Origin: Escherichia phage SmurfNell
Sequence record: OR896824.1
Length of the DNA: 64,000 bases
Direction: 5' to 3' (one strand)
A program made the position numbers and the translations under genes. Under the pieces are notes generated by a model. That model was not told the origin of the DNA and did not search any database. It saw only the letters and a program-made list of their open reading frames with translations. Of the stretch, positions 1-64,000 are shown in pieces (the first letter of the stretch is position 1; the number at the start of each line of letters is the position of its first letter).

Positions 1-1317
1 ATGAAAGTCTCTAGAGACTATATTAACACCACAGATGTTATTGACTTTGGTATTGACAAACGATTCTTCCGTCTGCCAGTCTCTAGCATTCTAGCTCAAG
101 AGGGGATTACACCTAATGCCCCTCAGATTGCAATCATTAATGCGCTGGAAGACCCAAGACACCGCTTCGTGACTGCATGTGTATCACGTCGTGTAGGTAA
201 GTCATTCATCGCATATACACTTGGGTTCCTAAAACTTCTGGAACCCAATGTGAAGGTGCTGGTAGTTGCACCTAACTACTCACTGGCTAACATAGGTTGG
301 TCACAGATTCGTGGTCTTATTAAGAAGTATGGATTACAGACTGAACGTGAGAACGCAAAAGATAAAGAGATTGAACTAGCGAATGGTTCTCTCTTTAAGC
401 TGGCTTCTGCGGCGCAGGCTGACTCCGCGGTTGGTCGTTCATATGACTTCATCATTTTTGACGAAGCAGCGATTTCCGACGTTGGTGGTGCAGCTTTCGA
501 TATTCAGTTACGTCCTACTCTAGATAAGCCAAACTCTAAAGCTCTGTTTATTTCCACACCTCGTGGTGGTAACTGGTTTAAAGAGTTCTATGAGAAAGGA
601 TTTAACGAAACGCTACCTAACTGGGTATCTATTCATGGTACATATCGTGATAACCCACGTGCTGATCTGAACGATATCGAAGAAGCGCGTCGTACTGTTA
701 GTAAAAACTACTTCCGTCAAGAATATGAGGCTGACTTCTCTGTATTCGAAGGTCAGATCTTTGACACCTTCAATGCTATCGAACATGTTAAAGACCTCAA
801 AGGTATGCGTCACTTCTTTAAAGATGATGAGGCTTTCGAAACATTACTTGGTATCGACGTTGGTTATCGTGATCCTACAGCAGTTCTTACTATTAAGTAT
901 CACTACGATGAAGATGTTTATTACGTGCTGGAAGAATATCAGCAAGCTGAAAAGACTACAGCTCAACACGCTGCTTATATCCAACACTGCATAGATCGTT
1001 ATAATGTTGATCGTATATTTGTAGACTCCGCTGCTGCTCAGTTCCGTCAGGACTTAGCATATGAACATGAGATCGCTTCTGCACCCGCTAAGAAATCTGT
1101 CCTAGATGGTTTGGCATGTCTGCAAGCACTGTTCCAGCAAGGTAAGATCATCGTAGATGCTTCATGTACTTCATTGATCCATGCCCTAGCGAACTACAAG
1201 TGGGACTTCCAGGAAGGCGAAGAGAAATTATCACGTGAAAAACCACGTCATGATGCGAACTCTCACCTTTGTGACGCACTGCGCTATGGGATTTACTCAA
1301 TTTCCCGTGGGAAATAA
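1..1317 (+). CDS. terL: Terminase large subunit
   Basis: 438-aa ORF with Walker A-like VSRRVGKS and Walker B-like DFIIFDEAA motifs; sits at the head of a colinear head/tail module; start coincides with window edge. Confidence 0.85.
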   Translation: MKVSRDYINTTDVIDFGIDKRFFRLPVSSILAQEGITPNAPQIAIINALEDPRHRFVTACVSRRVGKSFIAYTLGFLKLLEPNVKVLVVAPNYSLANIGWSQIRGLIKKYGLQTERENAKDKEIELANGSLFKLASAAQADSAVGRSYDFIIFDEAAISDVGGAAFDIQLRPTLDKPNSKALFISTPRGGNWFKEFYEKGFNETLPNWVSIHGTYRDNPRADLNDIEEARRTVSKNYFRQEYEADFSVFEGQIFDTFNAIEHVKDLKGMRHFFKDDEAFETLLGIDVGYRDPTAVLTIKYHYDEDVYYVLEEYQQAEKTTAQHAAYIQHCIDRYNVDRIFVDSAAAQFRQDLAYEHEIASAPAKKSVLDGLACLQALFQQGKIIVDASCTSLIHALANYKWDFQEGEEKLSREKPRHDANSHLCDALRYGIYSISRGK

Positions 1318-1431
1318 ATAAGTATAGGATGGGATACTACTCAGTTGGTATCCCATTCCTGCATTTTAAAATCCCCTTTACAAATTCGACATGATTATGT
1401 ATACTATATTCATACAGTTGAGGAGAATACT

Positions 1432-1869
1432 GTGGCAGGAAATGTAAAATATAAACGTGATGCTATATCACTCATGCGAGACGGTATAAAAAGTCAATAT
1501 AAAAAAGCCGATCGCTGCGAAATCTGTGGTTGTGGTGAAGAATTAGAGCTTCATCATTACCATACAGTGTCTCTACTAGTTAAAAAATTTGCTAAAGAAC
1601 TCCAATTGGATTTCACTGACGAAGAAACAGTCCTCTCAAATAGGACGGCATTCTATGAAAGATATAGGCATGAGCTAGTAGATGACACTGTTACCCTTTG
1701 TGTCCACCATCACCAACTATTACATAAGGTGTACACTAAGGAACCTCCCCTTTTTTCTGCTAATAAGCAGAAGGCATGGGTTCTTAAACAAAAGGAAAAG
1801 CTACAGAATCCTCAAGAAAAGACACAAGTCAAGACTGAAACTAAATCAGGATTCGCAAGGTTCTTATAA
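1432..1869 (+). CDS. HNH (His-Me finger) endonuclease
   Basis: CEICGCG...HHYH...CVHHHQLLH zinc/HNH motifs; start moved to GTG at 1432 because GAGGAG lies 6 nt upstream and the longer ORF has no SD; inserted between terminase and portal. Confidence 0.6.
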   Translation: MAGNVKYKRDAISLMRDGIKSQYKKADRCEICGCGEELELHHYHTVSLLVKKFAKELQLDFTDEETVLSNRTAFYERYRHELVDDTVTLCVHHHQLLHKVYTKEPPLFSANKQKAWVLKQKEKLQNPQEKTQVKTETKSGFARFL

Positions 1870-3086
1870 TGGGTTTAAAAAGCTGGATTACTGAAAAGCT
1901 AAATCCGGGTCAACGTATTATAAGAGACATGGAACCAGTTAGTCATCGCACTAACCGTAAGCCATTTACCACTGGACAAGCCTACAGTAAGATTGAGATT
2001 CTCAACCGAACTGCTAACATGGTTATCGATAGTGCGGCGGAGTGTTCTTATACTGTCGGAGATAAATATAATATTGTCACGTACGCTAATGGCGTCAAGG
2101 CAAAGACTCTAGACACTCTCTTAAATGTACGACCTAATCCATTCATGGATATAAGCACATTCCGTAGACTTGTAGTCACTGACCTACTTTTTGAGGGTTG
2201 TGCATACATCTATTGGGATGGCACAGCACTTTACCATGTCCCTGCTGCACTAATGCAAGTAGAGGCAGATGCCAATAAGTTTATCAAAAAATTCATATTT
2301 AATAACCAGATAGACTATCGCGTAGATGAGATTATCTTTATAAAGGATAACAGTTACGTGTGTGGCACAAACTCCCAAATTTCTGGACAATCTCGTGTTG
2401 CTACAGTTATTGACTCTCTTGAGAAGCGTTCTAAAATGCTTAACTTTAAAGAGAAGTTCCTCGATAACGGCACTGTGATTGGTCTTATTCTTGAGACGGA
2501 TGAAATCCTGAACAAGAAATTGCGTGAGCGTAAACAAGAAGAATTACAACTCGATTATAATCCTAGTACGGGTCAGTCTACTGTCCTGATTCTAGATGGT
2601 GGTATGAAAGCAAAACCGTACTCCCAAATATCCTCTTTTAAAGATCTAGACTTCAAGGAAGATATCGAAGGATTTAATAAATCCATCTGTCTTGCCTTTG
2701 GTGTTCCGCAAGTGTTACTTGATGGAGGTAATAATGCTAACATTCGACCAAACATCGAATTGTTCTATTATATGACTATCATTCCTATGCTGAACAAGCT
2801 GACTAGTTCTCTTACTTTCTTCTTTGGCTACAAGGTTACTCCTAATACTAAGGAAGTAGCTGCACTGACGCCAGATAAAGAAGCTGAGGCTAAACATTTA
2901 ACCTCTTTGGTTAATAACGGTATCATGACTGGTAACGAAGCTCGTGAAGAGCTTAACCTTGAACCTTTAGATGATGAGCAGATGAATAAGATTCGTATTC
3001 CTGCTAACGTTGCTGGTTCTGCAACAGGTGTATCTGGTCAAGAAGGTGGTAGACCGCAAGGCACTGCCGATGGGGATAAAGAATGA
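1869..3086 (+). CDS. Portal protein
   Basis: 405-aa ORF directly after terminase, start overlaps upstream stop (ATAATG); size and position match the T5 portal as I recall it. Confidence 0.75.
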   Translation: MGLKSWITEKLNPGQRIIRDMEPVSHRTNRKPFTTGQAYSKIEILNRTANMVIDSAAECSYTVGDKYNIVTYANGVKAKTLDTLLNVRPNPFMDISTFRRLVVTDLLFEGCAYIYWDGTALYHVPAALMQVEADANKFIKKFIFNNQIDYRVDEIIFIKDNSYVCGTNSQISGQSRVATVIDSLEKRSKMLNFKEKFLDNGTVIGLILETDEILNKKLRERKQEELQLDYNPSTGQSTVLILDGGMKAKPYSQISSFKDLDFKEDIEGFNKSICLAFGVPQVLLDGGNNANIRPNIELFYYMTIIPMLNKLTSSLTFFFGYKVTPNTKEVAALTPDKEAEAKHLTSLVNNGIMTGNEAREELNLEPLDDEQMNKIRIPANVAGSATGVSGQEGGRPQGTADGDKE

Positions 3087-3565
3087 TTGATTATGATGGT
3101 CTAAAGGCCATTTTTGGTGAAAAGCTACCAGAATCTCATATCTTCTTTGCTACGGTTGCAGCACATAAGTTTGTTCCAAACTACGCTACTCTACGTAAAG
3201 AGTTTGGAATGACCACTGCACATACCAACCGCAAGGTTTGGAATAAGTTCAAAGAAGCATACGAAGTTACTGCTCCGGTTGTTCCGGCTCTAGCTTTCAC
3301 AAAGAATCTGGCTAAAACTTTAGCTGTTGATACTGGTGCGGCAATTAATCTGGGCGTAACAGTTACTGGTGGTACTGCACCATATACTTATGCTTGGACT
3401 AAGGACGGTTCTCCACTAAGTGGTGTTACTGGCCCTAATTTCAACAAAGCTACAGCTGCTGCAGAAGATGCTGGTACTTACAAAGTTGTTGTAACGGATA
3501 GTAAATCTACTTCTATTACTTCTAACGAGTGCGTAACAACTATCAACCCTGCGCCGGAGGCTTAA
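3083..3565 (+). CDS. Capsid decoration protein with C-terminal Ig-like domain
   Basis: 160 aa; C-terminal TVTGGTAPYTYAWTKDGSPLSG...GTYKVVVTDSKS is an Ig-like beta-sandwich signature; lies between portal and prohead protease. Confidence 0.6.
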   Translation: MIDYDGLKAIFGEKLPESHIFFATVAAHKFVPNYATLRKEFGMTTAHTNRKVWNKFKEAYEVTAPVVPALAFTKNLAKTLAVDTGAAINLGVTVTGGTAPYTYAWTKDGSPLSGVTGPNFNKATAAAEDAGTYKVVVTDSKSTSITSNECVTTINPAPEA

Positions 3566-3568
3566 TAA

Positions 3569-4201
3569 ATGACAAATGCTGCTATTGACTATAACAAGTT
3601 AAAATCAGCACCGGTTCATTTAGACGCTTACATTAAGTCTATTGATAGCGAATCCAAAGAGGGTGTTGTAAAAATCCGTGGATTCGCTAATACAATTAGT
3701 AAAGATCGCGCTGGTGACGTAATTCCTGCTTCGGCATGGAAAACGTCTAATGCACTTGCTAACTACATGAAAAACCCGATTATTCTTTTCGGCCACGACC
3801 ATCGTCGTCCAATCGGCAAGTGTATTGATCTTAATCCTACTGAAATGGGTCTCGAAATTGAATGTGAGATTTATGAAAGTTCTGATCCAGCTATCTTCTC
3901 ACTAATTAAAAACGGTGTACTGAAAACCTTCAGTATCGGATTCCGCTGCCTAGATGCAGAATGGGATGAAGCTACTGACATATTTATTATTAAAGATTTA
4001 GAACTATACGAAGTCTCGGTAGTTTCTGTACCTTGTAATCAGGACTCAACGTTCAACCTTGCTAAGAGTATGAATGGCCACGATTACACTGAATGGCGCA
4101 AATCTTTTACTGCAACAAGTTCTAAAGCTGTCCCAGCCCAAGAACGTAAACTTTCTGAATTAGAAAAACTAGCGATAGCCTTAGGCTGCGTTAAAGAATA
4201 A
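3569..4201 (+). CDS. Prohead maturation protease
   Basis: 210 aa immediately upstream of the major capsid gene; ILFGHDHRRPIGK matches phage prohead serine-protease family motifs. Confidence 0.7.
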   Translation: MTNAAIDYNKLKSAPVHLDAYIKSIDSESKEGVVKIRGFANTISKDRAGDVIPASAWKTSNALANYMKNPIILFGHDHRRPIGKCIDLNPTEMGLEIECEIYESSDPAIFSLIKNGVLKTFSIGFRCLDAEWDEATDIFIIKDLELYEVSVVSVPCNQDSTFNLAKSMNGHDYTEWRKSFTATSSKAVPAQERKLSELEKLAIALGCVKE

Positions 4202-4216
4202 CGGAGAAATATTTAA

Positions 4217-5599
4217 ATGTCTGATACTAACATTGATTTTGGAAAACTGCGTGAGCAACTGGGCCTAAGTGAACTGGCTAAGTCTGTAGAAGGTCTGACT
4301 GCTGCTCAGAAAGCTGCGGAAGCTAAGCGTCTGCGTGAAGAGCAGGAAGAAAAAGAACTAGCTCGTATGAACGACCTGGTATCTAAAGCTGTTGGCGAAG
4401 ATCGTCAGAAGCTGGAGCAGGCTCTGGAACTGGTTAAGAACCTGGACGAGAAGTCTAAGAAGAGCGCAGAACTGTTTGCACAGACTGTAGAAAAGCAACA
4501 GGAAACCATCGTTGGTCTTCAGGACGAAATCAAGTCTCTGTTGGCAGCTCGTGAAGGTCGTTCCTTCGTTGGTGATAGCGTAGCTAAAGCTCTTTATGGC
4601 ACTCAGGATGCTTTCGAAGATGAAGTTGAGAAACTGGTTCTTCTGTCTTATATGATGGAGAAGGACGTATTCGAAACTGAACATGGTAAGGCTCACGTTA
4701 AAGCTGTTAACGGTTCTTCTTCCGTTTCCATGTCTAGCGAAGCATATGAAACTATCTTCTCTACCCGTATTATCCGTGACCTGCAGAAGGAACTGGTAGT
4801 TGGTGCACTGTTCGATGAACTGCCAATGTCCAGCAAAATCCTTACTATGCTCGTTGAACCAGAAGCTGGTCGTGCTACTTGGGTAGACGCTTCCAAATTT
4901 GGTACTGACGAAACTGTTGGTGACGAAGTTAAGGGTCAACTGACTGAAATCAGCTTTAAAACTTACAAGCTGGCTGCTAAGTCCTTCATCACTGATGAAA
5001 CTGAAGAAGATGCAATCTTCTCTCTACTGCCTCTACTACGTAAGCGTCTGATCGAAGCACATGCTGTTTCTATCGAAGAAGCTTTCATGAACGGTACTGG
5101 TACTGGTCAGCCTAAGGGTCTTCTGAAACTGGCTTCCGATGATGGTGCTAAGGTTGTTACCGAAGCTAAAGCGGACGGTTCTGTTCTGGTAACTGCTAAG
5201 ACTATCTCTAAGCTGCGTCGTAAACTGGGCCGTCACGGTCTGAAACTGAGCAAACTGGTACTGATTGTATCTATGGATGCTTACTACGATCTGCTGGAAG
5301 ATGAAGAGTGGCAGGATGTTGCCCAGGTTGGTAACGATGCTGTTAAACTGCAGGGTCAGGTTGGTCGTATTTACGGTCTACCGGTTGTAGTTTCTGAGTA
5401 CTTCCCAGCTAAAGCTGCTTCCGCTGAATTCGCAGTTATTGTTTACAAAGATAACTTCGTAATGCCGCGTCAGCGTGCTGTTACTGTTGAACGTGAGCGC
5501 CAAGCTGGAAAACAGCGTGACGCATACTACGTTACTCAGCGTGTTAACCTGCAACGTTACTTCGAAAACGGCGTTGTATCTGGTGCTTACGCTGCTTAA
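4217..5599 (+). CDS. Major capsid protein precursor with N-terminal scaffolding (delta) domain
   Basis: 460 aa; first ~150 aa are coiled-coil and charged (AQKAAEAKRLREEQEEKELARM), typical of a fused scaffold; strongly host-optimal codon usage; SD GGAGAAAT upstream. Confidence 0.85.
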   Translation: MSDTNIDFGKLREQLGLSELAKSVEGLTAAQKAAEAKRLREEQEEKELARMNDLVSKAVGEDRQKLEQALELVKNLDEKSKKSAELFAQTVEKQQETIVGLQDEIKSLLAAREGRSFVGDSVAKALYGTQDAFEDEVEKLVLLSYMMEKDVFETEHGKAHVKAVNGSSSVSMSSEAYETIFSTRIIRDLQKELVVGALFDELPMSSKILTMLVEPEAGRATWVDASKFGTDETVGDEVKGQLTEISFKTYKLAAKSFITDETEEDAIFSLLPLLRKRLIEAHAVSIEEAFMNGTGTGQPKGLLKLASDDGAKVVTEAKADGSVLVTAKTISKLRRKLGRHGLKLSKLVLIVSMDAYYDLLEDEEWQDVAQVGNDAVKLQGQVGRIYGLPVVVSEYFPAKAASAEFAVIVYKDNFVMPRQRAVTVERERQAGKQRDAYYVTQRVNLQRYFENGVVSGAYAA

Positions 5600-5620
5600 T
5601 ACAGGCTTTTCAGCCGATAA

Positions 5621-5646
5621 GGAGAGCTTCGGCTCTCCTTTTTTAT
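5621..5646 (+). terminator. Rho-independent terminator after capsid gene
   Basis: GGAGAGC-TTCG-GCTCTCC hairpin followed by TTTTTTATT. Confidence 0.75.
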
Positions 5647-5658
5647 TGGGAAAAATAA

Positions 5659-6171
5659 ATGCAAATCATCACTGTTGAAGATTATAAACTATATGGGAAT
5701 TTAAAACGTCCTGATATGGAAACTCAGGTTGAGATGATGATTAAAGCTGCCAATACGCTGATTACAAGCCTTCTAGGTATGGATGATGCAGATGCGGTAG
5801 ATCAATTAATCACCACAAAACCTAGCCGTAGGAAATATTTCCTGAGTTCTCCCTCAGCCACATCTATTACAAAGATGACTATTAACGAGAATGAAATAGA
5901 CCCGGAACAGTTTAAACTGTATCCTGATGGTGTTATTCTCCTTAAGTTTAATCCTCCTGAAGGATATATGGATGTAGAGTATACCCAAGGTGGTTTCAAT
6001 CCAATGCCTGAAGATCTTAAACTGGCAGCATGTCTGTTAGTAGATCATTGGCATAAGCAAGATTATCGTCAAGCCAAGACTATTGGTGGTGAGACAGTTA
6101 CGTTTAATAATACTAAGTCTGGTATTCCAGAGCATATACGTACAATCATTGAAGTCTACAGGAGAGTATAA
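5659..6171 (+). CDS. Head completion / head-tail adaptor protein (by position)
   Basis: 170-aa ORF right after capsid terminator; function from synteny only. Confidence 0.45.
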   Translation: MQIITVEDYKLYGNLKRPDMETQVEMMIKAANTLITSLLGMDDADAVDQLITTKPSRRKYFLSSPSATSITKMTINENEIDPEQFKLYPDGVILLKFNPPEGYMDVEYTQGGFNPMPEDLKLAACLLVDHWHKQDYRQAKTIGGETVTFNNTKSGIPEHIRTIIEVYRRV

Positions 6172-6938
6172 TGGCTCTTTCCGATCTAGCTAGACAAATT
6201 ATTAAAGAGCAGCTAGATACCGCAGGACGATCTGAGAATAATAAGAATACTGTTGTATATACAGTTGAGACTGGTTTGAAAGATCCTACAAGAGATGGTA
6301 CAGTTGCACAGGTATCTTTCAAATTCTCAAAACCAGTATCACAAGACTTATTAAATGTTAGGACAGCATCTATACTGAAGGCTGTTTCTTCTAACTTAGA
6401 TCTTTCCGGTGATTTAGGCGCTCTAGAGAATTTAATTCAAGCAACCGCAGGTAAACGTTCTGCTGTTGGTAAAAAACGTTCTACCGGTAGAGTTCAGGTA
6501 AACTTTGGAGATCCTAGAGATACTGAAGATGGCTATTCAGGTGCAGTAACAGGTGCTTCCGGTCGTTTCGTATCAAATAGTAACATGCGTGCTATTCTTG
6601 AGATAGTAGCTAAGGAATATTTAATCAAGGATATGAAAAAAGCAGGGGCACCATTGAAGTTCAGAACTGGTCGCTTTGCTAACTCCTTAAAGATTAAAGA
6701 TGTTATGTTACGTGATGCAGAAACTAGTAAAGGTGCTCCAGAGATGAATGTGACGTATAACTATATGGTTCGTCCTTACTCTGTGTTCAACCCCGCAGTT
6801 TCTACATATCGAAGACTTTCTCTACGACCTTACCCTGGCGCTCGAAACCCTCAAAAACTTATTGGGGAAGCAATCGCAAAAGCTGCAAGAGACCTGATTC
6901 ACTCTAGATATAAAATCAAGGTTAATCAAGGAACCTAA
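6171..6938 (+). CDS. Neck / tail completion protein (by position)
   Basis: 255-aa ORF, start overlaps upstream stop; synteny only. Confidence 0.4.
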   Translation: MALSDLARQIIKEQLDTAGRSENNKNTVVYTVETGLKDPTRDGTVAQVSFKFSKPVSQDLLNVRTASILKAVSSNLDLSGDLGALENLIQATAGKRSAVGKKRSTGRVQVNFGDPRDTEDGYSGAVTGASGRFVSNSNMRAILEIVAKEYLIKDMKKAGAPLKFRTGRFANSLKIKDVMLRDAETSKGAPEMNVTYNYMVRPYSVFNPAVSTYRRLSLRPYPGARNPQKLIGEAIAKAARDLIHSRYKIKVNQGT

Positions 6939-6941
6939 TAA

Positions 6942-7427
6942 ATGGATCACAGAACAAGTATTGCACAAGCAGTGGTTGACCGAATCGCCACACAAATGGA
7001 TGGTTCACAACCTGACGAGTATTTCAATAACCTTTATGGAAACGTTTCTCGTCAAACTTATAAATTCGAGGAAATCCGAGAATTTCCTTATGTGGCAGTC
7101 CATATCGGAACTGAAACTGGGCAGTATCTTCCCTCAGGCCAACAGTGGATGTTTTTAGAACTTCCAATCCTCGTGTATGACAAAGAGAAAACAGATATTC
7201 AAGAGCAACTTGAAAAACTCGTAGCTGACATAAAAACCGTCATTGACACAGGTGGAAATTTAGAATATACTGTTAGTAAACCTAATGGATCGACCTTCCC
7301 ATGTGAGGCAACTGATATGAGCATCACCTCAGTAGCTACAGATGAGGGTCTACTGGCCCCATATGGTTTAGCGGAAATAAATGTAACAGTGAGGTATCAG
7401 CCACCTCGTAGGGCACTTCGCAGATAA
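6942..7427 (+). CDS. Tail terminator-like protein (by position)
   Basis: 161-aa ORF immediately upstream of the tail tube gene; synteny only. Confidence 0.4.
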   Translation: MDHRTSIAQAVVDRIATQMDGSQPDEYFNNLYGNVSRQTYKFEEIREFPYVAVHIGTETGQYLPSGQQWMFLELPILVYDKEKTDIQEQLEKLVADIKTVIDTGGNLEYTVSKPNGSTFPCEATDMSITSVATDEGLLAPYGLAEINVTVRYQPPRRALRR

Positions 7428-7453
7428 GTTACAGATTAGGAGAATATAAATAA

Positions 7454-8863
7454 ATGTCTTTACAACTATTACGTAATACTCGAATCTTCGTGTCTACGGT
7501 TAAGACTGGTCACGATAAGACCAACACGCAGGAGATTCTAGTTCAAGATGATATTTCTTGGGGTCAGGACAGTAACTCAACCGATATTACTGTTAACGAA
7601 GCTGGTCCGCGTCCAACTCGTGGTTCAAAACGTTTCAACGACTCCCTGAACGCAGCTGAGTGGAGTTTCTCTACTTACATCCTGCCTTACTTAGATAAGA
7701 CTACTAGTAAGCAGATCGTTCCGGACTACATGCTGTGGCATGCTCTTTCTAGTGGTAAGCCTATCAACCTAGATGGTGATACAGGTGCTCACACTAACGA
7801 AACTAACTTCATGGTTAACTTTAAGGATAACGCATACCACGAGCTGGCAATGCTACATATTTACATCCTTACTGATAAAGCATGGAGCTACATCGATTCC
7901 TGTCAGATCAACCAGGCTGAAGTAAACGTTGATATCGAAGATATCGGTCGTGTAACTTGGTCAGGTAATGGTAACCAGCTGATCCCTCTGGACGCTGCTC
8001 CCTTTGATCCTGATACTGTGGGTATTGATGATGAAACTTACATGACTATCCAGGGTTCTTACATCAAGAACAAACTGACTATCCTCAAAATTAAGGATAT
8101 GGATACTGGTAAGGCATATGACATTCCGATCACTGGTGGTAGCTTTACAATTAACAACAACATCACCTATCTGACTCCTAACGTCATGTCCCGTGTTAAC
8201 ATCCCAATCGGTTCATTTACTGGTGCATTCGAATTAACTGGTTCTCTGACCGCTTATCTTAACGATAAAGCTCTAGGTTCTATGGATCTGTATAAAGATC
8301 TGATTAAGACCCTGAAGGTAGTTAACCGTTTCGAAATCGCTCTAGTACTTGGCGGTGAATATGATGATGAGCGCCCAGCCGCTGTTCTAGTTGCTAAGCA
8401 AGCTCACGTTAACATCCCAACTATTGAGACTGACGATGTACTTGGTACTTCTGTAGAGTTCAAAGCAATTCCTACTGATCTGGATACTGGTGATGAAGGT
8501 TATCTTGGTTTCTCTAATAAGTACACCAAAACTACTATTGCAAATCTGATTGCAACTGGTGACGGTGGTAAAGCAGCTCCGGTTAAGGTAACAGGTATTA
8601 CTGTTAAATCCGCGGGTGATGCAGCTTCCGTTGATAATAGTGCAACTCTTCAGATGACTGTAGATGTTTTGCCTGCTGAAGCTACTAATAAGGAAGTAAC
8701 TTGGTCTATTTCCTCCGGTACTGCTGCTACTATTGATGCAACTTCTGGTTTACTGACCGCTGATGCTTCTAAGACTGGTGCAGTTACTGTGAAAGCCGTA
8801 GCTAAAGATGGTTCTGGTGTAGAAGGTACTAAGAGCATTACAGTTACTGCTTCTGGTGGCTAA
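7454..8863 (+). CDS. Major tail tube protein with C-terminal Ig-like (Big_2-type) domain
   Basis: 469 aa; C-terminal ITVKSAGDAASVDNSATLQMTVDVLPAEATNKEVTWSISSG...VTVKAVAKDGSG is a Big_2-like signature; SD TAGGAG upstream; high-expression codon usage. Confidence 0.75.
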   Translation: MSLQLLRNTRIFVSTVKTGHDKTNTQEILVQDDISWGQDSNSTDITVNEAGPRPTRGSKRFNDSLNAAEWSFSTYILPYLDKTTSKQIVPDYMLWHALSSGKPINLDGDTGAHTNETNFMVNFKDNAYHELAMLHIYILTDKAWSYIDSCQINQAEVNVDIEDIGRVTWSGNGNQLIPLDAAPFDPDTVGIDDETYMTIQGSYIKNKLTILKIKDMDTGKAYDIPITGGSFTINNNITYLTPNVMSRVNIPIGSFTGAFELTGSLTAYLNDKALGSMDLYKDLIKTLKVVNRFEIALVLGGEYDDERPAAVLVAKQAHVNIPTIETDDVLGTSVEFKAIPTDLDTGDEGYLGFSNKYTKTTIANLIATGDGGKAAPVKVTGITVKSAGDAASVDNSATLQMTVDVLPAEATNKEVTWSISSGTAATIDATSGLLTADASKTGAVTVKAVAKDGSGVEGTKSITVTASGG

Positions 8864-8867
8864 TTAA

Positions 8868-9767
8868 ATGTACTACTCTCTAATGAGGGAGTCAAAAGTT
8901 ATAGTTGAGTATGATGGCAGGGCTTATCATTTTGATGCCCTGTCAAATTACGATATCAATACGTCCTATGAGGAATTTAAAACTCTTCGTAGGACTATCC
9001 ATCGTAGAACCAACTATGCTGACTCTATTATTAATGCACAAACTCCATCTTCAATATCGCTGGCTATAAATTTTAGTAATACCCTTACTGAAGCTAACTT
9101 CTTTGAATGGATGGGCTTTGACCGAGAGGGTAACACATTCTTACTACCACTTTATAGTACAAATATTGAGCCAACAATGTTTAATATATACATAGTTAAT
9201 AAAGATAATAACTGTGTATACTTTGAGAATTGCTATGTATCTACTGTAGACTTTTCTCTAGATAAAAGCGTTCCTATCCTAAACGTAGGAATTGAATCTG
9301 GTAAGTTCTCTGAGGTGTCTACTTTTACTCCTGCTGGTTCTATTGTTCAGGGTGAAGTTATGTCATATAGTCCTCCTAGAGTATCTACCAACAGTAATGT
9401 TTTACCAGCTCTTTTATCCGCTTCTATGTCATTCCAGCAACAATGTTCTTGGAGAGAAGATAAAAGCGTATTTGACATAAACAAAATATATAATAATAAG
9501 AGAGCTTATGTTAATGAAATGAATGCTTCGGCAACAATTGCATTTTACTACACCAAGCGATTTGCTGGTGATATATTTTATAATATTGAACCCGAAACTG
9601 ACATACCATTAACCATCAGAAATGAACATATTTCGATTGATTTTCCTTCAGCACGTATAACAAAACGCCTACAATTCTCGGATATATACAGAGTTGAATG
9701 GGATGTAATCCCTACTGCAGACTCTGATCCGGTAAGAATCGACTTCTTTGGAGAAATAAAGAAATGA
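8868..9767 (+). CDS. Minor tail / collar-associated protein (by position)
   Basis: 299-aa ORF after tail tube gene; synteny only. Confidence 0.4.
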   Translation: MYYSLMRESKVIVEYDGRAYHFDALSNYDINTSYEEFKTLRRTIHRRTNYADSIINAQTPSSISLAINFSNTLTEANFFEWMGFDREGNTFLLPLYSTNIEPTMFNIYIVNKDNNCVYFENCYVSTVDFSLDKSVPILNVGIESGKFSEVSTFTPAGSIVQGEVMSYSPPRVSTNSNVLPALLSASMSFQQQCSWREDKSVFDINKIYNNKRAYVNEMNASATIAFYYTKRFAGDIFYNIEPETDIPLTIRNEHISIDFPSARITKRLQFSDIYRVEWDVIPTADSDPVRIDFFGEIKK

Positions 9768-10168
9768 TCAATTTAAAAGATATTACCCTTGAAACTCGTA
9801 CTATTGAGCTGGCTTACCCAGGTATGCCTAACTTCAAGCTGCAACTGAACTACATGTCTCGTGCTGCATCTAAGCGTGTTATCTCTTCCGCTAAGCGTGA
9901 TGAGTGGGTTAACGGTACTATGATTCAGGTTCAGGATGATGATAAGTTTATTGAAGCTTTCGTTGATACTGCAATTGCTGGCTGGACTGGCTTGACGATT
10001 GGAGATGTTGAGAAGCTGATGCTTATCGAAACTGAAGCTGATCCTACTACTGAAGTTCCATTTAGCCGCGATAATGCTATCATGCTTATGCAGAACTCTG
10101 CTGCGTTTGATTCTTGGATCAACCAGACAGTGTTCCACTTAGACACTTTTCGTAGCTCAAAAGCGTAA
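9764..10168 (+). CDS. Putative tape-measure assembly chaperone (G-like)
   Basis: 134-aa ORF directly upstream of tape measure gene region. Confidence 0.4.
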   Translation: MINLKDITLETRTIELAYPGMPNFKLQLNYMSRAASKRVISSAKRDEWVNGTMIQVQDDDKFIEAFVDTAIAGWTGLTIGDVEKLMLIETEADPTTEVPFSRDNAIMLMQNSAAFDSWINQTVFHLDTFRSSKA

Positions 10169-10229
10169 GCAGTTACTAGATGCTGTTGCCGATTTTGCAG
10201 ATAAATGCATTAAATCCTCAGCATCTAAA

Positions 10230-10598
10230 ATGACAAAACAACAATATTTAATGCTTTGTGAGTCACTAGGTATTGAACCTGATCCTAAGGCAATGCCTGT
10301 TGAACTCGAAGATTTTCCACCTATTGTATCTACTAGTATGAATATTTATAACAGTCTTATTGACTGTTTCATACCAGGTGACTTTCCTATCTTTATAGGA
10401 AAAGACAAAAGTGCACTAGGTGTTTTATTTGATATCTATGGGATTACTGATCCTATAGAGAAAGAGTTTGTTCTACACATCATCAATATATTTGATTCGA
10501 AAGCTGTAGATGCAGCTCGTAAGAGAGCCGAGAAGCATAGTAAACCTAATGGTCGTACTCCGAACATTAAACCGCATGCTAGATCTCGAGCTCAGTAA
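10230..10598 (+). CDS. Putative tape-measure chaperone partner (T-like) or independent small protein
   Basis: 122-aa ORF with no SD; its frame is open back to 10143 and overlaps the end of the previous ORF in a different frame. Confidence 0.35.
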   Translation: MTKQQYLMLCESLGIEPDPKAMPVELEDFPPIVSTSMNIYNSLIDCFIPGDFPIFIGKDKSALGVLFDIYGITDPIEKEFVLHIINIFDSKAVDAARKRAEKHSKPNGRTPNIKPHARSRAQ

Positions 10599-10633
10599 AA
10601 GTTTCCTCCAATGGGCGTTCCACGATGAGGCTT

Positions 10634-10664
10634 GGCTCTGGGTGATTTGCCCAGAGCCTTTTTT
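10634..10664 (+). terminator. Rho-independent terminator
   Basis: GGCTCTGGG-TGATTTG-CCCAGAGCC hairpin followed by TTTTTTATT. Confidence 0.7.
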
Positions 10665-10678
10665 ATTGGGAAAAATAA

Positions 10679-13600
10679 ATGACTGATAAGCTAATACGAG
10701 AACTACTTATAGATGTAAAGCAGAAAGGGGCAACCCGTACTGCAAAATCTATTGAGAACGTTTCCGATGCGTTAGAAAATGCTGCTGCCGCTTCCGAACT
10801 GACTAACGAGCAGTTGGGAAAAATGCCCAAAACTCTTTACTCCATTGAGAGGGCGGCGGATAGAGCAGCTAAAAGTCTAACAAAAATGCAGGCTAGCAGA
10901 GGTATGATGGGTATCACCAAATCTATGGATAGTATTGGTGCTAAGTTAGATGACCTTGCTATTGCTATGATTGAGGTATCCGATAAGCTAGAGTCTGGAT
11001 TTACACATGTTGGTAAATCTGTTAAGGCGATGGGTAACGATGTAGCTGCTGCAACTGAAAAAGTTCAAGATAGATTATATGATACTAACCGAGCACTAGG
11101 TAATACTGCTAGGGGCTTTAATGATACGACTACTGCAGCAGGACGTGCTAGTCGTGCAATTGGTAATACTTCTGGTTCAGCACGTGGTGCTACTCGTGAT
11201 TTCGCAGCTATGGCTAAAGTGGGCGGTAGTTTGCCTCTTATGTATGCTGCTATCGCATCTAACGTGTTCGTTCTACAATCTGCCTTCGAACAACTTAAGA
11301 TGGGGGATCAGTTAAACCGTCTTGAGAAGTTTGGTACTATTGTTGGTACTCAAACAGGTACTCCGGTACAAACTCTAGCTAGATCTCTACAAGAGGCTGC
11401 TGGTTATGCAATCTCCTTCGAAGAAGCAATGAGACAGGCATCCTCTGCTTCTGCATATGGATTTGATGCTGAACAACTTAATAAGTTTGGTCTAGTAGCT
11501 CGTCGTGCTGCTGCTGTTCTTGGTGTTGATATGACTGATGCACTTAACCGTGTAATCAAAGGTGTATCTAAACAAGAAATCGAACTTCTGGACGAACTTG
11601 GTGTTACTATTCGTCTTAACGATGCATATGCTGACTACGTTAAACAGTTAAATGCCGCTAACACAGGTATTACGTATAACGTCAATAGTCTTTCTACTTT
11701 CCAAAAGCAACAAGCATATGCTAACGCAGTAATCGCTGAATCTACTAAACGTTTCGGCTATCTGGATGACGTACTTCGTGCAACTCCGTGGGAACAGTTT
11801 GCTGCTAACGCTGATGCTGCACTGAGAAAAGTTCAACAGGCTGCTGCTAAGTATTTAGGGCCGGTAATTGATTCTATCAACGCAGTATTCTATACTTCTC
11901 AAGCGTCTATCTCGGCTTCTGCTGCTAGAGCACAAGAAGAAACTAACCGTCAGATTGATCCCACTAACGTTGGTGCTGTAGCTTTAAGTCTCTCCGCTTC
12001 TGAGGAAGGATATAATAAAGCTCTTGATATGTATAAAGAATCTCTAGAAAAGCGTAATAAGTTAAAAGCTGATCTAGATAAGCGTATGGAACAGGCTGAC
12101 TTCTTTACCGCAGGTGCAATTCGTTCCGTGGCTCAAGGTGTCCCTGTGAGCGCAGCGGCTCTTGGTGCTTCGGAAGAGAACAAGAAGTTCGTAGCTGAAA
12201 CCGCGGCTATGGCACTCCAAGTAGAACGTTTGGATAAGGAAGTTACTGATTCAACTGGCAATCTTAATGCATGGAAATCTGCATATCAAGCTGCTGGTGC
12301 TGCAGCTGCTAAGGCTAATCCAGAATTCCAGAAGCAAATTAATCTGCAGAAGGATATGAATGACCCTGATGCGGTTTATGACTTTAACTCTGCAACTCTG
12401 AAAGGACTAACAGAACAGCAGAAAGCATATGATCAGGCTAAGAAAACTGCTAGTGACCTAGCTAACGATATCCAGAATATCGCTCAGAATACTAATACTG
12501 CGGCTAAAACTAGTGCATCTCTATCAGATACGATTAAAACTATTGAGTCTCTATCTGCTGGTACTGGTAAGAATGCTGATGAGTATGTTAAGAGCCTGAA
12601 CTTAGGATATAATACTCTTAGTGAGATGAAGACTGCTTCACAAGCTCTTGCTGGTTACGTAAAATTAACTGGTAATGAAACTAAGAATCAGTTAGAAGTT
12701 CAACAGAAGATTGCCGAAGTATACAACCAGACTAAGGATAAAGAGAAAGCACAGGAAGCTGGTAGACGTCTGGAAATCCAACAGTTAGAAGAACAGGAAG
12801 CAGCTCTTAAGCGTGTCCTAGAAACTAACAAAGGTAACAAAGCAATCGAAGGTGAGATAGCTAAGATTCAGTTAGAACGTATCAAGATCACTAACCAGGG
12901 TATGGAAGCTCAGAAGAAGGTTAAGGATTATACGGATAAGATTCTTGGTGTTGATCGTGAAATTGCTCTCCTGAATAATCGTACTATGACAGATACTCAG
13001 TATCGTTTAGCTCAGTTGAACCTTGAACTGACTATCGAGAAAGAGAAGTATGAATGGTACTCCAAACAGGTTGATAAGCACAAAGAAGCTGAACAATCAA
13101 GACGTGCTCAGGCACAAATTGAACGTGAAATCTGGAAGTTCCGTCAGGATCAGCAAAGGGAAATGGCTGCTGGCAGGGAAGAGGAGCAACAAAGGAAGTT
13201 TACCGCAAATCCTTTAATTGGAGCTGCGGAACGTATCAAGGAGCAAATCCAGCTATTTGAAGACCTTAAGCAAAAAACTTTAGGGAATGCTGCTGCTCAG
13301 CTAGAGTATAACAAAAAGCTGGCAGAAACTAGAGCCCAGCTCGCAGCTTTAAGAGTACAGCGTGATGCAGAAATGCAGTCTTCTGTAGGTGCAGCTGTAG
13401 GGGCTACTTATACTCCAACTACTGGATTGACTGGAGAAGATAAAAACTTCGCAGATATGCAGAATAGAATGGCATCTTATGACCAGGCTATTTCTAAGCT
13501 GTCTGAACTGAACTCCGAAGCAACCGCTGTAGCACAAAGCATGGGTAACCTAACTAATGCTATGATCCAATTCTCCCAAGGATCTTTGGATACTACCTCT

Positions 13601-14359
13601 CTAGTAGCGGCTGGTATGCAAACTGTGTCTTCAATGATTCAGTATAGTGTTGGACAGCAGGTAAGTGCTATTGATGCAGCTATTGCAGCAGAACAGAAGC
13701 GTGATGGTAAATCTGAGCAATCTAAAGCTAAGATCAAGAAGTTAGAGGCTGAGAAGCTCAAGATCCAGCAAGATGCAGCTAAAAAGCAAATCATTATCCA
13801 GACAGCAGTAGCGGTGATGCAGGCAGCAACAGCTGTTCCGTATCCATTCTCTATTCCTCTGATGGTTGCGGCTGGTTTAGCAGGTGCTATGGCTCTTGCT
13901 CAAGCATCCTCTGCATCTGGTATGTCTTCTATTGGGGACTCTGGTGCTGAGACAGCTGGTTACTTAACTCTTGGAGAGCGCCAGAAGAACGTAGACGTTT
14001 CTATGTCGGCTAACGCAGGTGAGCTTTCTTATATTCGAGGAGATCAAGGGATTGGTAATGCGAACTCTTTCGTACCTCGTGCAGAAGGTGGTAATATGTA
14101 TCCTGGAGTTAGTTACCAGATGGGTGAGCACGGTACCGAAGTAATCACTCCTATGGTTCCAATGAAGGCTACTCCTACTGATGAACTCAAAGGATCTTCA
14201 AAAGGTACATCGGGTAGACCTATTGTGCTGAACATTAGTACGATGGATGCGGCTAGCTTCCGAGATTTTGCTTCGAGCAACAGTGCTGCTTTCAGGGATG
14301 CCGTGGAACAGGCTCTTAATGAGAATGGAACCACCCTGAAATCACTTGGTAATTCTTAA
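10679..14359 (+). CDS. Tail tape measure protein
   Basis: 1226-aa ORF, long alpha-helical/coiled-coil body and C-terminal hydrophobic segment; canonical position upstream of Dit. Confidence 0.85.
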   Translation: MTDKLIRELLIDVKQKGATRTAKSIENVSDALENAAAASELTNEQLGKMPKTLYSIERAADRAAKSLTKMQASRGMMGITKSMDSIGAKLDDLAIAMIEVSDKLESGFTHVGKSVKAMGNDVAAATEKVQDRLYDTNRALGNTARGFNDTTTAAGRASRAIGNTSGSARGATRDFAAMAKVGGSLPLMYAAIASNVFVLQSAFEQLKMGDQLNRLEKFGTIVGTQTGTPVQTLARSLQEAAGYAISFEEAMRQASSASAYGFDAEQLNKFGLVARRAAAVLGVDMTDALNRVIKGVSKQEIELLDELGVTIRLNDAYADYVKQLNAANTGITYNVNSLSTFQKQQAYANAVIAESTKRFGYLDDVLRATPWEQFAANADAALRKVQQAAAKYLGPVIDSINAVFYTSQASISASAARAQEETNRQIDPTNVGAVALSLSASEEGYNKALDMYKESLEKRNKLKADLDKRMEQADFFTAGAIRSVAQGVPVSAAALGASEENKKFVAETAAMALQVERLDKEVTDSTGNLNAWKSAYQAAGAAAAKANPEFQKQINLQKDMNDPDAVYDFNSATLKGLTEQQKAYDQAKKTASDLANDIQNIAQNTNTAAKTSASLSDTIKTIESLSAGTGKNADEYVKSLNLGYNTLSEMKTASQALAGYVKLTGNETKNQLEVQQKIAEVYNQTKDKEKAQEAGRRLEIQQLEEQEAALKRVLETNKGNKAIEGEIAKIQLERIKITNQGMEAQKKVKDYTDKILGVDREIALLNNRTMTDTQYRLAQLNLELTIEKEKYEWYSKQVDKHKEAEQSRRAQAQIEREIWKFRQDQQREMAAGREEEQQRKFTANPLIGAAERIKEQIQLFEDLKQKTLGNAAAQLEYNKKLAETRAQLAALRVQRDAEMQSSVGAAVGATYTPTTGLTGEDKNFADMQNRMASYDQAISKLSELNSEATAVAQSMGNLTNAMIQFSQGSLDTTSLVAAGMQTVSSMIQYSVGQQVSAIDAAIAAEQKRDGKSEQSKAKIKKLEAEKLKIQQDAAKKQIIIQTAVAVMQAATAVPYPFSIPLMVAAGLAGAMALAQASSASGMSSIGDSGAETAGYLTLGERQKNVDVSMSANAGELSYIRGDQGIGNANSFVPRAEGGNMYPGVSYQMGEHGTEVITPMVPMKATPTDELKGSSKGTSGRPIVLNISTMDAASFRDFASSNSAAFRDAVEQALNENGTTLKSLGNS

Positions 14360-14363
14360 TACT

Positions 14364-14395
14364 GGAGGAGGACTTTATGTCCTCCTTTTCTTTAT
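14364..14395 (+). terminator. Rho-independent terminator
   Basis: GGAGGAC-TTTAT-GTCCTCC hairpin followed by TTTTCTTTAT. Confidence 0.65.
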
Positions 14396-14413
14396 GGAAA
14401 AATAAAAATTTCT

Positions 14414-14442
14414 TGATAAAATTTTCCAATCCTATTATAATA
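14414..14442 (+). promoter_or_regulatory. Sigma70-type promoter
   Basis: TTGATA, 17-nt spacer, TATAAT; SD AAGAGGAGA then ATG at 14468. Confidence 0.55.
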
Positions 14443-14467
14443 TTGTTATTAAGAGGAGAAATTAACT

Positions 14468-15082
14468 ATGAGACTACCAGACCCATACACGAACCCAGAG
14501 CTATCAGGGTTAGGTTTTGAAAGCGTTAACTTAGTAGACAATGACCCTATGATTCGTGATGAATTACCTAATGGTAAAGTTAGGGAGGTTAAGGTGTCTG
14601 CTCAATATTGGGGTATTAATATCTCTTATCCAGAATTATTCCCAGATGAATTTGCTAAATTAGACTCATTCATCCTAGATTATAAAAGAACAGGTAGCTA
14701 TATTGATGTACTATTACCACAATATGAAGCTTTCCGAGTTCGTGGTGATACTAGTGCTGTAAATATTCCTGCTGGACAAAAAGGTTCAACAGTTATTATG
14801 GACACTAAGGGTACACTTCGTGGATTGCCTAAACCAGGCGATTTATTTAAATTGTCCAACCACCCAAAAGTGTACAAAATCACTTCTATCAACACAGCAG
14901 GAAATACTTGGAATATAAGTGTTTACCCTGATCTATTCATTACTACTACGGGTAGTGAGAAACCGGTATTTAATGGTATTCTATTTAGAACCAAATTAAT
15001 GAACGGAGACAGCTTCGGCTCTACGTTAAATAGCAATGGTACATATACTGGTATTTCACTTTCCTTGAGGGAAAGTCTATGA
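14468..15082 (+). CDS. Distal tail protein (Dit)
   Basis: 204-aa ORF directly after tape measure gene; size and position match T5 Dit as I recall it. Confidence 0.7.
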   Translation: MRLPDPYTNPELSGLGFESVNLVDNDPMIRDELPNGKVREVKVSAQYWGINISYPELFPDEFAKLDSFILDYKRTGSYIDVLLPQYEAFRVRGDTSAVNIPAGQKGSTVIMDTKGTLRGLPKPGDLFKLSNHPKVYKITSINTAGNTWNISVYPDLFITTTGSEKPVFNGILFRTKLMNGDSFGSTLNSNGTYTGISLSLRESL

Positions 15083-17928
15083 AGAAAATTCTTGACAGTG
15101 CAAGAGAGTATTTAAGAACTCATAATAAAATAAAAACTGCATGTCTTATTACTCTTGAATTGCCTGGCTCTACTGGATCAAGTTCTGCCTACATATATCT
15201 TACAGATTACTTTAGAGATGTAATTTATAATGGTATTCTTTACACATCCGGTAAGGTTAAGTCTATAACAACGCATAAACAAAATAGAGACCTTTCCATT
15301 GGTAGCCTTTCTTTTACTATCACAGGTACTGCTGAGGATGAAGTATTAAAACTAGTCCAAAATGGTGTATCCTTCCTAGATAGATCTATCTCAATCCATC
15401 AAGCGGTTATTGATGAAGAAGGTAATATTCTTCCTGTAGATCCAGACACTAATGGTCCTTTACTTTACTTCCGTGGTAAAATCACTGGTGGTGGTATCAA
15501 GGATAATATTGGTACTTCTGGGATTAGCACATCTATTATTACATGGAACTGTTCGAACCAATTCTATGACTTTGATAGAGTAAATGGACGTTTCACAGAT
15601 GATGCTGACCATAGAGGGCTTGAGATTGTTGCTGGCCAACTAGTTCCATCTAATGGTGCTAAGCGACCTGAATACCAAGAGGACTACGGATTCTTCCACG
15701 CTAACAAGAGTATTTCTATCCTTGCTAAGTATCAGGTTCAGGAAGAACGTTATAAGTTACAATCTAAGAAAAAGTTATTTGGTCTTTCTAGAAGCTATAG
15801 CCTAAAGAAATACTATGAGACTGTAACTAAGGAAGTAGATCTTGATTTTAACTTAGCAGCTAAATTCCTTCCAGTAGTGTACGGAGTTCAGAAAATTCCT
15901 GGAATCCCAGTATTTGCAGATACTGAACTACATAACCCTAATATAGTATATGTAGTATACGCTTTCTGTGAGGGTGAGATTGATGGATTCCTAGATTTTT
16001 ACTTTGGTGATGTACCAATGATCTGTATTGATCCTAATGATAGTAAGTCTCGTACTTGCTTTGGTACTAAGAAAGTAGCTGGTGATACCATGCAACGTAT
16101 TGCTTCTGGTCAACCAAGCTCTGAACCTTCTGTTCATGGACAGGAATATAAGTATAATGATGGTAATGGCGATATCCGTATCTGGACTTATCATGGTAAG
16201 GCTGATCAATCTGCTGCGGATGTTCTAGTTAACATTGCAAAAGAGAAAGGTTTCTATCTACAGAACATGAATGAGAATGGACCGGAATACTGGGACTCTC
16301 GTTATAAACTGTTAGATACTGCTTATGCTATTGTTCGCTTTACTATTAATGAAAACAGAACAGAAATTCCAGAAGTTAGCGCTGAAGTTCAAGGTAAGAA
16401 GATTAAGATCTATCATTCAGATGGTAGAGTAACTGCTGATAAGACTAGCTTAAATGGTATCTGGCAAACTCTGGACTACCTAACCTCTGACCGCTACGGT
16501 GCTAATATCACTATTGATCAGTTCCCTCTCCAGCAACTTATTCAAGAAGCAGCTATCCTGGATATCATTGATGAATCCTATCAGGTTTCTTGGCAACCCT
16601 ACTGGAGATACGTTGGATGGACTGATGCTGTAGGAGAGAATAGACAAATAGTTCAAATGAATACTATTCTCGATACCTCTGAGTCAGTATTTAAAAACGT
16701 GCAGGGATTAATAGAGTCTTATGGAGGTGCTATCAACAACTTATCTGGTCAGTATAGAATAACTGTTGAGAAGTTCTCGAATACTCCACTGGAGATTGAC
16801 TTCTTAGATACCTATGGTGATCTGGAGCTATCAGATACTACTGGTAGAAATAAGTTTAACTCAGTACAGGCCTCTATACTAGATCCCGCATTAAGCTGGA
16901 AAACTAACTCCATTACATTCTTTAACTCTATATTTAAGGAGCAAGATAAAGGGTTAGATAAAAAACTTCAGCTTTCTTTTGCAAACATCACTAACTACTA
17001 TACTGCGCGTAGCTTTGCAGATAGAGAACTGAAAAAGTCTCGTTACTCACGAACTCTCACATTCTCATTACCATATCATTTCATAGGCATTGAGCCTAAC
17101 GATCCGATTGCTTTTACATACGGTCGTTATGGTTGGGACAAGAAATACTTCCTAGTTGATGAAGTTGAAAACTCTAGAGAAGGTAAGATTAATATTACAC
17201 TGCAAGAGTATGGTGAGGATGTATTCATTAACTCCGAGCAGGTTGATAATAGCGGTAACGATATCCCTGATGTTAGTAATAACGTACTGCCTCCTAGAGA
17301 CTTTATGTATACACCAACACCAGGTGGACAAGTAGGGTCTATTGGTAAGAATGGCGAGCTATCTTGGCTTCCCAGCTTAACTAATAACGTTGTTTACTAC
17401 TCTATCGTTCACTCTGGACATGCTGATCCTTACATCGTACAGCAATTAGAAACTAATCCAAATCTACGAATGATCCAAGAAATTATTGGAGAACCTGCTG
17501 GTTTAACAGTCTTTGAGATTAGAGCTGTAGATATTAATGGTAGACGAAGTTCTCCTGTAACACTATCGGTAGAACTTAACTCTGCTAAAAACTTAAGCGT
17601 CGTTAGTAATTTCAGGGTTACTAATACAGCTTCAGGAGATGCATCGGAGTTTGTAGGACCAGACGTTAAGTTGGCCTGGGATAGAATTCCAGAAGAAGAT
17701 ATCATTGATGGAATCTTCTACACTCTCGAAATCTACGATAACCTAGATCGTTTATTAAGAAGTGTACGAATTGAAGATCAGTATGTCTACGATTATCTAC
17801 TGATATACAATAAGGCAGACTATGCTCTTCATAACGAGGATGCTCTAGGTATTAATAGGAAGTTACGCTTCCGTATAAGAGCAGAAGGTGATAATGGCGA
17901 GCAATCTGTGGATTGGGCATCTATTTAA
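15079..17928 (+). CDS. Baseplate hub / tail-tip protein
   Basis: 949-aa ORF following Dit, start overlaps upstream stop. Confidence 0.7.
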   Translation: MKKILDSAREYLRTHNKIKTACLITLELPGSTGSSSAYIYLTDYFRDVIYNGILYTSGKVKSITTHKQNRDLSIGSLSFTITGTAEDEVLKLVQNGVSFLDRSISIHQAVIDEEGNILPVDPDTNGPLLYFRGKITGGGIKDNIGTSGISTSIITWNCSNQFYDFDRVNGRFTDDADHRGLEIVAGQLVPSNGAKRPEYQEDYGFFHANKSISILAKYQVQEERYKLQSKKKLFGLSRSYSLKKYYETVTKEVDLDFNLAAKFLPVVYGVQKIPGIPVFADTELHNPNIVYVVYAFCEGEIDGFLDFYFGDVPMICIDPNDSKSRTCFGTKKVAGDTMQRIASGQPSSEPSVHGQEYKYNDGNGDIRIWTYHGKADQSAADVLVNIAKEKGFYLQNMNENGPEYWDSRYKLLDTAYAIVRFTINENRTEIPEVSAEVQGKKIKIYHSDGRVTADKTSLNGIWQTLDYLTSDRYGANITIDQFPLQQLIQEAAILDIIDESYQVSWQPYWRYVGWTDAVGENRQIVQMNTILDTSESVFKNVQGLIESYGGAINNLSGQYRITVEKFSNTPLEIDFLDTYGDLELSDTTGRNKFNSVQASILDPALSWKTNSITFFNSIFKEQDKGLDKKLQLSFANITNYYTARSFADRELKKSRYSRTLTFSLPYHFIGIEPNDPIAFTYGRYGWDKKYFLVDEVENSREGKINITLQEYGEDVFINSEQVDNSGNDIPDVSNNVLPPRDFMYTPTPGGQVGSIGKNGELSWLPSLTNNVVYYSIVHSGHADPYIVQQLETNPNLRMIQEIIGEPAGLTVFEIRAVDINGRRSSPVTLSVELNSAKNLSVVSNFRVTNTASGDASEFVGPDVKLAWDRIPEEDIIDGIFYTLEIYDNLDRLLRSVRIEDQYVYDYLLIYNKADYALHNEDALGINRKLRFRIRAEGDNGEQSVDWASI

Positions 17929-19986
17929 ATGGTTTCGAATAATGCACCAGCCAAGATGGTCTTAAATAGTATTATGACTGGATATACTATGGCGTATATC
18001 CAGCATTCTATCTATACCGACTACGATGTTATCGGTAGATCATTCTGGCTTAAACTTGGCGAAGAAGTGGATAGAAGAGATTTCACTGGAATCGACACTT
18101 TCTTTGTTATGATCAATAACTTAACTCCCTCAACTACCTATCAGGTTCAAGGAGCTTTTTATGACTCAATTATTGACTCAGAACTTTTAAATGCAAAAAT
18201 TGGTATTAACCTCTCTAATGAAACTAACTTTAAAACAAAAGAGAAGCCAATAATTGTTACAGCAAGGTCTGAGTCAGAACCAGTGGATGTTGGGGTGGGC
18301 GCACCGATAGTTGTTGTGGAAACTACTGGTGAAGCAAGTTACTGTACTATTGAGTTAAAAAGTACAGCCACGGAAGATAGTCCTTGGACTAAGTATTACA
18401 TTGGGGCTTTAGGTTCTACTATTAAATTTGGTGGAGTTCCTATCGGAGATTATAAGATCAGAATATCTGGTCAAGTAACTATGCCTGATGGTGTTACAGT
18501 TGATTCTTCTGGTTACTATGAGTTCCCTAGTATTCTAACTGTAGCTTATAATTTTGTTCCTCCTACTGCACCTATCGATATTGTTTTTAAAGCTGCACGA
18601 ATTGCTGATGGTAAAGAACGATATGATGTTAGAATTGAGTGGGATTGGGAACGCGGTGCTGGTGCTAATGTTCGTGAGTTCTTGGTTACTTATATAAACT
18701 CCGAAGAATACGCTAAGACTGGCTGGGCTAAAGCTCAAAAGATAAACGTGGGTGCCGCTAGAGCTGCAACGATTATATCATTCCCATGGAAAGTTGAACA
18801 TACCTTTAAGGTTTCATCAATTGCCTGGGGACCAAATAAGCAAGATATAACAGAATCAGCTCCTGTAACATTTATATTGAATGAAGATACTCCTCTAGAT
18901 AATAGTTTTGTCAATGAGACTGGTATTGATGTTAACTATGCCTTTATTAAGGGTAGTATGAAAGATGGAGAAATCTGGAGACAGACATTCTTAATTGATG
19001 CAGCTACTGGTGCTATTAACATTGGTCTGCTAGATGAAGAAGGAAAAGCACCTATTTCTTTCGACCCTATAAATCGTGTTGTTAACGTCGATGGTAAAGT
19101 AATTACTAGAGATATTAATGCTGCGAACTTTATCATGACTAACTTATCTGGTAAAGATAATCCAGCAATTTATACTCAAGGTAAATCTTGGGGAGATAAT
19201 AACTCTGGTATTTGGATGGGTATGGATAATACCTCTGCCAAAGCTAAGTTAGACATTGGTAATGCTACACAATGGATACGTTATGATGGTACTACTCTGC
19301 GTATTTCTAGTGGTGTAGTAATTGGAACACCAAATGGTGACGTAGATATTGGAACTGGTTTACAAGGTAAGCAAACAGTATTTGTTTATAAGTTAGCAAC
19401 ATCTTTACCGGCCAAACCGTTAGAACAAGATTATCCACCTCCTGGTTGGTCAAAAACTCCACCTAATCGTACAGATATGACACAAAATATCTATGCGACT
19501 ACAGGTACACTTGATCCAGTTACTAACAAACTTCTTGAAGGTACTAGCTGGTCTGATGTAGTTCAATGGAGTGGTACTGAAGGTACTATAGGACATGATG
19601 GACAGCGTGGTCCTGGGATGTACTCCATGGGTATTCCTGGATTAGGCGGTTGGGATGATGGACAAGCTAACGCATTCTTTCAAAATAACTTTGGAAAACC
19701 TCCGGTTAAATACGATGTTCTAACACAATTTAACAGTAATGCTCCACAAACAGCATTTACCCGTCAATGGAACGGGGCTGGATGGATTAACCCTGCAATG
19801 GTTCTTCATGGCAACATGATTGTTAATGGAACTGTAACTGCTGATAAGATTGTGGCAGGAAATGCCTTCTTATCACAAATAGGTGTTAATATAATCTACG
19901 ATAGAAATGCTGCGTTATCAGGAAACCCTGAAGCATACTACAAGATGAAGATAGACCTAAATAGTGGGTATATCCATATAAGGTAA
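17929..19986 (+). CDS. Central tail fibre / tip protein
   Basis: 685-aa beta-rich ORF following the baseplate hub gene. Confidence 0.6.
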
Positions 19987-19991
19987 TTATA

Positions 19992-20414
19992 ATGAGTACA
20001 GAAAACCGAGTTATTGATATTGTTGTTGATGAGAAAGTGCCTTATAGTCTTATCATGCAATTTATGGATGTTGATGATAGCGTATATCCGCCAACAGAAT
20101 TTCCTGTTAACTTGACAGGGTATTCACTCAGAGGAACTATTAAATCTAGTTTAGATGAGAACGCCGAGGTTCTAGCTAATTTTAAAACTCATGTTATTGA
20201 TGCTGCTCAAGGTGCTGCTGCAATTAGTCTTTCCATTGCAGACACTACTAATATTGGTGAAAAAGCATCTAAAGAACGTGATAAGTATAACCCAAGACAA
20301 CGTTTTGCTGGTTATTATGATATCCTAATGACTCGTGATGTAATTGGCTCTGAAGTCAATTCTTTCCGTATTATGGAAGGTAAAGTATACATCAGCGATG
20401 GAGTAACTCAATAA
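19992..20414 (+). CDS. Collar protein (tail-fibre attachment)
   Basis: 140-aa ORF immediately upstream of the tail fibre gene. Confidence 0.5.
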
Positions 20415-23365
20415 TGGCACTTAAAACTAAAATTATTGTACAGCAGATTCTGAACATAGACGACACTACAACTACTGCTAGTAAATATCCTAAGTATACG
20501 GTAGTTTTAGGTACTTCTATTAGTTCTATTACTGCTAGTGAACTAACAGGGGCTGTTGAGGCCTCTGCTGCTTCTGCTGCGGCAGCAAAAGATTCTGAAA
20601 TTGCAGCAAAAGAATCTGAAACAAATGCTAAGGACTCGGAGAACCTAGCTGCAATTTACGCTAACTCTTCAGAAACTTCTGCAACTCAATCTGCTGCTTC
20701 TGCTACTGAAGCGGAGAGACAAGCTGGTTTATCTAAAGATAGTGCTGATGCCTCTGCTACGTCAGCTGAGGAATCCAAAGGATTCCGTGATTCTGCTGAA
20801 CTTGCTGCACAAAATGCTGAACAGAGTCGTCTATTAGCTGAACAAGCTAAGAAGGACGCTGAGGCTGCTAAGACTGCTGCTGCTACTTCTGAGCAAAATG
20901 CTGCTACATCTGCTACTGAATCTACCAATCAGGCTATTGCTGCTGCTGGTTCTGCTACAGAGGCGGGAGAATACGCTACTACTGCAAAAGACTCCGAGAT
21001 AGCTGCTAAGACTTCAGAACTTAATGCTAAGAATTCTGAGAATGAATCTGCTATTTCTGCTGAAGCTTCAGAAGCTTCTGCTTCTCAGTCTGCTATTTCT
21101 GCTTCTCAATCTGCTGCATCCGCTACTAAAGCTGCAGAATCATCAGCTGCAGCAAAAATTAGTGAAACTACTGCTATAGAATCATCAGCTGCAGCAAAAA
21201 CTAGTGAGATTAATGCAAAAACTAGTGAGACTAATGCAAAAACTAGTGAGACTAATGCAGCAGCATATGCAGCAGCAGCAAAAACTAGTGAGACTAATGC
21301 TGCTGATTCCGCTGCCTCTGCTTCTGACTCCAAAGGATTCAGGGATGAAGCAGAAGCATTCGCTGCACAAGCCTCCACATCAGCATTAGCAGCAAAAAAC
21401 TCAGAAACTAATACAAAGACTAGTGAAATTAACTCAAAAGCTAGTGAAGACGCTGCTAAGCTAGCTCAGCAAAGTGCATCAGGTAGTGCGAATACAGCTA
21501 CGCAAGCGATGACCACAACCAAAGGCTACAGAGACGAAGCAGAGGTATTTAAAAATACCGCCACTACTGCTGCAACGACAGCAACAGACAAGGCCCTGGA
21601 GGCCGCTGGTAGCGCTACAATAGCAGGAGAGAAAGCTACTAATGCCACCAGTGCAGCAGATAGAGCGGAGACAGCGGCTGCATCAGCAGAACAGGTTATG
21701 CAAGCGTCGTTAAAGAAGGATCAAAACCTTAATGATCTTGCAAACAAAGACCTTGCAAGGGAGGCGCTAAAAGTTGAGGCTGTTAATTCTGTAAAAGATC
21801 AATATGCTGGCGCTTATAATTCTTTTCGTAATCCTGCATGGACTTATGAATTACGGATCGCTAACAATGGGGAATGGCGCGTTGCGCGTAATAACAATAA
21901 CAGCACATCTGCGCTTTCTATTGGTGCTGGCGGTACTGGTGCTGAAAACGTTGAGGGCGCAAAAATAAACTTTGGCATTGATCGTTTAAAGCAAACAGAA
22001 ACAGAAACTATGATGTATGCACCAGGGAGTAACTCACCTTATCGAATCACAATTAGACCTGATGCGGCGTGGGGTGTTTGGACTGATGAAACTGGAAGAT
22101 GGATTCCTCTTTCAATTGATGCTGGCGGCACTGGATCTAATACTGAAGTTGGAGCAAGAAAGAACTTAAATACTCCTGTTGGTGGTCAAGCAATTATTAT
22201 TCCTGATAATTCAAACATTCTTGGGTTTATGTCAACATACGCAGAAAGCGGTTATTACTCAAGCGGAGAACTTGTTACATATCAACCACCTGAAGCCTCT
22301 GGTTGGTGGATGTATGAATTGCATGTTCACCGTGAAAATGCAAACGGTCATGTTGAGTATGGAAATATTGTTGCAACCGCAATGAACGGTAATAAATGGG
22401 GTATCATTTGCAGTGCTGGCTCTTGGGGTGGATGGTACAGGATAGCAAGATCTGATAGGCAATTGATGTTATTAAGTCCTGATGCTCAATCGGCTCTTGG
22501 TGATTACTCTATAGCAATTGTGGATCATGATTCAGGTCTTAAATGGGATCGTGATGGTCACATAAGCGCGTTTGCTGATTCAGCGAGAATATTTGCATGG
22601 ACTCCATCAGGAATAAACACTTACAGGGTCATATCATCTTATGTTGATGATAACGCAAGGGGTATGTATGTAAATGGAGTTAGGCGCGGTGATCCAAACG
22701 CTCTTATTGCTGGTCAAGTTGAGGGTGGTTTATTTGCCGACTGGCGTAGTCGTGCGTCTGGATTGCTTGTTGAGCACACTGGATTTGATTCTGCGGTTGC
22801 CATATTTAAATCTGTTTATTGGGGGAAAGATTGGATAGCTGGCATGGATGTTGTTCCGTGGACTTCTGGCGGCGCTGAAACACATCTTCATGTTAAGGGC
22901 GCTGAATTTATTTTTGATAGTGCTGGAAATGGTAGCGCATCAAATTGGGTTAGCAGGTCTGACATTAGATTAAAAGCACATCTAAAAGAGATCGAAACGG
23001 CATCCGACAAAATTGATTATCTAACTGGTTATACTTACTACAAGCGCAACAATCTAATTGAAGATGAAAACAGCGTTTATAGTATTGAGGCTGGATTGAT
23101 CGCACAAGATGTTGAAAGGGTTTTGCCGGAAGCGGTTCATTCTTTGAATAACGATGGTCAGCTAGACCCAAAAGGCGAGGCAATCAAAGGCATTAACTAT
23201 AATGGTGTTGTCGCACTTCTTGTTAACGCATTCAAAGAGCAAAAAGCAAAGATTGATAATCAACAGGAGGAAATTAACGTATTACGCAATGAGTTATATG
23301 AACTGAAAAACCTTGTAAAATCAATGCTTAACGGAAATGCTCCAACAATTACAGAACTACCGTAA
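20414..23365 (+). CDS. ltf: L-shaped tail fibre with C-terminal intramolecular chaperone (S74-type) domain
   Basis: 983 aa; Ala/Ser/Glu-rich repetitive shaft; C-terminal ~135 aa carries SDIRLK (nt 22958-22975) then ...YNGVVALLVNAFKEQ...coiled coil, the signature of self-cleaving chaperone domains. Confidence 0.8.
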   Translation: MALKTKIIVQQILNIDDTTTTASKYPKYTVVLGTSISSITASELTGAVEASAASAAAAKDSEIAAKESETNAKDSENLAAIYANSSETSATQSAASATEAERQAGLSKDSADASATSAEESKGFRDSAELAAQNAEQSRLLAEQAKKDAEAAKTAAATSEQNAATSATESTNQAIAAAGSATEAGEYATTAKDSEIAAKTSELNAKNSENESAISAEASEASASQSAISASQSAASATKAAESSAAAKISETTAIESSAAAKTSEINAKTSETNAKTSETNAAAYAAAAKTSETNAADSAASASDSKGFRDEAEAFAAQASTSALAAKNSETNTKTSEINSKASEDAAKLAQQSASGSANTATQAMTTTKGYRDEAEVFKNTATTAATTATDKALEAAGSATIAGEKATNATSAADRAETAAASAEQVMQASLKKDQNLNDLANKDLAREALKVEAVNSVKDQYAGAYNSFRNPAWTYELRIANNGEWRVARNNNNSTSALSIGAGGTGAENVEGAKINFGIDRLKQTETETMMYAPGSNSPYRITIRPDAAWGVWTDETGRWIPLSIDAGGTGSNTEVGARKNLNTPVGGQAIIIPDNSNILGFMSTYAESGYYSSGELVTYQPPEASGWWMYELHVHRENANGHVEYGNIVATAMNGNKWGIICSAGSWGGWYRIARSDRQLMLLSPDAQSALGDYSIAIVDHDSGLKWDRDGHISAFADSARIFAWTPSGINTYRVISSYVDDNARGMYVNGVRRGDPNALIAGQVEGGLFADWRSRASGLLVEHTGFDSAVAIFKSVYWGKDWIAGMDVVPWTSGGAETHLHVKGAEFIFDSAGNGSASNWVSRSDIRLKAHLKEIETASDKIDYLTGYTYYKRNNLIEDENSVYSIEAGLIAQDVERVLPEAVHSLNNDGQLDPKGEAIKGINYNGVVALLVNAFKEQKAKIDNQQEEINVLRNELYELKNLVKSMLNGNAPTITELP
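21137..21300 (+). repeat. Tandem 21-bp direct repeats inside tail fibre gene
   Basis: GCAAAAACTAGTGAGACTAAT repeated at 21215, 21236 and 21278, with a diverged copy at 21194, encoding AKTSETN units. Confidence 0.8.
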
Positions 23366-23504
23366 TATAAGTGGAGTGCAATCTGTCACTGAAAAATATT
23401 GCTGCGAAACAAGCCTGAACATTGATTATCCTAGCAACGCAACGCGTGTTCTGCTATGTTAACAGTTCGCTGATTCTTAGGCTGTTCTTATGTACAATAT
23501 GAAA

Positions 23505-23570
23505 ACGCAAAATGCAAAATGCAAAATGCAAGAGGTTCGTTTTGCACCCTCTCAAAAAAAAAAAAAAAGA
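23505..23570 (+). repeat. (GCAAAAT)x4 tandem heptamer plus A15 homopolymer in noncoding spacer
   Basis: ACGCAAAATGCAAAATGCAAAATGCAAGAGG then 15 consecutive A at about 23555-23570. Confidence 0.8.
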
Positions 23571-23617
23571 TTAATAAAATAAAGGAATTAGTAAAACAAC
23601 TCCTTACTAAATAAGAG

Positions 23618-23653
23618 AAAACCCCAGTGGACAATCCACTGGGGTTTATTATT
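23618..23653. terminator. Bidirectional rho-independent terminator between convergent modules
   Basis: Perfect CCCCAGTGGA-CAA-TCCACTGGGG hairpin with AAAA upstream and TTTATTATT downstream. Confidence 0.8.
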
Positions 23654-23918
23654 ATCTACTACCTGCAATACTACCTAAGTTATATACTGCTAGCATGGCT
23701 TTAAGCATATGATCTTGAGATTCAGTGCAAAGTGCGATAAATCCTTCTTCATCCCACTGTTCTACTACACCAGATGCACCAACTCTCAGTACTATTTTCT
23801 CAGGTTCAACGTATTTAACGTCAATCTTGTAAAAGTTAGATTGATCTACGCCTACTCCTACCATAGTAGGACCAACAAAATTACTTACTTCCTGAGCTTC
23901 CAAAGCCGCCTTCTCCAC
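23652..23918 (-). CDS. Hypothetical small protein overlapping dut 3' end
   Basis: 88 codons from GTG at 23918 with GAGGAG 7 nt upstream; fills the gap between dut stop and terminator. Confidence 0.35.
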   Translation of the reverse strand: MEKAALEAQEVSNFVGPTMVGVGVDQSNFYKIDVKYVEPEKIVLRVGASGVVEQWDEEGFIALCTESQDHMLKAMLAVYNLGSIAGSR

Positions 23919-24327
23919 GATCAGTCTCCTCTAGTTCGTCAACGATTTCAAAATGATGAGTTGAGTAGTGTGGTAGTACCACTAACTGACAAAGTCTCTC
24001 GAAATTCTCCAGAGTTTGCATTTCAGAACCGTAGTTATAAAGGTTCATCTTAATAGTACCACGGTAGTCTGAGTCGATCACTCCTGCGGTGTTTGCGATC
24101 ATCAGTTTACGCTTACCTAAAGAGCTGCGAGGAACTACCAAACCAAACCAACCTCGCGGAATTTCCACCGCGACACCGGTGTCAATCATAAGGGATTTGC
24201 CTGGTGCAATAGCACGTAAATCTGCTGCAAGGTTAGTACCGAAGAATGCACGCAGATCCATACCTGCGGCATCATCAGAACCAATCTTCGGCATGCAATC
24301 TGGATGAGTTAGTTTAATTTTAATCAT
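23881..24327 (-). CDS. dut: dUTP diphosphatase
   Basis: AGMDLRA, RSSLG, GVIDSDYRG and C-terminal GGFGSSG match the five dUTPase motifs. Confidence 0.9.
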   Translation of the reverse strand: MIKIKLTHPDCMPKIGSDDAAGMDLRAFFGTNLAADLRAIAPGKSLMIDTGVAVEIPRGWFGLVVPRSSLGKRKLMIANTAGVIDSDYRGTIKMNLYNYGSEMQTLENFERLCQLVVLPHYSTHHFEIVDELEETDRGEGGFGSSGSK

Positions 24328-25199
24328 TGTCCTGCGATCTCCAAAATATCTTTCGTAAACTTATCTAATACGTCTTGACCTACAGCAGCAATAGCATCTA
24401 CACAATAGGTCGGTAAATCAACCAGAATCAAGTTTCGGAAAAGCAACTCCTCCGATGCGTTCAGATTCTGTATATATTTCTGTTTCCCAGGCAACGGGAG
24501 TTGATCAATAATATCCAGAACATTACCAAATTCACGTATAATATTATAACCACGTTTCGCACCAATTCCTTCAACACCACGGATGTTATCGCCTAGATCT
24601 CCCATAATTGCTTTCAGAGAGATAAACTGGTCAACATCATCAACGTTGTGATGTTCATACATATCACGAAGATGATATTCACGACGTGTGGTAAAGGAGA
24701 AGCGAGAAACTCGATCGGTTAATAGAGTATCCCAGTCACCATCGGTAGAAATCAGCCAAACGTGATCGTATAAATGACCAATGAGCTTAACAATATAAGC
24801 TGCCATATCATCTGCTTCTACACCACGAATAGTAAAGGTTGGAAATGTGGTTTCACACAATTCGAAAGCATCACGAAGATATTCGAAGAACTGTTCATCT
24901 AGTGCTTTCTCTTCTTCTGTACGTTGAGCATACTTTTCATCACGATTTCCTTTATAATCAGGAAGATGCTCCAAACGGAATGCAGACTTTCCTTTATCAC
25001 CTAGAACGATTGTAGTTCTAGCAGAATAAGATTTTGCTAGAGATTGAATTGTAGAAACATAACTTGATGCGAATGGTTTCTTACTATTATTATGCTTGAA
25101 GCGGAAGCCTAAGTTAGTTCCGTCAACAATCATTAGGTTGCGACGAGAAGCCAGCTCAGCTTCTTCCTCTTCAATAAATTTTCCCCAGGATTTACTCAT
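24324..25199 (-). CDS. Flap endonuclease / 5'-3' exonuclease
   Basis: 291 aa; N-terminal LMIVDGTNLGFR and acidic clusters of FEN/5' nuclease domain; size equals T5 5' exonuclease as I recall it. Confidence 0.85.
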   Translation of the reverse strand: MSKSWGKFIEEEEAELASRRNLMIVDGTNLGFRFKHNNSKKPFASSYVSTIQSLAKSYSARTTIVLGDKGKSAFRLEHLPDYKGNRDEKYAQRTEEEKALDEQFFEYLRDAFELCETTFPTFTIRGVEADDMAAYIVKLIGHLYDHVWLISTDGDWDTLLTDRVSRFSFTTRREYHLRDMYEHHNVDDVDQFISLKAIMGDLGDNIRGVEGIGAKRGYNIIREFGNVLDIIDQLPLPGKQKYIQNLNASEELLFRNLILVDLPTYCVDAIAAVGQDVLDKFTKDILEIAGQ

Positions 25200-25681
25200 T
25201 ATTTAATTAAGTCCTCAACAGATACGTGATGTAACCATGGTTCGAATAACCCGATTACGATTTCCATGTCTTTCTTATGTAACACCATATGGGTACGACT
25301 CATTAAGTCATCTACCATCGGGTCTGAGCTATCCAAAGCAATTAACCACTGTCCTCTGTCTTTCTTGAATATTAAAGCTGGTTTGGAGTTCATCTGCTCA
25401 CCTTCACGTGAGCACTGCTGCCACCACTTCTCTAGAGTGGATTCACCAACATTAAATAAGTTACTTGAAATGCTATCATCTTTATACCACTTAACTTCGA
25501 AGCAGTATTTACTAATGTGTCCGCTTTGTGGTGGAAGGTAGATGTCACCCTTCAGTCCATGGCTCTGGCCAAAAGCACCAGAGCCTGGAACACGTTCCCA
25601 CTCAAGACCTGTACGTTCACGCAGTATATCTCTTACCTGATATTCACCACGTTTACCTTTCTCTCTACTATCTACGGCCAT
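25199..25681 (-). CDS. Putative PD-(D/E)xK nuclease (resolvase-like)
   Basis: 160 aa; GKRGEYQVRDIL...GDIYL...FEVKWYK resembles the E...D...E-x-K arrangement of Hjc-type resolvases. Confidence 0.4.
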   Translation of the reverse strand: MAVDSREKGKRGEYQVRDILRERTGLEWERVPGSGAFGQSHGLKGDIYLPPQSGHISKYCFEVKWYKDDSISSNLFNVGESTLEKWWQQCSREGEQMNSKPALIFKKDRGQWLIALDSSDPMVDDLMSRTHMVLHKKDMEIVIGLFEPWLHHVSVEDLIK

Positions 25682-25684
25682 GTT

Positions 25685-27523
25685 TTATTCTAAGTAGGAA
25701 AATCCTTCTGCATCTTTTTTGACAGTAATCTTATGGGCTAATGGATGCGTATGCCCATGAGAAACAATGATAGAATTCAGACTATCTTCCTCATTTAATA
25801 ATTCAACTAGAGTATCAAGTCCTTTCGTATCAATAAAGCTAATAACTTCATCAAGGAACAGAAGATTAATATTAACTTTACTAATAGATGTTAACAGCAT
25901 TCGAATTGCTAGCAGAGTTGCTAGGTTAATTCTACTTTGCTGACCAGTAGAACAGTTCTCCATACTGGTACGGTTTCCATCATTGAAGATTACTACTTGT
26001 AATTTCGTTTCATCAAGCTCAAATCCAAGTGCGAACTTACCACCAGTCATAATAGAAAGATATTTATTAATTAATTCCTCAAATACTTTCACACTATGTT
26101 CTAGTTTATATCCTACTAGATTTTTCAATGCGGCAATCAGAATATCAAGATCAGCGACAGCTTCTGATACTCCATCCAGTTTGGACGTTATCTCAGACAT
26201 TTCTGCCTCAGCTTTCTCAATCTGTTCTAGTTTCGCTTTATACTTTGCATTGGCTAACTCGACATTTGCATTATGCTCTTTGGCAATTGCAACTTTAGAA
26301 CGTCCATCTGCGATTTCCTGTTCTAATTGTCGGATTTGCACCTGTAGGATTTGCACATTGAGTTCTTCAAAAGAAGCATCACTCATTGAATTTTTGAACT
26401 CGTCCCTAGCTGCTATTGCCTTATCCAAAGCATCCTTAGCTCTAGTATACGCAGTGTACTCGACTTGTTCTTTCTTCAACTGCTCTAGCGTAGCTTCAAG
26501 AGATTGCTTCTCTTTAAATAGAGGATCATACTCTGTTCTAGCCATATCCATTGCTTTTTGAGCAGCAGTTGTATCAAGATGAGTGCCACAAGTAGGACAT
26601 TCAGTATTTGAAGCCTCTTGCTTGAACTTCTGATAACGTTTCTTGACTTCTCCCGCACGTGAGGTAACAATCGTTAGGTCACGCGTAACACTTGAGATCT
26701 CTTCAGATTGGTCAGTGGGCGCAGGGAAATTTTTGAAAGGCTCGAAAGATTGTTCGGCAACTTGTACAGCTTTGTCCAAATTACGGAGTTTAGTAATATT
26801 AGCCTCTTGTGACTTGGCTAATGCCGCCTTAATTTTCGATTCAGTAAGTTCTTGTGCTAACGGTTCTTCATCAAACTCTGGAACTTCGACTGGCTCCTGT
26901 AAACTTCCGAGATTACCTTTTCCATTAAGGATCTTCGTAATTACGGCCATCTGGCCTTGCAAGTTACTTAACGTACTTGCCACTTCTTTACGATCAGCCT
27001 TAATAGTTTCTGACATCTCTTTATACTGTTCCTGATTGAACAGATTAACAAGAAAAGCTTTACGCGTTGCATCAGTTGCTTTGAGGAAGTCTAGATTGGA
27101 ACCAACAGATTGATAGATCAGTTTAGTGAATGTTTGGAAGTCACCACCCATAATCTCTTCAATCATCTTGTACGTTTGAGTTGCTGTGTGCCCACTGATA
27201 TCTTCTCCGTTCTTAATCAGCGTAACCTTAGCAGTTGATTTAACTACTTTATGCAATTCATACTCATCTTCATCTTTCGAGAAGTAAGCGTGCATATCAT
27301 ACTCTTTCTTCGGAGAACCCCAAGAGAATAGAGCGTCCTTCTTGATACCACGTGAGTTCTTGTTATAAAACAATTCCTCAATAACAGTAGCAATAGTGGA
27401 CTTCCCTAGACCGTTTCCTCCTATTAACTGAGTAACTGTATTCTTATCGAAATGAATTACGATATCCTTACCGTAAGACATAACGTTGCTGAATTTTAGT
27501 GTCTTAATTGTAATCTTTGACAT
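25685..27523 (-). CDS. SbcC/Rad50-like recombination ATPase
   Basis: Walker A GGNGLGKST, long coiled coil with CPTCGT zinc hook, C-terminal LLFLDEVISFID; start placed at internal ATG 27523. Confidence 0.8.
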   Translation of the reverse strand: MSKITIKTLKFSNVMSYGKDIVIHFDKNTVTQLIGGNGLGKSTIATVIEELFYNKNSRGIKKDALFSWGSPKKEYDMHAYFSKDEDEYELHKVVKSTAKVTLIKNGEDISGHTATQTYKMIEEIMGGDFQTFTKLIYQSVGSNLDFLKATDATRKAFLVNLFNQEQYKEMSETIKADRKEVASTLSNLQGQMAVITKILNGKGNLGSLQEPVEVPEFDEEPLAQELTESKIKAALAKSQEANITKLRNLDKAVQVAEQSFEPFKNFPAPTDQSEEISSVTRDLTIVTSRAGEVKKRYQKFKQEASNTECPTCGTHLDTTAAQKAMDMARTEYDPLFKEKQSLEATLEQLKKEQVEYTAYTRAKDALDKAIAARDEFKNSMSDASFEELNVQILQVQIRQLEQEIADGRSKVAIAKEHNANVELANAKYKAKLEQIEKAEAEMSEITSKLDGVSEAVADLDILIAALKNLVGYKLEHSVKVFEELINKYLSIMTGGKFALGFELDETKLQVVIFNDGNRTSMENCSTGQQSRINLATLLAIRMLLTSISKVNINLLFLDEVISFIDTKGLDTLVELLNEEDSLNSIIVSHGHTHPLAHKITVKKDAEGFSYLE

Positions 27524-28481
27524 ATTTAGCAGCTCTAGCCAAGATTCTATCAATGTCGTCCTGAGACAGCTTTTCAACTTCACGGAAGTAAAGTTCAAGT
27601 TCGCCTAGCATATCAAGATCAACAAGATTTAACTTAGCATCTTTAGTAACTCGATGGTTAATCTTTTTATCTAAGAGATCGGAATCTTTAATAGATTTTA
27701 ACTGAACGACGTCACCAGTGACTTCATAGATTACACGGTCATAGTCACTAGGCTCCATTTCCTCACCAACTCCGATTGTTTTACGAATCAGTTGGGGTAA
27801 GTCACCAAGTTCAATCCATTCTACTTTTAATGTATCGGTATCAATGATAAAACAACCATTTGTACCTTTTGTGCGTTCTCTGTGGAACGATGTAGTTAAT
27901 GGAGATCCTGGATAAAGAAGTCTAGTAGAACCAACAGTTTGACTATTAGTATAAGAATGTAAATCGCCAGCAATTACAGTGTCATAACAGTTATACCTCG
28001 TTAGATCAATCTCTGGTTTTACATGTGGAGGGATTTCACCACGAACATGCGTGAAACATAATTTTGATTCAGATGGTTTCCACTTTGGTTTGTGAATTTC
28101 ATCGTAAGGGATAATATCAAATTCAGGAGAACGATATGGTTTAGTAATGACTTCCCAATTTCCGTTTGTTACTTTATTAATAACTCCTGCATAATGATAC
28201 AGACATGAAATAGTTTTAGTTAACATTTCATGGTTCCCAGTGAAGATCTTGCCTGGATGGTCAAGTCTTGACATGAACTGTTCAAGAAGTTCTATTTCTT
28301 CCGACGATGGGTCGGCAACATCAAGAATATCACCACCAGCAATATGCAGATCACAGTTATGATTATGGAATATGTCATTTAACCGTTCTCCTAACATCAG
28401 GAAGCGACGCTTCTGCCATTCCTTTGGAACTTTATCTTGTCCTAATTTGATATGATGATCAGCACTAAATAATATTCTCAT
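27504..28481 (-). CDS. SbcD/Mre11-like nuclease
   Basis: N-terminal MRILFSADHH and GDILD, GNHE phosphoesterase motifs; adjacent to SbcC-like gene. Confidence 0.8.
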   Translation of the reverse strand: MRILFSADHHIKLGQDKVPKEWQKRRFLMLGERLNDIFHNHNCDLHIAGGDILDVADPSSEEIELLEQFMSRLDHPGKIFTGNHEMLTKTISCLYHYAGVINKVTNGNWEVITKPYRSPEFDIIPYDEIHKPKWKPSESKLCFTHVRGEIPPHVKPEIDLTRYNCYDTVIAGDLHSYTNSQTVGSTRLLYPGSPLTTSFHRERTKGTNGCFIIDTDTLKVEWIELGDLPQLIRKTIGVGEEMEPSDYDRVIYEVTGDVVQLKSIKDSDLLDKKINHRVTKDAKLNLVDLDMLGELELYFREVEKLSQDDIDRILARAAKYVKDYN

Positions 28482-28520
28482 AAGTTAAAAAGAAAGGGAG
28501 CCGTAGCTCCCCTTGGTTTA

Positions 28521-29294
28521 TTAGTCGTCCAGATCGCTAGCAGCTTCAGCGTCGATGCCTTTCTGAGAACCAGCATCACCACCAGACTTAGCGTCACCGC
28601 CGTCTTGCTTCTCACGACCTTCCATGAAGGCGAGAATAGCTTCTTTCTGCTCTTCGTAGGACGGAACCGGGTAGGTTTCTTCCAGAGAAGGAACTTTTTC
28701 AAACTTGATGAACTCACCAGTATCATCACACATAGCTTCACCGAGAATATCGGCATCTGCGGCGTGCAGTTTAGCTTCTGCGCTAGTAGGATCTTTCAGA
28801 GCCATCTGGAACTGCATTGCTGCGATCTGCTGTACATCGTACTCAGTATCGAAGCCTTTACCTTTCTTCTCGATAGAAATATCGATATCGAACGGGTCGG
28901 ACAGTTTCAGCTGCTTCATGATAGACTGGATGCCTTTCAGGATAGTAGCTTTAACTTCCATAACTTTCAGTTTGTTATCAGAACGGTCGATAACGAAAGC
29001 GATGTAGTTTTTCTTCGGTTTCAGCGGAACACGATTACCATCTTTGTCCAGCTCTTTCTCGAAGAAACCCATTTCGTGAATCGGGTCAGCTTTACCGCGA
29101 ACGAAGCTCTCTTTAGTACGGTTAAAACGCAGGCACTCAAACGGAGCCGCATTACCATCTTTGTTAGTCAGCCAGTAGACATAACGCGGAAGAACACCAG
29201 AAACGATACGAACACGAGTTACACCGTTGTTGAATTTCAGGAAGTCGATTTTATCGTTAGAACCGCCAGTAGTTTCGCCCCAAGACTTAGCCAT
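28521..29294 (-). CDS. Hypothetical protein with acidic C-terminal tail
   Basis: 257 aa ending DGGDAKSGGDAGSQKGIDAEAASDLDD; SD upstream; sits within replication/recombination cluster. Confidence 0.5.
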   Translation of the reverse strand: MAKSWGETTGGSNDKIDFLKFNNGVTRVRIVSGVLPRYVYWLTNKDGNAAPFECLRFNRTKESFVRGKADPIHEMGFFEKELDKDGNRVPLKPKKNYIAFVIDRSDNKLKVMEVKATILKGIQSIMKQLKLSDPFDIDISIEKKGKGFDTEYDVQQIAAMQFQMALKDPTSAEAKLHAADADILGEAMCDDTGEFIKFEKVPSLEETYPVPSYEEQKEAILAFMEGREKQDGGDAKSGGDAGSQKGIDAEAASDLDD

Positions 29295-29649
29295 ATTTTA
29301 TTTCCTCTTTAAAGATTATCTTCGATTTATTGATTGCAATTAGTGGGTTAGTGTCGATTACAGAACGTGGTATCCATATGGGAACATATTGCATGTCCAA
29401 ACTCGGATCGTTTGTAAACTTATATTCGGCATAATTTCGTAGACTTAGAATTCCTAGATATTCTGCCAGTTGTCTATTAGACAATTTGTAAGGGTTATCA
29501 ACAATAGTTGATTCATTCAAGATGAATGAAGAACCGACCAGTAACTGGTGAGCATCAGGCTCTGCAAGCATTCTATTAAATAGCTTGACAATCAGGTCGG
29601 AGTTTCCTCTAGCTAAGAGGTAAATTCTCTCGTAATCAAAGAATTTCAT
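29287..29649 (-). CDS. Hypothetical protein with possible HTH
   Basis: 120 aa; YKLSNRQLAEYLGILSLRNY resembles a helix-turn-helix; own promoters upstream. Confidence 0.45.
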   Translation of the reverse strand: MKFFDYERIYLLARGNSDLIVKLFNRMLAEPDAHQLLVGSSFILNESTIVDNPYKLSNRQLAEYLGILSLRNYAEYKFTNDPSLDMQYVPIWIPRSVIDTNPLIAINKSKIIFKEEIKYG

Positions 29650-29676
29650 TTTTGTCTCTCATCAATTTATGTATAT

Positions 29677-29706
29677 ATTATACATTAAATCGGGAGGATT
29701 TGACAA
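29677..29706 (-). promoter_or_regulatory. Sigma70-type promoter (proximal)
   Basis: Minus strand reads TTGTCA, 18-nt spacer, TATAAT, then leader ATATACATAAATTGATGAGAGACAAAAATG. Confidence 0.55.
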
Positions 29707-29777
29707 GTACAATTTTTATTTTTCTGCTTCGGACTTTCTTATCAATCCGAAACTTTCTCTCTCAAATTTATGTGTAT

Positions 29778-29806
29778 ATTATACAATAATTATGAGCAGT
29801 TGCCAA
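29778..29806 (-). promoter_or_regulatory. Sigma70-type promoter (distal, tandem)
   Basis: Minus strand reads TTGGCA, 17-nt spacer, TATAAT, followed by ACATAAATTTGAGAGAG leader box; overlaps 3' end of helicase ORF. Confidence 0.45.
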
Positions 29807-31142
29807 ATGCAATTTTAGCTAATTGTACTGCTTTCTCCGGAGTCATAGTAATAGTTTTCCATGCATTATTGCGATACACGGCCATACGTCCAGAAGCCTG
29901 TCTTAAACCAGTACCTCCTTTCATAATTAAATCTACAACAATCGGATCTAGCTTTCCGTCAACAATACGTTGAACGCGGCCTGCTAACTGTTCTATGAGA
30001 GATTCATTATTAATGAGACTTCCCATTATTAAACAAGACAGCTCGTTAAGAGAAATACCTTCTGAGAAGATACTCTGAGCTGCTGCAAGCACACAGGGTC
30101 CGCCCTCCGCTACATCTTTCTGGATTCTCAATCGATCATCCAAAGGAGTTGCACCTATAATCTCATAGGTTGTAACACCACGTTGTGCGAGAGCTTCTAG
30201 TATTGTTTGGATTAGTTCCGTCCTATCACTTACAAAGAGAACCTTATGTCCCATAGACACATATAAATGTGCTAGGTTTATAATAGTTTCTCGATACTCA
30301 GGATGATTATACACATCGTTAGCACGTAATGCCCACGGTACATTCTGGTTTCCTGATAACTCAACAGGCACGGAGTACCTATGGATTGTAGGTGGAACAG
30401 TATTATTAACGGGTGGACTAAAGATCTTATATCCGAAGAAGTCTTTGAACATAACTTGCAGGCCATCCTTACGCTTTAACGTACCAGATAGACCAATCTT
30501 ATAGCGAGCACATGAGATCTCTAGGAAATTAGTGAAAGTTGTAGCCACACAGTGGTGTACTTCATCAACTATAACAGTACCGAACACTTTAGAAAGATTA
30601 TTCGCATGTTTATTCACTGTTTGTATATTACTGACCACGATTGGTGGATCAATATTATACTTCCCAGAGCCTATAATACCAGGTTCAAACCCAAACCATT
30701 TACGAACTTCTGCCGCCCACATTTCACGAATGGATGTGTTAGTGCAGATTACCAGAGTTTTCTGGCCAAACTTATATGCAAGAGCAAGAGCTAGGATAGT
30801 TTTACCAAACCCAGGCTTACCATTAATAATACAGGTATCATCACACTCTTCATATATAGGAAGCTGATCTTCTTCACGTAGCTTGAACTTAGGTTCTGGT
30901 ATTTCTACCGGAGCTAACGTGCGTTTATCAACTAATTCGTATTTTACTCCCTTAGCATCTAGTAAATCCAGACGCGTAATGGGAATCCATTTAATCTCTT
31001 TAGCAACAACACCACTATTCTTATACATAATAGGGTATTTACTAGTCATTGTCTCGATGTGATAAGTGGTTTGCTTACTACAATAATCCCAGAGTTCATC
31101 ATCGGGCTTGAAATAGGCTTTATTAGATATAACAACCTTCAT
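29790..31142 (-). CDS. SF2-type DNA helicase
   Basis: 450 aa; motif I GKPGFGKT, motif II VIVDEVHH, further helicase motifs. Confidence 0.8.
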   Translation of the reverse strand: MKVVISNKAYFKPDDELWDYCSKQTTYHIETMTSKYPIMYKNSGVVAKEIKWIPITRLDLLDAKGVKYELVDKRTLAPVEIPEPKFKLREEDQLPIYEECDDTCIINGKPGFGKTILALALAYKFGQKTLVICTNTSIREMWAAEVRKWFGFEPGIIGSGKYNIDPPIVVSNIQTVNKHANNLSKVFGTVIVDEVHHCVATTFTNFLEISCARYKIGLSGTLKRKDGLQVMFKDFFGYKIFSPPVNNTVPPTIHRYSVPVELSGNQNVPWALRANDVYNHPEYRETIINLAHLYVSMGHKVLFVSDRTELIQTILEALAQRGVTTYEIIGATPLDDRLRIQKDVAEGGPCVLAAAQSIFSEGISLNELSCLIMGSLINNESLIEQLAGRVQRIVDGKLDPIVVDLIMKGGTGLRQASGRMAVYRNNAWKTITMTPEKAVQLAKIAFGNCS

Positions 31143-31636
31143 AATTTTATTCTAAGTCTAGGAATTTCAGGCTCCTCTTGATGGACTTGATAAATAACAG
31201 GGCTATTATTTACCAGAATATAACTTATATAAGCTGGAACATAGGATAGCACGAATGGATATGGGACTTTAGCCACATAACATTGGTACTTTCCATTATA
31301 AATTCTTGCAGAATGCAGAACTTTAGACGTGATAACATCATAGAACGTAGTTTTCTTCCAGTTAATAAGATTTCCATCAGAATCTATGAACTGGCTACGC
31401 TTTGACCCAACTAATTGGGACAACATCGATATTCTACCACGAATAGGGTAGAGCTTATATGGTAATTCCTTCCGCTTCTCAAATAGGGCTAACCTACGCT
31501 GAGAGAATGTGCCGGGCAACTTCCTGTTATCTAGCACATATTTATTATATTTTGTTGTAATTACGGAATAATCACCTTCCTGCTCAATTGATACAAATGC
31601 CCGTAAAGCATATACGGGCAATTTGAAATCAAGCAC
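31139..31636 (-). CDS. Hypothetical protein
   Basis: 165-aa ORF between polymerase and helicase, overlapping stops/starts on both sides. Confidence 0.45.
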   Translation of the reverse strand: MLDFKLPVYALRAFVSIEQEGDYSVITTKYNKYVLDNRKLPGTFSQRRLALFEKRKELPYKLYPIRGRISMLSQLVGSKRSQFIDSDGNLINWKKTTFYDVITSKVLHSARIYNGKYQCYVAKVPYPFVLSYVPAYISYILVNNSPVIYQVHQEEPEIPRLRIKL

Positions 31637-34196
31637 CTAAAATCCTTTTCACATTATCCAGATCTTTACATACAGCAATAAACTTATCATCCTTGTACTT
31701 GCTGTGGTCTGGATGCTCTTTATCCATTGCAGCTAACTTCTTATACTCGAAATCTGCATCGAGTAATACACCTTTAACGTAACGAGTATACTCATCATCA
31801 TCAATACAAGCGATTGATGGGTGCTGTTTCTTCATCTTACCACAAGAGTAGTCACGAGAACCACCTTTCTCAGAATCAGAATCAATACCGATTGGGCAGC
31901 CAGGGATACTAATACCACGATCCTTCTGGATGTTACGAATCAGAATCTCGTTATACTGATCAATCAGATCTTCACGTACAATGGCAACCACGGAGTCGTG
32001 AACCAACATGACGATCTTCATCTCTTTTCCTAGACCCAGGGACAGGATTTCTTCATCAGCATCAATAGCACCTAACAGGAGACTGTCAGAAGATGCAGAC
32101 TGAATGATTGCGTTAAATCCAGAACGGATTTCTTCACCCTGAACACCACGATCTTCAGAATGGATATTGTGCAGACGACGCTTACGACCAAAGTGACTGT
32201 AGATGAATCCAAAGTTCTTGATCTGATCGTGGCACTTATCAATCCAACGCTTAAGCTGAGGGAATTGACCGAAGTAAGTTTCGATATAGTCCTTCGCATC
32301 TGCAACGGTACATTCAACAAACGGTTCGCCTGTCTTAGCGGCCTGTTCCAGAAGAGCTTCATTAACAGAATGAGCAACTTTAGCTGGGCCAGAACCATAC
32401 AAAATACCGAAGGTAATTGCCTTAGCAGCCTGACGCAGAGCTGGGAACAGCTTCTTAACATCACGTGGCTCACAGGTCAGTTTAAATACCATGTGTGCGA
32501 TGTTAGAGTGGAAGTCAGGGTATTTATCCGGCTCATTCTTCATGTTGATAAATACTTGTTGCATGTTTCTGTCACCAGACAGTACAGCAGCGTAATAAAC
32601 TTCCGCAGTTGTTAAGTCCCATGCGATTACACGGTATCCAGGAGGAGCTACTACACAACCCTTGATAATAGATTCATCACGTGGTAACTGTTGCAGGTTC
32701 AGCTTACCAGAAGAACTCAGACGACCAGAAGTAGTCATATGTTCATGGAAACCAGTACGAATGCAACCATCTGCATCAATGCTCAGAAGAATCTTCTCAA
32801 CATAAGTAGAGATCAGCTTAGTCAGCTTACGAATCTCTAGCAGAGTCTTAGCAATTGGATGCTGAGTAGCCAGTTCGTTCAGAGCTTCTGCGTTTGTAGA
32901 ATCTGCACCTGTATCCGTCAGTTTACCAGTTGGAGTCAAACCAACATAATCAAACAGAAGAACACGGAGTTGCTTAACAGAGTTCGGGTTAAACGCTTCG
33001 TTCTGATCCTTCTCCAGCTGAACGACTTCTGGATAAGTATACAGCTTCTCACGAGCCTTGTTCAGGTTGTGAGTTAACTGATACTGAGCTTCTTTCAAGC
33101 GATCAACAGAAATTGGTACACCACGATCTTCAACACGTTGCAGGAATACGCAACCAGGCATCAGAACATCATAGTATAGACTGCGAAGTTTTTCATTCTT
33201 CTCAATTTTCGGTAAGAAGAAGTTATGCAGACGCAGAGTAGCATCGGTATCTTTTGCAGCATAAGGCCACATAATATCAAATGGAATCAGATCATAGCTG
33301 AAATCTTCTTTCTTGATTTTATGTGCTTTGCAATAATCATCCTTGAACTTATCCAGTTCAAAGTCGTAATCGCCCATGTCAGTATACTTCATAGCCAGAG
33401 ATTTCAAGCCGTGAGTACCACGACGTTCATCGAGAACATAGTGTTGTAACATGGTATCATGAAGTCTACGCTCTTTATGTGCTTTCTCGAAGGAAAGTCC
33501 TAGATGATAGGAGTAAAAGTGCATATCAAACTTCAAGTTATGAAAAACGATCTGATGATTCTTGCTATCCAGAATTTTCTGGAGATAATGTACAGCTACT
33601 TCGGTGATACTGTCAGAGTCAATATAGACACCCTGATACTCTTGGTGAGACATAGAAACACCAAGCAGATAACCATCACGAGCATACAGAGCCGAGGTTT
33701 CGGAGTCGAATGCGATAGGCCCGATAACCATGTTATACACCATCTTGATGTATTCTTCAGCTTCATCTGGATCAGTAATAGGACGATAGTCACCGGCTTT
33801 TGCAATCTTCTCGCGACCATTAATAATGTCGTGAATACTTTCTACAGTTGCTTCAAAGACCGGTTTCATTTCAGGCTTAAAGTGTAGCTGAGCTGGACTG
33901 ATACTTGCAATCCAGTTGGCGTAGCCACCATGCTCTACACGTTTACCAGTATAATCACCGATACCTTTCTTACCTGCGAAATACAGGAAAGGTTCAGCAC
34001 CAACTAGTACCACAAAATCGTAATCGTTCGGATCGAACGGGTTATCTGGAGTTCCGATTGTAATATGCTTTTTCAGCAAACGACCAGATAACTTCTCGTT
34101 ACACATATGGAATACATCAACTTCCTCACCATAAAGCTGGAAGTGTTTATCATAACGAGTGTTATTTAGAGCTTTATCAACTACTGCAATTTTCAA
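31629..34196 (-). CDS. DNA polymerase, family A with 3'-5' exonuclease domain
   Basis: 855 aa; exo motifs FDSETSAL, HNLKFD, YAAKDTD; pol motifs DLTTAEV, RQAAKAITFGILYGSG, LVHDSVV. Confidence 0.9.
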   Translation of the reverse strand: MKIAVVDKALNNTRYDKHFQLYGEEVDVFHMCNEKLSGRLLKKHITIGTPDNPFDPNDYDFVVLVGAEPFLYFAGKKGIGDYTGKRVEHGGYANWIASISPAQLHFKPEMKPVFEATVESIHDIINGREKIAKAGDYRPITDPDEAEEYIKMVYNMVIGPIAFDSETSALYARDGYLLGVSMSHQEYQGVYIDSDSITEVAVHYLQKILDSKNHQIVFHNLKFDMHFYSYHLGLSFEKAHKERRLHDTMLQHYVLDERRGTHGLKSLAMKYTDMGDYDFELDKFKDDYCKAHKIKKEDFSYDLIPFDIMWPYAAKDTDATLRLHNFFLPKIEKNEKLRSLYYDVLMPGCVFLQRVEDRGVPISVDRLKEAQYQLTHNLNKAREKLYTYPEVVQLEKDQNEAFNPNSVKQLRVLLFDYVGLTPTGKLTDTGADSTNAEALNELATQHPIAKTLLEIRKLTKLISTYVEKILLSIDADGCIRTGFHEHMTTSGRLSSSGKLNLQQLPRDESIIKGCVVAPPGYRVIAWDLTTAEVYYAAVLSGDRNMQQVFINMKNEPDKYPDFHSNIAHMVFKLTCEPRDVKKLFPALRQAAKAITFGILYGSGPAKVAHSVNEALLEQAAKTGEPFVECTVADAKDYIETYFGQFPQLKRWIDKCHDQIKNFGFIYSHFGRKRRLHNIHSEDRGVQGEEIRSGFNAIIQSASSDSLLLGAIDADEEILSLGLGKEMKIVMLVHDSVVAIVREDLIDQYNEILIRNIQKDRGISIPGCPIGIDSDSEKGGSRDYSCGKMKKQHPSIACIDDDEYTRYVKGVLLDADFEYKKLAAMDKEHPDHSKYKDDKFIAVCKDLDNVKRILGA

Positions 34197-34258
34197 ATTT
34201 AGTCTCCTTTTGGTAAGTAAGTATAACTTCAGTGTTTCTTCTCTAACTTACCAATATA

Positions 34259-35149
34259 TTATACCAAATCTTTGAGCGATTCGGCAACTAAAATTTCAAT
34301 ACGTTGAGCCAACATATCGATCTCTTCTTTATTTAAATCACCCGGGTCTTTACCTTCTGGAAGAAGGAAGTTACCAATTACAGGTGTTAAACGTGTTTTT
34401 GTACGAATTAGCTTCGCCAATGCTTGCGCAGCTTTATTACCAGAAGCATCGTTATCTAGCAAGATAACTACTACTCTTACTCCAGCAATAATGTAAGGAC
34501 TGAACTTATCGGCAATGTTATCAGATGTAAACTGATGTGTACCAAAGCAGCAAGAAGCATAATCCACACCGTTATCTTCTAGATTTAACATATCAAAGAT
34601 ACCTTCAACTAGAACAAGAACTGGTGTATTATATCGTACAGGGAAAATCGGTGGTGAAACTTGTTTTGGTTTTACTAAGTATTTAGGAGGGGCAGAACTG
34701 TTTATAGAACGTCCCAGGAATAGGATATTGCGTCCAACAGCATCTGTTATTGGGAATACAATTCTGCCTTCCCAGTCTGCTTGATGTTGGAAAGCAAAAT
34801 ATTTCTTCAAGGTCTTAGAACTGATACCTCGGAAATCACCTTCGAAAAGGTAAGCAGATTCAGGAATTGCAAGATTCGTAGATCCATTCCTAATCTCTGA
34901 AATCTTTTTACGTACTTGTGACAATCTTGGGGACTGTCTGTACTGAGTCTCATTAAAATAATGGTAAATGCTCGGTATTCCTCTACCGAAGCCACAGCTC
35001 AAGCAATGCATAATACCTGATTCAGGATCAATACGCAAGCTTGGGTGTTTATCATCATGATCTGGATTGAGACAACAGATGAGGATGTCCCCACCTGTGT
35101 CTTTGTATTCAATGCCTTTCAGATCAAGTAGTTCTGTTATTCTACTCAT
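34259..35149 (-). CDS. DNA primase (DnaG-like zinc finger + TOPRIM)
   Basis: CCLNPDHDDKHPS...HCLSCGFGRG zinc ribbon; acidic TOPRIM-type motifs VVILLDNDASG. Confidence 0.75.
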   Translation of the reverse strand: MSRITELLDLKGIEYKDTGGDILICCLNPDHDDKHPSLRIDPESGIMHCLSCGFGRGIPSIYHYFNETQYRQSPRLSQVRKKISEIRNGSTNLAIPESAYLFEGDFRGISSKTLKKYFAFQHQADWEGRIVFPITDAVGRNILFLGRSINSSAPPKYLVKPKQVSPPIFPVRYNTPVLVLVEGIFDMLNLEDNGVDYASCCFGTHQFTSDNIADKFSPYIIAGVRVVVILLDNDASGNKAAQALAKLIRTKTRLTPVIGNFLLPEGKDPGDLNKEEIDMLAQRIEILVAESLKDLV

Positions 35150-36669
35150 ATATCGCTGGCCTGTTCACCTGTTGAATTTTCAGCTTTGTCTTTCTTAGCA
35201 CGTTTAGGTTGAGCTGGTTTATCCTTTTCAATAGGAATAACGAACTCAGCTTCCATTTGCGCAATATCTTCCATTGCTAGGTTGGTAGTGTTATCCATTC
35301 GCAGAGTTTCCCAGTTCATCTTAGGCATAAACTTCACACTATCAGAGGAACGAGTCTTAACGAAGTCAAACATAATAGCACCTTGACCATTATCAGCTTT
35401 TGCAGCATTAAGATTAGCAGCCATATCTGCGGAATCAAGAATCCCTTTAGACATACGCGTTCTACCATCTTGGTCAATCTGGTAAGGAGCAACACCAGCC
35501 ACGTTATGTTTCTGGCAGATAGATTTGAAAGACGAACTAACAACCATCTGTTCTTTCCAGTCATACATGTCAATGGTCTTTGAATCTGGAAGTCTTGTTT
35601 GGTTAATATAGTCTAGAAGAGCTACAGTAACCTTATCACCATACTTAGCAACTAGTTTATTTAATTCTACGTCAACCGTCGTAATAGACAGTTCAGGATC
35701 GTAAACGATGATCATAGGAGTGTGAAGCTCATAGCCTTCAAGGAGTTTACTTTCCATATCATAGAAGTCACTCATTTTAGCCATAGTGTATTGCTTAACG
35801 AAGTTATCGAAAAGCTCTTCACCACCATTAAACATCCTAGCCCTAGTTCTAGCTAATCTCAACAGAGCAGCACCTTCAAGAGTGTTATTACGCATTGCTA
35901 ATGCAGATACTCCAGCTAACATAGCCAGATTACGTCTAAACACTTCGTGCTCTTTCATCTCAATTGAGAAATATGGAGCAATGTCTCCATTCAAATATTG
36001 CTGAACCTGTATGTTTGAACAGATAATGGATTTACCAGTACCACGCCAACCACCAAGCAGTAACGTTTCTGTGCGAGCTAAACCAATTTGAGCGTCGAAC
36101 TCATTACAAATACCAAGAGCGATCAAGTTCAGTTTGGTATCTTCTTCTCTCTGGAAAATACGCATTGTGTCTGCGTTGAATACCTTTCCAGTATTCGTTA
36201 CTTTCTCTTCTAATTTTAAGTGAAGGGAGGCAACTCGGTTGAGAATTTCTCCCTGATCCAGCATTGTTAAATCTTGAAGCACGTCTGTTTCTAGAAGTTT
36301 CAGGAATAGATCCTGTGTATATTCGGCTTCTAGGACTTCAAGCGCCTGTTCCATGCTCACTTCTGGAATTTGAGTGTTAGCTAAGACGACAAGAGCTTGA
36401 GAAAGGCGGGCGTTCCTATTGGCCTCAAGCATCAGTGCGTCAATGGACGGCATTGCGTTATATTTCTTATAATAATTCTGGACGGCTTGGTAAATTGAGG
36501 AGAAAGCGTCATTAAAATGATCTTTATGCAGTTTTGAGAATGTTTCCAATGCTTCTTGCTTCTGTTCAGAAGCAAGAAGCATCTTCAACACTACAGCTTG
36601 CACGTTAAACAAGGTCATTCTCCTTTGCACGCTTTCGTGCCTTCTAAATGCAAAAAGGGGAAGGAGCAT
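35146..36669 (-). CDS. Replicative helicase-like ATPase (DnaB/RecA fold)
   Basis: 507 aa; Walker A LLLGGWRGTGKS; adjacent to and translationally coupled with primase. Confidence 0.65.
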   Translation of the reverse strand: MLLPLFAFRRHESVQRRMTLFNVQAVVLKMLLASEQKQEALETFSKLHKDHFNDAFSSIYQAVQNYYKKYNAMPSIDALMLEANRNARLSQALVVLANTQIPEVSMEQALEVLEAEYTQDLFLKLLETDVLQDLTMLDQGEILNRVASLHLKLEEKVTNTGKVFNADTMRIFQREEDTKLNLIALGICNEFDAQIGLARTETLLLGGWRGTGKSIICSNIQVQQYLNGDIAPYFSIEMKEHEVFRRNLAMLAGVSALAMRNNTLEGAALLRLARTRARMFNGGEELFDNFVKQYTMAKMSDFYDMESKLLEGYELHTPMIIVYDPELSITTVDVELNKLVAKYGDKVTVALLDYINQTRLPDSKTIDMYDWKEQMVVSSSFKSICQKHNVAGVAPYQIDQDGRTRMSKGILDSADMAANLNAAKADNGQGAIMFDFVKTRSSDSVKFMPKMNWETLRMDNTTNLAMEDIAQMEAEFVIPIEKDKPAQPKRAKKDKAENSTGEQASDI

Positions 36670-36700
36670 AGCCCCCTCCCCTTAGGTTTAATTTACCAGA

Positions 36701-37468
36701 TTATTCAGCAGCCGCAGCTTTTGCATCCAGTTTAGCACGCTTAGCGGCACCATCATAGTCCTTAGCAACCAGACCACGACGAGACAGCATAGATTTAACA
36801 CCGCGCTCAGACTTACCAGTTTTCTCAGCGATCTCAGCAACAGTCATGTTAGCCAGATCCAGACCTTCTAACAGATCTTCACGAGTTTTAGCACTTGAAG
36901 TTTCCTGTACCGGCATAGCAGCGATACGACCTTCACGAAGCAGACTCAGAGCTTTACCACGGATCTGCTTAATATTGCGACCGAAGTGAGCAGCGATAGC
37001 TTCAATAGTAGCACCAGCAACAACCTGATTAACGAAATCAGTTTCTTCGTCAGGAGTGAAGGAACGAACAGCAGCAGCTTTTTCGGTTGGCTTAACAGAA
37101 GCAGTCATTTCCAGACTCAGGATCTTACCCTGTACCTGCTTAGCACCGAACTGACCACCAGCTACAGCAGCAGCGATTTCAGCGTAAGTATACTGACCAG
37201 CATGAGCGTTCAGGAAATCAACCAGTTCAGCTTCCTGCTCAGGAGTCCACGGGGATTTCTGTACTTCGTTAGCTTTCTGTACTTCGAAACCTTCTTTACG
37301 CAGCTTAGATCCAACAGAGCGAGCGGTAACGTCTTTACCAGTCTCGGTAGCCAGTTCAGCAGCGATAGCAGCTACTTGTTCTTGAGAGATTACAGCAACA
37401 CCCAGAGCAGTGGCTTTTGCTTTCAGAGACTCGGTTACACCTTCTACGTTCCAGTTCAGTTTAGACAT
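36701..37468 (-). CDS. Abundant early DNA-binding protein with repeated helix-hairpin motifs
   Basis: 255 aa; four repeats of the type ...GK(I/A)LSL...G; extreme host-optimal codon usage implies high expression. Confidence 0.5.
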   Translation of the reverse strand: MSKLNWNVEGVTESLKAKATALGVAVISQEQVAAIAAELATETGKDVTARSVGSKLRKEGFEVQKANEVQKSPWTPEQEAELVDFLNAHAGQYTYAEIAAAVAGGQFGAKQVQGKILSLEMTASVKPTEKAAAVRSFTPDEETDFVNQVVAGATIEAIAAHFGRNIKQIRGKALSLLREGRIAAMPVQETSSAKTREDLLEGLDLANMTVAEIAEKTGKSERGVKSMLSRRGLVAKDYDGAAKRAKLDAKAAAAE

Positions 37469-38243
37469 TATTATTTTTCTCCAATAGTTCTTTAATCGAC
37501 AGGATTTCTATCCCATTCGTTTCGGCTTTCTTATAAGATGAGGAAGAACGTTTTGATTCATCCTCACAGATTAGGTATTTGACGTCTTTGGTAACGGACT
37601 TCTTAACCGTATATCCTAGACTTTCTAAATAGTTTGTTGCATCCGTTCGATTTGCAAAATCTTGCAAAGATCCGGTAATACAGACCGTGATTCCATTTGG
37701 CTGGGCAACTAAATCATCTGTAATGATGATATCCGCTTTAGCACCTCGAATACCCGTTGAGAATTTCCACGGTAATTCAATAACATCCTTGCCTTGTGGG
37801 GAATTTAGCCAGGTTTTGTAATTTTCTCCAGCCTTGCCGTCAGCCTTCACATCGTGGAAGCTAGTGCAATTTTGGGACAGTTTCTTTGCTGCAACCTCTC
37901 CAATAAGAGGAATTCCTAAAGAACCGAGAACTGAACCAAAGTCAATGTCTCCGCGAACCTTAGTATTTAACTCGCTAATCAATTTAGCGGCAACCTTGCT
38001 ACCCACAGCTCCGACCAAATCTTCTTCGGTCAGGTAAAACAGTTCTGAGATCTTAGTCAGCTCCAGCTTCTCAATAGTTTTCGGGCCAAAGCCCTTTAAC
38101 TTCATTTTTGTGCAGAAGTTCTCGATTAACTTACTTGATTGCGCTGGACAGTTGGACTTATTCCTACAGAATAATTGCCCGTTGACAAGATCTAGCTTAG
38201 AACCACAAGAGGGACATTGTGTTGGAATTTCGATTTTCATCAA
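37461..38243 (-). CDS. NAD-dependent DNA ligase, C-terminal subunit (Zn finger, HhH, BRCT)
   Basis: CPSCGSKLDLVNGQLFCRNKSNCPAQ zinc finger; C-terminal ITVCITGSL...KDVKYLICEDES BRCT-like; separate ORF from adenylation part. Confidence 0.8.
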   Translation of the reverse strand: MMKIEIPTQCPSCGSKLDLVNGQLFCRNKSNCPAQSSKLIENFCTKMKLKGFGPKTIEKLELTKISELFYLTEEDLVGAVGSKVAAKLISELNTKVRGDIDFGSVLGSLGIPLIGEVAAKKLSQNCTSFHDVKADGKAGENYKTWLNSPQGKDVIELPWKFSTGIRGAKADIIITDDLVAQPNGITVCITGSLQDFANRTDATNYLESLGYTVKKSVTKDVKYLICEDESKRSSSSYKKAETNGIEILSIKELLEKNNNV

Positions 38244-38270
38244 ATTTCTTCCTTATCAATTTATATAAAT

Positions 38271-38299
38271 ATTATAGCAAGTATTTAAGCATTTAGCAA
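38271..38299 (-). promoter_or_regulatory. Sigma70-type promoter inside the split-ligase gap
   Basis: Minus strand TTGCTA, 17-nt spacer, TATAAT, then ATTTATATAAATTGATAAGGAAGAAATTTGATG. Confidence 0.6.
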
Positions 38300-38442
38300 C
38301 TACAATTTTAACTAACTTTGCTTACCCTCGCCATAACTTTCTATCCCTCAACTGAATGATAATAGTATATACCTAAGCGGCGAAAATGTCAATAACCACT
38401 TTATAATTCCGACATGGTAAACGGGTAGCAAAGGGTTACGAA

Positions 38443-39414
38443 TTAGTCGTATACTCGCTCTACTATACAAGGGATTACACCACCAGCACGAATCACTCGA
38501 ATCTGGCAACCGATCTCTAAATCGAGAGCGTTAATATAATCAACGTTATTAAGAGTTGCTTTAACAATTGTGGCATCATCAATAATCACCGGCTCGAAAT
38601 AACCAACTGGAGTTACTTTACCAGAAGCCCCTACTTGCCATTCAACTTTAACAAGTGTGGTAATTTCGCCTTCTTCATCCTCTTTAATAGCAAATGCACC
38701 ACGAGGAAATTTATTAGTCCAACCTTCGCGATAGAATTTGTTGTTGTCATTAATACGAACAACTTTACCATCCGTCGGAATCCACTTAAAGAAGGAACGC
38801 ACGTTAACAACTGTTAAGAAGTTCTCATTCTCTAACCAAAGCATATCTTTTAAATAGGCTTCTGTAATACCGACTGTTTCCGCTGAACACTGGATACCAT
38901 ATGCAACGAAGATTAACCCACCTTCACCAATACGTTGCATGAAATCATCACTGTCTTTCAGGTTAATAGCACCAGAAGCGTAGTTACGCTTGTTCTCTAC
39001 TTCTTTAGTAATGAGAACTTCACCAGTGATTTGAGTTGGTACTTTTTGGGAAATAGTTTTGGGGATGTTCAGCATTTTAACATTATTCGTTACATCATTC
39101 CCTAGAATACCGTTACCACGAGTTAACGCTTGAACAAATTCACCATTAATGTATAATAGAGAAATCGCACAACCATCTAACTTATCAGTTTCAACCTGAC
39201 CTAATGGATTAAACGGAGCTTTATCACCACGATCGTAATAGACTTTCTGTAAAGAATACATACGATACAAATGAGGAATATCACCTTTCGGCCCGATTTC
39301 TTCCTCTAACGGGAATCTTTTAATCAGACGATCATATTCTTCATCGGAAATAAGACTCATTCCCTGGTAGTACGCTTCTTGACAACGTTTGATAAAGTCT
39401 TTTACATTATTCAT
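38443..39414 (-). CDS. NAD-dependent DNA ligase, N-terminal adenylation subunit
   Basis: KxDG adenylation motif TDKLDGCAISL; N-terminal NAD-binding Ia-like region; OB-fold region at C-terminus. Confidence 0.8.
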   Translation of the reverse strand: MNNVKDFIKRCQEAYYQGMSLISDEEYDRLIKRFPLEEEIGPKGDIPHLYRMYSLQKVYYDRGDKAPFNPLGQVETDKLDGCAISLLYINGEFVQALTRGNGILGNDVTNNVKMLNIPKTISQKVPTQITGEVLITKEVENKRNYASGAINLKDSDDFMQRIGEGGLIFVAYGIQCSAETVGITEAYLKDMLWLENENFLTVVNVRSFFKWIPTDGKVVRINDNNKFYREGWTNKFPRGAFAIKEDEEGEITTLVKVEWQVGASGKVTPVGYFEPVIIDDATIVKATLNNVDYINALDLEIGCQIRVIRAGGVIPCIVERVYD

Positions 39415-39607
39415 CGTCTGCTATTTCCATTTTGAGTTCTTTATTATACTGAGCAGCCATACCAGCTAAATCAGCAGCTTCTTTCAACCACGCATCTTTG
39501 TACGCTTTCTGGTTTGGAGTGCCGATACTATCCTGGTAATTGATTCTTGCTATGGAGAGCAAATTAAGTTTTGCTTGAATCTTTGGAAGTGTTATTGTCA
39601 TTGCCAT
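39407..39607 (-). CDS. Hypothetical small protein
   Basis: 66 codons from ATG at 39607 with GAGAGGA SD 6 nt upstream; translationally coupled to ligase A. Confidence 0.45.
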   Translation of the reverse strand: MAMTITLPKIQAKLNLLSIARINYQDSIGTPNQKAYKDAWLKEAADLAGMAAQYNKELKMEIADDE

Positions 39608-39636
39608 AATTGATCCTCTCATCAATTTATATAAAT

Positions 39637-39665
39637 ATTATATATGAAAACTGAGTCGAAAGCAA
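39637..39665 (-). promoter_or_regulatory. Sigma70-type promoter
   Basis: Minus strand TTGCTT, 17-nt spacer, TATAAT, leader ATTTATATAAATTGATGAGAGG. Confidence 0.6.
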
Positions 39666-39673
39666 GTACATTT

Positions 39674-39707
39674 ATAAAGAAAAAGCCAAGAACTAGGCAT
39701 TCTTGGC
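39674..39707 (-). terminator. Rho-independent terminator
   Basis: GCCAAGAA-loop-TTCTTGGC hairpin; minus strand followed by TTTTTCTTTAT. Confidence 0.6.
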
Positions 39708-40001
39708 TTTGAGTTCTTCAGCTCGTTTCTGTACTTCATGCAAGACCTCGGATTCACTGAGGATTTGCGTAAAAGCGTAGAATAGCTGTGATGTAGTTTC
39801 TAGGGTATAAGGAAAAGAGAAGCCGGATTTCGTTGGAAACCACTCTCCAGTAATATCTTGGAGCCAGTAACGAATTCCCATGTATAGATTCCCACGAAAT
39901 TCAGATACGGTTAGTCTTACTTGTTCCCCCTCCTTCTCCCAAAGCATGATGGACTGGTCGTCAACGTGTCCTTCATAGTTTTGATTTACCTGATCGCTCA
40001 T
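39693..40001 (-). CDS. PC4/YdbC-like ssDNA-binding protein
   Basis: RLTVSEFRGNLYMGIRYWLQDITGEWFPTKSGFSF matches the PC4-type ssDNA-binding fold signature. Confidence 0.6.
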   Translation of the reverse strand: MSDQVNQNYEGHVDDQSIMLWEKEGEQVRLTVSEFRGNLYMGIRYWLQDITGEWFPTKSGFSFPYTLETTSQLFYAFTQILSESEVLHEVQKRAEELKAKNA

Positions 40002-40013
40002 TTACATATCCCA

Positions 40014-40042
40014 AATACACAAAAAGCCCCCTATAGGGGGCT
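40014..40042 (-). terminator. Rho-independent terminator
   Basis: Perfect AGCCCCC-TATA-GGGGGCT hairpin; minus strand followed by TTTTTGTGTATTT. Confidence 0.65.
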
Positions 40043-40052
40043 AATTGGTTTC

Positions 40053-40349
40053 TTATCGGCCTACTGGAGAAGCACGATCTAACTCTGACTGGAGGCTCGT
40101 CACACGGCGAACTTTCGCAACAGGAATGAAACGGAAGCTATCGTTAGTACGAGAGAAAACGAGGATTTCATCTTCTTTCGGCTTACGGATGCGCTCACGT
40201 TTAATACGCTCAGCCAGGTATTTATCCTGAGCTGGATCAAATTCCATAGTACCCTGAAGGTATGTAGTTCCTTTCTGACGAAGTTTTTCGTAATGAAGAT
40301 AAAACTCACCAAATTTTTCGCATTGAGCAATAATTTCAGCTTTATTCAT
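40053..40349 (-). CDS. Hypothetical protein
   Basis: 98-aa ORF. Confidence 0.45.
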   Translation of the reverse strand: MNKAEIIAQCEKFGEFYLHYEKLRQKGTTYLQGTMEFDPAQDKYLAERIKRERIRKPKEDEILVFSRTNDSFRFIPVAKVRRVTSLQSELDRASPVGR

Positions 40350-40385
40350 AACTGTATTCCTTGTGTTGGTGGATTTATCTAAGAA

Positions 40386-40796
40386 TTACTTAGTGATAGC
40401 TCGGATAGCTTCTGCCAGATGAGCAGCTGCTTTACCGGTCAGCTTGTCGATGATTGCGTCGTCCAGGAAGTCCGGTGCTAAGCCAGCATCAGAGAATGCA
40501 GAGCGAAGATCGGAGTGAGCCTGAGCTTTGGAAGTACGAGAACCACCAGAAGCTTTTTCTCCAGTAGATGCGTTTGATTTAGAAGTAGAGCCAGCAGCTT
40601 TCTTGATATACAGACCTGCTTTGGTCAGCTTCATACGGAAACCGTTCGGAGTTACACCATTTTCCTGAGCAATTTCGCTAACAATTTCCATGCTAACGCC
40701 CGGACGCTCATCTTCTGGGAATTGCTCCATACGAGCAACGTAGTCGGAAGACATTTTTTCGAACAGTTCATCAGTCCACTGAGTTGGAGTAGTCAT
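40386..40796 (-). CDS. Hypothetical highly expressed early protein
   Basis: 136 aa; host-optimal codon usage; SD AAGGAAAT upstream. Confidence 0.5.
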   Translation of the reverse strand: MTTPTQWTDELFEKMSSDYVARMEQFPEDERPGVSMEIVSEIAQENGVTPNGFRMKLTKAGLYIKKAAGSTSKSNASTGEKASGGSRTSKAQAHSDLRSAFSDAGLAPDFLDDAIIDKLTGKAAAHLAEAIRAITK

Positions 40797-40854
40797 ATTT
40801 TTCGATTTCCTTAATTAAGAATTAAACAGAATAGTTCTTTCAAACTATGAGAAT

Positions 40855-40883
40855 ATTATATCAAGAATTACAGGATTAAGCAA
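40855..40883 (-). promoter_or_regulatory. Sigma70-type promoter
   Basis: Minus strand TTGCTT, 17-nt spacer, TATAAT. Confidence 0.55.
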
Positions 40884-40903
40884 CTGAAATTTTTCAGTAA
40901 CTG

Positions 40904-41158
40904 CTACACATCTAGTTCAACGATCTCCCAATCGTCGGCCAGAGCTTCGTCTAGAGTTAGCTCAGTGGTTTTCCACGATGCATCGTCTAGCGTGAGTTTA
41001 GTACGCCCATCTTTAGACCACCACCAAGTAAATTCTATAATGTCGTTATTATCAACATCTACTTTGATGATAGTGGTAGAATAAGTATTATTTTCCCAGC
41101 TATCTCGCTGGAGATATTTTACGTCTCCAGCTTTTAACAGACCAGTTAGTTTACTCAC
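40904..41158 (-). CDS. Hypothetical small protein
   Basis: 84 codons from GTG with AAGGAAAA SD upstream. Confidence 0.4.
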   Translation of the reverse strand: MSKLTGLLKAGDVKYLQRDSWENNTYSTTIIKVDVDNNDIIEFTWWWSKDGRTKLTLDDASWKTTELTLDEALADDWEIVELDV

Positions 41159-41855
41159 GGCGTTTTCCTTTCTCTTTATCGAGTTTCAAGGCAGCTTTAA
41201 CAGCTTCATTAACCAATGTGATAACTTCTTCACGGCTCCACTTAAAGCCCAGAGCCTTAACATCAACTCCCAGCTTTTCCAGATGTTTAACAGAAGCTAA
41301 TTCGTAGTGCATATAGTGAACGTTCTGTTGTTTACCTTCTGATAACAACCAAACACGATAGCAACCAACTGGGTTAGTCATTGCTTTCTTGATTTCACCA
41401 ATACACTGATAGCCAGGAACCCAAACAAGTTCACCAACTTCAAATTCCTCTGCCATTGCATCATCAGGAATCAATGGAGGATTCAATGGATCAACAATAT
41501 CATTTAAACGAAGCAGAGCACCGTAACGTTCCAGGACAGATTTAATCATCGCTACAGAACGATAATTACGATCAGCAATTTCTTCAAAAGAATCACCAGA
41601 AAGATACTGTTCAATTACGTTTGCAAGCTCAACACCTTCAATCAGTGTTCCACGCTTCTTCTTTTTCATTTCCGCAACTTGAACCTGACGATCTCTCCAT
41701 TCCTCGATCATTCGTTCCATAGTTGGGTTAGAAGAAACACCGAGCATTTCACATGCTACTTTCTTAGTACCACCATTCTCCAGATGTTCAATGACCTTTT
41801 TAAAGGTTTCATCAGGGATTTCATGGATAAGTTTCTTTCTACGAGAACCAGCCAT
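41151..41855 (-). CDS. Putative HTH DNA-binding protein
   Basis: 234 aa; TKKVACEMLGVSSNPTMERMIEEW helix-turn-helix-like N-terminus; SD GAGAGGAG. Confidence 0.5.
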   Translation of the reverse strand: MAGSRRKKLIHEIPDETFKKVIEHLENGGTKKVACEMLGVSSNPTMERMIEEWRDRQVQVAEMKKKKRGTLIEGVELANVIEQYLSGDSFEEIADRNYRSVAMIKSVLERYGALLRLNDIVDPLNPPLIPDDAMAEEFEVGELVWVPGYQCIGEIKKAMTNPVGCYRVWLLSEGKQQNVHYMHYELASVKHLEKLGVDVKALGFKWSREEVITLVNEAVKAALKLDKEKGKRRE

Positions 41856-41886
41856 ATTTAAACTCCTCTCTCAAATTTATGAATCT

Positions 41887-41915
41887 ATTATACAGAAAAT
41901 TTTTCCTGAAAGCAA
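41887..41915 (-). promoter_or_regulatory. Sigma70-type promoter
   Basis: Minus strand TTGCTT, 17-nt spacer, TATAAT, leader AGATTCATAAATTTGAGAGAGGAG. Confidence 0.6.
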
Positions 41916-41923
41916 ATAAATTT

Positions 41924-42382
41924 TTAAGCTGGATATAGCTCGGCTTTGAAAGCAGCTCTAACTTCTATTGCCTCTTCTAACGAATTGCATTGTTGGTACT
42001 TACGAGTATTTCCTTTTTGCATAAGTACACAGTATTTTTCACCGCGCATATAGATATTAGATTCTCCTAACTTATTGTCCTTTCTCACATCTATATTATG
42101 CATTTGATCAGATCTATTGGAATCTTCTAGATTCTCTATGAAATTACAATCCTTAATTCTGTTCTTGTGGTCTATCTCCTCAGGAATATATCCTTTATGA
42201 TACAGAAAGACTAACTGATGTTCTCCCCATTTCTTGCCTTTGAAACCAATCCTGATATACCCTTTGTGCTTCCCACCCGCAAACTGCCCTATTAACCTCT
42301 TTTGGTTAGTTTTCCTCCATTTGAGGTGGCCAGTTTCTGGATCATATTCAAAGGCTTCTCTAACCTCTTCTTGAGTTATCAT
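41924..42382 (-). CDS. HNH-AP2 homing endonuclease
   Basis: YDPETGHLKWR...GYIRIGFKGKKWGEHQLVFLYHKGYIPEEIDHKNRIKDCNFIENL; paralogous to 51331 and 55539 ORFs. Confidence 0.75.
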   Translation of the reverse strand: MITQEEVREAFEYDPETGHLKWRKTNQKRLIGQFAGGKHKGYIRIGFKGKKWGEHQLVFLYHKGYIPEEIDHKNRIKDCNFIENLEDSNRSDQMHNIDVRKDNKLGESNIYMRGEKYCVLMQKGNTRKYQQCNSLEEAIEVRAAFKAELYPA

Positions 42383-42611
42383 CTTCTTTAATTAATTCTC
42401 CTAATTCCTTATAAACACGTTCTAACTCAAAAGGGATACGTAAGGATACTCGTACCTTACGTTGTTTTAATAGCCATATAGATACGTTCGGAATACCAGC
42501 CAATCTGGGAGGGACCACTCGGCATAGTTTCTCCGCAGTATCGTAAACAGAAGTTTTACGTTCTTTTACGTAAAACTTCCTTGTTTCCCACTTTTTATTC
42601 TTCGCTGTCAT
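42360..42611 (-). CDS. Hypothetical small basic protein
   Basis: 83 codons from ATG at 42611; overlaps the 3' end of the upstream helicase gene. Confidence 0.35.
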   Translation of the reverse strand: MTAKNKKWETRKFYVKERKTSVYDTAEKLCRVVPPRLAGIPNVSIWLLKQRKVRVSLRIPFELERVYKELGELIKEDDNSRRG

Positions 42612-45384
42612 TTCTAGCCCCCAATTCAGCAAGAGCTTCCTCATGCATCTGACGTTCTTCATCTGTCATAAACTTAACTGGAATCGGCATACATTCGATC
42701 TTACAGTAAGTTCTGTACCAGTCCACAATCTTTTCCGTATCCAGATCTTTACCGATACCCATCATGCCAAGATACATACGAGCATATTTTGGGTTAGCGC
42801 TCTGACCTGTCTTAAGGAAGAAATCCTTCTTCTTATTCTTAAGAGCTTCGATAAACGGTTTGATTGTTACGTTTGAACACTTTTTAATATCTTCCCAGAA
42901 CATGTCGTGCATCTTATGGAAGAATGCAGCTCTATCGTTTGGTTTATCCTTGATATACTGTTCAACGTGTTCCACTGTTACATCTTTAATAGAATCCAGA
43001 TGATAATAGCGAACCAGAAGCAATTTAGCTTCATAGGCATCTGCATGACGTGGTGCGCAATATTCAGGAGTTGAGTGCAAAATAGCTTTGATTCGCTCTT
43101 CTGTATACTCTTTGCCTGCACCTTCGATAGTTCCCCAGCTTTCACTGAAAATATCAATAGTTGCACCCTGATCAAGCAGATAATAACGCAAAGTACTAGT
43201 ATAGTTTCTGGACTCCAGTTCACGACGACGTGCATACAGCTGCTGAGCTAACTCAACCCAACCCTCATCAATATTATATTGCTCGGAACCCGCAGAAAAT
43301 CCACTCGTAGATTTATCAATAAAATAATAAATGTTCTGAGCACCACGGTCGCGCCTGATTGCTTGGAAACGCATGTTTGGCGCTTGGTTTGAGGTTCTAG
43401 TGATAACAAATACGTTATCAAAATAGTTAAAGTCAACGCCACTCGTTACAGATGGACTACATAACAAACAATCAATCTGTTGATCAATTAGCTCATTAGT
43501 AGTGTAATCCAGAATACGTCGGATATCTACATCAGACGTAGAGTTTGAGTGAATTTCTTTAACTAACGCACCAGTGTTACGACGTAACGCCATCCCCTTT
43601 TCATTCAGTTCATCTGGCCCACAGTCAGATACTAGGATTGATTTCTCCCCCATCTCTAGTGAAGTCTGGAGTGCGACCCAAATACTGGATTCATCAGGGA
43701 ACTCATATGCATGAGCTTTTGCCAGCATTTTACGGTGATGATTATAGAACGCGACCGGTTTATCAAAATCAATCAAAGAACCATAGGCTTCAATCGTTTC
43801 TGCACTGATATCACCATCAGATAAGATAACCGTTTTTGCAGTAATAAGAATATCGCGAAGAACCTGAATACATTCACGACGGTTTTTAACAACCGGGGCG
43901 AATAACAGATCATTCATTACTGCGTCACATTCATCAATAAAGATCGTATCAATCTGACCCACAAAGCTCTTGAACTTATGGATAGAGTGAATAGTTGAAG
44001 ACATACGATCAATAGCACCACGTTTGAAGTTCAGCATATCAACTGACTTATCATACTGACCAGCACCGAATTTCTTCGCGTTTGAAGATACAAGTGCCCT
44101 AGTATTCGTGATTGCAATAAAGTTTCCTGGAAGAACACCTGCATCTAGCCACTTAGTTACTGCTGTGGTTTTACCTGTACCAAGACTTGCCTTAACAAAT
44201 GTTAAATGTCCTTTTGGGGGTACAATGTTAATCTTCAAGTATGGAACTTCTGGCGGTGAATCTGTGTCCAGACGCTTTAGTGGTACACCTTTTAAGTTGG
44301 GTGGAATCTCACGTTTGGAGTTATTCACAAAGGCTTTTAGAGCCTGCTTACGACCGTTATTAAAGTAATCTTGAATATTACGACTATTATCTTTAGTTGC
44401 AATATATTCAGATAAAGCTGGTTTAATCTCACGTTCTAACCACGTAAAGTCAACACCATCTTCTAACGCTCTGTGATAAAGTTTTGGGATAATACGCAGG
44501 TACACCCCATCCTCAGCTTCTTCTAGTTCGCTGATGGTTTCTTCCACTTTATCAGATGCAGCCTTCTTGCCTTTAATTTGGTCAAGTAAGGAGTAGAATT
44601 CTTCTTTAAACTCACCTCTAGTTGTTTCAAAGTCAACTAGGTTATTGGGTAGATTCACTTTCGAACCCTTAACATACACAAGACGTGGTTTATTCTCCGC
44701 TTTAAACGGATCGACTATACCATCATCAAATAAGGGATCTGCGAAATAGTGAAGCTGAACAGAAGAATAATAAGCTAAGTCAGCAATATCAAAGCCATAC
44801 TTTTGCTTACTACTGTCATTGATGGATGTAAATAAGAATTTTAATTGCCCCTGCGTTACCTTGACATTAGATTCTAGCATTAAGTGCATTCGGATACCTG
44901 GTTTTAATCCAGCCGAAGACGATGCATGAGCAATAAACCCTGCATCAAGAGGAAACATATCCTCACTAATACTATTCAACATCTTAATAATATGACGTGC
45001 CATGCCAACAAGATTAAACTTGTCATAGCCACCAGTATCTACAATACCATCCACGTCCATAGCAATAATATGACTAGGATTGGATACGTTAAAGTTTCCC
45101 CTGGTACGACGCACATTATCTTTTGGAGCTAAACATTTACCACGAATAGCTACAATATGCGGGTCTTTGGTAAGACGACGCATGATAGGTAACATTTCAG
45201 CAAGGTTTTGCGGGTCAAGTTCTTCAAGTACATCAAATTTGAAGGGCATGGAAGCTGGTTTACCTTCTGGATGCTCTTTAGAGAATCGCTTTGCAAAGGT
45301 GTAATCTTCCACTTTGATCTCTTTCCAGATGCCAGTGGCTTTATCTCTGGAAAATCCTGCGTGACCTTGTAGGATTGAGAACAC
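42595..45384 (-). CDS. Origin-binding-type helicase with N-terminal primase-like region
   Basis: Walker A ASLGTGKTT, DExD box IFIDECDAV, QAIRRDRG; N-terminal HIIAMDVDG acidic motif; start set at GTG 45384 (AGGAG 8 nt upstream), ORF track extends to 45507. Confidence 0.6.
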   Translation of the reverse strand: MFSILQGHAGFSRDKATGIWKEIKVEDYTFAKRFSKEHPEGKPASMPFKFDVLEELDPQNLAEMLPIMRRLTKDPHIVAIRGKCLAPKDNVRRTRGNFNVSNPSHIIAMDVDGIVDTGGYDKFNLVGMARHIIKMLNSISEDMFPLDAGFIAHASSSAGLKPGIRMHLMLESNVKVTQGQLKFLFTSINDSSKQKYGFDIADLAYYSSVQLHYFADPLFDDGIVDPFKAENKPRLVYVKGSKVNLPNNLVDFETTRGEFKEEFYSLLDQIKGKKAASDKVEETISELEEAEDGVYLRIIPKLYHRALEDGVDFTWLEREIKPALSEYIATKDNSRNIQDYFNNGRKQALKAFVNNSKREIPPNLKGVPLKRLDTDSPPEVPYLKINIVPPKGHLTFVKASLGTGKTTAVTKWLDAGVLPGNFIAITNTRALVSSNAKKFGAGQYDKSVDMLNFKRGAIDRMSSTIHSIHKFKSFVGQIDTIFIDECDAVMNDLLFAPVVKNRRECIQVLRDILITAKTVILSDGDISAETIEAYGSLIDFDKPVAFYNHHRKMLAKAHAYEFPDESSIWVALQTSLEMGEKSILVSDCGPDELNEKGMALRRNTGALVKEIHSNSTSDVDIRRILDYTTNELIDQQIDCLLCSPSVTSGVDFNYFDNVFVITRTSNQAPNMRFQAIRRDRGAQNIYYFIDKSTSGFSAGSEQYNIDEGWVELAQQLYARRRELESRNYTSTLRYYLLDQGATIDIFSESWGTIEGAGKEYTEERIKAILHSTPEYCAPRHADAYEAKLLLVRYYHLDSIKDVTVEHVEQYIKDKPNDRAAFFHKMHDMFWEDIKKCSNVTIKPFIEALKNKKKDFFLKTGQSANPKYARMYLGMMGIGKDLDTEKIVDWYRTYCKIECMPIPVKFMTDEERQMHEEALAELGARNDSEE

Positions 45385-45880
45385 AACAATACTCCTATGT
45401 TGGTTATTCGGATATCTTTCTTTAGGACTATTCAAAAGAATAGAACAACTATTACTACCATTTACACAAACATTAATCATCATCAAGCAGTATGAATAAG
45501 TTATCATACCTCAGTGCTGCGCTCTCTTAACTCTTATCCAGATCAGAACCTAGGTCATTGGCCGCTAAGCCGATTCTGATTGCCCTCACTATCCTATTGG
45601 TAGGTGGCTACTGGACGTGTCACCATTCGCTGCTCTTTTCGTTCGCACCCCCATATAAAGCTCTGCCTATATAACGAGCTAAATATGCACGGTTTGGATT
45701 TACCTTTCCGAATTCAGGGTACGCAGATCACTTAATTGATAATTAACTAATGCAGTATAAACACTAGTAATAGTTAAAACAACCCTTAATGGGGCAGCCT
45801 AACTGTTCCGTATTGCGGATTGTAAACAAGAAAAATTAGCAAAATCAATTTTTACTAATGTCTCTCAATTCAATATAAAT

Positions 45881-45909
45881 ATTATATCAAGATTTTGAGC
45901 ATCCTGCAA
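45881..45909 (-). promoter_or_regulatory. Sigma70-type promoter with long leader
   Basis: Minus strand TTGCAG, 17-nt spacer, TATAAT, then ATTTATATTGAATTGAGAGAC; about 500 nt untranslated before helicase start. Confidence 0.5.
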
Positions 45910-45949
45910 GTAAAATTTTTCCGAAGGTGCTATCAGTGTCCTTGAGCAC

Positions 45950-45976
45950 AGAGAAAACCGAGTCATTTTGACTCGG
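45950..45976 (-). terminator. Rho-independent terminator
   Basis: CCGAGTCA-loop-TGACTCGG hairpin; minus strand followed by TTTTCTCTGTG. Confidence 0.6.
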
Positions 45977-46000
45977 TAATCAGGATTGAGCTAATGAAAA

Positions 46001-46396
46001 TCAATCATCATTTAGGCCTGGGACATAGATTCCAATGCGATTTAATTGACCTTTAGCTTCTTCGAGAATATCTTCGGTGTACTCCCAAATATCATCTTCT
46101 ACTTGCAAAAGATAAGGGGATTCACCAGTTTCGGGGTCACGTGTAATGGCTAAGCCACGTGGATGGAATATAGAGAAGTTGAGGGCAACAATCAAGCCCA
46201 TGCTGGACAATTCATTCCAGTCAGCTTCCCAACCATCATCTTCATCTTCGTCCACAAAGACACCTACACTAGGGTCTGTTACAGAAGTAAACGGAAATGT
46301 TACACTAACCTTGTCAACCCCCAACCAACGTGCAAGGAGCCCTTCAGCACGCTCTACCAAACTAGGATCTATCTGACGCCAAAATACTTGTTCCAT
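46001..46396 (-). CDS. Hypothetical protein, paralog B of tandem pair
   Basis: 131 aa; strong SD TAAGGAGG; core MGLIVALNFSIFHPRGLAITRDPETGESPYLLQV...IGIYVPGL aligns with upstream paralog. Confidence 0.6.
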   Translation of the reverse strand: MEQVFWRQIDPSLVERAEGLLARWLGVDKVSVTFPFTSVTDPSVGVFVDEDEDDGWEADWNELSSMGLIVALNFSIFHPRGLAITRDPETGESPYLLQVEDDIWEYTEDILEEAKGQLNRIGIYVPGLNDD

Positions 46397-46405
46397 TCTG
46401 CCTCC

Positions 46406-46834
46406 TTAAGCAGTTAAACCTGGGATCATATACCCGAAACGACGAAGTTTCTGAATCCCCTCATTTACTTCTTCGGGCGAATATGACCAGCCCTCACGTT
46501 CATTTACCTGGAAAGCAGGAGCTTCACCAGTGCGATAGTTTACAATAAGACGGTGATTTGCAGGCATAAACAGCTTATGGTTCAAGGCAAAAACCAGACC
46601 CATTTCATCTAGTTCTTTCCAGTCTACAATTTCTTCTACTCTCTCACCTAAATCCACGCTAACTCCAATACATGGAGCTTCCTCTAGTGGGCCTTTAAAG
46701 GATAGGAAGATATCGTTATTCTCACACCAAATCTTAAGCAGATTGATGGTTTCATTATACATACCATTAGGGAGAGAACGCCAGAAGTTGAGGAGCATAG
46801 GGTTTACCTCTTTCATGAAAAGATTATCGAACAT
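46406..46834 (-). CDS. Hypothetical protein, paralog A of tandem pair
   Basis: 142 aa; core MGLVFALNHKLFMPANHRLIVNYRTGEAPAFQV...FGYMIPGL; SD AAGGTG. Confidence 0.6.
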   Translation of the reverse strand: MFDNLFMKEVNPMLLNFWRSLPNGMYNETINLLKIWCENNDIFLSFKGPLEEAPCIGVSVDLGERVEEIVDWKELDEMGLVFALNHKLFMPANHRLIVNYRTGEAPAFQVNEREGWSYSPEEVNEGIQKLRRFGYMIPGLTA

Positions 46835-46836
46835 AT

Positions 46837-47376
46837 TTACACCTTAAGTTTCTGAAGAGCCTTACACATTTCAAGATCTGGACTAAACTCCAGCATATAG
46901 CTGATAGCATTTAAATCTTGAAGGTTTATTCCAGTCCTGCCATTTACAATAACAGTAGGGAATTGGTACATCATAGCACCAGCATCATCTAGGACACACC
47001 AATGCTTGAGCTTATATTTTTCGACGAAACGTAAAACAGAATTACCCCGAGATAAACCACCTCCAGTAAAATCTGTTGTACCAAGGAAACGATCGATCAA
47101 ACCGAGCCCGGTCATAATCTGAACGTTCTCCATCTCATTTCGTACAGAAAACCATGAAGATACCCCAACAATCATTATTGGGGATGGCTTAAGAAAGTTC
47201 TGAAAAGCCTGGAGTAATGGCTTGTAAACCCAATCACCACCAAAGAATAGCTTCTCACTATCTGGAGCATGATGGTGAGAGATGCTCGAATTGAGCACCC
47301 CATCAATATCCAGGAAAATCACAGGAGTATTACTTATTTCCACCAGTAGCATCCCACGTCCAGACTTTAACTTCAT
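46837..47376 (-). CDS. HAD-superfamily phosphatase
   Basis: Motif I VIFLDIDGVLN (DxDG), motif IV CVLDDAG; start may be internal ATG at 47352. Confidence 0.7.
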   Translation of the reverse strand: MKLKSGRGMLLVEISNTPVIFLDIDGVLNSSISHHHAPDSEKLFFGGDWVYKPLLQAFQNFLKPSPIMIVGVSSWFSVRNEMENVQIMTGLGLIDRFLGTTDFTGGGLSRGNSVLRFVEKYKLKHWCVLDDAGAMMYQFPTVIVNGRTGINLQDLNAISYMLEFSPDLEMCKALQKLKV

Positions 47377-47515
47377 CAGTAAAAGGAACTGGAACCTTCA
47401 ATTCACCTTTACCCCACATAACAGATAGGAACAGAGAATAAATGGTAATCATACCGATTAGGTTGACAAACCATACTAGACCTTTCCAGATACCCTTAAA
47501 AATCTTCTTCACCAT
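47330..47515 (-). CDS. Small membrane protein
   Basis: 62 codons from ATG 47515 with AAGGAGGGAG SD; single TM segment GLVWFVNLIGMITIYSLFLSVMW. Confidence 0.5.
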   Translation of the reverse strand: MVKKIFKGIWKGLVWFVNLIGMITIYSLFLSVMWGKGELKVPVPFTDEVKVWTWDATGGNK

Positions 47516-47678
47516 ATTCTCCCTCCTTAATAAGGAACTCTTTCCATTCTGCTGTATCCTCATAGATAACGCAGAAATCATCACTCTTCCATGAGAAGTC
47601 ATCAGTAGCAAATTCGAAACGGTAGCACCAACTACCATCTGGCCATACTAAAAGATCACACATGCTTTTCTGGGACAT
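47496..47678 (-). CDS. Hypothetical small acidic protein
   Basis: 60 codons from ATG 47678 with GGAGGG SD 8 nt upstream. Confidence 0.45.
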   Translation of the reverse strand: MSQKSMCDLLVWPDGSWCYRFEFATDDFSWKSDDFCVIYEDTAEWKEFLIKEGEYGEEDF

Positions 47679-48507
47679 AAATATTTCCCTCCATAAAAGC
47701 TTCAACTTGATCAATAAAGTGTTTATTACCAAAAACTTCGGCAGCTCCAGCACGCCATACAGTAACACCACGTTTCTCATACTCAAGCTGTTCGTCATAA
47801 CGAACTTGTGGGTTAACAACCATCATCTTAGTTCCACGACATACAGCAGGAAATAATTCCCAGTTGAAGTTGATAACTTGGTTACTACAACCCACCACAA
47901 TAACCATGTCATTGCTAGTAAGAGTATCAAACAGGTTGATTTGACCCATGTACCACGGAGCTGTCTCACCAAAGAACACCACGTTTGGTTTTACCCATTC
48001 GTAATCTTCAGGGGCAATCGCAGTATACCCAACATCTTCGATGATTTGATTGCGACCCTGATGATAGATCACCTCTTTCAAGTACCCGTGAGCGTGAATG
48101 ATTTCATCACGAGGGATACCAGCACGTTCCAGAAGGTCATCAACGTTAGTAGTGAAGTTCTTCACGCTACCCGCATCATAACGCTGGAACCATTCTGCAA
48201 TTCGCAGATGGGCAATGTTAGGCTCAACAGTCTGTAGTTCCTGACGACGCATGTTGTAGAACTCATGAGTCTTGAGATACAGATCGTTACCATCTTCATC
48301 AATGCCAGGGAAACGAGCGCTGAAGTAGTTAGGATCATCTTCACCACAGAAGCGACGGAAGCCAGCTTCAAAGTTAGGCAAGCTACATACTTCCTCTAGA
48401 TCGTACTCATCCCACAAAGATTTTCCACTAGCAGTATCAGTACGGAAAGCACGAACACCACTATCTACACTCAAACCTGCACCACTAACAACAATTAGTC
48501 TACGCAT
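47656..48507 (-). CDS. Sir2 (sirtuin)-family protein lacking zinc ribbon
   Basis: VSGAGLSVDSGVRAFR, TTNVDDL, IIHAHG, PNVVFFGE, VIVVGCS motifs; no CxxC pairs between HG and VVFFGE; SD AAGGAA. Confidence 0.75.
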   Translation of the reverse strand: MRRLIVVSGAGLSVDSGVRAFRTDTASGKSLWDEYDLEEVCSLPNFEAGFRRFCGEDDPNYFSARFPGIDEDGNDLYLKTHEFYNMRRQELQTVEPNIAHLRIAEWFQRYDAGSVKNFTTNVDDLLERAGIPRDEIIHAHGYLKEVIYHQGRNQIIEDVGYTAIAPEDYEWVKPNVVFFGETAPWYMGQINLFDTLTSNDMVIVVGCSNQVINFNWELFPAVCRGTKMMVVNPQVRYDEQLEYEKRGVTVWRAGAAEVFGNKHFIDQVEAFMEGNIYVPEKHV

Positions 48508-48701
48508 TATACGATTCCTTGCTTGAATCCTTCGATGATATTTTGGAGCAGAATTGCTTCTTCTGGGCGAACCTTCTCTTGCTTAATAAGCATATCCAAA
48601 CCAGCAATACAGGTAGCTACTCCAGCATTATACCCAGCATTCCACTGCTCCATAAGCATATTTTCTAAATTACTTTTTAGATTCTGATTCAAGAAGTCCA
48701 T
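48507..48701 (-). CDS. Hypothetical small protein
   Basis: 64 codons from ATG 48701 with GGAGG SD; stop overlaps Sir2 start (ATAATG). Confidence 0.45.
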   Translation of the reverse strand: MDFLNQNLKSNLENMLMEQWNAGYNAGVATCIAGLDMLIKQEKVRPEEAILLQNIIEGFKQGIV

Positions 48702-48873
48702 AAAGTTTTTCCTCCAATTCCATAATACGATTTTCGTAAGAAGCACGCAGCTTCTCGATGGACAAAGCACGAACTGTAACTTCATCTGAATTGATCGCTA
48801 GCTGAGCTAGATCTTCTGTTTCCATACGTCCGTTGTAAATTAAGCGATATTTAAGATGTTTTACGTTTTTCAT
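48670..48873 (-). CDS. Hypothetical small protein
   Basis: 67 aa; SD AAGGAA upstream. Confidence 0.45.
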   Translation of the reverse strand: MKNVKHLKYRLIYNGRMETEDLAQLAINSDEVTVRALSIEKLRASYENRIMELEEKLYGLLESESKK

Positions 48874-48882
48874 TCTTGTTCC

Positions 48883-49164
48883 TTAGTTCTGTACTGTAAA
48901 TTCATTCTTATCACAGTGAGCATAATAATATCCATACATACGATAAATTTTCACAGCCTTAGTAGACCCCTTCGATTCTTCATAATCAATCCAGAGCCAC
49001 TTGTCTTTACCTACATAATGTACCCGAAACTTCTTAACTTTCTTATCATTCCATGTTGCAACAACACGACGATAATCAAATCCGCCCAACCAATCTAGAG
49101 CCTTACGTTCTTCACTAGGCTCTCCAAGATAGGAAACATCTACTTTCGGAAGCAATTCGCTCAT
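48883..49164 (-). CDS. Hypothetical protein, first gene of accessory operon
   Basis: 93 aa; SD GAGAGGAG; promoter immediately upstream. Confidence 0.5.
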   Translation of the reverse strand: MSELLPKVDVSYLGEPSEERKALDWLGGFDYRRVVATWNDKKVKKFRVHYVGKDKWLWIDYEESKGSTKAVKIYRMYGYYYAHCDKNEFTVQN

Positions 49165-49192
49165 AGCTTTCTCCTCTCAAATTTATAAATCA

Positions 49193-49221
49193 ATTATACA
49201 TAAGTTTTAGCTCGAAAGCAA
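49193..49221 (-). promoter_or_regulatory. Sigma70-type promoter of accessory operon
   Basis: Minus strand TTGCTT, 17-nt spacer, TATAAT, leader TGATTTATAAATTTGAGAGGAG. Confidence 0.6.
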
Positions 49222-49255
49222 ATAAAATAAAAGCCAGGTCGACTAGCAACCTGGC
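49219..49255 (-). terminator. Rho-independent terminator after nrdD
   Basis: GCCAGGT-loop-ACCTGGC hairpin; minus strand followed by TTTTATTTTATTTG that overlaps the next -35. Confidence 0.65.
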
Positions 49256-49262
49256 TGATTCA

Positions 49263-51137
49263 TTATTTAGCGCGAATGTCCTGATGTTTCACTCGACCCA
49301 TAACCTCATGTTGTTTACCTGGGTTAAATGGACGAGCACCTGGATTTCCGAGATATCCACAAACTCGACGAGTTACCTCAAGAGTCTCAGGATCATGGTT
49401 GCCACAAATTGGGCATTTGAAACCATCCTCAGAAGCTATAGTTTCACCCAAGAACCCACATTCCCCACAAGAGTCTACTGGAGTATTAATACCAAAGTAA
49501 TGAACTTTACTTGCGGCATAGTTAATAACCCATTCCAGTGCATCTGGGAATCGTTTCATATCCGGCAATTCCACATAGGAAATGCATCCACCAGAAGCAA
49601 TTGGAGTAAAGTTAGACTCATAATCGAACTTCACGTTTGGAGCAACCTTACGTTCTACATCAAGGTGATGGGAATTAGTGTAATATCCTTTAGCCAGAAT
49701 ATCTTCATGCTCTGGAAAATACTCACGGTCTAGGCGACAGAAGCGATCACATAGAGATTCAGATGGTGTAGCATATAGACTATACCCTAATTGAGTCTCT
49801 TCCTTCTTCTGATCAGCACGATCACGCATGTATTGTAGCACACGTTGAACGAACTTGACACAAGACTCAGACATTGTATCTACATCTTTACCAAACATGA
49901 ACTGCAACATTTCGTGGCAGCCTATATATCCTAGAGATACAGAAGCACGCTTGTAGAAATGATCAAACACATATTCATCTGGCCCCAGACGTAATCCAAA
50001 GGCTCCTGACATATAGAGGATGGGTGCAGCTTTAGCTTGGATGTATTTTAAGCGATCAACCCTCCACTCCAATGCTTTTAACGCGGTATCCACACGCAGC
50101 TCAAGTAGATCGAAGAATAGATCAATATTTCCTTCCGCTTCGATAGCGATTCGAGGAAGGTTTACGGAAACAACACCTAAGTTATTACGGCCAGAAGTTT
50201 CACCATCTTCCGCAGCAGCTAGGAATGATCGACAGCCCATAGAGACTTTGTAGTCTCCCGTAACTTCTACAACCTTATCATAACTGATGTAGTCAGGATA
50301 CATACGTTCAGCAGTACATTTCATAGCTAACTTCTTGATATCATAGTTAACATCACCAGGTTTCATATTTACGCCATCACGCAAAACAAATACCAGTTTA
50401 GGGAAGATAGCTGTACGTTTATTGATACCCAAACCATCCATACGCACTTCTAAGATTGCTTTCTGTACAAGACGTGCTTCCCAGGAAGTTCCTAGACCAA
50501 AACCAAAGGTAATAAATGGACTCTGACCATTAGAGTTGAACATCGTATTGATTTCATACTCTAGACCTTGACAGGCATCGTAAACTTCTTTCTCAGTCAT
50601 TTCCGTAGCCATTACAGATGCTTTGGCTTCATCCTTAGTCCAACGCTTTGCAAACGCATGATTCTTATCATAAGACTTACGAACATAAGGAGCCAGTACT
50701 TCATCTAATCGGTCTACAGAAGTACCACCATATTGATGGGAGCTAACCTGAGTAATAATCTGAGCTGTAATAGCAGCCGCAGTAGTAATGGAGTTTGGCG
50801 TACTGATTTCAGCATTACCAACCTTCATACCGTTTTTCAACATATCTTCCAAAGCAACCAGGCAACAGTTAGTCATACCTAACACAGCGTAATCAGCATC
50901 ATGGAAGTGAATATCACCAATCATGTGAGCATTTCGAATCTGGATTGGCATTTCTTCCAGAATCAGATATTTACTCAATTCCCCTGCAAGCATGTCCCTT
51001 TGTGTAGGGAAACGTTCTGAGGGCTTATTGGCATTATTAAACAGCAGCTCTTCATCTGCTGACCCTTCGATAATCTCTTTGCAGTTTCTAATTAACGCCT
51101 GCATTTCTTTATACTTTAGTTCTTCATTGCGATTCAT
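49263..51137 (-). CDS. nrdD: Anaerobic ribonucleoside-triphosphate reductase (class III)
   Basis: C-terminal glycyl-radical motif TRRVCGYLG and Cys cluster CGECGF...CPICGNHD. Confidence 0.85.
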   Translation of the reverse strand: MNRNEELKYKEMQALIRNCKEIIEGSADEELLFNNANKPSERFPTQRDMLAGELSKYLILEEMPIQIRNAHMIGDIHFHDADYAVLGMTNCCLVALEDMLKNGMKVGNAEISTPNSITTAAAITAQIITQVSSHQYGGTSVDRLDEVLAPYVRKSYDKNHAFAKRWTKDEAKASVMATEMTEKEVYDACQGLEYEINTMFNSNGQSPFITFGFGLGTSWEARLVQKAILEVRMDGLGINKRTAIFPKLVFVLRDGVNMKPGDVNYDIKKLAMKCTAERMYPDYISYDKVVEVTGDYKVSMGCRSFLAAAEDGETSGRNNLGVVSVNLPRIAIEAEGNIDLFFDLLELRVDTALKALEWRVDRLKYIQAKAAPILYMSGAFGLRLGPDEYVFDHFYKRASVSLGYIGCHEMLQFMFGKDVDTMSESCVKFVQRVLQYMRDRADQKKEETQLGYSLYATPSESLCDRFCRLDREYFPEHEDILAKGYYTNSHHLDVERKVAPNVKFDYESNFTPIASGGCISYVELPDMKRFPDALEWVINYAASKVHYFGINTPVDSCGECGFLGETIASEDGFKCPICGNHDPETLEVTRRVCGYLGNPGARPFNPGKQHEVMGRVKHQDIRAK

Positions 51138-51166
51138 TATACTCTCCTTCTCTAACTAAGACTACT

Positions 51167-51195
51167 ATTATAACTCATTCGAGGGCGGATGTCAA
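51167..51195 (-). promoter_or_regulatory. Consensus sigma70 promoter for nrdD
   Basis: Minus strand TTGACA, 17-nt spacer, TATAAT, then AGGAG SD and ATG. Confidence 0.7.
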
Positions 51196-51264
51196 TATAA
51201 TTTTTCTCTTAGACATTGTATTTTGATCTGTGCTAAGAAAATTGATCAGAATGTCAAAATTTTA

Positions 51265-51293
51265 TTGACACCACCATAACTTTTGTATAAGAT
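51265..51293 (+). promoter_or_regulatory. Sigma70-type promoter (divergent from nrdD promoter)
   Basis: TTGACA, 17-nt spacer, TAAGAT; SD AAGGAAAT before ATG 51331. Confidence 0.55.
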
Positions 51294-51330
51294 ATACACA
51301 TAACTTAAAAATTTTGACAAGGAAATAAAA

Positions 51331-51822
51331 ATGAATACTGAAATAACACAAGACCTACTAAGAACCTACTTTGACTATAAAGATGGAGAATTGTTTTACA
51401 AACCAACCTATAAAACCCCTGCGGGAAGAATATCCAAAAAAGCAGGTAAATCTGCCAGACTAACTCCGTGTAACGGGTACTATCGTATAAATGTACCAAG
51501 AATAGGTGTACAGAAAGAACATAGGATGATTTTCCTATATCATGAAGGATACCTACCAGAAGTAGTAGATCATATTGATAGGGATAAAGAAAATAATAGG
51601 ATAGAGAACCTTAGGGCATCTAATCTTCAGGATAACGCTATTAATCGCTCCATAAGTAAGAGTAATACCTCTGGTATTGTGGGTGTACATTATGATGAAT
51701 CATATGGTAAGTGGGTTGTAACGTATAGGGGTAAGTACTTTGGAAGATTCGATACTAAAGAAGAAGCTGCCGAAGTTAATGCTAATGTTCGTGCCCTTGA
51801 TCAAACCCGTATAAATAGTTGA
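51331..51822 (+). CDS. HNH-AP2 homing endonuclease
   Basis: FDYKDGELFYK...GYYRINV...HRMIFLYHEGYLPEVVDHIDRDKENNRIENLR plus C-terminal GVHYDESYGKWVVTYRGKYFGRFDTKEEAA AP2-like domain. Confidence 0.75.
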   Translation: MNTEITQDLLRTYFDYKDGELFYKPTYKTPAGRISKKAGKSARLTPCNGYYRINVPRIGVQKEHRMIFLYHEGYLPEVVDHIDRDKENNRIENLRASNLQDNAINRSISKSNTSGIVGVHYDESYGKWVVTYRGKYFGRFDTKEEAAEVNANVRALDQTRINS

Positions 51823-51905
51823 GTATCTAGTACCACACATCTCCCAATAAAAGCAAGCAAATTTTTTATTTAAAAGCAATATCATAGGCTTATTTAAAAT
51901 TGTAG

Positions 51906-51934
51906 TTGCTTTCTCCCGTATATATTGGTATAAT
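51906..51934 (+). promoter_or_regulatory. Sigma70-type promoter
   Basis: TTGCTT, 17-nt spacer, TATAAT. Confidence 0.6.
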
Positions 51935-52007
51935 ATATTTGTAAGTTGATAAACAAGATCTTTTTGTTGATCCTCTGTTAGCGAAGTACACTATAGGAGT
52001 GTTATTT

Positions 52008-52760
52008 ATGGGAAAAGCACGTCAAAAAAGAGAGAACCGCAATGGTTCAAGAAAGCGTGGCAACAAGTACGAGAGCAACGTAATTCAAGCAGATTTCTCT
52101 GGTGATTACGCCAATCCAGTTGCTAAACCCCTAGTTGGTAAAAACCGTGAGCAAAAATCATATATCAATATGATCAAGAACAACACAGTGACTGTGGGTA
52201 TTGGTGAACCAGGTACTGGTAAAACCTTTATTCCATCCGTTCTTGCAGCTCAGGAACTCGTAGACATTCACTCAGATATTGAGCAAGTGATCCTCGTGCG
52301 TCCGAACGAACCTCTAGGTAAATCTCTTGGTATGCTCCCAGGTGATCTGGCAGAAAAGCTAGAGCCTTGGTTAGAGCCAATAGCTGATGGCATGAAATGG
52401 GCAATCGGTGATCACGCCTACAAAGGATATGTCGAACGTCAGAAAATTAAATTCCTGGCTATCGAACATGCCCGTGGCCGAACTTTCAACAACTCCTATG
52501 TAATTGTCGATGAAGCTCAGAATATCTCCGTTGAAGCAATGATCTGTCTCCTGACTCGTGTAGGACAAGATTGTCGTTTAATTATCTGTGGGGATATAGC
52601 GCAGAAAGACATCAAGGGTGATTCAGGTCTAGCACTTCTTATGGAAGTCTATGAGAAGTATGAAAACTCTCCTTTCTCTATGATCGAACTGATCGACAAC
52701 GTTCGCTCACCAGAGTCTAAAGCATTCTACGATATCTTTAAGGATATGGGGAAGGTGTAA
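52008..52760 (+). CDS. phoH: PhoH-like ATPase
   Basis: Walker A GEPGTGKT, Walker B YVIVDEAQN; start set at ATG 52008 (AGGAG 8-9 nt upstream) rather than 51999. Confidence 0.8.
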   Translation: MGKARQKRENRNGSRKRGNKYESNVIQADFSGDYANPVAKPLVGKNREQKSYINMIKNNTVTVGIGEPGTGKTFIPSVLAAQELVDIHSDIEQVILVRPNEPLGKSLGMLPGDLAEKLEPWLEPIADGMKWAIGDHAYKGYVERQKIKFLAIEHARGRTFNNSYVIVDEAQNISVEAMICLLTRVGQDCRLIICGDIAQKDIKGDSGLALLMEVYEKYENSPFSMIELIDNVRSPESKAFYDIFKDMGKV

Positions 52761-52761
52761 T

Positions 52762-53004
52762 ATGGGAAACGTCGTACATCTGCACCGCAAAACTAAGATC
52801 CACCGTACTTCACTGAGTGCTGCTAATATGATTACACGTAAGGAAGGGGAAGAAAGTCCTAAGACTACCCTAGCGTGGAAAATTGTAGCCTCTAATCCAA
52901 ATCGGCCTTTTAATTATAATGAACTTTCAACATCAGTAGATATTCTTCTGAGGGCGAATGCGAAAGCAAAAGTAATTAATCAAGCCGAAAAACTAGACTG
53001 GTAA
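52762..53004 (+). CDS. Hypothetical small protein
   Basis: 80-aa ORF coupled to phoH stop. Confidence 0.4.
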   Translation: MGNVVHLHRKTKIHRTSLSAANMITRKEGEESPKTTLAWKIVASNPNRPFNYNELSTSVDILLRANAKAKVINQAEKLDW

Positions 53005-53011
53005 TATAGAA

Positions 53012-53047
53012 GGCCTGGGTATGAAAATATCCGGGCTCTTTTTATCT
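53012..53047 (+). terminator. Rho-independent terminator (with G-U pair)
   Basis: GCCTGGGTAT...ATATCCGGGC hairpin followed by TCTTTTTATCTG. Confidence 0.45.
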
Positions 53048-53059
53048 GTAAAATTGTAC

Positions 53060-53088
53060 TTGCAAAATGACCCAAAACAAAGTAGAAT
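53060..53088 (+). promoter_or_regulatory. Sigma70-type promoter for nrdA
   Basis: TTGCAA, 17-nt spacer, TAGAAT; the ATG at 53067 lies inside the spacer. Confidence 0.55.
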
Positions 53089-53126
53089 ATTTCCTAAATC
53101 CTGATAACTACAAAAAGGAAAGCCAA

Positions 53127-55457
53127 ATGAGCCATCGCATAGAAAAAGTAATTAAACGTGACGGTACTGTAGAAGACTTTGCTCCTGAAAAACTCAATGG
53201 TTGGGCAGTGTATGGCTGCAAAACAGTTGATGTAAGCTGGTCATCCATCACTATGGCTGCTCAAAAAACTCTACCTAAAGGTGTTGTAGACTCCGACACC
53301 CTAATGGATGCGTTAATTAAAGCCGCTGAAGGTCTTATCAAAGATAACCCAGCATATGACGTGCCGGCTAAGGAATTACGTCTTGCGCAGATGCGTAAAC
53401 GTCTATATGATTCCTTCGAGCCTCCTTCTCTGCGTTTCTTCCACGATCATATGGTTAGTGTTGGAGCTTGGGAAGACATGAGTGCATGGATTACTGATGA
53501 ACAATTTGAAGCTCTGAATCAAGTTATCGACCATGATCGTGATCGTTTATTCACCAGTGGTGGACTGAAACAGTTCTTCGACAAGTATTCCCGTCGTAAT
53601 ATTGCAACTGGTGAAATTTATGAAACTCCGCAGTTTGCCTACATGGGTATGGCAATGGCGATGCTATCTCAACCTAACTGGACAATTCTAGATGCAATCG
53701 ACCTCTACAATGCAATGTCGCTCCACAAAATCAACGTTCCTACGCCGCCACTGGTTGGCCTGCGCTCTAGTGACCGTGGATTTGCTAGTTGCTGCCTCGT
53801 GGATTCCACTGACACGCTGGATTCAATCGACACAGCCGAGCACATCGTCTTCAAAATGGTCGCAGCCAGAGCGGGAATCGGGTATCATCTTGAAAGCCGA
53901 TCAATTGCTGATCCGGTGCGAAATGGGGCATTCCCGCATTCCGGAAAACTGCCATATTATAGACACATTGACCGATCAGTAAAAGCTAACACTCAGCAAA
54001 CCCGTGGTGGTTCTGCTACTGTGTCTTACCCATACTTCGATCCTGAAATCATTCAGTTGATGCAGGTTAAACAGCAACGTGCTACAGACGAGAATAAAAT
54101 CGATAAGATGGATTACTCTCTGAGCTTTAACAACCTTCTGTTAAAACGTTACCTGAAAAACGAAGATATTACGCTAATGTCCTACTTCTACGCACCAGAA
54201 GTTCATAAAGCGTTTTATGGTGAAGATGAGGCTAAGTTTGAAGAAATCTACGTGGCAGCGGAGAAACGTGTGGCATCTCTTACAAAGATCGACCACGAAG
54301 GAAAAACAATTCCAGCAGCTCCTAGAATCTCTGCAAAAGAAATCCTAGATACTTGGTTACGTATCCGTATGGAAACAGGGCGTATGTATGCTCATCACAT
54401 TGGTGAATCTAACCGTCATGGTAACTTCCTTGACCCGATTCGTATGACCAACCTTTGTGTTGAAATTACTCAGCCAACCCGTCCATTCCATCACATTACG
54501 GAACTGTATAAGACCCAAGATCAGTTAGACGATATGCGTCCAGAAGATATTGGTGAAGTATCTTTGTGTAACTTAGGTGGTGTTGTACTAGGTCGCATGG
54601 AATCTCTAGCTGAATGGGAGAAAACTTGCTACATCCTTCTGAAATTCGTTGATACAATCATCGAGATTCAGGACTACCCATTCCCAACCATGGAATACAC
54701 GGCTAAGAAACGTCGTAACGTTGGTATTGGTCTGATGAACGCGGCAGGTGCAATGGCAGCAGAAGGTTTGGCTTACGAAGGTGTTGAAGCCCGTAACTGG
54801 ATTCACCGTGAAGCTGAAAAGCTGTCCTACTTCCTGCACAAAGCCTCTGTACGTCTGGCTAAAGAACAAGGTGCATGTGACTGGTTTAATCGTACTAAAC
54901 CATCCAAAGGAACTCTGGTAATCGACACGTACAAGAAAACTGTTGATGAACTGGTAACTGTAGGTCTAGAAATGGATTGGGAATCTCTGCGTGCAGATAT
55001 TCTGAAATATGGTATGCGCAACTCTGTTCTGACTGCTCAGATGCCGGGAGAAAGTTCCTCTGTACTGCTAGGTGTTACTAACTCTATCGAGCCGCCTCGT
55101 AAGATTGTATCTATCAAGGGTAGTGCAGTGAATAAAGTAATTGCAATTGCTCCAGGTGCAACCGATTGGGATACATTAATGAGTTATAAACTGGCTTATG
55201 ATGTAGATCGTATCGAGTGGATCAAATGGGTAGCAACCATGCAGAAATTCTTCAGTCAGTCTATCAGTACGAATATGTACTATGACTACACCAAGTTTGA
55301 GAATGAAATCATTCCTGGTCCAGTAGTAGTTCGTGATTTCATGACTGCTGTTAAGTACGGCTGGAAAACTTGGTACTACGCTAACTTCAACACTGAAAAT
55401 GGTGGTGGAGCTGGTGAAGAAGCAGCAGGTTGTGCATCAGGTGGTTGTACTATTTAA
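53127..55457 (+). CDS. nrdA: Ribonucleoside-diphosphate reductase large subunit (class I)
   Basis: N-terminal ATP-cone (HRIEKVIKRDGTVEDF); catalytic-core motifs NLCVEI, SLCNLG; start set at ATG 53127 with AAAGGAAAG SD. Confidence 0.85.
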   Translation: MSHRIEKVIKRDGTVEDFAPEKLNGWAVYGCKTVDVSWSSITMAAQKTLPKGVVDSDTLMDALIKAAEGLIKDNPAYDVPAKELRLAQMRKRLYDSFEPPSLRFFHDHMVSVGAWEDMSAWITDEQFEALNQVIDHDRDRLFTSGGLKQFFDKYSRRNIATGEIYETPQFAYMGMAMAMLSQPNWTILDAIDLYNAMSLHKINVPTPPLVGLRSSDRGFASCCLVDSTDTLDSIDTAEHIVFKMVAARAGIGYHLESRSIADPVRNGAFPHSGKLPYYRHIDRSVKANTQQTRGGSATVSYPYFDPEIIQLMQVKQQRATDENKIDKMDYSLSFNNLLLKRYLKNEDITLMSYFYAPEVHKAFYGEDEAKFEEIYVAAEKRVASLTKIDHEGKTIPAAPRISAKEILDTWLRIRMETGRMYAHHIGESNRHGNFLDPIRMTNLCVEITQPTRPFHHITELYKTQDQLDDMRPEDIGEVSLCNLGGVVLGRMESLAEWEKTCYILLKFVDTIIEIQDYPFPTMEYTAKKRRNVGIGLMNAAGAMAAEGLAYEGVEARNWIHREAEKLSYFLHKASVRLAKEQGACDWFNRTKPSKGTLVIDTYKKTVDELVTVGLEMDWESLRADILKYGMRNSVLTAQMPGESSSVLLGVTNSIEPPRKIVSIKGSAVNKVIAIAPGATDWDTLMSYKLAYDVDRIEWIKWVATMQKFFSQSISTNMYYDYTKFENEIIPGPVVVRDFMTAVKYGWKTWYYANFNTENGGGAGEEAAGCASGGCTI

Positions 55458-55466
55458 TAAAAACAA

Positions 55467-55493
55467 GGAGATCTTCGGGTCTCCTTTTTCTTT
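55467..55493 (+). terminator. Rho-independent terminator after nrdA
   Basis: GGAGATC-TTCG-GGTCTCC hairpin followed by TTTTTCTTT. Confidence 0.6.
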
Positions 55494-55503
55494 GAAATTT
55501 TAC

Positions 55504-55532
55504 TTGCTAATCGCTACCAGATTTGCTATAAT
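55504..55532 (+). promoter_or_regulatory. Sigma70-type promoter
   Basis: TTGCTA, 17-nt spacer, TATAAT; ATG of HNH gene only 6 nt downstream of the -10. Confidence 0.55.
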
Positions 55533-55538
55533 ATCTAT

Positions 55539-56036
55539 ATGAAATTAACACAGAGTAGATTAAAAGAGCTAATCTCCTATGACCCTGAAACTGGCGAATT
55601 TACCTGGCTCCCAAGAAAAACTTTAGCAAAGCATTTATGGAACGCTAAAGCAGGAACCTATGATAAATTAGGGTATCTTCGTATAAAAGTTGAAGGAGTT
55701 CAATATTTAGCTCATCGCCTAGCCTTCTTGTATATGACTGGAGAAATACCAGAAGGAAAAATTGACCATAAAGATACTAATCCGTCTAATTGCGCCTGGG
55801 ATAATCTCCGTGAAGCCACGAGTTCTCAAAATTCTATGAACTCGTGTGCAAGATCGGATAACCAGCTTGGAATGAAAAATATTCGTGTAAAAGGCACTTC
55901 ATTTCAGGTTAGGATAGGCAAAGACGGCAAATCTTATACAAAAACTTTTAAAACCCTAGAAGAAGCTATAGAATGGAGAGACACCAAACTACTAGAACTT
56001 CATGGGGACTTTGCAAACAACGGAGAAGCTAAATGA
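55539..56036 (+). CDS. HNH-AP2 homing endonuclease inserted between nrdA and nrdB
   Basis: YDPETGEFTWL...GYLRIKVEGVQYLAHRLAFLYMTGEIPEGKIDHKDTNPSNCAWDNLREA plus AP2-like C-terminus. Confidence 0.75.
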   Translation: MKLTQSRLKELISYDPETGEFTWLPRKTLAKHLWNAKAGTYDKLGYLRIKVEGVQYLAHRLAFLYMTGEIPEGKIDHKDTNPSNCAWDNLREATSSQNSMNSCARSDNQLGMKNIRVKGTSFQVRIGKDGKSYTKTFKTLEEAIEWRDTKLLELHGDFANNGEAK

Positions 56037-57178
56037 CTACTTTACTTAACTTAGAATGGGAACATACTAACGCTGATCTTTTCCTCGGTGATTCTTTGGG
56101 TATCGCAGATTATGTGCGTGTGGCACACCCCGAACTAGAGCGATTAGCTCTGTTGCAGCGTTCCCAGTTCTGGACTGAAACTGAAATTAGTCTTGAAGCT
56201 GATAAAAAGCAGTGGGGTAATCTCCCGCGTGATATTCAGGAAATTACTCTCCTGAACTTAGCATGGCAAACCCAAACAGATTCTTTCATTAGTCGTGCTC
56301 CTGAAGCAGCTATTATGCCACTTGTAAGCCGTCCTGAACTGGAAGGTATGCTCAAGCAGTGGAGCTACTTCGAAGATCTGCACAGCCGTGCGTATAGTAA
56401 TATTATTCGTAACGTTCTGACTGATCCAGCAGAATTTATTGATTCTGTAACTAAAAACCAAGAAGCATTTGCACGTATCGCAGATTCTGTTGAACTGTTT
56501 GATGAATTGTATCTGTTAGGTCAGTATTTCCTTGCAGTACGTGATCATCGTGGTGATAATACTTATCCAGAAACTGAGTTCCCTGAAGTTAAACGTGAAA
56601 CTCAGGCTAAGCTGTTAGATGCTTACTTTGCAATCTACGGTCTGGAAGCAATGCAGTTCTACGCATCCTTTGCATGTACCTTTGCTCTAGCAGAGAACGA
56701 TATTCTGCAAGGTATTGCCAAGAACCTGCAACTAATTGCTAAAGATGAAGCTCTGCACACTCAAATGTCTAAAGCTATCATCCAGATTATGTTTCAGCAA
56801 TTTGATAAAGATCTGGTAGATGAAGCATTAGCTAAAGCACCAGCACAACTCCTAAAAACTCTGAAAACTGAGATTGAATGGGGTCACTTTATCTTTAAAG
56901 GCCGTAGTCTGATTGGTTTGAACGCAGAACTGCTTGAAGAATATCTTTACTTTGTAGGACGTAACGCATTTATGCACATTGGTGTAGAATGGCCAAGCCA
57001 CTTACCTGTAATTACTAAGAACCCTATTCCGTGGATTATGAACTGGTTGGATACTACATCTTTACAACCTGCTCCGCAAGAGATTCAGATTGGTGCAGCA
57101 TATCGTGTAGGTCAGGTAACTGAAACCTCTGCTGATACTCTGAAAGATCTTGGCAACGAATTTGAGGGTATGTTCTAA
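56033..57178 (+). CDS. nrdB: Ribonucleoside-diphosphate reductase small subunit
   Basis: 381 aa; ferritin-like di-iron helices with E/H ligand pairs (DEALHTQ); directly follows nrdA/HNH. Confidence 0.8.
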   Translation: MTTLLNLEWEHTNADLFLGDSLGIADYVRVAHPELERLALLQRSQFWTETEISLEADKKQWGNLPRDIQEITLLNLAWQTQTDSFISRAPEAAIMPLVSRPELEGMLKQWSYFEDLHSRAYSNIIRNVLTDPAEFIDSVTKNQEAFARIADSVELFDELYLLGQYFLAVRDHRGDNTYPETEFPEVKRETQAKLLDAYFAIYGLEAMQFYASFACTFALAENDILQGIAKNLQLIAKDEALHTQMSKAIIQIMFQQFDKDLVDEALAKAPAQLLKTLKTEIEWGHFIFKGRSLIGLNAELLEEYLYFVGRNAFMHIGVEWPSHLPVITKNPIPWIMNWLDTTSLQPAPQEIQIGAAYRVGQVTETSADTLKDLGNEFEGMF

Positions 57179-57708
57179 TGATAGCAGCAATCTATGCAAC
57201 TGGGCCGAATGGGGAGTTCGGCCTCAATGGTAAACTCCCTTGGGGTTCTTTCAAAGAAGAACTAGATATCTTCTATGCTACTTTGGATTCTCTAGCACCT
57301 GACAATATTATTGTAGGAGCAGGAACTTGGTTAGCATTCCCTGAGACTCTGCAAAAAAGAATACTAGGAGATTCTGACCTATTTATTTATGCAAATAGAC
57401 CACTACCTAACTCTGTAGGATCAGCCACACGCATAAGTAACATTGGATACAGTCTACCTGATTTCCTCAAGGAAGAAGTAACTGTAGTATTAGGGGGAGC
57501 AACTCTGCTTCTTGAAATGTATGTCAAAAATCATCTAGATATGGCGTATATCTCTACTATTACTTCAGCTACACCATTATCTGCTGATGTACATCTGCAT
57601 CATCACATTACTTTAACTAATTCAATGGCAACTAGAATGGACTATGTGGCAGGACAGAATGCAGATAAAACGCTTTCATTCTTACAAGAATTGGTGATAT
57701 TTAAATGA
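57178..57708 (+). CDS. Dihydrofolate reductase
   Basis: [23 protein letters not shown]-terminal DHFR signature; coupled to thyA. Confidence 0.75.
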
Positions 57709-58559
57709 AGCAATATATTGAAACTGGAAAACGTATTCTTGAAGAGGGTGTATGGGTAACGAATCCTAGAACAGGGGTTCGTTGCCTAACCATTATTGAT
57801 GCAGACTTTACCTTTAACGTAGGAGCAGGAGAACTGCCGCTAGTAACTACTCGTAAAGCATTTGCTAAACAAGCAATAATGGAAATGATCGGATATCTCC
57901 GTGGGTACGACTCAGCAGCACAATTCCGCGCTATTGGTGTTAATACATGGAATGCTAATGCAAATGAAAATATTGCCTGGCTAGGTAATCCATTCCGTAA
58001 AGGCGAGGATGATATGGGACGAGTCTATGGTGTTCAAGGACGTCATTGGACTAATTCTGATGGTATGGTATTTGATCAGTTAGCCAAAGTCTATCATAAT
58101 TTGAAAAGAGGGATTGACGATCGTGGAGAAATTTTAACTTTTTGGAACCCTGGGGAATTTCGTAGAGGATGCCTACGTCCGTGTATGCATACCCATCAAT
58201 TCTCTATTTTAGGTGATACACTATACCTAAACTCTTTCCAGAGGTCTAATGATTTCTTGCTGGGCCAAGTATTTAATATGGTGCAATGCTATGCACTTCT
58301 AGCTATTATGGCACAGATTACAGGTCTTAAGCCAGGTATTGCTCGTCAAAAGATTATTAATCTTCATATCTATGAAGATCAGTATAATGTTCTGATGGAG
58401 CACAAGCAATTCGATCGTGAACCTTTTGCACCTCCTACTTTAGAAATCAATCCAAATATTAGAACTTTGGATGATGTATTAACGTGGGTAAGTAAGGATG
58501 ATTTTACTGTTCGTGGCTATGAACACCATCCTGCTATTGCATACCCATTCACAGTCTAA
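57705..58559 (+). CDS. thyA: Thymidylate synthase
   Basis: 284 aa; active-site region [12 protein letters not shown] and substrate-binding motifs; follows DHFR. Confidence 0.8.
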
Positions 58560-58565
58560 TTCAAA

Positions 58566-58590
58566 TAGCCCTTCGGGGCTATTATATTTA
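58566..58590 (+). terminator. Rho-independent terminator
   Basis: TAGCCC-TTCG-GGGCTA hairpin followed by TTATATTTAAATTT. Confidence 0.6.
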
Positions 58591-58598
58591 AATTTCAT

Positions 58599-58627
58599 TT
58601 GCTTACTGAGTGAAATTCAAATATAAT
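58599..58627 (+). promoter_or_regulatory. Sigma70-type promoter
   Basis: TTGCTT, 17-nt spacer, TATAAT. Confidence 0.6.
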
Positions 58628-58657
58628 ATACTTCTAATTTGACAGAAGGATTTAATA

Positions 58658-59236
58658 ATGACAGCCATAGTAGCATTTAAATATAAAGATAAAGTATACT
58701 TAGCTGGTGATCGTATGGGTTCTAATGGCTATACGAAACTGCTGGTTAAAAATCCGAAAGTATTCAAAATCTCTGATGATTTGTACTTCGGATACACTAG
58801 TTCCTTCTACATGGGACAATTACTAGAGCATAGCTTTACTGTACCACCACGTTTAGCAGATATTTCCGATGATAAATATTTATATACGGAAATAGTACCT
58901 AAATTACGTGATATGTTTAACCAGAAAGACTTTGGCGAAAAGAAAAATGAAAAATATGCTGAACCTAATCTGGGACAATTTATTATGCTCTACAAAGGAA
59001 GAATCTTTATTTTCCAATCTAATGCTTCTATTCTAGAAGTTGAATATGCCGGTGTAGGCTGTGGAGGAGAAGATGTACTTTCCAGTATTCGTACAGGTTT
59101 AGCTATTGCGGATTGTCGAGCCACAGATTTAGATGTAGATGATATATTTGAAATCATTGATCTGGCTTTTACGCATTGTGCAGATTATATGTGTGGTGTA
59201 TCTTCCCAACATGATGTTTTAGTAATTGGAGAATAA
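58658..59236 (+). CDS. HslV/proteasome beta-like Ntn-hydrolase peptidase
   Basis: M-T-AIVAF...LAGD...K at position 33 of mature chain...GVGCGG reproduces HslV Thr1, Asp17, Lys33 and GSGG spacing; SD AGAAGGA. Confidence 0.7.
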   Translation: MTAIVAFKYKDKVYLAGDRMGSNGYTKLLVKNPKVFKISDDLYFGYTSSFYMGQLLEHSFTVPPRLADISDDKYLYTEIVPKLRDMFNQKDFGEKKNEKYAEPNLGQFIMLYKGRIFIFQSNASILEVEYAGVGCGGEDVLSSIRTGLAIADCRATDLDVDDIFEIIDLAFTHCADYMCGVSSQHDVLVIGE

Positions 59237-59238
59237 AT

Positions 59239-59508
59239 ATGTCTATTCTTTTATCTGCTTTAGAAGCAAAACAAAATACTATTGCTAGTATTAAAAAGGA
59301 AGTAATTGACTTAGAGTCACTTATTGCCGTAGAGATTGACAAAGCCATCAAAGATAAAGAATTTAATTGCCACATCCAGGGACTGACTGAATACTCAGAA
59401 AACGCTAGAAATAGCGTTATGCAAAAACTTAGCAAACTAGGTTATGTTGTGGAAGCTAAGTATGAACAGCGTGAAGGTTTTTGGCTTGAAATTGATTGGA
59501 GCAAATAA
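59239..59508 (+). CDS. Hypothetical small protein
   Basis: 89-aa ORF coupled between HslV-like gene and RNase H. Confidence 0.45.
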   Translation: MSILLSALEAKQNTIASIKKEVIDLESLIAVEIDKAIKDKEFNCHIQGLTEYSENARNSVMQKLSKLGYVVEAKYEQREGFWLEIDWSK

Positions 59509-59984
59509 TGTCGGTTTTCCACATATATACAGATGGTGCATGTAAAGGCAATCCTGGTTTAGGTGCGTGGGGATTCGTTGTCTATAATGATAATGATGAT
59601 CGTATTGGCTCTAAATCTGGCTTCAGCCCTAAAACTACTAATAACGAAATGGAACTTACTGCAATTGTAGAAGTTCTTCGTTGGTCTACTAAGAAAGATA
59701 ATCGTCCAGTAATTATCTACACTGATTCTGCTTACTGCAAAAATGGTATGGAAAGCTGGATGTGGTCTTGGCAGAAGAAAGGCTGGAAGAAGGGAGATGG
59801 TGAAACTCCTCTTAATCTAGAACTCTGGCAAGAAGCATTTAAACTAACTCAACAGTATATTAACTTCCATGATACCAATCCAACCTTTGTTAAGGTTAAA
59901 GGTCACTCAGGTATTCGTGGTAATGAAGAAGTTGATGCTCTATGCAATACTGTAATTACTGAGCAAGAACTTGCTGAGATGTAA
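59508..59984 (+). CDS. rnh: Ribonuclease H
   Basis: YTDGAC, NNEMEL, YTDSAY, GHSGIRGNEEVDAL DEDD motifs; start at ATG 59508 overlapping upstream stop. Confidence 0.85.
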   Translation: MSVFHIYTDGACKGNPGLGAWGFVVYNDNDDRIGSKSGFSPKTTNNEMELTAIVEVLRWSTKKDNRPVIIYTDSAYCKNGMESWMWSWQKKGWKKGDGETPLNLELWQEAFKLTQQYINFHDTNPTFVKVKGHSGIRGNEEVDALCNTVITEQELAEM

Positions 59985-60004
59985 TAAATAATTTAAAAAT
60001 TCAC

Positions 60005-60033
60005 TTACTTAAAGCCCTCGAATTTAGTATAAT
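60005..60033 (+). promoter_or_regulatory. Sigma70-type promoter framed by 9-bp inverted repeat
   Basis: TTACTT, 17-nt spacer, TATAAT; AAAGCCCTC (60011-60019) and GAGGGCTTT (60052-60060) flank -10 and SD. Confidence 0.5.
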
Positions 60034-60060
60034 ATTCGTATTGAAAGTGAGGAGGGCTTT

Positions 60061-60339
60061 ATGCGAATTTACAACTCAAATTCATTAGGATTTAAACCTT
60101 TGAGAAAACGCGCACAATCTCCGCGTCAGATCAGAAAGGCAAATATTGGTGAGCCAGAAACTAGGCTTCCACCACCTCCGGAGCAGCGTCTAGTTTATCT
60201 AGATGAAGAATTAGCCGAAAGGGAACGCAAAGCTCAAGAAGAAATTGAGCGTAAGAAACTGTGTACTGCTCCTGCATATAACAAGGGTGGTTATCAGTAC
60301 GTTTCCAGTGAGGAACAAGCTAAGATGATCGGCAGATAA
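60061..60339 (+). CDS. Hypothetical basic protein
   Basis: 92 aa; SD GAGGAGGG. Confidence 0.5.
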   Translation: MRIYNSNSLGFKPLRKRAQSPRQIRKANIGEPETRLPPPPEQRLVYLDEELAERERKAQEEIERKKLCTAPAYNKGGYQYVSSEEQAKMIGR

Positions 60340-60355
60340 TTTTTAAAAAATTCAT

Positions 60356-60384
60356 TTGCTAAACGCTTCAAAATTTCGTATAAT
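60356..60384 (+). promoter_or_regulatory. Sigma70-type promoter
   Basis: TTGCTA, 17-nt spacer, TATAAT, then ATATCTCATAAATTGA leader box. Confidence 0.6.
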
Positions 60385-60422
60385 ATATCTCATAAATTGA
60401 TCAACAAAAAGGAAAACAAATA

Positions 60423-60938
60423 ATGGCTAAGCAGAAAAACGCAAAAACTCAGGCAGCTCCGGCAGTTAAAACTTTCGCTCAGACCGAAGCCAATCGTAAG
60501 GCTCGTCTGGAACGTCATCTGCGTAAGCATCCTACTGATGCTCAGGCTCAGACTGCCCTGAAGTCTGCGGCTCCGGTTCGCCAGAAGCCGAAGGCCAAGA
60601 ACTCTACTCGCGCAACTGCTAAGCAGGTTGTGTTCATCAAGGGTGAAGGTCATAAGTCTGTACCGGTAACTCTGAGCTTTAACGGCGGTGCTGAGATGTT
60701 CGCCCGCAACGGTATGGCTCTGAAAGACTACGAAAAAGCAGTCAATCAGAAGCGTAAGCCAATGGCTGACGTAATGCGTGAATCCCGTGGACAGTTTGGC
60801 TCCGTTAAACCGAATATTTTCGGTGTAGAGTATAGCCGTGACAACGTTCGCGCTCTGTGCTACGGTATCGGTATTAAGTTTACTGGTGCTTCTGATCGTA
60901 AATCCGCTAAACCTACTCGTAAGCGTAAAGCGAAGTAA
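60423..60938 (+). CDS. Hypothetical basic, highly expressed protein
   Basis: 171 aa, Lys/Arg-rich termini, host-optimal codons. Confidence 0.55.
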   Translation: MAKQKNAKTQAAPAVKTFAQTEANRKARLERHLRKHPTDAQAQTALKSAAPVRQKPKAKNSTRATAKQVVFIKGEGHKSVPVTLSFNGGAEMFARNGMALKDYEKAVNQKRKPMADVMRESRGQFGSVKPNIFGVEYSRDNVRALCYGIGIKFTGASDRKSAKPTRKRKAK

Positions 60939-60944
60939 TGATTG

Positions 60945-60962
60945 ATGGGGCGAAAGCCCCAT
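60945..60962 (+). other. GNRA-tetraloop hairpin (ATGGGGC-GAAA-GCCCCAT)
   Basis: Perfect 7-bp stem with GAAA loop right after stop; no T-run. Confidence 0.5.
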
Positions 60963-60999
60963 ATACTAACTCTTTCTCTGACTAATTAAGGATATTTTT

Positions 61000-61215
61000 A
61001 TGTTCTCTAAGAAACCACGTTCCGTTACTGAAATCGTTGCTTCCTTTACCACTATTACTGATGAACTTCAAGCTCGTATTGAAGCTGACCAGAAAACTGC
61101 TGCTGATATTCAGAAACAGCAGGAAGAACTCGCTCTGAAACTGGCTGAAACCAATAAGAGTGAAAAATCTGCTCAAACTATTAAGGAAAATATCCTTAAA
61201 CTGCTGGGCAAGTAA
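61000..61215 (+). CDS. Hypothetical small coiled-coil protein
   Basis: 71 aa; SD AAGGA. Confidence 0.45.
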   Translation: MFSKKPRSVTEIVASFTTITDELQARIEADQKTAADIQKQQEELALKLAETNKSEKSAQTIKENILKLLGK

Positions 61216-61223
61216 TTTAAATC

Positions 61224-61240
61224 AGGGGGCGAAAGCCCCT
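61224..61240 (+). other. GNRA-tetraloop hairpin (GGGGGC-GAAA-GCCCCT)
   Basis: Second copy of the GGGGCGAAAGCCCC element, followed by CTTATTTGG. Confidence 0.5.
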
Positions 61241-61256
61241 CTTATTTGGAGAAACT

Positions 61257-61469
61257 ATGCGTAACTTCGTTGCAAAGAATGATTTTAACCGTGCTAGCAC
61301 TCACAAGTCTGCTAGAGACTACACTCGTCTTTCTAAACATGAGCTTCTAGAAGAAATCATGGAAGAAAACTGGGATGTTAGTGAAAATGGAACAGACCTG
61401 TTTGAAGAAGAGGAACTTCCTCTGAAAGACCCCAAACAGTGGGAGTCTATTAAAGAGACAGCTCTTTAA
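61257..61469 (+). CDS. Hypothetical small acidic protein
   Basis: 70 aa; SD GGAG. Confidence 0.45.
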   Translation: MRNFVAKNDFNRASTHKSARDYTRLSKHELLEEIMEENWDVSENGTDLFEEEELPLKDPKQWESIKETAL

Positions 61470-61499
61470 TAGTTTTCTACAACAATAAAGGACATAATT

Positions 61500-62201
61500 A
61501 TGAAATTCAAGCCCTTTGGTATGCTGGACATTGAATCTCTAGGTACTCCAGGAAATTGCGGTACTACTCATATTGCAATGCCTTCTTTCGCTTTTGTAGC
61601 GATGCACGGAATTGATAAAGATCCTGATCTGGTATTCGTTACTCTAGACGTTCAAGATCAGCTTAATGCGGGTGCTAAGGTAACTGCCTCTACTATTGCA
61701 TTCTGGATGGATCAAGCTAAAAACAGTCCATCTGCGCTCCATATTATGGAGGCTCTAAATGGTCGTAATCCTAAGCTGATTGCCTTCCGTGATGGTAAGC
61801 ATCACTGCACTAATGACGTAGGCTCTAATTATGCTGCCTTCTCTATGGCTCAGAACATTATGGAATTGTCTCTAGGAGATAATGCTCTGTATTACGGCAA
61901 TGGCCCAGAGTTTGATATGACAATCTACTCTGCAAATACGTTCCATGCCGGAACCCATGAAGAAATAGTTCCGTGGAAATTCTGGAACTTAGGTAACGTT
62001 CGATCTTTCCGTAATCAGTGGATGCAAGCTGGTTATAGCTATAAAGATCTAGAAGCCGAAGGTGCTAGCTGGGCAAAAGCTAAAATGGAAAAGATGGACA
62101 CCATTCGTTATGGAATCTATCCTGTGAAGCATGATCCAGCATTCGATGCTTTAGTTGAAAGTTATTGTGTAGCCGTCATGATCGAAAAAATCAAAATTTG
62201 A
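61500..62201 (+). CDS. DEDDh-family 3'-5' exonuclease (DnaQ-like fold)
   Basis: Exo I MLDIESLG, Exo II-like GNGPEFDM, Exo III HDPAFDA (H-x4-D). Confidence 0.65.
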   Translation: MKFKPFGMLDIESLGTPGNCGTTHIAMPSFAFVAMHGIDKDPDLVFVTLDVQDQLNAGAKVTASTIAFWMDQAKNSPSALHIMEALNGRNPKLIAFRDGKHHCTNDVGSNYAAFSMAQNIMELSLGDNALYYGNGPEFDMTIYSANTFHAGTHEEIVPWKFWNLGNVRSFRNQWMQAGYSYKDLEAEGASWAKAKMEKMDTIRYGIYPVKHDPAFDALVESYCVAVMIEKIKI

Positions 62202-62202
62202 T

Positions 62203-62231
62203 TTGCTTTCAGCTCCAAAATTCTGTATAAT
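62203..62231 (+). promoter_or_regulatory. Sigma70-type promoter
   Basis: TTGCTT, 17-nt spacer, TATAAT, then ATATTCATAAATTTGAGAGAAC. Confidence 0.6.
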
Positions 62232-62271
62232 ATATTCATAAATTTGAGAGAACAACAAAAGGAAAATAATT

Positions 62272-62454
62272 ATGCCAGTATCTAAAAACGTCCGTAAAAA
62301 TGGTAAAGTAGCAAAACGTAACCTGGGTCTGCGTCGTATGGCTGAGCGTCAGTCCGGCATCCAGAAAATCTTTAATGTACTGAATCGCGCCAACCCGAAT
62401 ATTGATAACAGTTCTGATACTGTTCTGCGCACTCTGCTGGCAATCGGTCTGTAA
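62272..62454 (+). CDS. Hypothetical small basic protein
   Basis: 60 aa; SD AAAGGAAAAT. Confidence 0.45.
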   Translation: MPVSKNVRKNGKVAKRNLGLRRMAERQSGIQKIFNVLNRANPNIDNSSDTVLRTLLAIGL

Positions 62455-62508
62455 TAGGCCGTTTTTAAAACAAATTCAAATCTCAAACTTCATATAAGGA
62501 AGCAAATA

Positions 62509-63147
62509 ATGACTACTCGTATCTCTAAAACTCGTGCTCTGGCAACTATCAAGTCTCTGGAAGCTAAAATCCGTAAAGCTACTGAACAACAGCTTTTGAT
62601 CGCTGTTGGTGAAGGTAAGGACAAGAACCAAGTTGTCGTTGGCGCTGCAATCGAAGTAGATGCTCTGTCTACTCGTATTAAGACTGATTTCCAGTCTCTG
62701 CTGGATATGATGTCCCAGCGTGATCAGCTGAAAGCTGCGCTGATCAAGAGCAATGCTGAAACTGTTGTAGAGATCGGTTCTCGCTCTATGACTGTTGCGG
62801 AAGCAATCGAAGCTAAGCGTTCTATGGAACTCAAAGCTCAGTTGCTGGCTAACATGCGTAAGCAGTTCCATGCTGCTACTGTTAAGTTTAACACTCAGAA
62901 GGCTCAGTTTGACGCCAAGTATGAGCGTCTGCAGGATACCATGGCTACCCGCGACAAGAAGACTTCCGAGGATGAAGTTAAGATGCAGCTTAACCTGCTG
63001 GAACTCAAGAACACTCCGTTCCTGATCGATCCGCTGGAGCTAGAAAAGCTGATCAAGCAACACGACGAAGAATACCAGGACTTTGCAACTAACGTTGACT
63101 TTGTTCTGTCTGAGTCCAACGCCTCTACTTTCATCGAAGTAGAGTAA
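62509..63147 (+). CDS. Hypothetical highly expressed early protein
   Basis: 212 aa, helical, host-optimal codon usage; SD AAGGAAG. Confidence 0.55.
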   Translation: MTTRISKTRALATIKSLEAKIRKATEQQLLIAVGEGKDKNQVVVGAAIEVDALSTRIKTDFQSLLDMMSQRDQLKAALIKSNAETVVEIGSRSMTVAEAIEAKRSMELKAQLLANMRKQFHAATVKFNTQKAQFDAKYERLQDTMATRDKKTSEDEVKMQLNLLELKNTPFLIDPLELEKLIKQHDEEYQDFATNVDFVLSESNASTFIEVE

Positions 63148-63527
63148 TAATTTAAAAGACTAGTAAATCGGTAGACGAAAGCCCAAGCATCTTACCTCGC
63201 AGCAGCGGTTGAAATACGAGGTTAAATAAGACCGCTGACCATACTATAAAGTATAATCTATTGGAGATTATGTTTATTACACCAGCCTCTTAAGCTGAAC
63301 TGTAAAAACGGTCGTTGGTAGTACCAACACAACTTCAAAGATCAACGCTCAAGTATGAAAGCTGAAAAGTTAAAAGAACTCAAACTTCTAACCTTCTAAA
63401 GCTAAAAGATGCAAAGTATTCGTTGATGATTCAAACCCTAGATCAAAGGTACATGGCTCATAAGATATGGCCTGTGGCGCCTCTAGGCTGTTTATCGGTT
63501 CACTAGTCTCTCAATTTAAAAATGTAT

Positions 63528-63556
63528 TTGCTAATTAGTTTAGTTTTCTATATAAT
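63528..63556 (+). promoter_or_regulatory. Sigma70-type promoter
   Basis: TTGCTA, 17-nt spacer, TATAAT, then ATATTTTTAAATTGATGAGACGAGG. Confidence 0.6.
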
Positions 63557-63586
63557 ATATTTTTAAATTGATGAGACGAGGCTATT

Positions 63587-63904
63587 ATGATTTTTCATAT
63601 TCTGATTGATGATGTTCGTGACCTGCATGGGATGGATATTATCATTCGAACCCCCGAAGCCGCTATTGAGTTTCTGAATACAACCGATACCACCGGACAT
63701 TTCGTTTATATGGATAATGATCTGGCTGTAGATGGTATGGAAGGTTATCAAATTCTTCGTTTACTCCTAGAATTTGGACAGAGACCCAAGAAAGTGGTAC
63801 TAGTAACCTCGAACCCTGTAGCTAAGCAGAACATGCGTAATGATTTGCTTGACGAAGGGTATCAAGAAAGCCCTAATCGTATTGAGTACGATTGGCCGGA
63901 GTAA
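63587..63904 (+). CDS. Stand-alone receiver (REC/CheY-like) domain protein
   Basis: HILIDDV (acidic pocket), FVYMDNDLAVDGMEGYQILRLL (phospho-Asp plus MDG-type motif), KVVLVTSNP (Thr-switch-like) in CheY order; conserved Lys not obvious. Confidence 0.45.
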   Translation: MIFHILIDDVRDLHGMDIIIRTPEAAIEFLNTTDTTGHFVYMDNDLAVDGMEGYQILRLLLEFGQRPKKVVLVTSNPVAKQNMRNDLLDEGYQESPNRIEYDWPE

Positions 63905-63909
63905 ATAAA

Positions 63910-64000
63910 ATGAAGGCAGCTTTGCTTCTAATAGCTGCCCTAACCTATAGCTTCAATAGTCATGCTACCTACGACTCAAAGCAGATTGATTGCATTGCAA
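63910..64000 (+). CDS. Secreted/periplasmic protein, 5' partial (signal peptide)
   Basis: MKAALLLIAALTYSFNSHA-TYDS reads as a Sec signal peptide with AxA-like cleavage site; ORF runs off window end. Confidence 0.3.
   Translation, partial: MKAALLLIAALTYSFNSHATYDSKQIDCIA

What the first reader, a model, noticed from the sequence alone, without database searches (positions are those of the whole stretch)
23366..23651. Convergence-zone spacer with (GCAAAAT)x4 repeat and A15 tract
The 286-bp gap between the tail fibre gene and the minus-strand early block has no ORF but contains a perfect tandem heptamer array (23505-23530), a 15-nt poly(A) run (about 23555-23570) and the bidirectional terminator (23622-23644). 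Homopolymer and short tandem repeats are slippage-prone and can bend DNA, so this could be a replication/packaging-related site, a protein-binding array or a hypervariable locus.
Basis: seen in the sequence. Interest (0 to 1): 0.45.

Follow-up and report, generated by a model that had tools for sequence, protein, structure and literature searches.

The report
Gene-relic spacer with slippage repeats
The 286-base gap after the tail-fibre gene of this T5-like phage holds the decayed leftovers of two genes left behind by tail-fibre swapping, and its poly(A) run and 7-base repeat most likely grew there by copying slippage and vary freely among close relatives, so it is most likely ordinary.

Summary
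The window has A15 at 23554-23568, three perfect GCAAAAT copies plus partial ones at 23502-23531, and a 13-bp bidirectional terminator at 23619-23647. All three exceed chance.

The window is an Epseptimavirus (T5-like). The spacer is a fossil made of two gene relics.
- **Relic 1 (23378-23553):** this matches codons ~148-205 of a ~235-aa gene of unknown function (phrog_9288). In T1-like Tempevirinae that gene follows the lateral tail-fibre gene. Here it carries two in-frame stops shared with seven other Epseptimaviruses. It also lacks a 575-bp segment that two Tlsviruses flank with the direct repeat GAGGCGCAAC.
- **Relic 2 (23568-23614):** this is the last 15 codons plus stop of the fibre gene that in other T5-likes ends 3 nt before the same terminator.

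A15 sits exactly at the junction of the two relics. The heptamer array is a 14-nt expansion inside relic 1.

Among 12 close relatives the A run is 10-22 long and the perfect heptamer count is 1-3. Other T5-likes lack the spacer entirely.

A sub-threshold PreQ1 riboswitch hit (26 bits, E 0.43 window-wide) is best read as chance.

The site is hypervariable. No replication, packaging or protein-binding role is supported. Interest is low.

The parts
20414..23365 (+). Lateral tail-fibre gene (983 aa) with a C-terminal Peptidase_S74 intramolecular chaperone domain. This is context: its 3' part is Tlsvirus-like.
   Evidence: ORF. Pfam PF13884 E 1.6e-10. 56% aa identity over 648 aa to the Tlsvirus UTK0007 fibre, and the last 76 nt are 89% identical.
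23366..23386 (+). Post-stop nucleotides homologous to Tlsvirus UTK0007, running into the deletion junction GAGTGCAATC (about 23377-23386). The junction is a diverged copy of the 10-bp direct repeat GAGGCGCAAC.
   Evidence: In UTK0007 and PHB07, GAGGCGCAAC occurs once in the terminator hairpin after the fibre stop and once in codons FEAQL of the downstream gene. The copies are 575 and 581 bp apart. The window has one copy and lacks everything between them.
23378..23553 (+). Relic 1: a pseudogene fragment covering codons ~148-205 of a phrog_9288 gene. It carries two in-frame stop codons and a 14-nt repeat expansion.
   Evidence: 74-80% nt identity to the intact genes of PHB07, UTK0007 and grams. 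tblastn of the PHB07 protein hits relatives identical in this stretch (faergetype, 1-19) at q148-202, E 1e-7. The frame reads TEKYCCETSLNIDYPSNATRVLLC*QFADS*AVLMYNMK..., against AERCCCETNLNIERQGNATRDLLRQQFADSQAVLICDMK in PHB07. Both stops are shared with 7 other Epseptimaviruses.
23502..23531 (+). Heptamer microsatellite: AAAACGC, then (AAAATGC)x3, then AA. This equals three perfect GCAAAAT copies at 23507-23527. It is an expansion of the ancestral coding stretch ..AAAGCGCAATTGCAAG.. (K A Q L Q).
   Evidence: TRF 4.3 copies. The alignment shows a +14 nt insertion relative to the intermediates and Tempevirinae. Perfect copy number is 3, 2 or 1 among close relatives.
23531..23552 (+). A 5-bp hairpin, AGAGG-UUCGUUUUGCAC-CCUCU. 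With the A run it gives a sub-threshold match to the PreQ1-I riboswitch model (23526-23568). I judge the resemblance to be chance.
   Evidence: RF00522 scores 26.1 bits against a gathering score of 39. E is 0.002-0.009 locally but 0.43 for the whole window. In Tempevirinae the same bases encode QEARFALSQ and cannot form the stem.
23554..23568 (+). A15 homopolymer, sitting exactly at the junction between relic 1 and relic 2.
   Evidence: The run is 10-22 nt in close relatives and 4-17 nt in other Epseptimaviruses. beppo and S126 have CAGTACAAAAGATTAC at the same place.
23568..23614 (+). Relic 2: the last 15 codons plus stop (KINKIKELVKQLLTK*, TAA at 23612-23614) of the LtfB/S74-type tail-fibre gene that occupied this position earlier.
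   Evidence: 34-39 of 47 nt are identical, ungapped, to the 3' ends of the fibre genes of EscoHU1 (..EIDELKELVKQLLAK*), EH3 and Tequintavirus pork29. The best value for the PHB07 gene is 21/47.
23619..23647 (.). Bidirectional intrinsic terminator (13-bp stem, 3-nt loop) serving the late fibre operon (+) and the early D12-D15/dut operon (-).
   Evidence: It is conserved in every T5-like locus examined, from both Epseptimavirus and Tequintavirus. Seafire annotates it as a terminator on both strands.
23652..23918 (-). 88-aa DUF7369 gene (phrog_5592), the last gene of the minus-strand block. This is context only.
   Evidence: Pfam PF24084 E 3e-30, PHROG 5592.

Best explanation
The spacer is non-coding debris from two successive lateral tail-fibre cassette exchanges. 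It now serves only as the 3' untranslated tail of the fibre mRNA, up to the conserved bidirectional terminator.

**Step 1.** In the ancestral T5-like layout the fibre gene ended 3 nt before the terminator.

**Step 2.** A cassette of the kind found in T1-like Tempevirinae (lateral fibre gene plus the ~235-aa phrog_9288 gene) replaced most of the resident fibre gene. The right-hand crossover left the last ~47 nt of the old fibre gene (relic 2). It also cut off the last ~30 codons of the incoming phrog_9288 gene, which then decayed through shared nonsense mutations.

**Step 3.** In the window's lineage a second, UTK0007-like fibre allele came in. The 575 bp between two copies of GAGGCGCAAC were lost, which left only codons ~148-205 (relic 1).

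**Step 4.** Without selection on this DNA, replication slippage expanded a cryptic imperfect repeat (AAAGCGC-AATTGC) into the GCAAAAT array. Slippage also expanded an A-rich junction (..ACAAAAG..) into a long poly(A) run. Both tracts keep changing length between isolates.

What is shown: the homologies, the stops, the deletion with its flanking repeat, the tract-length variation and the absence of the spacer elsewhere. What is inferred: the order of events, slippage as the mechanism, transcription as a 3' UTR and the lack of function.
For: - **Identity of the phage.** The window is an Epseptimavirus, 99% identical here to SuperGirl and faergetype.
- **Relic 1.** It is 74-80% identical in nt to the 3' third of an intact ORF directly downstream of the lateral fibre gene in PHB07, UTK0007 and grams. 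tblastn of that protein shows a decay series in Epseptimaviruses, from q65-205 in 1-3 pieces down to q148-202 in the window's close relatives.
- **Shared stops.** Frame translation shows two stops shared by the window and seven Epseptimaviruses. Those seven keep the whole ~700-nt pseudogene and have a further shared stop at codon ~110.
- **Deletion.** The missing segment is flanked by GAGGCGCAAC in UTK0007 and PHB07, and the fibre 3' end is 89% identical to UTK0007.
- **Relic 2.** 34-39 of 47 nt match the 3' ends of the EscoHU1, EH3 and pork29 fibre genes, which stop 3 nt before the same terminator.
- **Variable tracts.** The A run is 10-22 nt and the perfect heptamer count is 1-3 in close relatives. 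The same relic carries other homopolymer expansions in other lineages: A17 (the run is 15 A's at a second site) in bux and G10-12 in beppo and S126.
- **Near-neutral substitution rate.** Relic 1 is 89-97% identical to the intermediates, against 94-97% at dut third codon positions.
- **Homopolymer avoidance elsewhere.** The rest of the 64 kb has no A or T run of 7-14 nt, although about 20 are expected.
- **Literature.** The lateral tail-fibre locus is a known diversity hotspot in Markadamsvirinae and in small siphoviruses (PMC8594841).
Against: - The 22-nt hairpin is identical in most Epseptimavirus relics, and two of its changes from the coding ancestor (CTG to CCC) run against the AT drift. 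With about 6% neutral divergence, however, 22/22 identity has p of about 0.26.
- No transcript or protein-binding data exist for this region, so absence of function is inferred and not shown.
- Homopolymer lengths in assemblies can be partly sequencing error. The heptamer copy differences and the 10-22 range are too large for that alone.
- Only 20 relatives were aligned base by base, out of 334 matching records.
Confidence: 0.88

Rival explanations
1. The hairpin plus A-rich tail (23526-23568, + strand) is a working PreQ1-I-like aptamer or another structured RNA element. It would have been exapted from the relic and would act in the fibre mRNA 3' UTR, or in a short RNA started near the TACAAT at 23493-23498 and ended at the terminator.
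For: - It is the only Rfam hit with E below 1 in the whole window, at 26.1 bits. P1, the GGUUCG loop start, the ..ACCC closing bases and the A-rich tail all align.
- The loop is 12 nt long, which as I recall matches the Bacillus subtilis queC aptamer.
- The hairpin is conserved in all Epseptimavirus relics sampled.
Against: - The score is 13 bits below the gathering score, and E is 0.43 for the window, which is what chance gives.
- The score tracks the length of the variable A run. Relatives with short runs give no hit.
- The conserved CUA/P2 partner in the tail is missing.
- There is no ORF or ribosome-binding site downstream to regulate, and a strong terminator follows 50 nt later.
- The bases derive from codons QEARFALSQ, and the A tail is a recombination junction.
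- No covariation is available to test, and the MFE fold of the spacer does not use this hairpin.
- No promoter passed the scan upstream.
Confidence: 0.03
2. The heptamer array and the A tract form a cis-acting DNA site: iterons plus an AT-rich unwinding or bent element for replication initiation or packaging, or a binding array for an early phage protein.
For: Tandem repeats beside a very AT-rich stretch (17% GC at 23554-23618) look superficially like origins. The site lies at a switch of transcription direction and GC skew.
Against: - The array has 0-1 perfect copies in seven other Epseptimaviruses and in Tempevirinae.
- Six of seven other T5-like loci have no spacer at all.
- The motif is not enriched elsewhere in the window (14 against 13.6 expected).
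- The 7-bp period is out of helical phase.
- The skew switch simply follows gene orientation.
- From general knowledge, T5 ends are fixed terminal repeats located elsewhere in the genome.
Confidence: 0.02
3. The variable tracts act as a contingency switch. Length changes in the 3' UTR (poly(A), repeats) would tune the stability or translation of the fibre mRNA, or the efficiency of the terminator, giving heritable variation in fibre dosage.
For: - High tract-length variability among near-identical genomes.
- The location is directly downstream of the host-range determinant.
- In beppo and S126 a G10-12 run alters the 3' arm of the terminator.
Against: - The tracts lie outside any ORF, promoter or ribosome-binding site.
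- Most T5-likes do without the spacer.
- Substitution divergence is close to neutral.
- No precedent for this mechanism was found or tested here.
Confidence: 0.05
4. The small ORFs in the spacer, annotated in some relatives as 'hypothetical protein' or even 'tail fiber protein', encode real micro-proteins.
For: SuperGirl, SB13, NBSal002, BSP22A and BD13 annotate ORFs of 30-43 aa here. The window has ORFs 23337..23462, 23490..23582 and 23519..23614.
Against: - The A run lengths (10 to 22 nt) fall in all three classes modulo 3, so the reading frame across the tract is not kept.
- The ORFs are simply frames of the two relics.
- faergetype, fuchur, OSY-STA and 1-29 annotate no CDS in the spacer, and eleven further close-relative records list no feature under the match.
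Confidence: 0.02

Closest known systems
phrog_9288 gene (uncharacterised, ~235 aa) directly downstream of the lateral tail-fibre gene in Drexlerviridae/Tempevirinae (PHB07, UTK0007, grams); tblastn also finds it in Nonagvirus SE1, JenP1 and similar phages, whose gene context was not examined here
   Same: Window 23378-23553 is homologous to codons ~148-205 at 74-80% nt identity. It occupies the same position relative to the fibre gene.
   Different: The window copy is a truncated, stop-riddled, frame-shifted fragment with no start codon. The intact family is 225-265 aa.
3' end of the LtfB/S74-chaperone-type lateral tail-fibre genes of other T5-like phages (EscoHU1, EH3, pork29)
   Same: Window 23568-23614 matches their last 15 codons and stop codon. 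It lies at the same 3-4 nt distance from the same terminator.
   Different: In the window it is an orphan 47-nt stub, separated from the current fibre gene by 200 nt of another relic.
Simple-sequence (slip-strand) repeats and homopolymer tracts, as in bacterial contingency loci
   Same: Copy number and tract length differ between near-identical genomes. They arise from proto-repeats, which is what slippage predicts.
   Different: They are not placed in an ORF or a promoter, so no switchable phenotype is apparent.
PreQ1-I riboswitch aptamer (Rfam RF00522)
   Same: A 5-bp P1, a 12-nt loop beginning UUCG and ending AC, and an A-rich 3' tail.
   Different: The score is below the gathering score. 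There is no CUA/P2 partner and no downstream gene. The tail length is variable, and the element derives from coding sequence.
Bidirectional Rho-independent terminators between convergent operons
   Same: A GC-rich 13-bp palindromic stem with T-rich runs on both strands sits between convergent late and early operons. It is conserved across T5-likes.
   Different: Nothing unusual apart from the loop-flip polymorphism between relatives.

Membership tests
Pseudogene relic of phrog_9288 | Significant sequence homology to intact family members | tested here: met
   blastn gives 74-80% identity over 116-177 nt, E 1e-22 to 1e-32. tblastn reaches E 1e-7 on faergetype and 1-19, which are identical to the window in this stretch. 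The intact query matches phrog_9288 at E 1.7e-124.
Pseudogene relic of phrog_9288 | Loss of coding capacity (truncation, in-frame stops, frameshifts) | tested here: met
   About 148 N-terminal codons are missing and there are two in-frame stops. A +14 nt insertion shifts the frame, and a further ~25-nt deletion relative to PHB07 removes the following codons.
Pseudogene relic of phrog_9288 | Substitution rate close to neutral | tested here: inconclusive
   Relic 1 is 89-97% identical, against 94-97% at dut third codon positions. This fits neutrality, but only 118 sites were compared.
Relic of an earlier tail-fibre gene 3' end | Homology to, and the same position as, the 3' end of fibre genes in relatives | tested here: met
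   34-39 of 47 nt are identical, the stop codon is aligned, and the distance to the terminator is the same.
Slip-strand microsatellite / hypervariable homopolymer | Copy number or tract length differs among otherwise near-identical genomes | tested here: met
   A10-A22 and 1-3 perfect heptamers in 12 genomes that are 95-99% identical.
Slip-strand microsatellite / hypervariable homopolymer | Length heterogeneity within one population (reads) | not testable with these tools
   No read data were available.
PreQ1-I riboswitch (RF00522) | Covariance-model score at or above Rfam's gathering score (39 bits) | tested here: not met
   26.1 bits, and E 0.43 over the window.
PreQ1-I riboswitch (RF00522) | 3' tail able to form P2 with the loop (conserved CUA after the A-rich stretch) | tested here: not met
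   The alignment puts gaps or A's where the consensus has CUA. Only U-A pairing with poly(A) would be possible.
PreQ1-I riboswitch (RF00522) | Position in the 5' leader of a regulated gene, with an expression platform | tested here: not met
   There is no credible ORF downstream on the + strand, and the terminator follows 50 nt later regardless of the aptamer.
PreQ1-I riboswitch (RF00522) | Ligand binding | not testable with these tools
   This needs in-line probing or ITC.
Iteron-type replication origin or protein-binding array | The repeat array is conserved in number and sequence among relatives | tested here: not met
   0-1 perfect copies in seven other Epseptimaviruses, and the spacer is absent in six of seven other T5-like loci.
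Intrinsic bidirectional terminator | GC-rich stem-loop followed by a T run on each strand, conserved among relatives | tested here: met
   13 pairs, 7 of them GC, with T-rich tails on both strands. Present in all T5-like loci. Termination activity itself was not tested.

The most novel reading that the evidence does not exclude
The relic has been co-opted. The conserved AGAGG..CCUCU hairpin with its A-rich tail would act as a degenerate PreQ1-I-like or other ligand- or protein-binding RNA element in the 3' UTR of the lateral tail-fibre mRNA, or in a ~140-nt RNA ending at the terminator. The slippage-prone A tract would tune its activity between isolates.
Probability: 0.03. Interest if true: 0.6.

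Novelty: new member of a known kind. Interest (0 to 1): 0.12.

Why it matters
The main value is for annotation and for reading the history of the locus.

- It explains a puzzling spacer. It shows that the small ORFs annotated there in several GenBank records, including two 'tail fiber protein' calls in SuperGirl, are frames of dead genes.
- It gives a base-resolved record of lateral tail-fibre cassette exchange between two phage families (Demerecviridae and Drexlerviridae). This includes a 10-bp microhomology at one junction and an orphaned stub of the replaced fibre gene at the other.
- It is a cautionary case of a gene relic plus a slippage tract mimicking a riboswitch model.
- In practice, the A tract and the heptamer count are cheap strain markers. 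They are also likely trouble spots for assembly.

None of this bears on a long-standing open question.

Tried and rejected
- **Rfam.** I ran it at permissive thresholds on the spacer, on the whole window and on 18 related loci. Only the sub-threshold PreQ1 hit appeared, and I rejected it as chance.
- **Promoters.** The sigma-70 scan found nothing that would start a transcript in the spacer. The only site overlaps the terminator and points into the antisense of the early genes. The TACAAT at 23493-23498 has no -35 and derives from TGCGAT by AT drift.
- **RNA folding.** The low z-scores are driven by the terminator, and the MFE structure does not use the PreQ1-like hairpin.
- **IMG/VR.** Searches with the DUF7369 protein and with a conserved 17-mer returned only 5 and 10 loci, so I took relatives from GenBank phage records instead.
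- **Function of the parent gene.** There was no significant Pfam, NCBIfam or PADLOC hit: Pfam and PADLOC gave nothing and NCBIfam only a chance-level match (E 0.043, far below cut-off), and PDB sequence search gave only chance-level similarity of the Gly-rich N-terminus to influenza HA2 (E ~0.1). All 185 homologues are 'hypothetical'. The AlphaFold2 model was too poor (pLDDT 49; two long helices) to justify a fold search.
- **Motif as a dispersed binding site.** GCAAAAT is not enriched in the window.
- **Literature.** I found no T5 transcript map of this region in the searchable papers.

Full report
**1. The observation**

The gap 23366-23651 lies between two genes. On the + strand it follows the stop of a 983-aa tail-fibre ORF (20414..23365, with a C-terminal Peptidase_S74 chaperone domain). 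On the minus strand it precedes the stop of an 88-aa DUF7369 ORF (23652..23918). That ORF heads a block of dUTPase, flap endonuclease and D14/D13/D12 homologues.

- The A run is exactly 15 nt, at 23554-23568.
- The heptamer GCAAAAT is perfect three times (23507-23527). It is followed by GCAA and preceded by an imperfect copy. TRF reports 4.3 copies at 95% match over 23502-23531, so 'perfect x4' is a slight overstatement.
- The terminator is a 13-bp stem with a 3-nt loop at 23619-23647, with T-rich tails on both strands.

These features are not chance. A15 is the only homopolymer longer than 6 nt in the 64 kb, with about 0.0015 expected. GCAAAAT x3 is the only perfect 7-mer triple. Neither occurred in 200 Markov simulations. 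The rest of the window has no A or T run of 7-14 nt, although about 20 are expected. The one long run therefore marks DNA that has escaped the constraint seen elsewhere in the window.

**2. What the window is**

The spacer is 95-99% identical to many Epseptimavirus genomes (T5-like, Demerecviridae). Examples are SuperGirl, faergetype, SB13, Seafire and EPS7. In all, 334 phage records match at least part of it.

**3. Relic 1**

A spread of weaker hits unexpectedly included ~50-kb Drexlerviridae of the subfamily Tempevirinae, in the genera Tlsvirus and Hanrivervirus. In these phages the matching DNA lies inside an intact ~235-aa ORF directly downstream of the lateral tail-fibre gene.

The alignment shows window 23378-23553 to be the counterpart of codons ~148-205 of that ORF. 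In the right frame the window reads TEKYCCETSLNIDYPSNATRVLLC*QFADS*AVLMYNMK... PHB07 reads AERCCCETNLNIERQGNATRDLLRQQFADSQAVLICDMK...

tblastn with the PHB07 protein shows a decay series in Epseptimaviruses. Seven of them (vaffelhjerte, S126, bux, SP_Thor, RA40, beppo, S113) keep the whole ~700-nt gene, but it is broken. All share a stop at codon ~110 and the same two Q-to-stop changes seen in the window. The gene was therefore already dead in a common ancestor.

The family is phrog_9288, of unknown function. It has no Pfam, NCBIfam, PADLOC or PDB relative, and all 185 homologues found are 'hypothetical'. A low-confidence model predicts a disordered Gly-rich N-terminus followed by two long helices.

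**4. The left junction**

The window's fibre gene is Tlsvirus-like. It is 56% identical in aa over 648 residues to the UTK0007 fibre, and the last 76 nt are 89% identical. This homology continues 12 nt past the stop and then jumps 575 bp in UTK0007.

In both UTK0007 and PHB07 the missing segment is flanked by the direct repeat GAGGCGCAAC. One copy lies in the terminator hairpin behind the fibre gene. The other lies in codons FEAQL of the downstream gene. The window has a single diverged copy, GAGTGCAATC, at about 23377-23386.

This is the signature of a microhomology-mediated deletion or crossover. Whether it happened in the donor or during the exchange cannot be told from these data.

**5. 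Relic 2 and the right junction**

Partial hits in other T5-likes covered only the last 80-90 nt of the spacer and lay under 'tail fiber protein' annotations. In EscoHU1, EH3 and the Tequintavirus pork29 the fibre gene ends ..EIDELKELVKQLLAK*, 3 nt before the same terminator.

Window 23568-23614 reads KINKIKELVKQLLTK*. It matches those 3' ends at 34-39 of 47 nt without gaps. The best value anywhere in the PHB07 gene is 21/47. This stretch is therefore the orphaned stub of the fibre gene that used to sit here.

Six of seven other T5-like loci have no spacer at all.

The A15 run lies exactly between relic 1 and relic 2. In beppo and S126 the same junction reads CAGTACAAAAGATTAC, which is a plausible seed for the run.

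**6. The repeats are variable expansions**

Relative to the seven intermediates and the Tempevirinae coding sequence (..AAAGCGCAATTGCAAG.., encoding K A Q L Q), the window has a 14-nt insertion of two extra heptamers.

| Feature | Genomes | Value |
|---|---|---|
| Perfect GCAAAAT copies | window and nine close relatives | 3 |
| Perfect GCAAAAT copies | fuchur | 2 |
| Perfect GCAAAAT copies | OSY-STA | 1 |
| A run length | BSP22A, SB13, OSY-STA, Seafire, SH9 | 10, 12, 12, 13, 14 |
| A run length | window, faergetype, fuchur | 15 each |
| A run length | SuperGirl, 1-29, NBSal002, BD13 | 17, 18, 19, 22 |
| A run length | intermediates | 4-17 |

These two tracts fully explain the different match lengths (267-293 nt) of the eleven close relatives that were aligned.

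Other lineages grew different homopolymers in the same relic. bux has a run of 15 A's where the window has A5 at 23390-23394. beppo and S126 have G10-12 on the 3' arm of the terminator.

The A run lengths fall in all three classes modulo 3. The small ORFs annotated across the tract in several records therefore cannot be conserved genes.

Substitutions in relic 1 (89-97% identity to the intermediates) are about as frequent as at dUTPase third codon positions (94-97%). This is consistent with neutral drift.

**7. The riboswitch lead**

Rfam gave a sub-threshold PreQ1-I hit at 23526-23568. The hairpin AGAGG-UUCGUUUUGCAC-CCUCU plus the A run scores 26.1 bits against a gathering score of 39.

I followed this lead because the resemblance in P1, the loop ends and the A-rich tail is striking. 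The evidence is against it:
- E is 0.43 for the whole window, which is what chance gives.
- The score follows the length of the variable A run, and relatives with short runs give no hit.
- The CUA/P2 partner is missing.
- Nothing lies downstream to regulate before the terminator.
- The hairpin bases are codons QEARFALSQ in the intact gene, where the stem cannot form.
- The 'tail' is a recombination junction.
- The 22/22 conservation among Epseptimaviruses is not significant at the local divergence (p about 0.26).

I keep this reading as the most novel one not excluded, at about 3%.

**8. Other functional readings**

- GCAAAAT is not enriched elsewhere in the window (14 against 13.6 expected).
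- No promoter passed the scan inside the spacer.
- The GC-skew switch simply follows gene orientation.
- The low folding z-scores come from the terminator.

The only element with a clear and conserved role is the bidirectional terminator. It is present in every T5-like locus examined.

**9. Verdict**

The spacer is a composite fossil. In order it contains: the post-stop nucleotides of a Tlsvirus-like fibre cassette, a microhomology junction, a dead fragment of phrog_9288, a slippage-grown poly(A) at the next junction, a 47-nt stub of the previous fibre gene, and the conserved terminator.

It most likely does nothing beyond being the 3' untranslated end of the late fibre transcript. That last point is inferred.

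The literature already describes the lateral tail-fibre locus as a recombination hotspot in these families (PMC8594841). This is a new, well-resolved instance of a known kind, and its interest is low.

Noticed in passing
window 23619-23647; loci L001, L002, L006-L010, L021-L038: The loop of the conserved terminator hairpin is flipped between otherwise near-identical phages. The window, SuperGirl, NBSal002, SB13, OSY-STA, EscoHU1 and HdH2 have GGACAATCC. faergetype, Seafire, 1-29, BSP22A, BD13, fuchur and SH9 have GGATTGTCC. This looks like recurrent small inversions within the palindrome.
   Followed up: partly
L003:3058-3771, L004, L005:3056-3757 (Tempevirinae); L029-L035:1291-~1930 (Epseptimavirus): phrog_9288 is a conserved, uncharacterised ~235-aa protein that sits directly behind the lateral tail-fibre gene in the three Tempevirinae loci examined; tblastn also finds it in Nonagvirus-type phages. 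It has a Gly-rich hydrophobic N-terminus (with chance-level similarity to the influenza HA2 fusion-peptide region, E ~0.1), long predicted helices, an invariant CCC motif and a PTPPTPPTGCC C-terminus. It is broken by the same stop at codon ~110 in all seven Epseptimaviruses that retain it.
   Followed up: partly
L031 (bux) about 1776-1800, equivalent to window 23390-23394; L034, L030 and L014 at the terminator 3' arm: Independent homopolymer expansions occur in the same relic in other lineages. bux has a run of 15 A's where the window has A5. beppo, S126 and an IMG/VR contig have G10-12 extending the 3' arm of the terminator, which could alter termination or could be an assembly artefact.
   Followed up: no
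GenBank LC788710 (Wa28) positions 11-213; also OQ680479 (phB7) record end, OR862218 (SP33) and MK972709 (SE20) record starts: Several assemblies are linearised inside or next to this spacer. Wa28 breaks exactly at the end of the A run (query position 203). This suggests the homopolymer causes assembly breakpoints and is not a physical genome end.
   Followed up: no
L021 372-497 and 547-651 (SuperGirl bas29_0021 and bas29_0022); similar ORFs in SB13, NBSal002, BSP22A and BD13: Small ORFs inside the relic spacer are annotated as 'tail fiber protein' or 'hypothetical protein'. They are frames of the two dead genes and do not keep frame across relatives.
   Followed up: yes
window 1-64000: Homopolymer avoidance: there are no A or T runs of 7-14 nt in 64 kb, although about 20 are expected from a first-order Markov model. 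Runs of 6 are also about half the expected number.
   Followed up: partly
window 21135-21300 (also 20580-20622, 21076-21115, 21404-21448): There are 21- and 42-nt tandem repeats (4-5 copies, ~75% match) inside the tail-fibre gene. They presumably encode a repetitive shaft segment. faergetype annotates the equivalents as repeat_region.
   Followed up: no
L010 (IMGVR_UViG_2974606035, 109 kb T5-like), between the fibre ORF end and the terminator: This T5-like contig has a different 218-nt gap between its fibre gene and the terminator. It may hold yet another relic.
   Followed up: no

Follow-up and report, generated by a model that had tools for sequence, protein, structure and literature searches.

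What is the element that recurs upstream of gene after gene in the early region of Escherichia phage SmurfNell (sequence record OR896824.1), and what is the conserved sequence that follows it? The window analyzed here, a stretch of 64,000 nucleotides from that record, belongs to a T5-like phage (Demerecviridae, Epseptimavirus) and shares 98.9% identity with Salmonella phage gmork across positions 38000-52000. An earlier note had listed fifteen near-consensus sigma70 promoters in it, many followed by a shared "leader box" that might be the site of a phage regulator or a translation enhancer. We find that the repeated element is the known T5-like family of very strong early promoters, including the counterpart of P-N25, the laboratory "T5 promoter". 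The leader box is where the transcript begins, and in T5 this segment is already known to influence promoter escape by RNA polymerase, so that the observation is real but ordinary, and the family is already known rather than new. We put the probability that these sites serve a T5-like phage (Epseptimavirus) as early-gene promoters dependent on sigma70, with the leader box as part of the promoter, at roughly 0.9.

The core motif TTGCT[AT]-N17-TATAAT has 11 exact matches, compared to 0.05 expected from 100 dinucleotide shuffles. All fifteen listed coordinates do carry TATAAT with an upstream -35-like hexamer, but TTGCTW with a 17-nt spacer is present at only 11 of them. The four variant hexamers, at 29778 (TTGGCA), 45881 (TTGCAG), 51167 (TTGACA), and 29677 (TTGTCA), are the same as, or near, those of their T5 counterparts; site 51167 is a perfect 12/12 consensus (TTGACA-17-TATAAT), while 29677, which had been given an exact 17-nt spacer, is better read as TTGTCA with an 18-nt spacer. 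When the fifteen sites are aligned, information content remains high throughout -45 to +15; around the other 63 TATAATs in the window, nothing outside the hexamer is conserved. An A/T block at -45 to -39 carries 0.7-1.3 bits per position, and the corresponding pattern AAAAWT[TG]-N3-TTG occurs 14 times (1.8 expected). Every site is intergenic or at a gene 3' end and is oriented with its downstream genes.

These sites were compared to the 34 annotated promoters extracted from the T5 GenBank record AY543070. All fifteen pair one-to-one with an annotated T5 promoter in the same gene order, the counterparts including P-N25, P-N26, P-K28a, P-H207, and P31A/P31B. Ungapped identity to the counterparts lies between 55/146 and 146/146 positions, with the lower values due to indels or different flanking genes, and per-position identity is 0.81-1.00 across -45 to +8 compared to 0.68-0.76 in the flanks. 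With a matrix built from 22 T5 promoters and nothing else, all fifteen sites and five more score above the maximum of 100 shuffles. The list had left out at least four family members, at 34258-34287(-), 38364-38392(-), 53060-53088(+), and 60005-60033(+), and two of its own sites, 29677 and 29778, fall outside the range of 38271-63556 that it gave. The likeness to the early promoters of T5 (Bujard laboratory; AY543070) is one of equal position by the same genes and equal -45 to +15 architecture. The differences are that the phage examined here is an Epseptimavirus (given as of Salmonella) and not T5 itself, and that the spacer or the following gene differs at a few sites (ligA, 55504, and 49193). 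Klimuk 2020 (PMC7472727) credits the identification of T5 promoters to the in vitro transcription work of Gentz & Bujard 1985, and reports that 11 of the 19 T5 promoters tested gave primer-extension products. In the T5-like phage AKFV33, 32 predicted promoters have been described that share TTGCTw, a 17-18 nt distance, TATAATA, AAAAATT at -43, and TAAATT at +1 (Niu 2012, PMC3326045), a consensus that anticipates the earlier note's observation nearly word for word. That paper differs in treating the +1 element only as A/T richness, with no extension to the GAGAG run or overlap with a ribosome-binding site (PMC3326045). The claim of a repeated early sigma70 promoter cassette is therefore supported, as the sites match promoters annotated in the T5 record and their consensus is the published one (PMC3326045). 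Use of the sites as promoters in SmurfNell is probable by correspondence to T5.

On the minus strand, the P-N25 counterpart (-45 to +15 at 41866-41925) lies upstream of the D2 gene (41151-41855). This site, 41887(-), reads TTGCTT-17-TATAAT, AGATTC, then ATAAATTTGAGAGAGGAG, and a single base separates it from published P-N25 between -35 and +20 (primer sequence, PMC4447248). The P-N26 counterpart (40834-40893) precedes D3 (40386-40796) and has a degenerate box, ATAGTTTGAAAGA, and the counterpart of the T5 ligA promoter (T5 record 65284-65358) lies at 39616-39675. Upstream of ligB, the P-K28a counterpart (38250-38309) is identical to T5 at 146/146 aligned positions and stands in tandem with the P-K28b counterpart (38343-38402; TTGACA-17-TATACT), which lacks the box and was absent from the earlier list. 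Also absent was the DNA polymerase promoter at 34237-34297 (TTGCCG-18-TATAAT followed by ATATTGGTAAGTTAGAGAAG), known as Ppol in T5, where its transcripts were detected by primer extension (PMC7472727). The P31A counterpart (29757-29816; TTGGCA-17-TATAAT) overlaps the 3' end of the D10 helicase gene, and the P31B counterpart (29656-29715; TTGTCA-18-TATAAT) lies 101 nt downstream of it, as in T5; both have the full box. The counterpart of the promoter at 58999-59073 of the T5 record (45860-45919; TTGCAG-17-TATAAT), site 45881(-), is followed by a non-coding leader of ~370-490 nt and then an origin-binding/helicase gene. The two remaining minus-strand members are the counterpart of the promoter at 55708-55782 of the T5 record (49172-49231) and the nrdD promoter (51146-51205), which has a perfect TTGACA-17-TATAAT and a weak or absent box.

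On the plus strand, the phoH promoter (51896-51955), counterpart of T5 record 53638-53712, has a degenerate box, GTAAGTTGATAAAC. The nrdA promoter (53050-53109; TTGCAA-17-TAGAAT), again missing from the earlier list, has no box, and in Klebsiella phage Sugarland the equivalent site precedes the annotated start of nrdA. The counterpart of T5 record 50061-50135 (55494-55553), site 55504(+), likewise has no box; similarity to T5 and to phage atrejo ends there 4 nt past the -10 element, and a different HNH endonuclease gene comes next. A weak box is seen at the counterpart of T5 record 46937-47011 (58589-58648). The counterpart of T5 record 46337-46411 (59995-60054; TTACTT-17-TATAAT) is also absent from the list, and at the P-H207 counterpart (60346-60405) the box is present but displaced by 1 nt, away from the -10 element. 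The counterpart of T5 record 44393-44467 (62193-62252) has the full box and is the best matrix match of the window, and that of T5 record 43067-43141 (63518-63577) has the box TTTAAATTGATGAGA.

The downstream box itself is real and enriched: the fixed-distance motif TATAAT-N5-YWTAAATTKR occurs 8 times compared to 0.00 expected, and a box-only 15-nt matrix has 10 matches of at least 14 bits compared to 0.84 expected. It is strong at 8 listed sites, recognizable at about 11-12, shifted at 60356 as described, and weak or absent at 55504, 58599, and 51167; its weakness or absence at 3-4 sites is mirrored in the T5 counterparts. With +1 assigned after Klimuk 2020 (PMC7472727), the box spans -6 to +15 and thus consists of the discriminator and the initially transcribed sequence, which places it within the promoter. 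The ATAT(T) discriminator and the TAAATT at +2 to +7 keep a constant spacing to the -10 element, and all 7 box matches of at least 16 bits are exactly 5 nt after TATAAT. Stand-alone matches score 14.0-14.9 bits, all weaker than these. From +3 to +20 the non-template strand is 72% purine, compared to 51% after other TATAATs (p = 5e-7). In the distant phage Sugarland, the box is found at 13 of 18 sites picked by their upstream half alone. Conversely, 3-4 family members in T5 and the window (nrdD, nrdA, 55504, and K28b) do without it, so that the box is not needed for promoter activity as such.

How could such a unit work? We propose that unmodified host RNA polymerase transcribes from these early promoters, each a 60-nt unit whose upstream half comprises an A/T block at -45 to -36 (AAAATTT.A, UP element-like), TTGCTw, a 17-nt (rarely 18-nt) spacer, and TATAAT, and whose downstream half comprises an A/T-rich discriminator, ATAT(T), and an initially transcribed sequence with ATAAATT(T)GAGAGA from +1. 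The box would most likely serve the late steps of initiation, combining easy melting with efficient escape of the polymerase from a very tightly bound promoter. Action in late initiation and escape has been shown for P-N25 of T5 and is most likely what the counterparts share, by analogy. Changing +3 to +20 of N25 to the antiDSR lowered full-length RNA ~10-fold and gave more abortive products (Kammerer 1986, as relayed in PMC12464699), an effect also described in PMC10911233, and productive escape is favored by purine-rich initially transcribed sequences (PMC12464699; PMC10911233). The box at +1 to +15 is the N25 initially transcribed sequence, ATAAATTTGAGAGAGGAG, used in this standard promoter-escape system (DSR/antiDSR), and its abundance of purines agrees with the rule for productive escape. 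For N25, the only promoter on which this function has been measured, the measurements were mostly made in vitro. Here, in contrast, 8-12 promoters share the word, and it turns up in a distant genus as well, a recurrence that the escape studies do not address. Because purine and A/T composition alone leaves the kept word ATAAATT(T)GA unexplained, sequence-specific recognition by the polymerase or a phage factor may add to the composition effect.

One such form of recognition would make -6 to +15 a mark of the early class, read either by polymerase that the phage has modified or by a DNA-binding protein of the phage (gpT5.026, D5, or another); recognition would shut off early promoters, or tell early from late, at the early-to-late switch, adding to the escape effect. 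We regard this as a fairly unlikely reading. Copies of the box are restricted to the early region, and the late P-G25 counterpart at 14413(+) and T5 P-J5 differ in sequence downstream of the -10 element. T5 early and late promoters differ mainly in the discriminator, with ATATT common to all known early promoters, and gpT5.026 weakens polymerase binding to -12 to +2 of N25 (TATAATAGATTCAT) ~8-fold, its loss raising early and lowering late transcripts (Klimuk 2020, PMC7472727). A role of the box or discriminator in switching between temporal gene classes is itself put forward as a hypothesis in the literature (Klimuk 2020, PMC7472727). The -6 to +15 word is kept at a dozen promoters in the window and across genera, more exactly than base composition would require. 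However, no box-binding protein is known, strong dyad symmetry was not found in the box, it never occurs apart from the -10 element, and early promoters without it exist (nrdD, nrdA, and K28b). We think it rather unlikely that the exact word (ATATT / ATAAATT(T)GAGAG) is a class mark beyond its escape-friendly composition, by which a modified polymerase (gpT5.026, with D5 or another partner) selectively silences early promoters at that switch.

Another reading takes the box chiefly as a signal for translation: a 5' leader and enhancer, A/U-rich and without structure, joined to the ribosome-binding site for high translation of the first gene. The box does merge into the Shine-Dalgarno sequence, as had been noted: at 8 of 15 sites the start codon is at +22 to +26 and the GAGAGG run at +9 to +16 is positioned as a ribosome-binding site, so that the purine run doubles as one where the leader is only ~22-26 nt, and the leaders are A/U- and purine-rich. 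Yet the box keeps its place relative to the -10 element to within 1 nt, whereas the start codon may lie anywhere from +22 to beyond +360: most sites have it at +22 to +59, P31A at +123, and 45881 at >+360. The 15-nt matrix finds no strong free-standing box ahead of a promoterless gene in the window, including inside operons, and the T5 box promoters P13b, P15b, and P16-17 sit just upstream of annotated tRNA/stable-RNA genes. Compared with shuffled sequences, the leaders show no consistent lack of structure (mean z = -0.8). The suggested translation enhancer is therefore unsupported, and we judge this reading improbable.

Equally doubtful is that units of terminator and promoter move as regulatory cassettes in the manner of the PeSLs (promoter-early stem-loops) of T4-type phages, with recombination between near-identical copies shuffling early gene modules among T5-like phages. 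In most of the related genomes listed, a 136-nt query containing one cassette has 3-7 matching places; 6 of the 7 junctions at which the window and atrejo differ by an insertion, deletion, or replacement are no more than 60 nt from a cassette; and several T5 breakpoints fall at cassette edges (39616, 40899, 41925, 49176, and 55536). The junction enrichment is confounded, however, since gene-sized indels must end in intergenic DNA, where promoters lie, and the atrejo inserts are single small ORFs or HNH endonuclease genes. PeSLs resemble the present family in being strong sigma70 early promoters with many copies across the early region, of which some carry a fused terminator stem-loop and lie close to insertion/deletion junctions (Arbiol 2010, PMC2839356), but here only a minority have a hairpin (4-5 of 19 promoters), no junction bracketed by duplicated or hybrid cassettes was seen in the one genome pair compared (window and atrejo), and the sequences are unrelated (PMC2839356). 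A PeSL-type cassette is disfavored in that not every unit has a hairpin and indels in that pair are not bounded by two or hybrid cassettes. A free-standing operator for a phage regulator is unsupported, as the box is tied to the -10 element, lacks strong dyad symmetry, and its strong copies are never alone.

Where hairpins are present, they would separate neighboring transcription units. Terminators had been described just before several sites, and intrinsic-terminator-like hairpins are indeed directly upstream of 39637 (39682-39710, minus strand, 12 pairs, its T-run leading into the promoter), 49193 (49232-49256, minus strand, 10 pairs), and 55504 (55465-55486, plus strand, after nrdA and 17 nt upstream of the -35 hexamer). 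Another (53012-53037, plus strand) precedes the -35 hexamer of the additional nrdA promoter site, 53060, by 22 nt. Before 58599(+) the case is weaker: the short hairpin there, AGCCCTTCGGGGCT (58567-58580), was recognized by reading the sequence and went unflagged in the terminator scan. The T-run does not, as had been suggested, overlap the next -35 hexamer; the overlap falls on the A/T block at -45 to -36. At 49193(-), the hairpin tail, TTTATTTTAT, makes up that block and directly abuts the hexamer, and at the equivalent place in the T5 record an annotated terminator overlaps the promoter.

The earlier note had described at least fifteen promoters sharing a -35 element of TTGCTT or TTGCTA, an exact 17-nt spacer and a TATAAT -10 element, often followed by a conserved "leader box", and in this it recognised correctly a repeated early promoter family that is real and highly non-random. 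The 64-kb window has 11 copies of the pattern TTGCT[AT]-N17-TATAAT, compared to 0.05 expected from dinucleotide shuffles, and all 11 matches fall at listed promoters. The shared -35 element and spacer are exact at these 11 sites but not at the other four, which keep TATAAT and carry TTGGCA, TTGCAG, TTGACA, or TTGTCA with an 18-nt spacer. A generic sigma70 scan was uninformative on its own (56 matches versus 51 expected; 48 versus 48), and only the family-specific pattern rises above background. All 15 sites are intergenic, or at the 3' end of a gene, and are oriented with the genes downstream of them.

When the 15 sites were aligned on the -10 element, information content was high and unbroken from -45 to +15, a promoter unit of roughly 60 nt (hereafter, the cassette), while the window's remaining 63 TATAATs carry zero information beyond the hexamer itself. 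The consensus comprises an A/T block, AAAATTT.A (-45 to -37), TTGCT (-35 to -31), a weaker GCT (-26 to -24), a weaker AAATTT (-21 to -16), TATAAT, ATAT (-6 to -3) and, from +1, ATAAATT(T)GAGAGA. The spacer GCT is moderately conserved (approximately 0.7 bits for G and C, with T lower) and gives TTGCTAAATGCTTAAAT; examples are found at 38271-38299, 55504-55532 and 60356-60384, and T5 and Sugarland promoters also carry it. Additionally, three sites have a TG just 5' of the -10 element, like extended -10 promoters. The nrdD promoter at 51167-51195(-) matches the consensus at 12/12 positions (TTGACA-17-TATAAT) and has no early box, as is also the case in T5; divergent from it, TTGACA-17-TAAGAT at 51265-51293(+) precedes a 163-aa ORF (51331-51822) that is missing from the related phage atrejo.

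Much of this architecture has been described before. For the T5-like phage AKFV33, "32 promoters" were reported whose consensus joins TTGCTw to TATAATA through a 17-18 bp spacer and includes A/T-rich stretches at -43 (AAAAATT) and +1 (TAAATT) (Niu et al., 2012; PMC3326045), and the discriminator ATATT is common to all known T5 early promoters (Klimuk et al., 2020; PMC7472727). As the latter study gives TATAATAGATTCAT as -12 to +2 of the N25 promoter, +1 is the A of CATAAATT, and the segment termed the leader box therefore spans -6 to +15 and consists of the discriminator together with the initially transcribed sequence. A search of the literature for T5 transcriptome data or mapped T5 start sites gave no relevant match. 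The early promoter family is long known, there is little new in finding it, and the function of the box in T5 already has experimental support.

The region 38000-52000 is 98.9% identical to Salmonella phage gmork and matches 571 phage records, mostly from Salmonella, Escherichia and Klebsiella phages; atrejo is classified in the Demerecviridae, genus Epseptimavirus. In T5 (GenBank AY543070), promoters are annotated as 75-nt regulatory features, and the 34 extracted from 30000-121750, the classic named ones among them, show the same cassette. All 15 sites can be paired individually with T5 promoters in the same gene context: 41887(-) with P-N25, upstream of D2; 40855(-) with P-N26, upstream of D3; 39637(-) with the ligA promoter; 38271(-) with P-K28a, upstream of ligB (146/146 nt identical); 29778(-) and 29677(-) with P31A and P31B, which are spaced by 101 nt in either genome; and 60356(+) with P-H207. 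The counterparts of 62203(+), 63528(+), 58599(+), 55504(+), 51906(+), 51167(-), 49193(-) and 45881(-) are annotated in T5 without a name. Compared over -35 to +20 with the P-N25 sequence of a cloning primer (PMC4447248), 41887(-) has a single mismatch, which falls in the spacer. A matrix trained on 22 T5 promoters alone, with the maximum score of 100 shuffles as cut-off, recovered 15/15 sites and added 34286(-), the polymerase promoter with an 18-nt spacer, 53060(+) (nrdA), 60005(+), 14413(+), the counterpart of the late promoter P-G25, and a weak match at 1377(+). A K28b counterpart, TTGACA-17-TATACT, lies at 38364-38392(-). Identity between the window and T5 is 0.92 in the discriminator, 0.89 at +1 to +8, and approximately 0.7 beyond +16. 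In the Klebsiella phage Sugarland, which belongs to a different genus and has 45% G+C, the box was present at 13 of 18 sites picked by the upstream half alone, against a background median box score of -9.7 after any TATAAT. These results confirm that the classic architecture of T5 early promoters, with the transcribed-region element known from N25, is preserved promoter by promoter in a Salmonella Epseptimavirus and at the level of the family in Sugarland. For SmurfNell, the sites provide a ready transcription-unit map for annotating the genome.

The box shows an enrichment of its own: TATAAT-N5-YWTAAATTKR has 8 matches versus 0.00 expected, and a box-only matrix yields 10 matches of at least 14 bits versus 0.84 expected, so the earlier observation stands. 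All seven matches of at least 16 bits sit exactly 5 nt after a TATAAT, and one copy of the box is shifted by 1 nt relative to the -10 element. From +3 to +20, the non-template strand is 72% purine, compared to 51% after other TATAATs (p=5e-7). Escape is the limiting step at N25 (Hsu and Han, 2025; PMC12464699), and purine-rich initially transcribed sequences promote escape (PMC12464699; PMC10911233). As summarised by Hsu and Han, Kammerer et al. (1986) found that replacing +3 to +20 with the antiDSR variant lowered full-length RNA to one tenth and increased abortive synthesis (PMC12464699). The results for the window, T5 and Sugarland are consistent with the box acting within the promoter.

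The word conserved across the discriminator and the initially transcribed sequence may also identify early genes at the early-to-late switch, a question already raised in the literature and a reading already in print as a hypothesis; indirect support comes from the confinement of the box to the early region and from the effect of gpT5.026 on binding to -12 to +2. Recombination between cassettes, as at the promoter-early stem-loops of T4-type phages, is improbable: breakpoints relative to T5 and atrejo do cluster around cassettes, with 6/7 junctions against atrejo at most 60 nt away, but this clustering is confounded by intergenic location, and the inserts relative to atrejo are single small ORFs or HNH endonuclease genes without bracketing cassette copies. 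The suggestion that the box is a translation enhancer was not borne out, as its distance from the -10 element is fixed while that to the start codon varies (+22 to +59, with P31A at +123 and 45881 past +360). Merging of the box into the ribosome-binding site holds for the 8/15 sites with a short leader (start codon at +22 to +26), where the purine run at +9 to +16 is placed to serve as the predicted ribosome-binding site, but not as a general rule. In T5, annotated tRNA and stable-RNA genes sit just downstream of some box-carrying promoters, which argues against a purely translational role. The first 45 nt of the 15 transcripts showed neither a consistent fold nor consistent unfoldedness (mean z=-0.8), and a conserved RNA structure in the leader is rejected. 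A free-standing regulator site, whether operator or enhancer, is rejected, since the box-only scan gave no strong copy apart from -10 elements.

Putative terminators do precede promoters at several sites, as the earlier note had proposed: T-run hairpins lie directly 5' of 39637, 49193, 55504 and 53060, and a weaker hairpin 5' of 58599. Their T-runs overlap the A/T block (-45 to -36) rather than the -35 hexamer; terminator/promoter overlap is likewise annotated in T5. The cassette-proximal insertions, deletions and replacements relative to atrejo lie at 39603-39615, 45828-45835, 51244-51819, 53046/53047, 55537-56021 and 58555-58560.

Several gene starts deserve comment. The longest nrdA ORF begins at 53067, inside the promoter at 53060-53088 (TTGCAA-17-TAGAAT) and without a ribosome-binding site; an ATG near 53127, with AAGGA ahead of it, is the likelier start and a probable correction to this genome's annotation. 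In Sugarland, nrdA is annotated as starting downstream of the corresponding promoter; the atrejo annotation uses the long form. At 55504, the predicted transcription start is the ATG of a 165-aa ORF (55539-56036(+)) that aligns with HNH-endonuclease genes of T5 and atrejo, so that either a leaderless mRNA is made or the real start is located farther downstream; here, likeness to T5 and atrejo ends 4 nt past the -10 element, and a different HNH gene follows. Finally, approximately 490 nt (45385-45874(-)) separate the promoter at 45881-45909(-) from the point where the origin-binding/helicase gene probably begins. No convincing ORF was found in this interval, and Rfam at gathering thresholds identified no family in the entire window, this interval included. 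Its predicted RNA fold reaches -141 kcal/mol (z=-4.8 versus shuffles), and its identity to T5 (92.9%) and to atrejo (99.3%) exceeds that of the adjacent coding gene (86.4% and 96.6%). The interval could be a structured leader, a non-coding RNA or an origin of replication.

What the first reader, a model, noticed from the sequence alone, without database searches (positions are those of the whole stretch)
45385..45880. About 500-bp untranslated region between a promoter and the origin-binding-type helicase gene
The promoter at 45881-45909 is followed by roughly 500 nt without any credible ORF before the helicase start (GTG 45384 with AGGAG). The region contains an AT-rich palindromic stretch (TTAATTGATAATTAA near 45732-45746) and GC-rich segments. 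Adjacent to an origin-binding-type helicase, this is a good candidate for a replication origin, a structured regulatory leader or an embedded ncRNA.
Basis: partly seen in the sequence, partly recalled or inferred. Interest (0 to 1): 0.5.

Follow-up and report, generated by a model that had tools for sequence, protein, structure and literature searches.

The report
Structured leader RNA of T5-like phages
The ~490 bases between an early promoter and the phage's D2 replication-helicase gene encode no protein but an elaborately folded RNA that T5-like phages have preserved through many compensating mutations; no database or paper I could search describes it, and its job (controlling the helicase, acting as a free RNA, or priming replication) is still open.

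Summary
The window is a T5-like phage with its genes on the minus strand. A terminator (45977-45957) is followed by a T5 early-type promoter (45909-45881). About 490 nt with no conserved ORF then precede the D2 helicase gene, which starts at GTG 45384 and not at ATG 45507. This is the longest ORF-free stretch in the 64 kb.

The region is not spacer. It folds far better than shuffled sequence (z -4.8), and only on the transcribed strand. The fold is preserved by compensatory base changes across Tequintavirus, Epseptimavirus, Sugarlandvirus and Pectobacterium phages, and recognisably in Providencia and Proteus phages. Against genuine T5 (93% identical) there are 7 double compensatory substitutions, where about 0.4 are expected.

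The anatomy is a 5' hairpin, an invariant motif AUACGGAACAGUnnGGCUGC, a ~45-bp closing helix around a ~200-nt multi-helix core with an invariant GCUUAGCGGC hairpin, a 3' hairpin, and an A-rich linker to the ribosome-binding site.

Rfam 15 has no match, and I found no description in the literature searched. Origin hallmarks are absent (no iterons, no DnaA-box enrichment, no skew switch). The AT-rich "palindrome" is simply one strand of the closing helix.

Best reading: a new structured RNA family made as the leader of the D2 mRNA. Its function is unproven.

The parts
45957..45977 (-). Intrinsic terminator ending the upstream DUF7415 gene pair. It isolates the RNA's own transcription unit.
   Evidence: 9-bp, GC-rich stem followed by a T run. 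Annotated as a terminator in T5 NC_005859 and in Klebsiella phage Spivey.
45881..45909 (-). Sigma-70 promoter of the T5 early class: TTGCAG, 17-nt spacer, TGaTATAAT, followed by an ATATT-type discriminator. Predicted transcription start is near 45874.
   Evidence: Sequence read directly. The -10 lies 483-509 nt before the D2 start in five clades, and homing-endonuclease cassettes bring a replacement promoter at the same distance. Annotated in T5. The ATATT discriminator is reported as typical of T5 early promoters (PMC7472727).
45385..45874 (-). The structured, non-coding RNA as a whole. It is the leader of the D2 transcript, about 490 nt.
   Evidence: z = -4.77. No conserved ORF. With the window's own MFE structure mapped on 7 sequences, 72.7% of cells pair against 38-44% when partners are slid, and 83 pairs change on both sides against 25-36. 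G-U 174 against A-C 48, and sense MFE -141.5 against antisense -106.7 kcal/mol.
45819..45874 (-). P1, the 5' hairpin (GAGAGAC-AUUAGUAAAA ... UUUUGCUAAU-UUUUUCU). The invariant 5' UUGAGAG marks the left edge of conservation.
   Evidence: MFE helix. Five pairs change on both sides (helix 2). Different stem sequences occur at the same place in Sugarland, DU_PP_V, My1 and Priunavirus. Homing-endonuclease cassette junctions fall at GAGAGAC.
45789..45813 (-). Invariant motif 1, AUACGGAACAGUUAGGCUGCCCCAU. It may form a small hairpin, CAG-UNNGG-CUG.
   Evidence: Invariant block in alignment A2. Unique in the window. It was used as an anchor that recovered only T5-like contigs in the viral and metagenome collections, apart from a few unrelated matches.
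45721..45776 (-). 5' strand of the long closing helix P2 (segments a-c).
   Evidence: Pairs with 45446-45523. In helices 5-7, 33 of 56 pairs change on both sides. A homologous helix with a different sequence is found in every clade. The inverted repeat was detected at DNA level.
45446..45523 (-). 3' strand of closing helix P2. It is interrupted by hairpin P8 (45487-45512).
   Evidence: Double compensatory changes against the T5 clade occur at 45755/45467, 45723/45520 and 45509/45490.
45524..45720 (-). GC-richer multi-helix core. It holds P5 (45652-45687), P6 (45629-45649) and the P7 three-way junction (45536-45616).
   Evidence: Helices. The P7 stems differ between clades: GUCCAG/CUGGAU, GUACAG/CUGUAU, AGCAGC/GCUGU, CCUCAAU/AUUGAGG and others. 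Length is conserved although identity falls to 35% against the T5_ev212 group.
45542..45580 (-). P7b hairpin: a 9-bp stem, the invariant apical GGCUUAGCGGCC (45560-45571), and a 9-nt 3' bulge.
   Evidence: Eight or more different stem sequences surround an invariant apex. Covariance model R1 scores 24.6-39.1 bits on the eleven sequences it was built from, which include Providencia and Proteus phages; these match by construction. Double changes occur at 45579/45543 and 45578/45544.
45428..45443 (-). P9, a small hairpin (CUAUUC-UUUU-GAAUAG) just after the closing helix.
   Evidence: Covarying versions are CUAUCC/GAUAG in Sugarland and CUUUCC/GGAAAG in DU_PP_V.
45385..45427 (-). A-rich linker carrying the ribosome-binding site AGGAG (45392-45396), ahead of the GTG start (45382-45384).
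   Evidence: In the window's MFE structure the ribosome-binding site pairs with UCCUA at 45423-45427, but this pairing has no covariation support.
42595..45384 (-). D2 gene: a 929-aa bipolar SF2 helicase, annotated as 'replication origin binding protein' (T5.108).
   Evidence: Pfam Herpes_ori_bp matches aa 391-533. PHROG 3712. The T5 D2 biochemistry paper reports the same Pfam domain at aa 392-532 (PMC3632103). T5 annotation.

Best explanation
The interval is the gene for a large, elaborately folded RNA of about 490 nt. It is a previously unannotated RNA family of T5-like phages. Host RNA polymerase transcribes it from an early promoter, and it continues, with no terminator, into the D2 helicase gene. 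It is therefore born as the 5' leader of the D2 mRNA.

**Shown:**
- The fold consists of a 5' hairpin, an invariant single-stranded or hairpin motif, a ~45-bp closing helix that insulates a ~200-nt multi-helix core carrying the invariant GCUUAGCGGC hairpin, and a 3' hairpin.
- It folds on the transcribed strand only.
- It is maintained by compensatory evolution.
- It is non-coding.
- It sits directly 5' of D2 in every clade that has it.

**Inferred (about 40-50% likely):** it works in cis and after transcription. The invariant loops are contact sites for a protein or for the ribosome, most simply an early phage protein such as D2 itself. The compact fold at the base of the closing helix, next to the A-rich linker, the ribosome-binding site and the weak GUG start, sets how much of the replication-initiator helicase is made. 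It also shields 490 nt of untranslated RNA from Rho and RNases.

The long, nearly continuous double helix is a plausible RNase III substrate. Cutting there would release the core as a stable RNA and leave a short-leader D2 mRNA. That is a prediction, not a result.
For: **Structure**
- z = -4.77.
- RNAalifold on 7 sequences gives 60 consensus pairs, 35 of them with compensatory changes.
- The window's single-sequence structure, tested on relatives, shows 72.7% pairing against 38-44% when partners are slid. 83 pairs change on both sides against 25-36, and 0 of 500 shuffles reach any of the measures.
- Within the unambiguous 93%-identity alignment to the genuine-T5 clade, 7 pairs changed on both sides and stayed paired. 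The random expectation is 0.38, with a maximum of 4 in 20,000 trials. Only 6 pairs are broken against 13 expected.
- The same helices are found at homologous positions with different sequences in six clades.

**RNA strand**
- G-U pairs far outnumber A-C, and the sense strand is 35 kcal/mol more stable than the antisense.

**Transcription**
- The extended -10 promoter is conserved at a fixed distance. HNH cassettes supply a substitute promoter at the same spacing.
- A terminator lies upstream and none lies between the RNA and D2.

**Non-coding, and the true D2 start**
-.

**Linkage to D2**
- The gap before D2 is 590-710 nt from the upstream gene's stop to the D2 start in phiR2-01, T5_ev212, Sugarlandvirus, Myunavirus and Priunavirus.
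- The promoter-to-start leader itself is 477-503 nt in the main clades.
- The motif-to-start distance is conserved to within about 15 nt in five clades.

**Not a known family**
-.
Against: - No pairing between the RNA and the ribosome-binding site or start codon is supported by covariation. The best partner of the translation start region differs from clade to clade.
- Proteus phages Stubb and PM135 have a consensus promoter (TTGACA, 17-nt spacer, TATAAT) between the RNA and D2. There, D2 can be expressed without the leader.
- The core is larger and more intricate than any cis-regulator needs, and it is insulated by a long helix, as excised stable RNAs are.
- The core has been exchanged between distant phages while the flanks and D2 stayed put. 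No D2 segment co-varies with the core type.
- No expression, processing or binding data were available.
Confidence: 0.45

Rival explanations
1. It is a stand-alone, trans-acting stable RNA or ribonucleoprotein scaffold. It happens to be co-transcribed with D2 and is cut out of the precursor, for example by RNase III at the closing helix. Comparable cases are 6S RNA processed from the ssrS-ygfA transcript and OLE RNA co-transcribed with its partner protein genes. Its function could lie in replication, host takeover or anti-defence, and might be catalytic.
For: - Size and complexity: ten or more helices and two invariant motifs.
- A closing helix of about 45 bp insulates the core.
- Proteus phages have an independent D2 promoter downstream of the RNA.
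- The core behaves as an exchangeable module. It is 35% identical between phages whose D2 genes are 83% identical, and the T5_ev212-type core is closest to that of a Pectobacterium phage.
- Aeromonas phage TS3 has about 1.3 kb of non-coding sequence with a GCUUAGCGG-loop hairpin. A terminator-like hairpin read by eye precedes D2, but the scanner did not list it.
Against: - No terminator or recognisable processing signal defines a 3' end in the window.
- The position directly 5' of D2 never varies.
- The TS3 match is marginal (13.7 bits, E about 0.07).
- No target or partner can be named.
Confidence: 0.28
2. It is the replication origin, or part of one, and works through its transcript. The early promoter fires into an AT-rich stretch. 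The folded RNA forms a persistent hybrid or is processed into a primer, as ColE1 RNA II, the T4 ori(uvsY)/ori(34) R-loops and the T7 primary origin do. The adjacent gene supplies the initiator helicase D2.
For: - It lies next to the gene for the presumed initiator, which the authors of PMC3632103 suggest has a role in initiation.
- A promoter is followed by about 60 nt at 25% GC.
- The promoter-to-gene distance of about 500 nt is conserved, and the fold is specific, as in RNA II.
- The locus lies near the middle of the T5 genome, at 59.0-59.5 kb of 121.75 kb. This fits my recollection of the 1976 electron-microscopy study, which I could not read.
Against: - No iterons, tandem repeats or DnaA-box enrichment.
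- No GC-skew inflection. Skew switches at about 24 kb and 51-52 kb, together with gene orientation.
- No promoter-like site on the opposite strand inside 45385-45880 that could make a regulatory antisense RNA.
- The AT-rich segment is itself a covarying RNA hairpin, P1.
- Recombitron editing shows one dominant lagging strand across T5, which the authors interpret as unidirectional replication from one end (PMC10055335).
Confidence: 0.12
3. It is a selfish or decaying element with no function for the phage. Candidates are a miniature inverted-repeat element, the remnant of an intron, or a homing-endonuclease landing pad.
For: - A long inverted repeat flanks the core.
- The locus attracts mobile DNA. 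HNH cassettes sit just upstream, and some phages carry a 97-nt insert with an 8-bp direct repeat.
Against: - It is single copy.
- It is present in every clade, with no empty site.
- The arms evolve by compensatory changes, as an RNA helix does, rather than being conserved as ends recognised by a transposase.
- It interrupts no gene, and no intron model matches.
Confidence: 0.03
4. Part of it is coding: D2 starts at ATG 45507, as many GenBank records annotate, or small ORFs on either strand are real genes.
For: - The ORF is open from 45507 in this lineage.
- Sw2 and other records annotate that start. GEC_vB_N7 annotates two small opposite-strand ORFs.
Against: - The extension is absent or blocked by stop codons in most relatives.
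- Homologues start at the GTG/ATG equivalent to 45384, with a ribosome-binding site.
- The extension translates to low-complexity sequence.
- No small ORF is conserved.
Confidence: 0.01

Closest known systems
ColE1-type plasmid RNA II (pre-primer RNA)
   Same: A structured transcript of about 500 nt made from a sigma-70 promoter and associated with replication functions. A specific fold and length are conserved while the sequence drifts.
   Different: - No antisense RNA I-type promoter.
- No mapped origin or RNase H site.
- The transcript continues into a translated gene.
- No Rfam match to any plasmid replication RNA.
Large structured bacterial and phage ncRNAs of unknown or recently found function (OLE, GOLLD, ROOL, raiA, HEARO/omega RNA)
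   Same: Several hundred nucleotides, many covarying helices, a few invariant loops, sometimes co-transcribed with a partner protein gene, and often found in phages.
   Different: No sequence or structure similarity: none of the 4227 Rfam 15 models reaches even E = 10 on this strand. The distribution is limited to enterobacterial-type Demerecviridae.
Translational operators and leaders of replication genes (T4 gene 43 and gene 32 operators; IncFII CopT and IncB/IncI-alpha repA/repZ leader pseudoknots; the phage P4 CI RNA made from the leader of the primase-helicase operon)
   Same: An RNA element in the leader of a replication-initiator gene. It is read from an early promoter and has a weak start codon.
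   Different: - These elements are tens to about 150 nt with 1-3 hairpins, while this one has ten or more helices.
- No antisense partner.
- No covariation-supported pairing to the ribosome-binding site.
- The Rfam scans, which I recall include a C4/CI antisense RNA model, found no match.
RNase III processing stalks (flanks of 16S/23S rRNA; T7 early mRNA sites)
   Same: A long, nearly continuous double helix formed by sequences several hundred nt apart and enclosing a folded RNA. P2 has about 38 bp in three coaxial segments.
   Different: Cleavage was not tested. The enclosed RNA is not rRNA or tRNA.
T4 ori(uvsY)/ori(34) and the T7 primary origin (promoter plus an AT-rich unwinding element, with the transcript used as primer)
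   Same: A phage promoter firing into an AT-rich segment next to replication genes.
   Different: Here the AT-rich segment is a conserved RNA hairpin and is followed by about 400 nt of conserved RNA structure. There is no evidence of origin activity.

Membership tests
Any described RNA family (Rfam 15, including riboswitches, group I/II introns, RNase P, tmRNA, 6S, and, as I recall, GOLLD, ROOL, OLE and C4/CI RNA) | The covariance-model score reaches the family's gathering threshold. | tested here: not met
   No match in the whole window at gathering thresholds. At E up to 10 on 45200-46100 there was only one junk hit on the other strand. No hit was found on the homologous leaders of six relatives or on six distant loci. 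ARAGORN found no tRNA or tmRNA.
Structured functional RNA (generic) | Base pairs are maintained by compensatory substitutions beyond what relatedness gives. | tested here: met
   seven double changes against 0.38 expected, and slid-partner controls at 25-36 against 83.
Structured functional RNA (generic) | The fold is specific to the transcribed strand. | tested here: met
   G-U 174 against A-C 48, and MFE -141.5 against -106.7 kcal/mol.
Cis-regulatory mRNA leader | It is co-transcribed with the regulated gene: promoter upstream, no terminator in between, conserved synteny. | tested here: met
   The exception is the Proteus phages, which have an extra promoter before D2.
Cis-regulatory mRNA leader | A conserved alternative pairing or occlusion of the ribosome-binding site or start codon, or an attenuator terminator. 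| tested here: inconclusive
   No intrinsic terminator lies in the leader. The ribosome-binding site is paired in the MFE structures, but with a different partner in each clade and without covariation.
Replication origin (iteron / DnaA-box / unwinding-element type) | Repeated initiator-binding sites. | tested here: not met
   No direct-repeat family and no tandem repeat in 45385-45880. DnaA-box-like 9-mers are at chance level: 72 found against 78 expected in the window.
Replication origin (iteron / DnaA-box / unwinding-element type) | An AT-rich unwinding element. | tested here: inconclusive
   GC is 25-28% at 45800-45899 and 45400-45499. However, these stretches are covarying RNA helices, P1 and P2.
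Replication origin (iteron / DnaA-box / unwinding-element type) | A strand-composition switch or measured origin activity. | tested here: not met
   There is no GC-skew inflection at the locus. Origin activity itself cannot be tested here. Published strand-bias data point to unidirectional replication from one end.
ColE1 RNA II-type primer | An antisense regulatory RNA promoter within the first ~110 nt, and RNase H processing at the origin. | tested here: not met
   No promoter-like site on the plus strand inside 45385-45880. RNase H processing cannot be tested with these tools.
Group I intron or homing-endonuclease intron | It interrupts a gene, has a conserved catalytic core, and carries the endonuclease ORF in a peripheral loop. 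| tested here: not met
   It lies between a terminator and a gene start. No intron model matches. The HNH cassettes lie upstream of the RNA's promoter, not inside the fold.
Miniature inverted-repeat transposable element | Multiple copies, presence/absence polymorphism, and conserved terminal repeats. | tested here: not met
   It is single copy and present in all clades. The arms differ between clades but stay complementary.
Protein-coding sequence | An ORF conserved in frame and position among relatives. | tested here: not met

The most novel reading that the evidence does not exclude
The RNA is a working partner of the D2 initiator helicase in starting T5 DNA replication. In this reading it is a ribozyme-sized RNA that marks or primes the origin through a persistent RNA-DNA hybrid, which would make it a lytic-phage counterpart of ColE1 RNA II. 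Alternatively it forms a ribonucleoprotein with D2. The exchangeable 'core types' would then define replicon specificity. This would locate the long-unmapped T5 origin and add a new class of large functional RNA.
Probability: 0.12. Interest if true: 0.85.

Novelty: new member of a known kind. Interest (0 to 1): 0.65.

Why it matters
T5 has been a model phage for seventy years, and its relatives are widely used in phage therapy and in research on bacterial defence. Despite this, the longest non-coding stretch in its replication region is unannotated.

Conserved RNAs of 400 nt or more with many covarying helices are rare. Several that have been characterised turned out to be ribozymes, ribonucleoprotein scaffolds or self-assembling RNAs.

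This one sits at the head of the replication operon, directly before the presumed initiator helicase, in a phage whose origin and initiation mechanism are still unknown. That makes three concrete hypotheses directly testable with standard T5 genetics: control of D2 dosage, a processed stable RNA, or a primer/R-loop origin.

There is also a practical point. Many GenBank records mis-start D2 41 codons too early or annotate spurious ORFs inside the RNA.

Tried and rejected
- **Known RNA families.** Four Rfam scans and ARAGORN found nothing.
- **Structure-aware alignment.** MAFFT Q-INS-i is not installed. I used anchored comparisons, helix searches and a covariance model instead.
- **Family members outside T5-like phages.**
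  - The two-motif DNA pattern found only the T5-like contigs already held in IMG/VR.
  - In metagenomes it found 8 T5-like contigs and 5 unrelated matches.
  - In genomes it found 4 hits. The two tested in the model search (L118 and, from the metagenome set, L104) scored at background; the four genome hits were never run through nhmmer and look like chance matches.
- **Distant Demerecviridae.**
  - The P7b covariance model finds nothing in Vibrio phages and only a marginal hit in Aeromonas TS3.
  - Fold z-scores of their upstream gaps are unremarkable. The z-scores of true members Sugarland and My1 are also weak (-1.0 and -1.9), so z-score alone is not diagnostic.
- **Pairing with the translation start.** No conserved pairing was found between the leader and the ribosome-binding site or start codon. 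The partners are inconsistent. A 6-bp match between the invariant GAACA and the start-codon region UGUUC exists, but the protein's Met-Phe start constrains that sequence, so I do not rely on it.
- **Pseudoknots.** I found no covariation between the invariant loops and bulges.
- **Co-variation of D2 with RNA core type.** None was found.
- **Origin hallmarks.** Absent.
- **D2 N-terminal domain.**
  - There was no PDB or Pfam hit.
  - The AEP-primase idea (conserved DxD and H) therefore stays untested.
- **Literature.** Nine accepted searches found no description of this RNA. The 1976 origin-mapping paper is not held.
- **A naming error of mine, corrected.** Locus L005, 'T5_ev212', is not genuine T5. 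Real T5 (NC_005859) carries the window-type core.
Full report
**What the window is**

The 751 bases around the finding are 100% identical to a deposited T5-like phage genome and 98-99% identical to many Salmonella and Escherichia Epseptimavirus genomes. In all, 537 phage records match. Genes in this part of the window run on the minus strand.

The gene downstream of the finding is the homologue of T5 gene D2 (T5.108), a 929-aa protein annotated 'replication origin binding protein'. Pfam Herpes_ori_bp matches residues 391-533, and PHROG 3712 matches end to end. The published biochemical study of T5 D2, a bipolar SF2 helicase proposed to act in replication initiation, reports the same Pfam domain at residues 392-532 (PMC3632103).

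**Checking the observation**

Reading the minus strand gives the following order:

- The upstream gene ends at 46001.
- A 9-bp GC-rich hairpin with a T run follows at 45977-45957.
- Next comes TTGCAG (45909-45904), a 17-nt spacer, and TGaTATAAT (45889-45881).
- No ORF follows until AGGAG (45396-45392) and GTG (45384).

The T5 reference records annotate the same terminator, promoter and D2 start, and nothing in between. The promoter carries the ATATT-type discriminator reported for T5 early promoters (PMC7472727).

The alternative start at ATG 45507 exists only in this lineage. In the genuine-T5 clade, phiR2-01, Sugarlandvirus, DU_PP_V, My1, Proteus and Providencia phages there is either no in-frame start upstream or a stop codon within 0-26 codons. 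All of them begin Met-Phe-Ser/Thr-Ile at the equivalent ATG or GTG, behind a ribosome-binding site.

The palindrome TTAATT-GAT-AATTAA is at 45732-45746, and the centre is GC-richer than the flanks. With D2 started at 45384, 45390-46000 is the longest stretch in the 64 kb without any ORF of 45 codons or more in six frames. No ORF in the leader is conserved between clades.

**It is a conserved, folded RNA**

*Thermodynamics and comparative layout.* The transcribed strand folds at -141.5 kcal/mol, against -115.0 +/- 5.6 for dinucleotide shuffles (z = -4.77). The opposite strand reaches only -106.7.

A long gap before D2 is conserved. It is 590-710 nt from the stop of the upstream gene to the D2 start in phiR2-01, T5_ev212, Klebsiella phage Spivey, Pectobacterium phage My1 and Providencia phage PSTCR5. 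From the -10 hexamer to the start codon, the leader is 477-503 nt in the main clades.

Sequence identity in the leader falls much faster than in D2, yet a few blocks never change. These are the 5' UUGAGAG, AUACGGAACAGUnnGGCUGC and GCUUAGCGGC.

*Covariation across clades.* RNAalifold on seven sequences from five clades predicts 60 consensus pairs, 35 with compensatory changes.

As a test that does not derive the structure from the relatives, I mapped the window's own minimum-energy structure onto that alignment:

| Measure | Window structure | Partners slid 1-3 columns |
|---|---|---|
| Cells forming a standard pair | 72.7% | 38-44% |
| Pairs changed on both sides | 83 | 25-36 |
| Covariation score | 0.33 | 0.10-0.14 |

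None of 500 column shuffles reaches any of the measures.

*Covariation at short range.* The cleanest evidence comes from the comparison with the genuine-T5 clade, where alignment is unambiguous (93% identity, 35 substitutions).

- Seven base pairs changed on both sides and stayed paired. They lie in P2a, P2c, P7, P7a, P7b (two pairs) and P8.
- Six pairs changed on one side and stayed paired.
- Only six pairs broke.

Randomly placed substitutions with the same transition bias give 0.38 double-kept pairs on average, never more than 4 in 20,000 trials, and 13 broken pairs.

*Same helices, different sequences.* Helix-by-helix searches at homologous positions find P2a, P2c, P7 and P7b in every one of six clades, with different sequences. 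For P7 these include GUCCAG/CUGGAU, GUACAG/CUGUAU, AGCAGC/GCUGU and CCUCAAU/AUUGAGG.

*Strand.* G-U pairs (174) far outnumber A-C (48), so the fold belongs to the transcribed strand. The long inverted repeat seen at DNA level has 287 nt between its arms. In my judgement that is too far apart for a cruciform to form in duplex DNA. RNA is therefore the molecule that folds.

**Anatomy (minus strand, window coordinates)**

| Element | Coordinates | Notes |
|---|---|---|
| Predicted start | about 45874 | |
| P1, an AU-rich hairpin | 45874-45819 | |
| Invariant motif 1 | 45813-45789 | |
| Closing helix P2 | 45776-45721 with 45523-45446 | three coaxial segments, about 38 bp |
| P8 hairpin | 45512-45487 | carried within the 3' strand of P2 |
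| Core | 45720-45524 | |
| P5 | 45687-45652 | |
| P6 | 45649-45629 | |
| P7 junction | 45616-45536 | closes P7a and P7b |
| P7b apex | 45571-45560 | the invariant GGCUUAGCGGCC |
| P9 hairpin | 45443-45428 | |
| A-rich linker | 45427-45385 | 43 nt, with the ribosome-binding site |

It is not palindromic in the T5_ev212 group or other clades.

Only helices with comparative support should be trusted. The details of the core between P2c and P5 remain uncertain.

**Distribution**

A covariance model of P7b scores 24.6-39.1 bits on the eleven sequences it was built from. These include Providencia phages (Priunavirus) and Proteus phage Stubb, and they match by construction. The model gives one marginal hit in Aeromonas phage TS3 (13.7 bits, E about 0.07) and nothing in Vibrio T5-like phages.

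The two-motif pattern recovered T5-like contigs in viral, metagenome and genome collections, plus a few unrelated hits that look like chance matches.

Rfam 15 has no matching family, in the window or in six relatives, even at permissive thresholds. Nine accepted literature searches found no description.

**What it does: shown and inferred**

*Shown:* it is a non-coding, strand-specific RNA fold under purifying selection. It lies behind a conserved early promoter, has no terminator before D2, and is always directly 5' of D2.

*Inferred:* it is made as the leader of the D2 mRNA.

Three mechanisms compete.

*(i) A cis-acting leader that sets D2 output (my preferred reading, about 45%).* It is necessarily part of the D2 transcript. 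The start codon is a weak GUG. The spacing to the start is conserved to within about 15 nt in five clades. In addition, 490 nt of untranslated RNA needs protection from Rho and RNases.

Three things count against this reading.

- No pairing to the ribosome-binding site is supported by covariation.
- Proteus phages have an independent consensus promoter 45 nt before D2.
- The RNA is far more elaborate than known operators.

*(ii) A processed, trans-acting RNA or ribonucleoprotein (about 28%).* The ~45-bp closing helix insulates the core as processing stalks do, and should be an RNase III substrate.

The core also behaves as a module. Between this phage and the T5_ev212/fp01/OSYSP group, the first 104 nt are 99% identical and D2 is 83% identical. 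The core, in contrast, is only 35% identical and is closest to that of a Pectobacterium phage.

*(iii) An origin or primer RNA (about 12%).* It is attractive because of the neighbouring initiator gene, the promoter followed by an AT-rich segment, and the mid-genome position.

However, iterons, DnaA boxes, a skew switch and an antisense promoter are all absent. The AT-rich segment is itself a covarying hairpin. [quoted passage not shown]

Selfish-element and coding explanations are essentially excluded.

**Comparison with known systems**

It works most like other large structured RNAs that are co-transcribed with a partner gene, or like plasmid and phage replication-gene leaders. It is a member of none of them, because every family-level test that could be run failed (see the membership table).

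I therefore class it as a new member of a known kind: a new structured RNA family, probably a leader or ncRNA. I do not class it as categorically new.

**Verdict**

The 'untranslated region' is a conserved RNA of about 490 nt with ten or more helices, in a classical model phage, and it is not in Rfam.

Interest is 0.65.

The most novel reading still open is an RNA partner or primer for D2 in replication initiation, with probability about 0.12.

Noticed in passing
L004 (phiR2-01) leader nt 46-142; also L025, L027, L047. The equivalent window position is about 45828, between P1 and motif 1.: Some phages carry a 97-nt insert (89 nt plus an 8-nt direct repeat, TTTTTCTT). It is 96-100% identical in phages whose leader cores are only about 65% identical. 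It occurs only at this locus and is absent from the window. It looks like a small mobile or recombining insert that the RNA tolerates.
   Followed up: partly
L003 (Salmonella phage bobsandoy) 1834-2142; also L021, L024, L034. This corresponds to the window just upstream of 45867.: An HNH homing-endonuclease gene with its own TTGCAA-17-TATAAT promoter replaces the native promoter. The junction falls exactly at GAGAGAC, the first conserved bases of the RNA, and the promoter-to-gene distance is preserved (503-506 nt).
   Followed up: partly
window 45524-45720, compared with L005, L026-L036 and L041: The RNA core is mosaic. The T5_ev212/fp01/OSYSP group shares 99% of the first 104 nt and 83% of D2 with this phage, but only 35% of the core. 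Its core is closest (0.57) to that of Pectobacterium phage DU_PP_V. Genuine T5 has the window-type core. No D2 segment co-varies with core type. This is unexplained.
   Followed up: partly
window 63148-63562 (+): This is the second-largest ORF-free stretch of the window (415 nt). It folds with z = -3.4 into a structure closed by a long-range helix, and it ends in an early-type promoter-like sequence. It is 92-100% conserved in about 440 T5-like genomes and lies next to a tail-fibre gene. It may be another structured non-coding element.
   Followed up: partly
L043/L044 (Proteus phages Stubb and PM135), 45 nt before D2: A perfect-consensus promoter (TTGACA, 17-nt spacer, TATAAT) lies between the structured RNA and D2. 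In these phages D2 need not be translated from the long leader.
   Followed up: no
L012 (Aeromonas phage vB_AdhS_TS3) 270-1530: About 1.3 kb of non-coding DNA lies before D2. It contains a hairpin, CCCGAAAA-GCUUAGCGG-UUUUUCGGG, and a terminator-like hairpin read by eye at about 1484-1525. It may be a larger, separately terminated relative of the RNA. Vibrio phage JSF10 also has a gap of about 1.1 kb.
   Followed up: partly
window 45385-45507, and GenBank records MH631454 and MW006481: Many deposited genomes start D2 at the upstream ATG, adding 41 spurious codons. Others annotate small opposite-strand ORFs (gp136c, gp137c) or a 33-aa ORF over the promoter. These are probably annotation artefacts inside the RNA gene.
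   Followed up: yes
window 46001-46834 (-): The two genes just upstream are paralogues, each with two DUF7415 repeats (PHROG 2502, function unknown). One homologue is labelled 'RNA-binding protein' in Klebsiella phage Spivey and 'exonuclease' in T5_ev212. There is no evidence either way for a link with the RNA.
   Followed up: no
hit H1 (MG065642): The record with 100% identity is named 'Campylobacter phage A148'. All close relatives infect Salmonella or Escherichia, so the host label looks doubtful.
   Followed up: no
window 41924-42382 (-): A free-standing HNH endonuclease gene lies two ORFs downstream of D2. This is another sign that the replication module is a hot spot for homing elements.
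   Followed up: no
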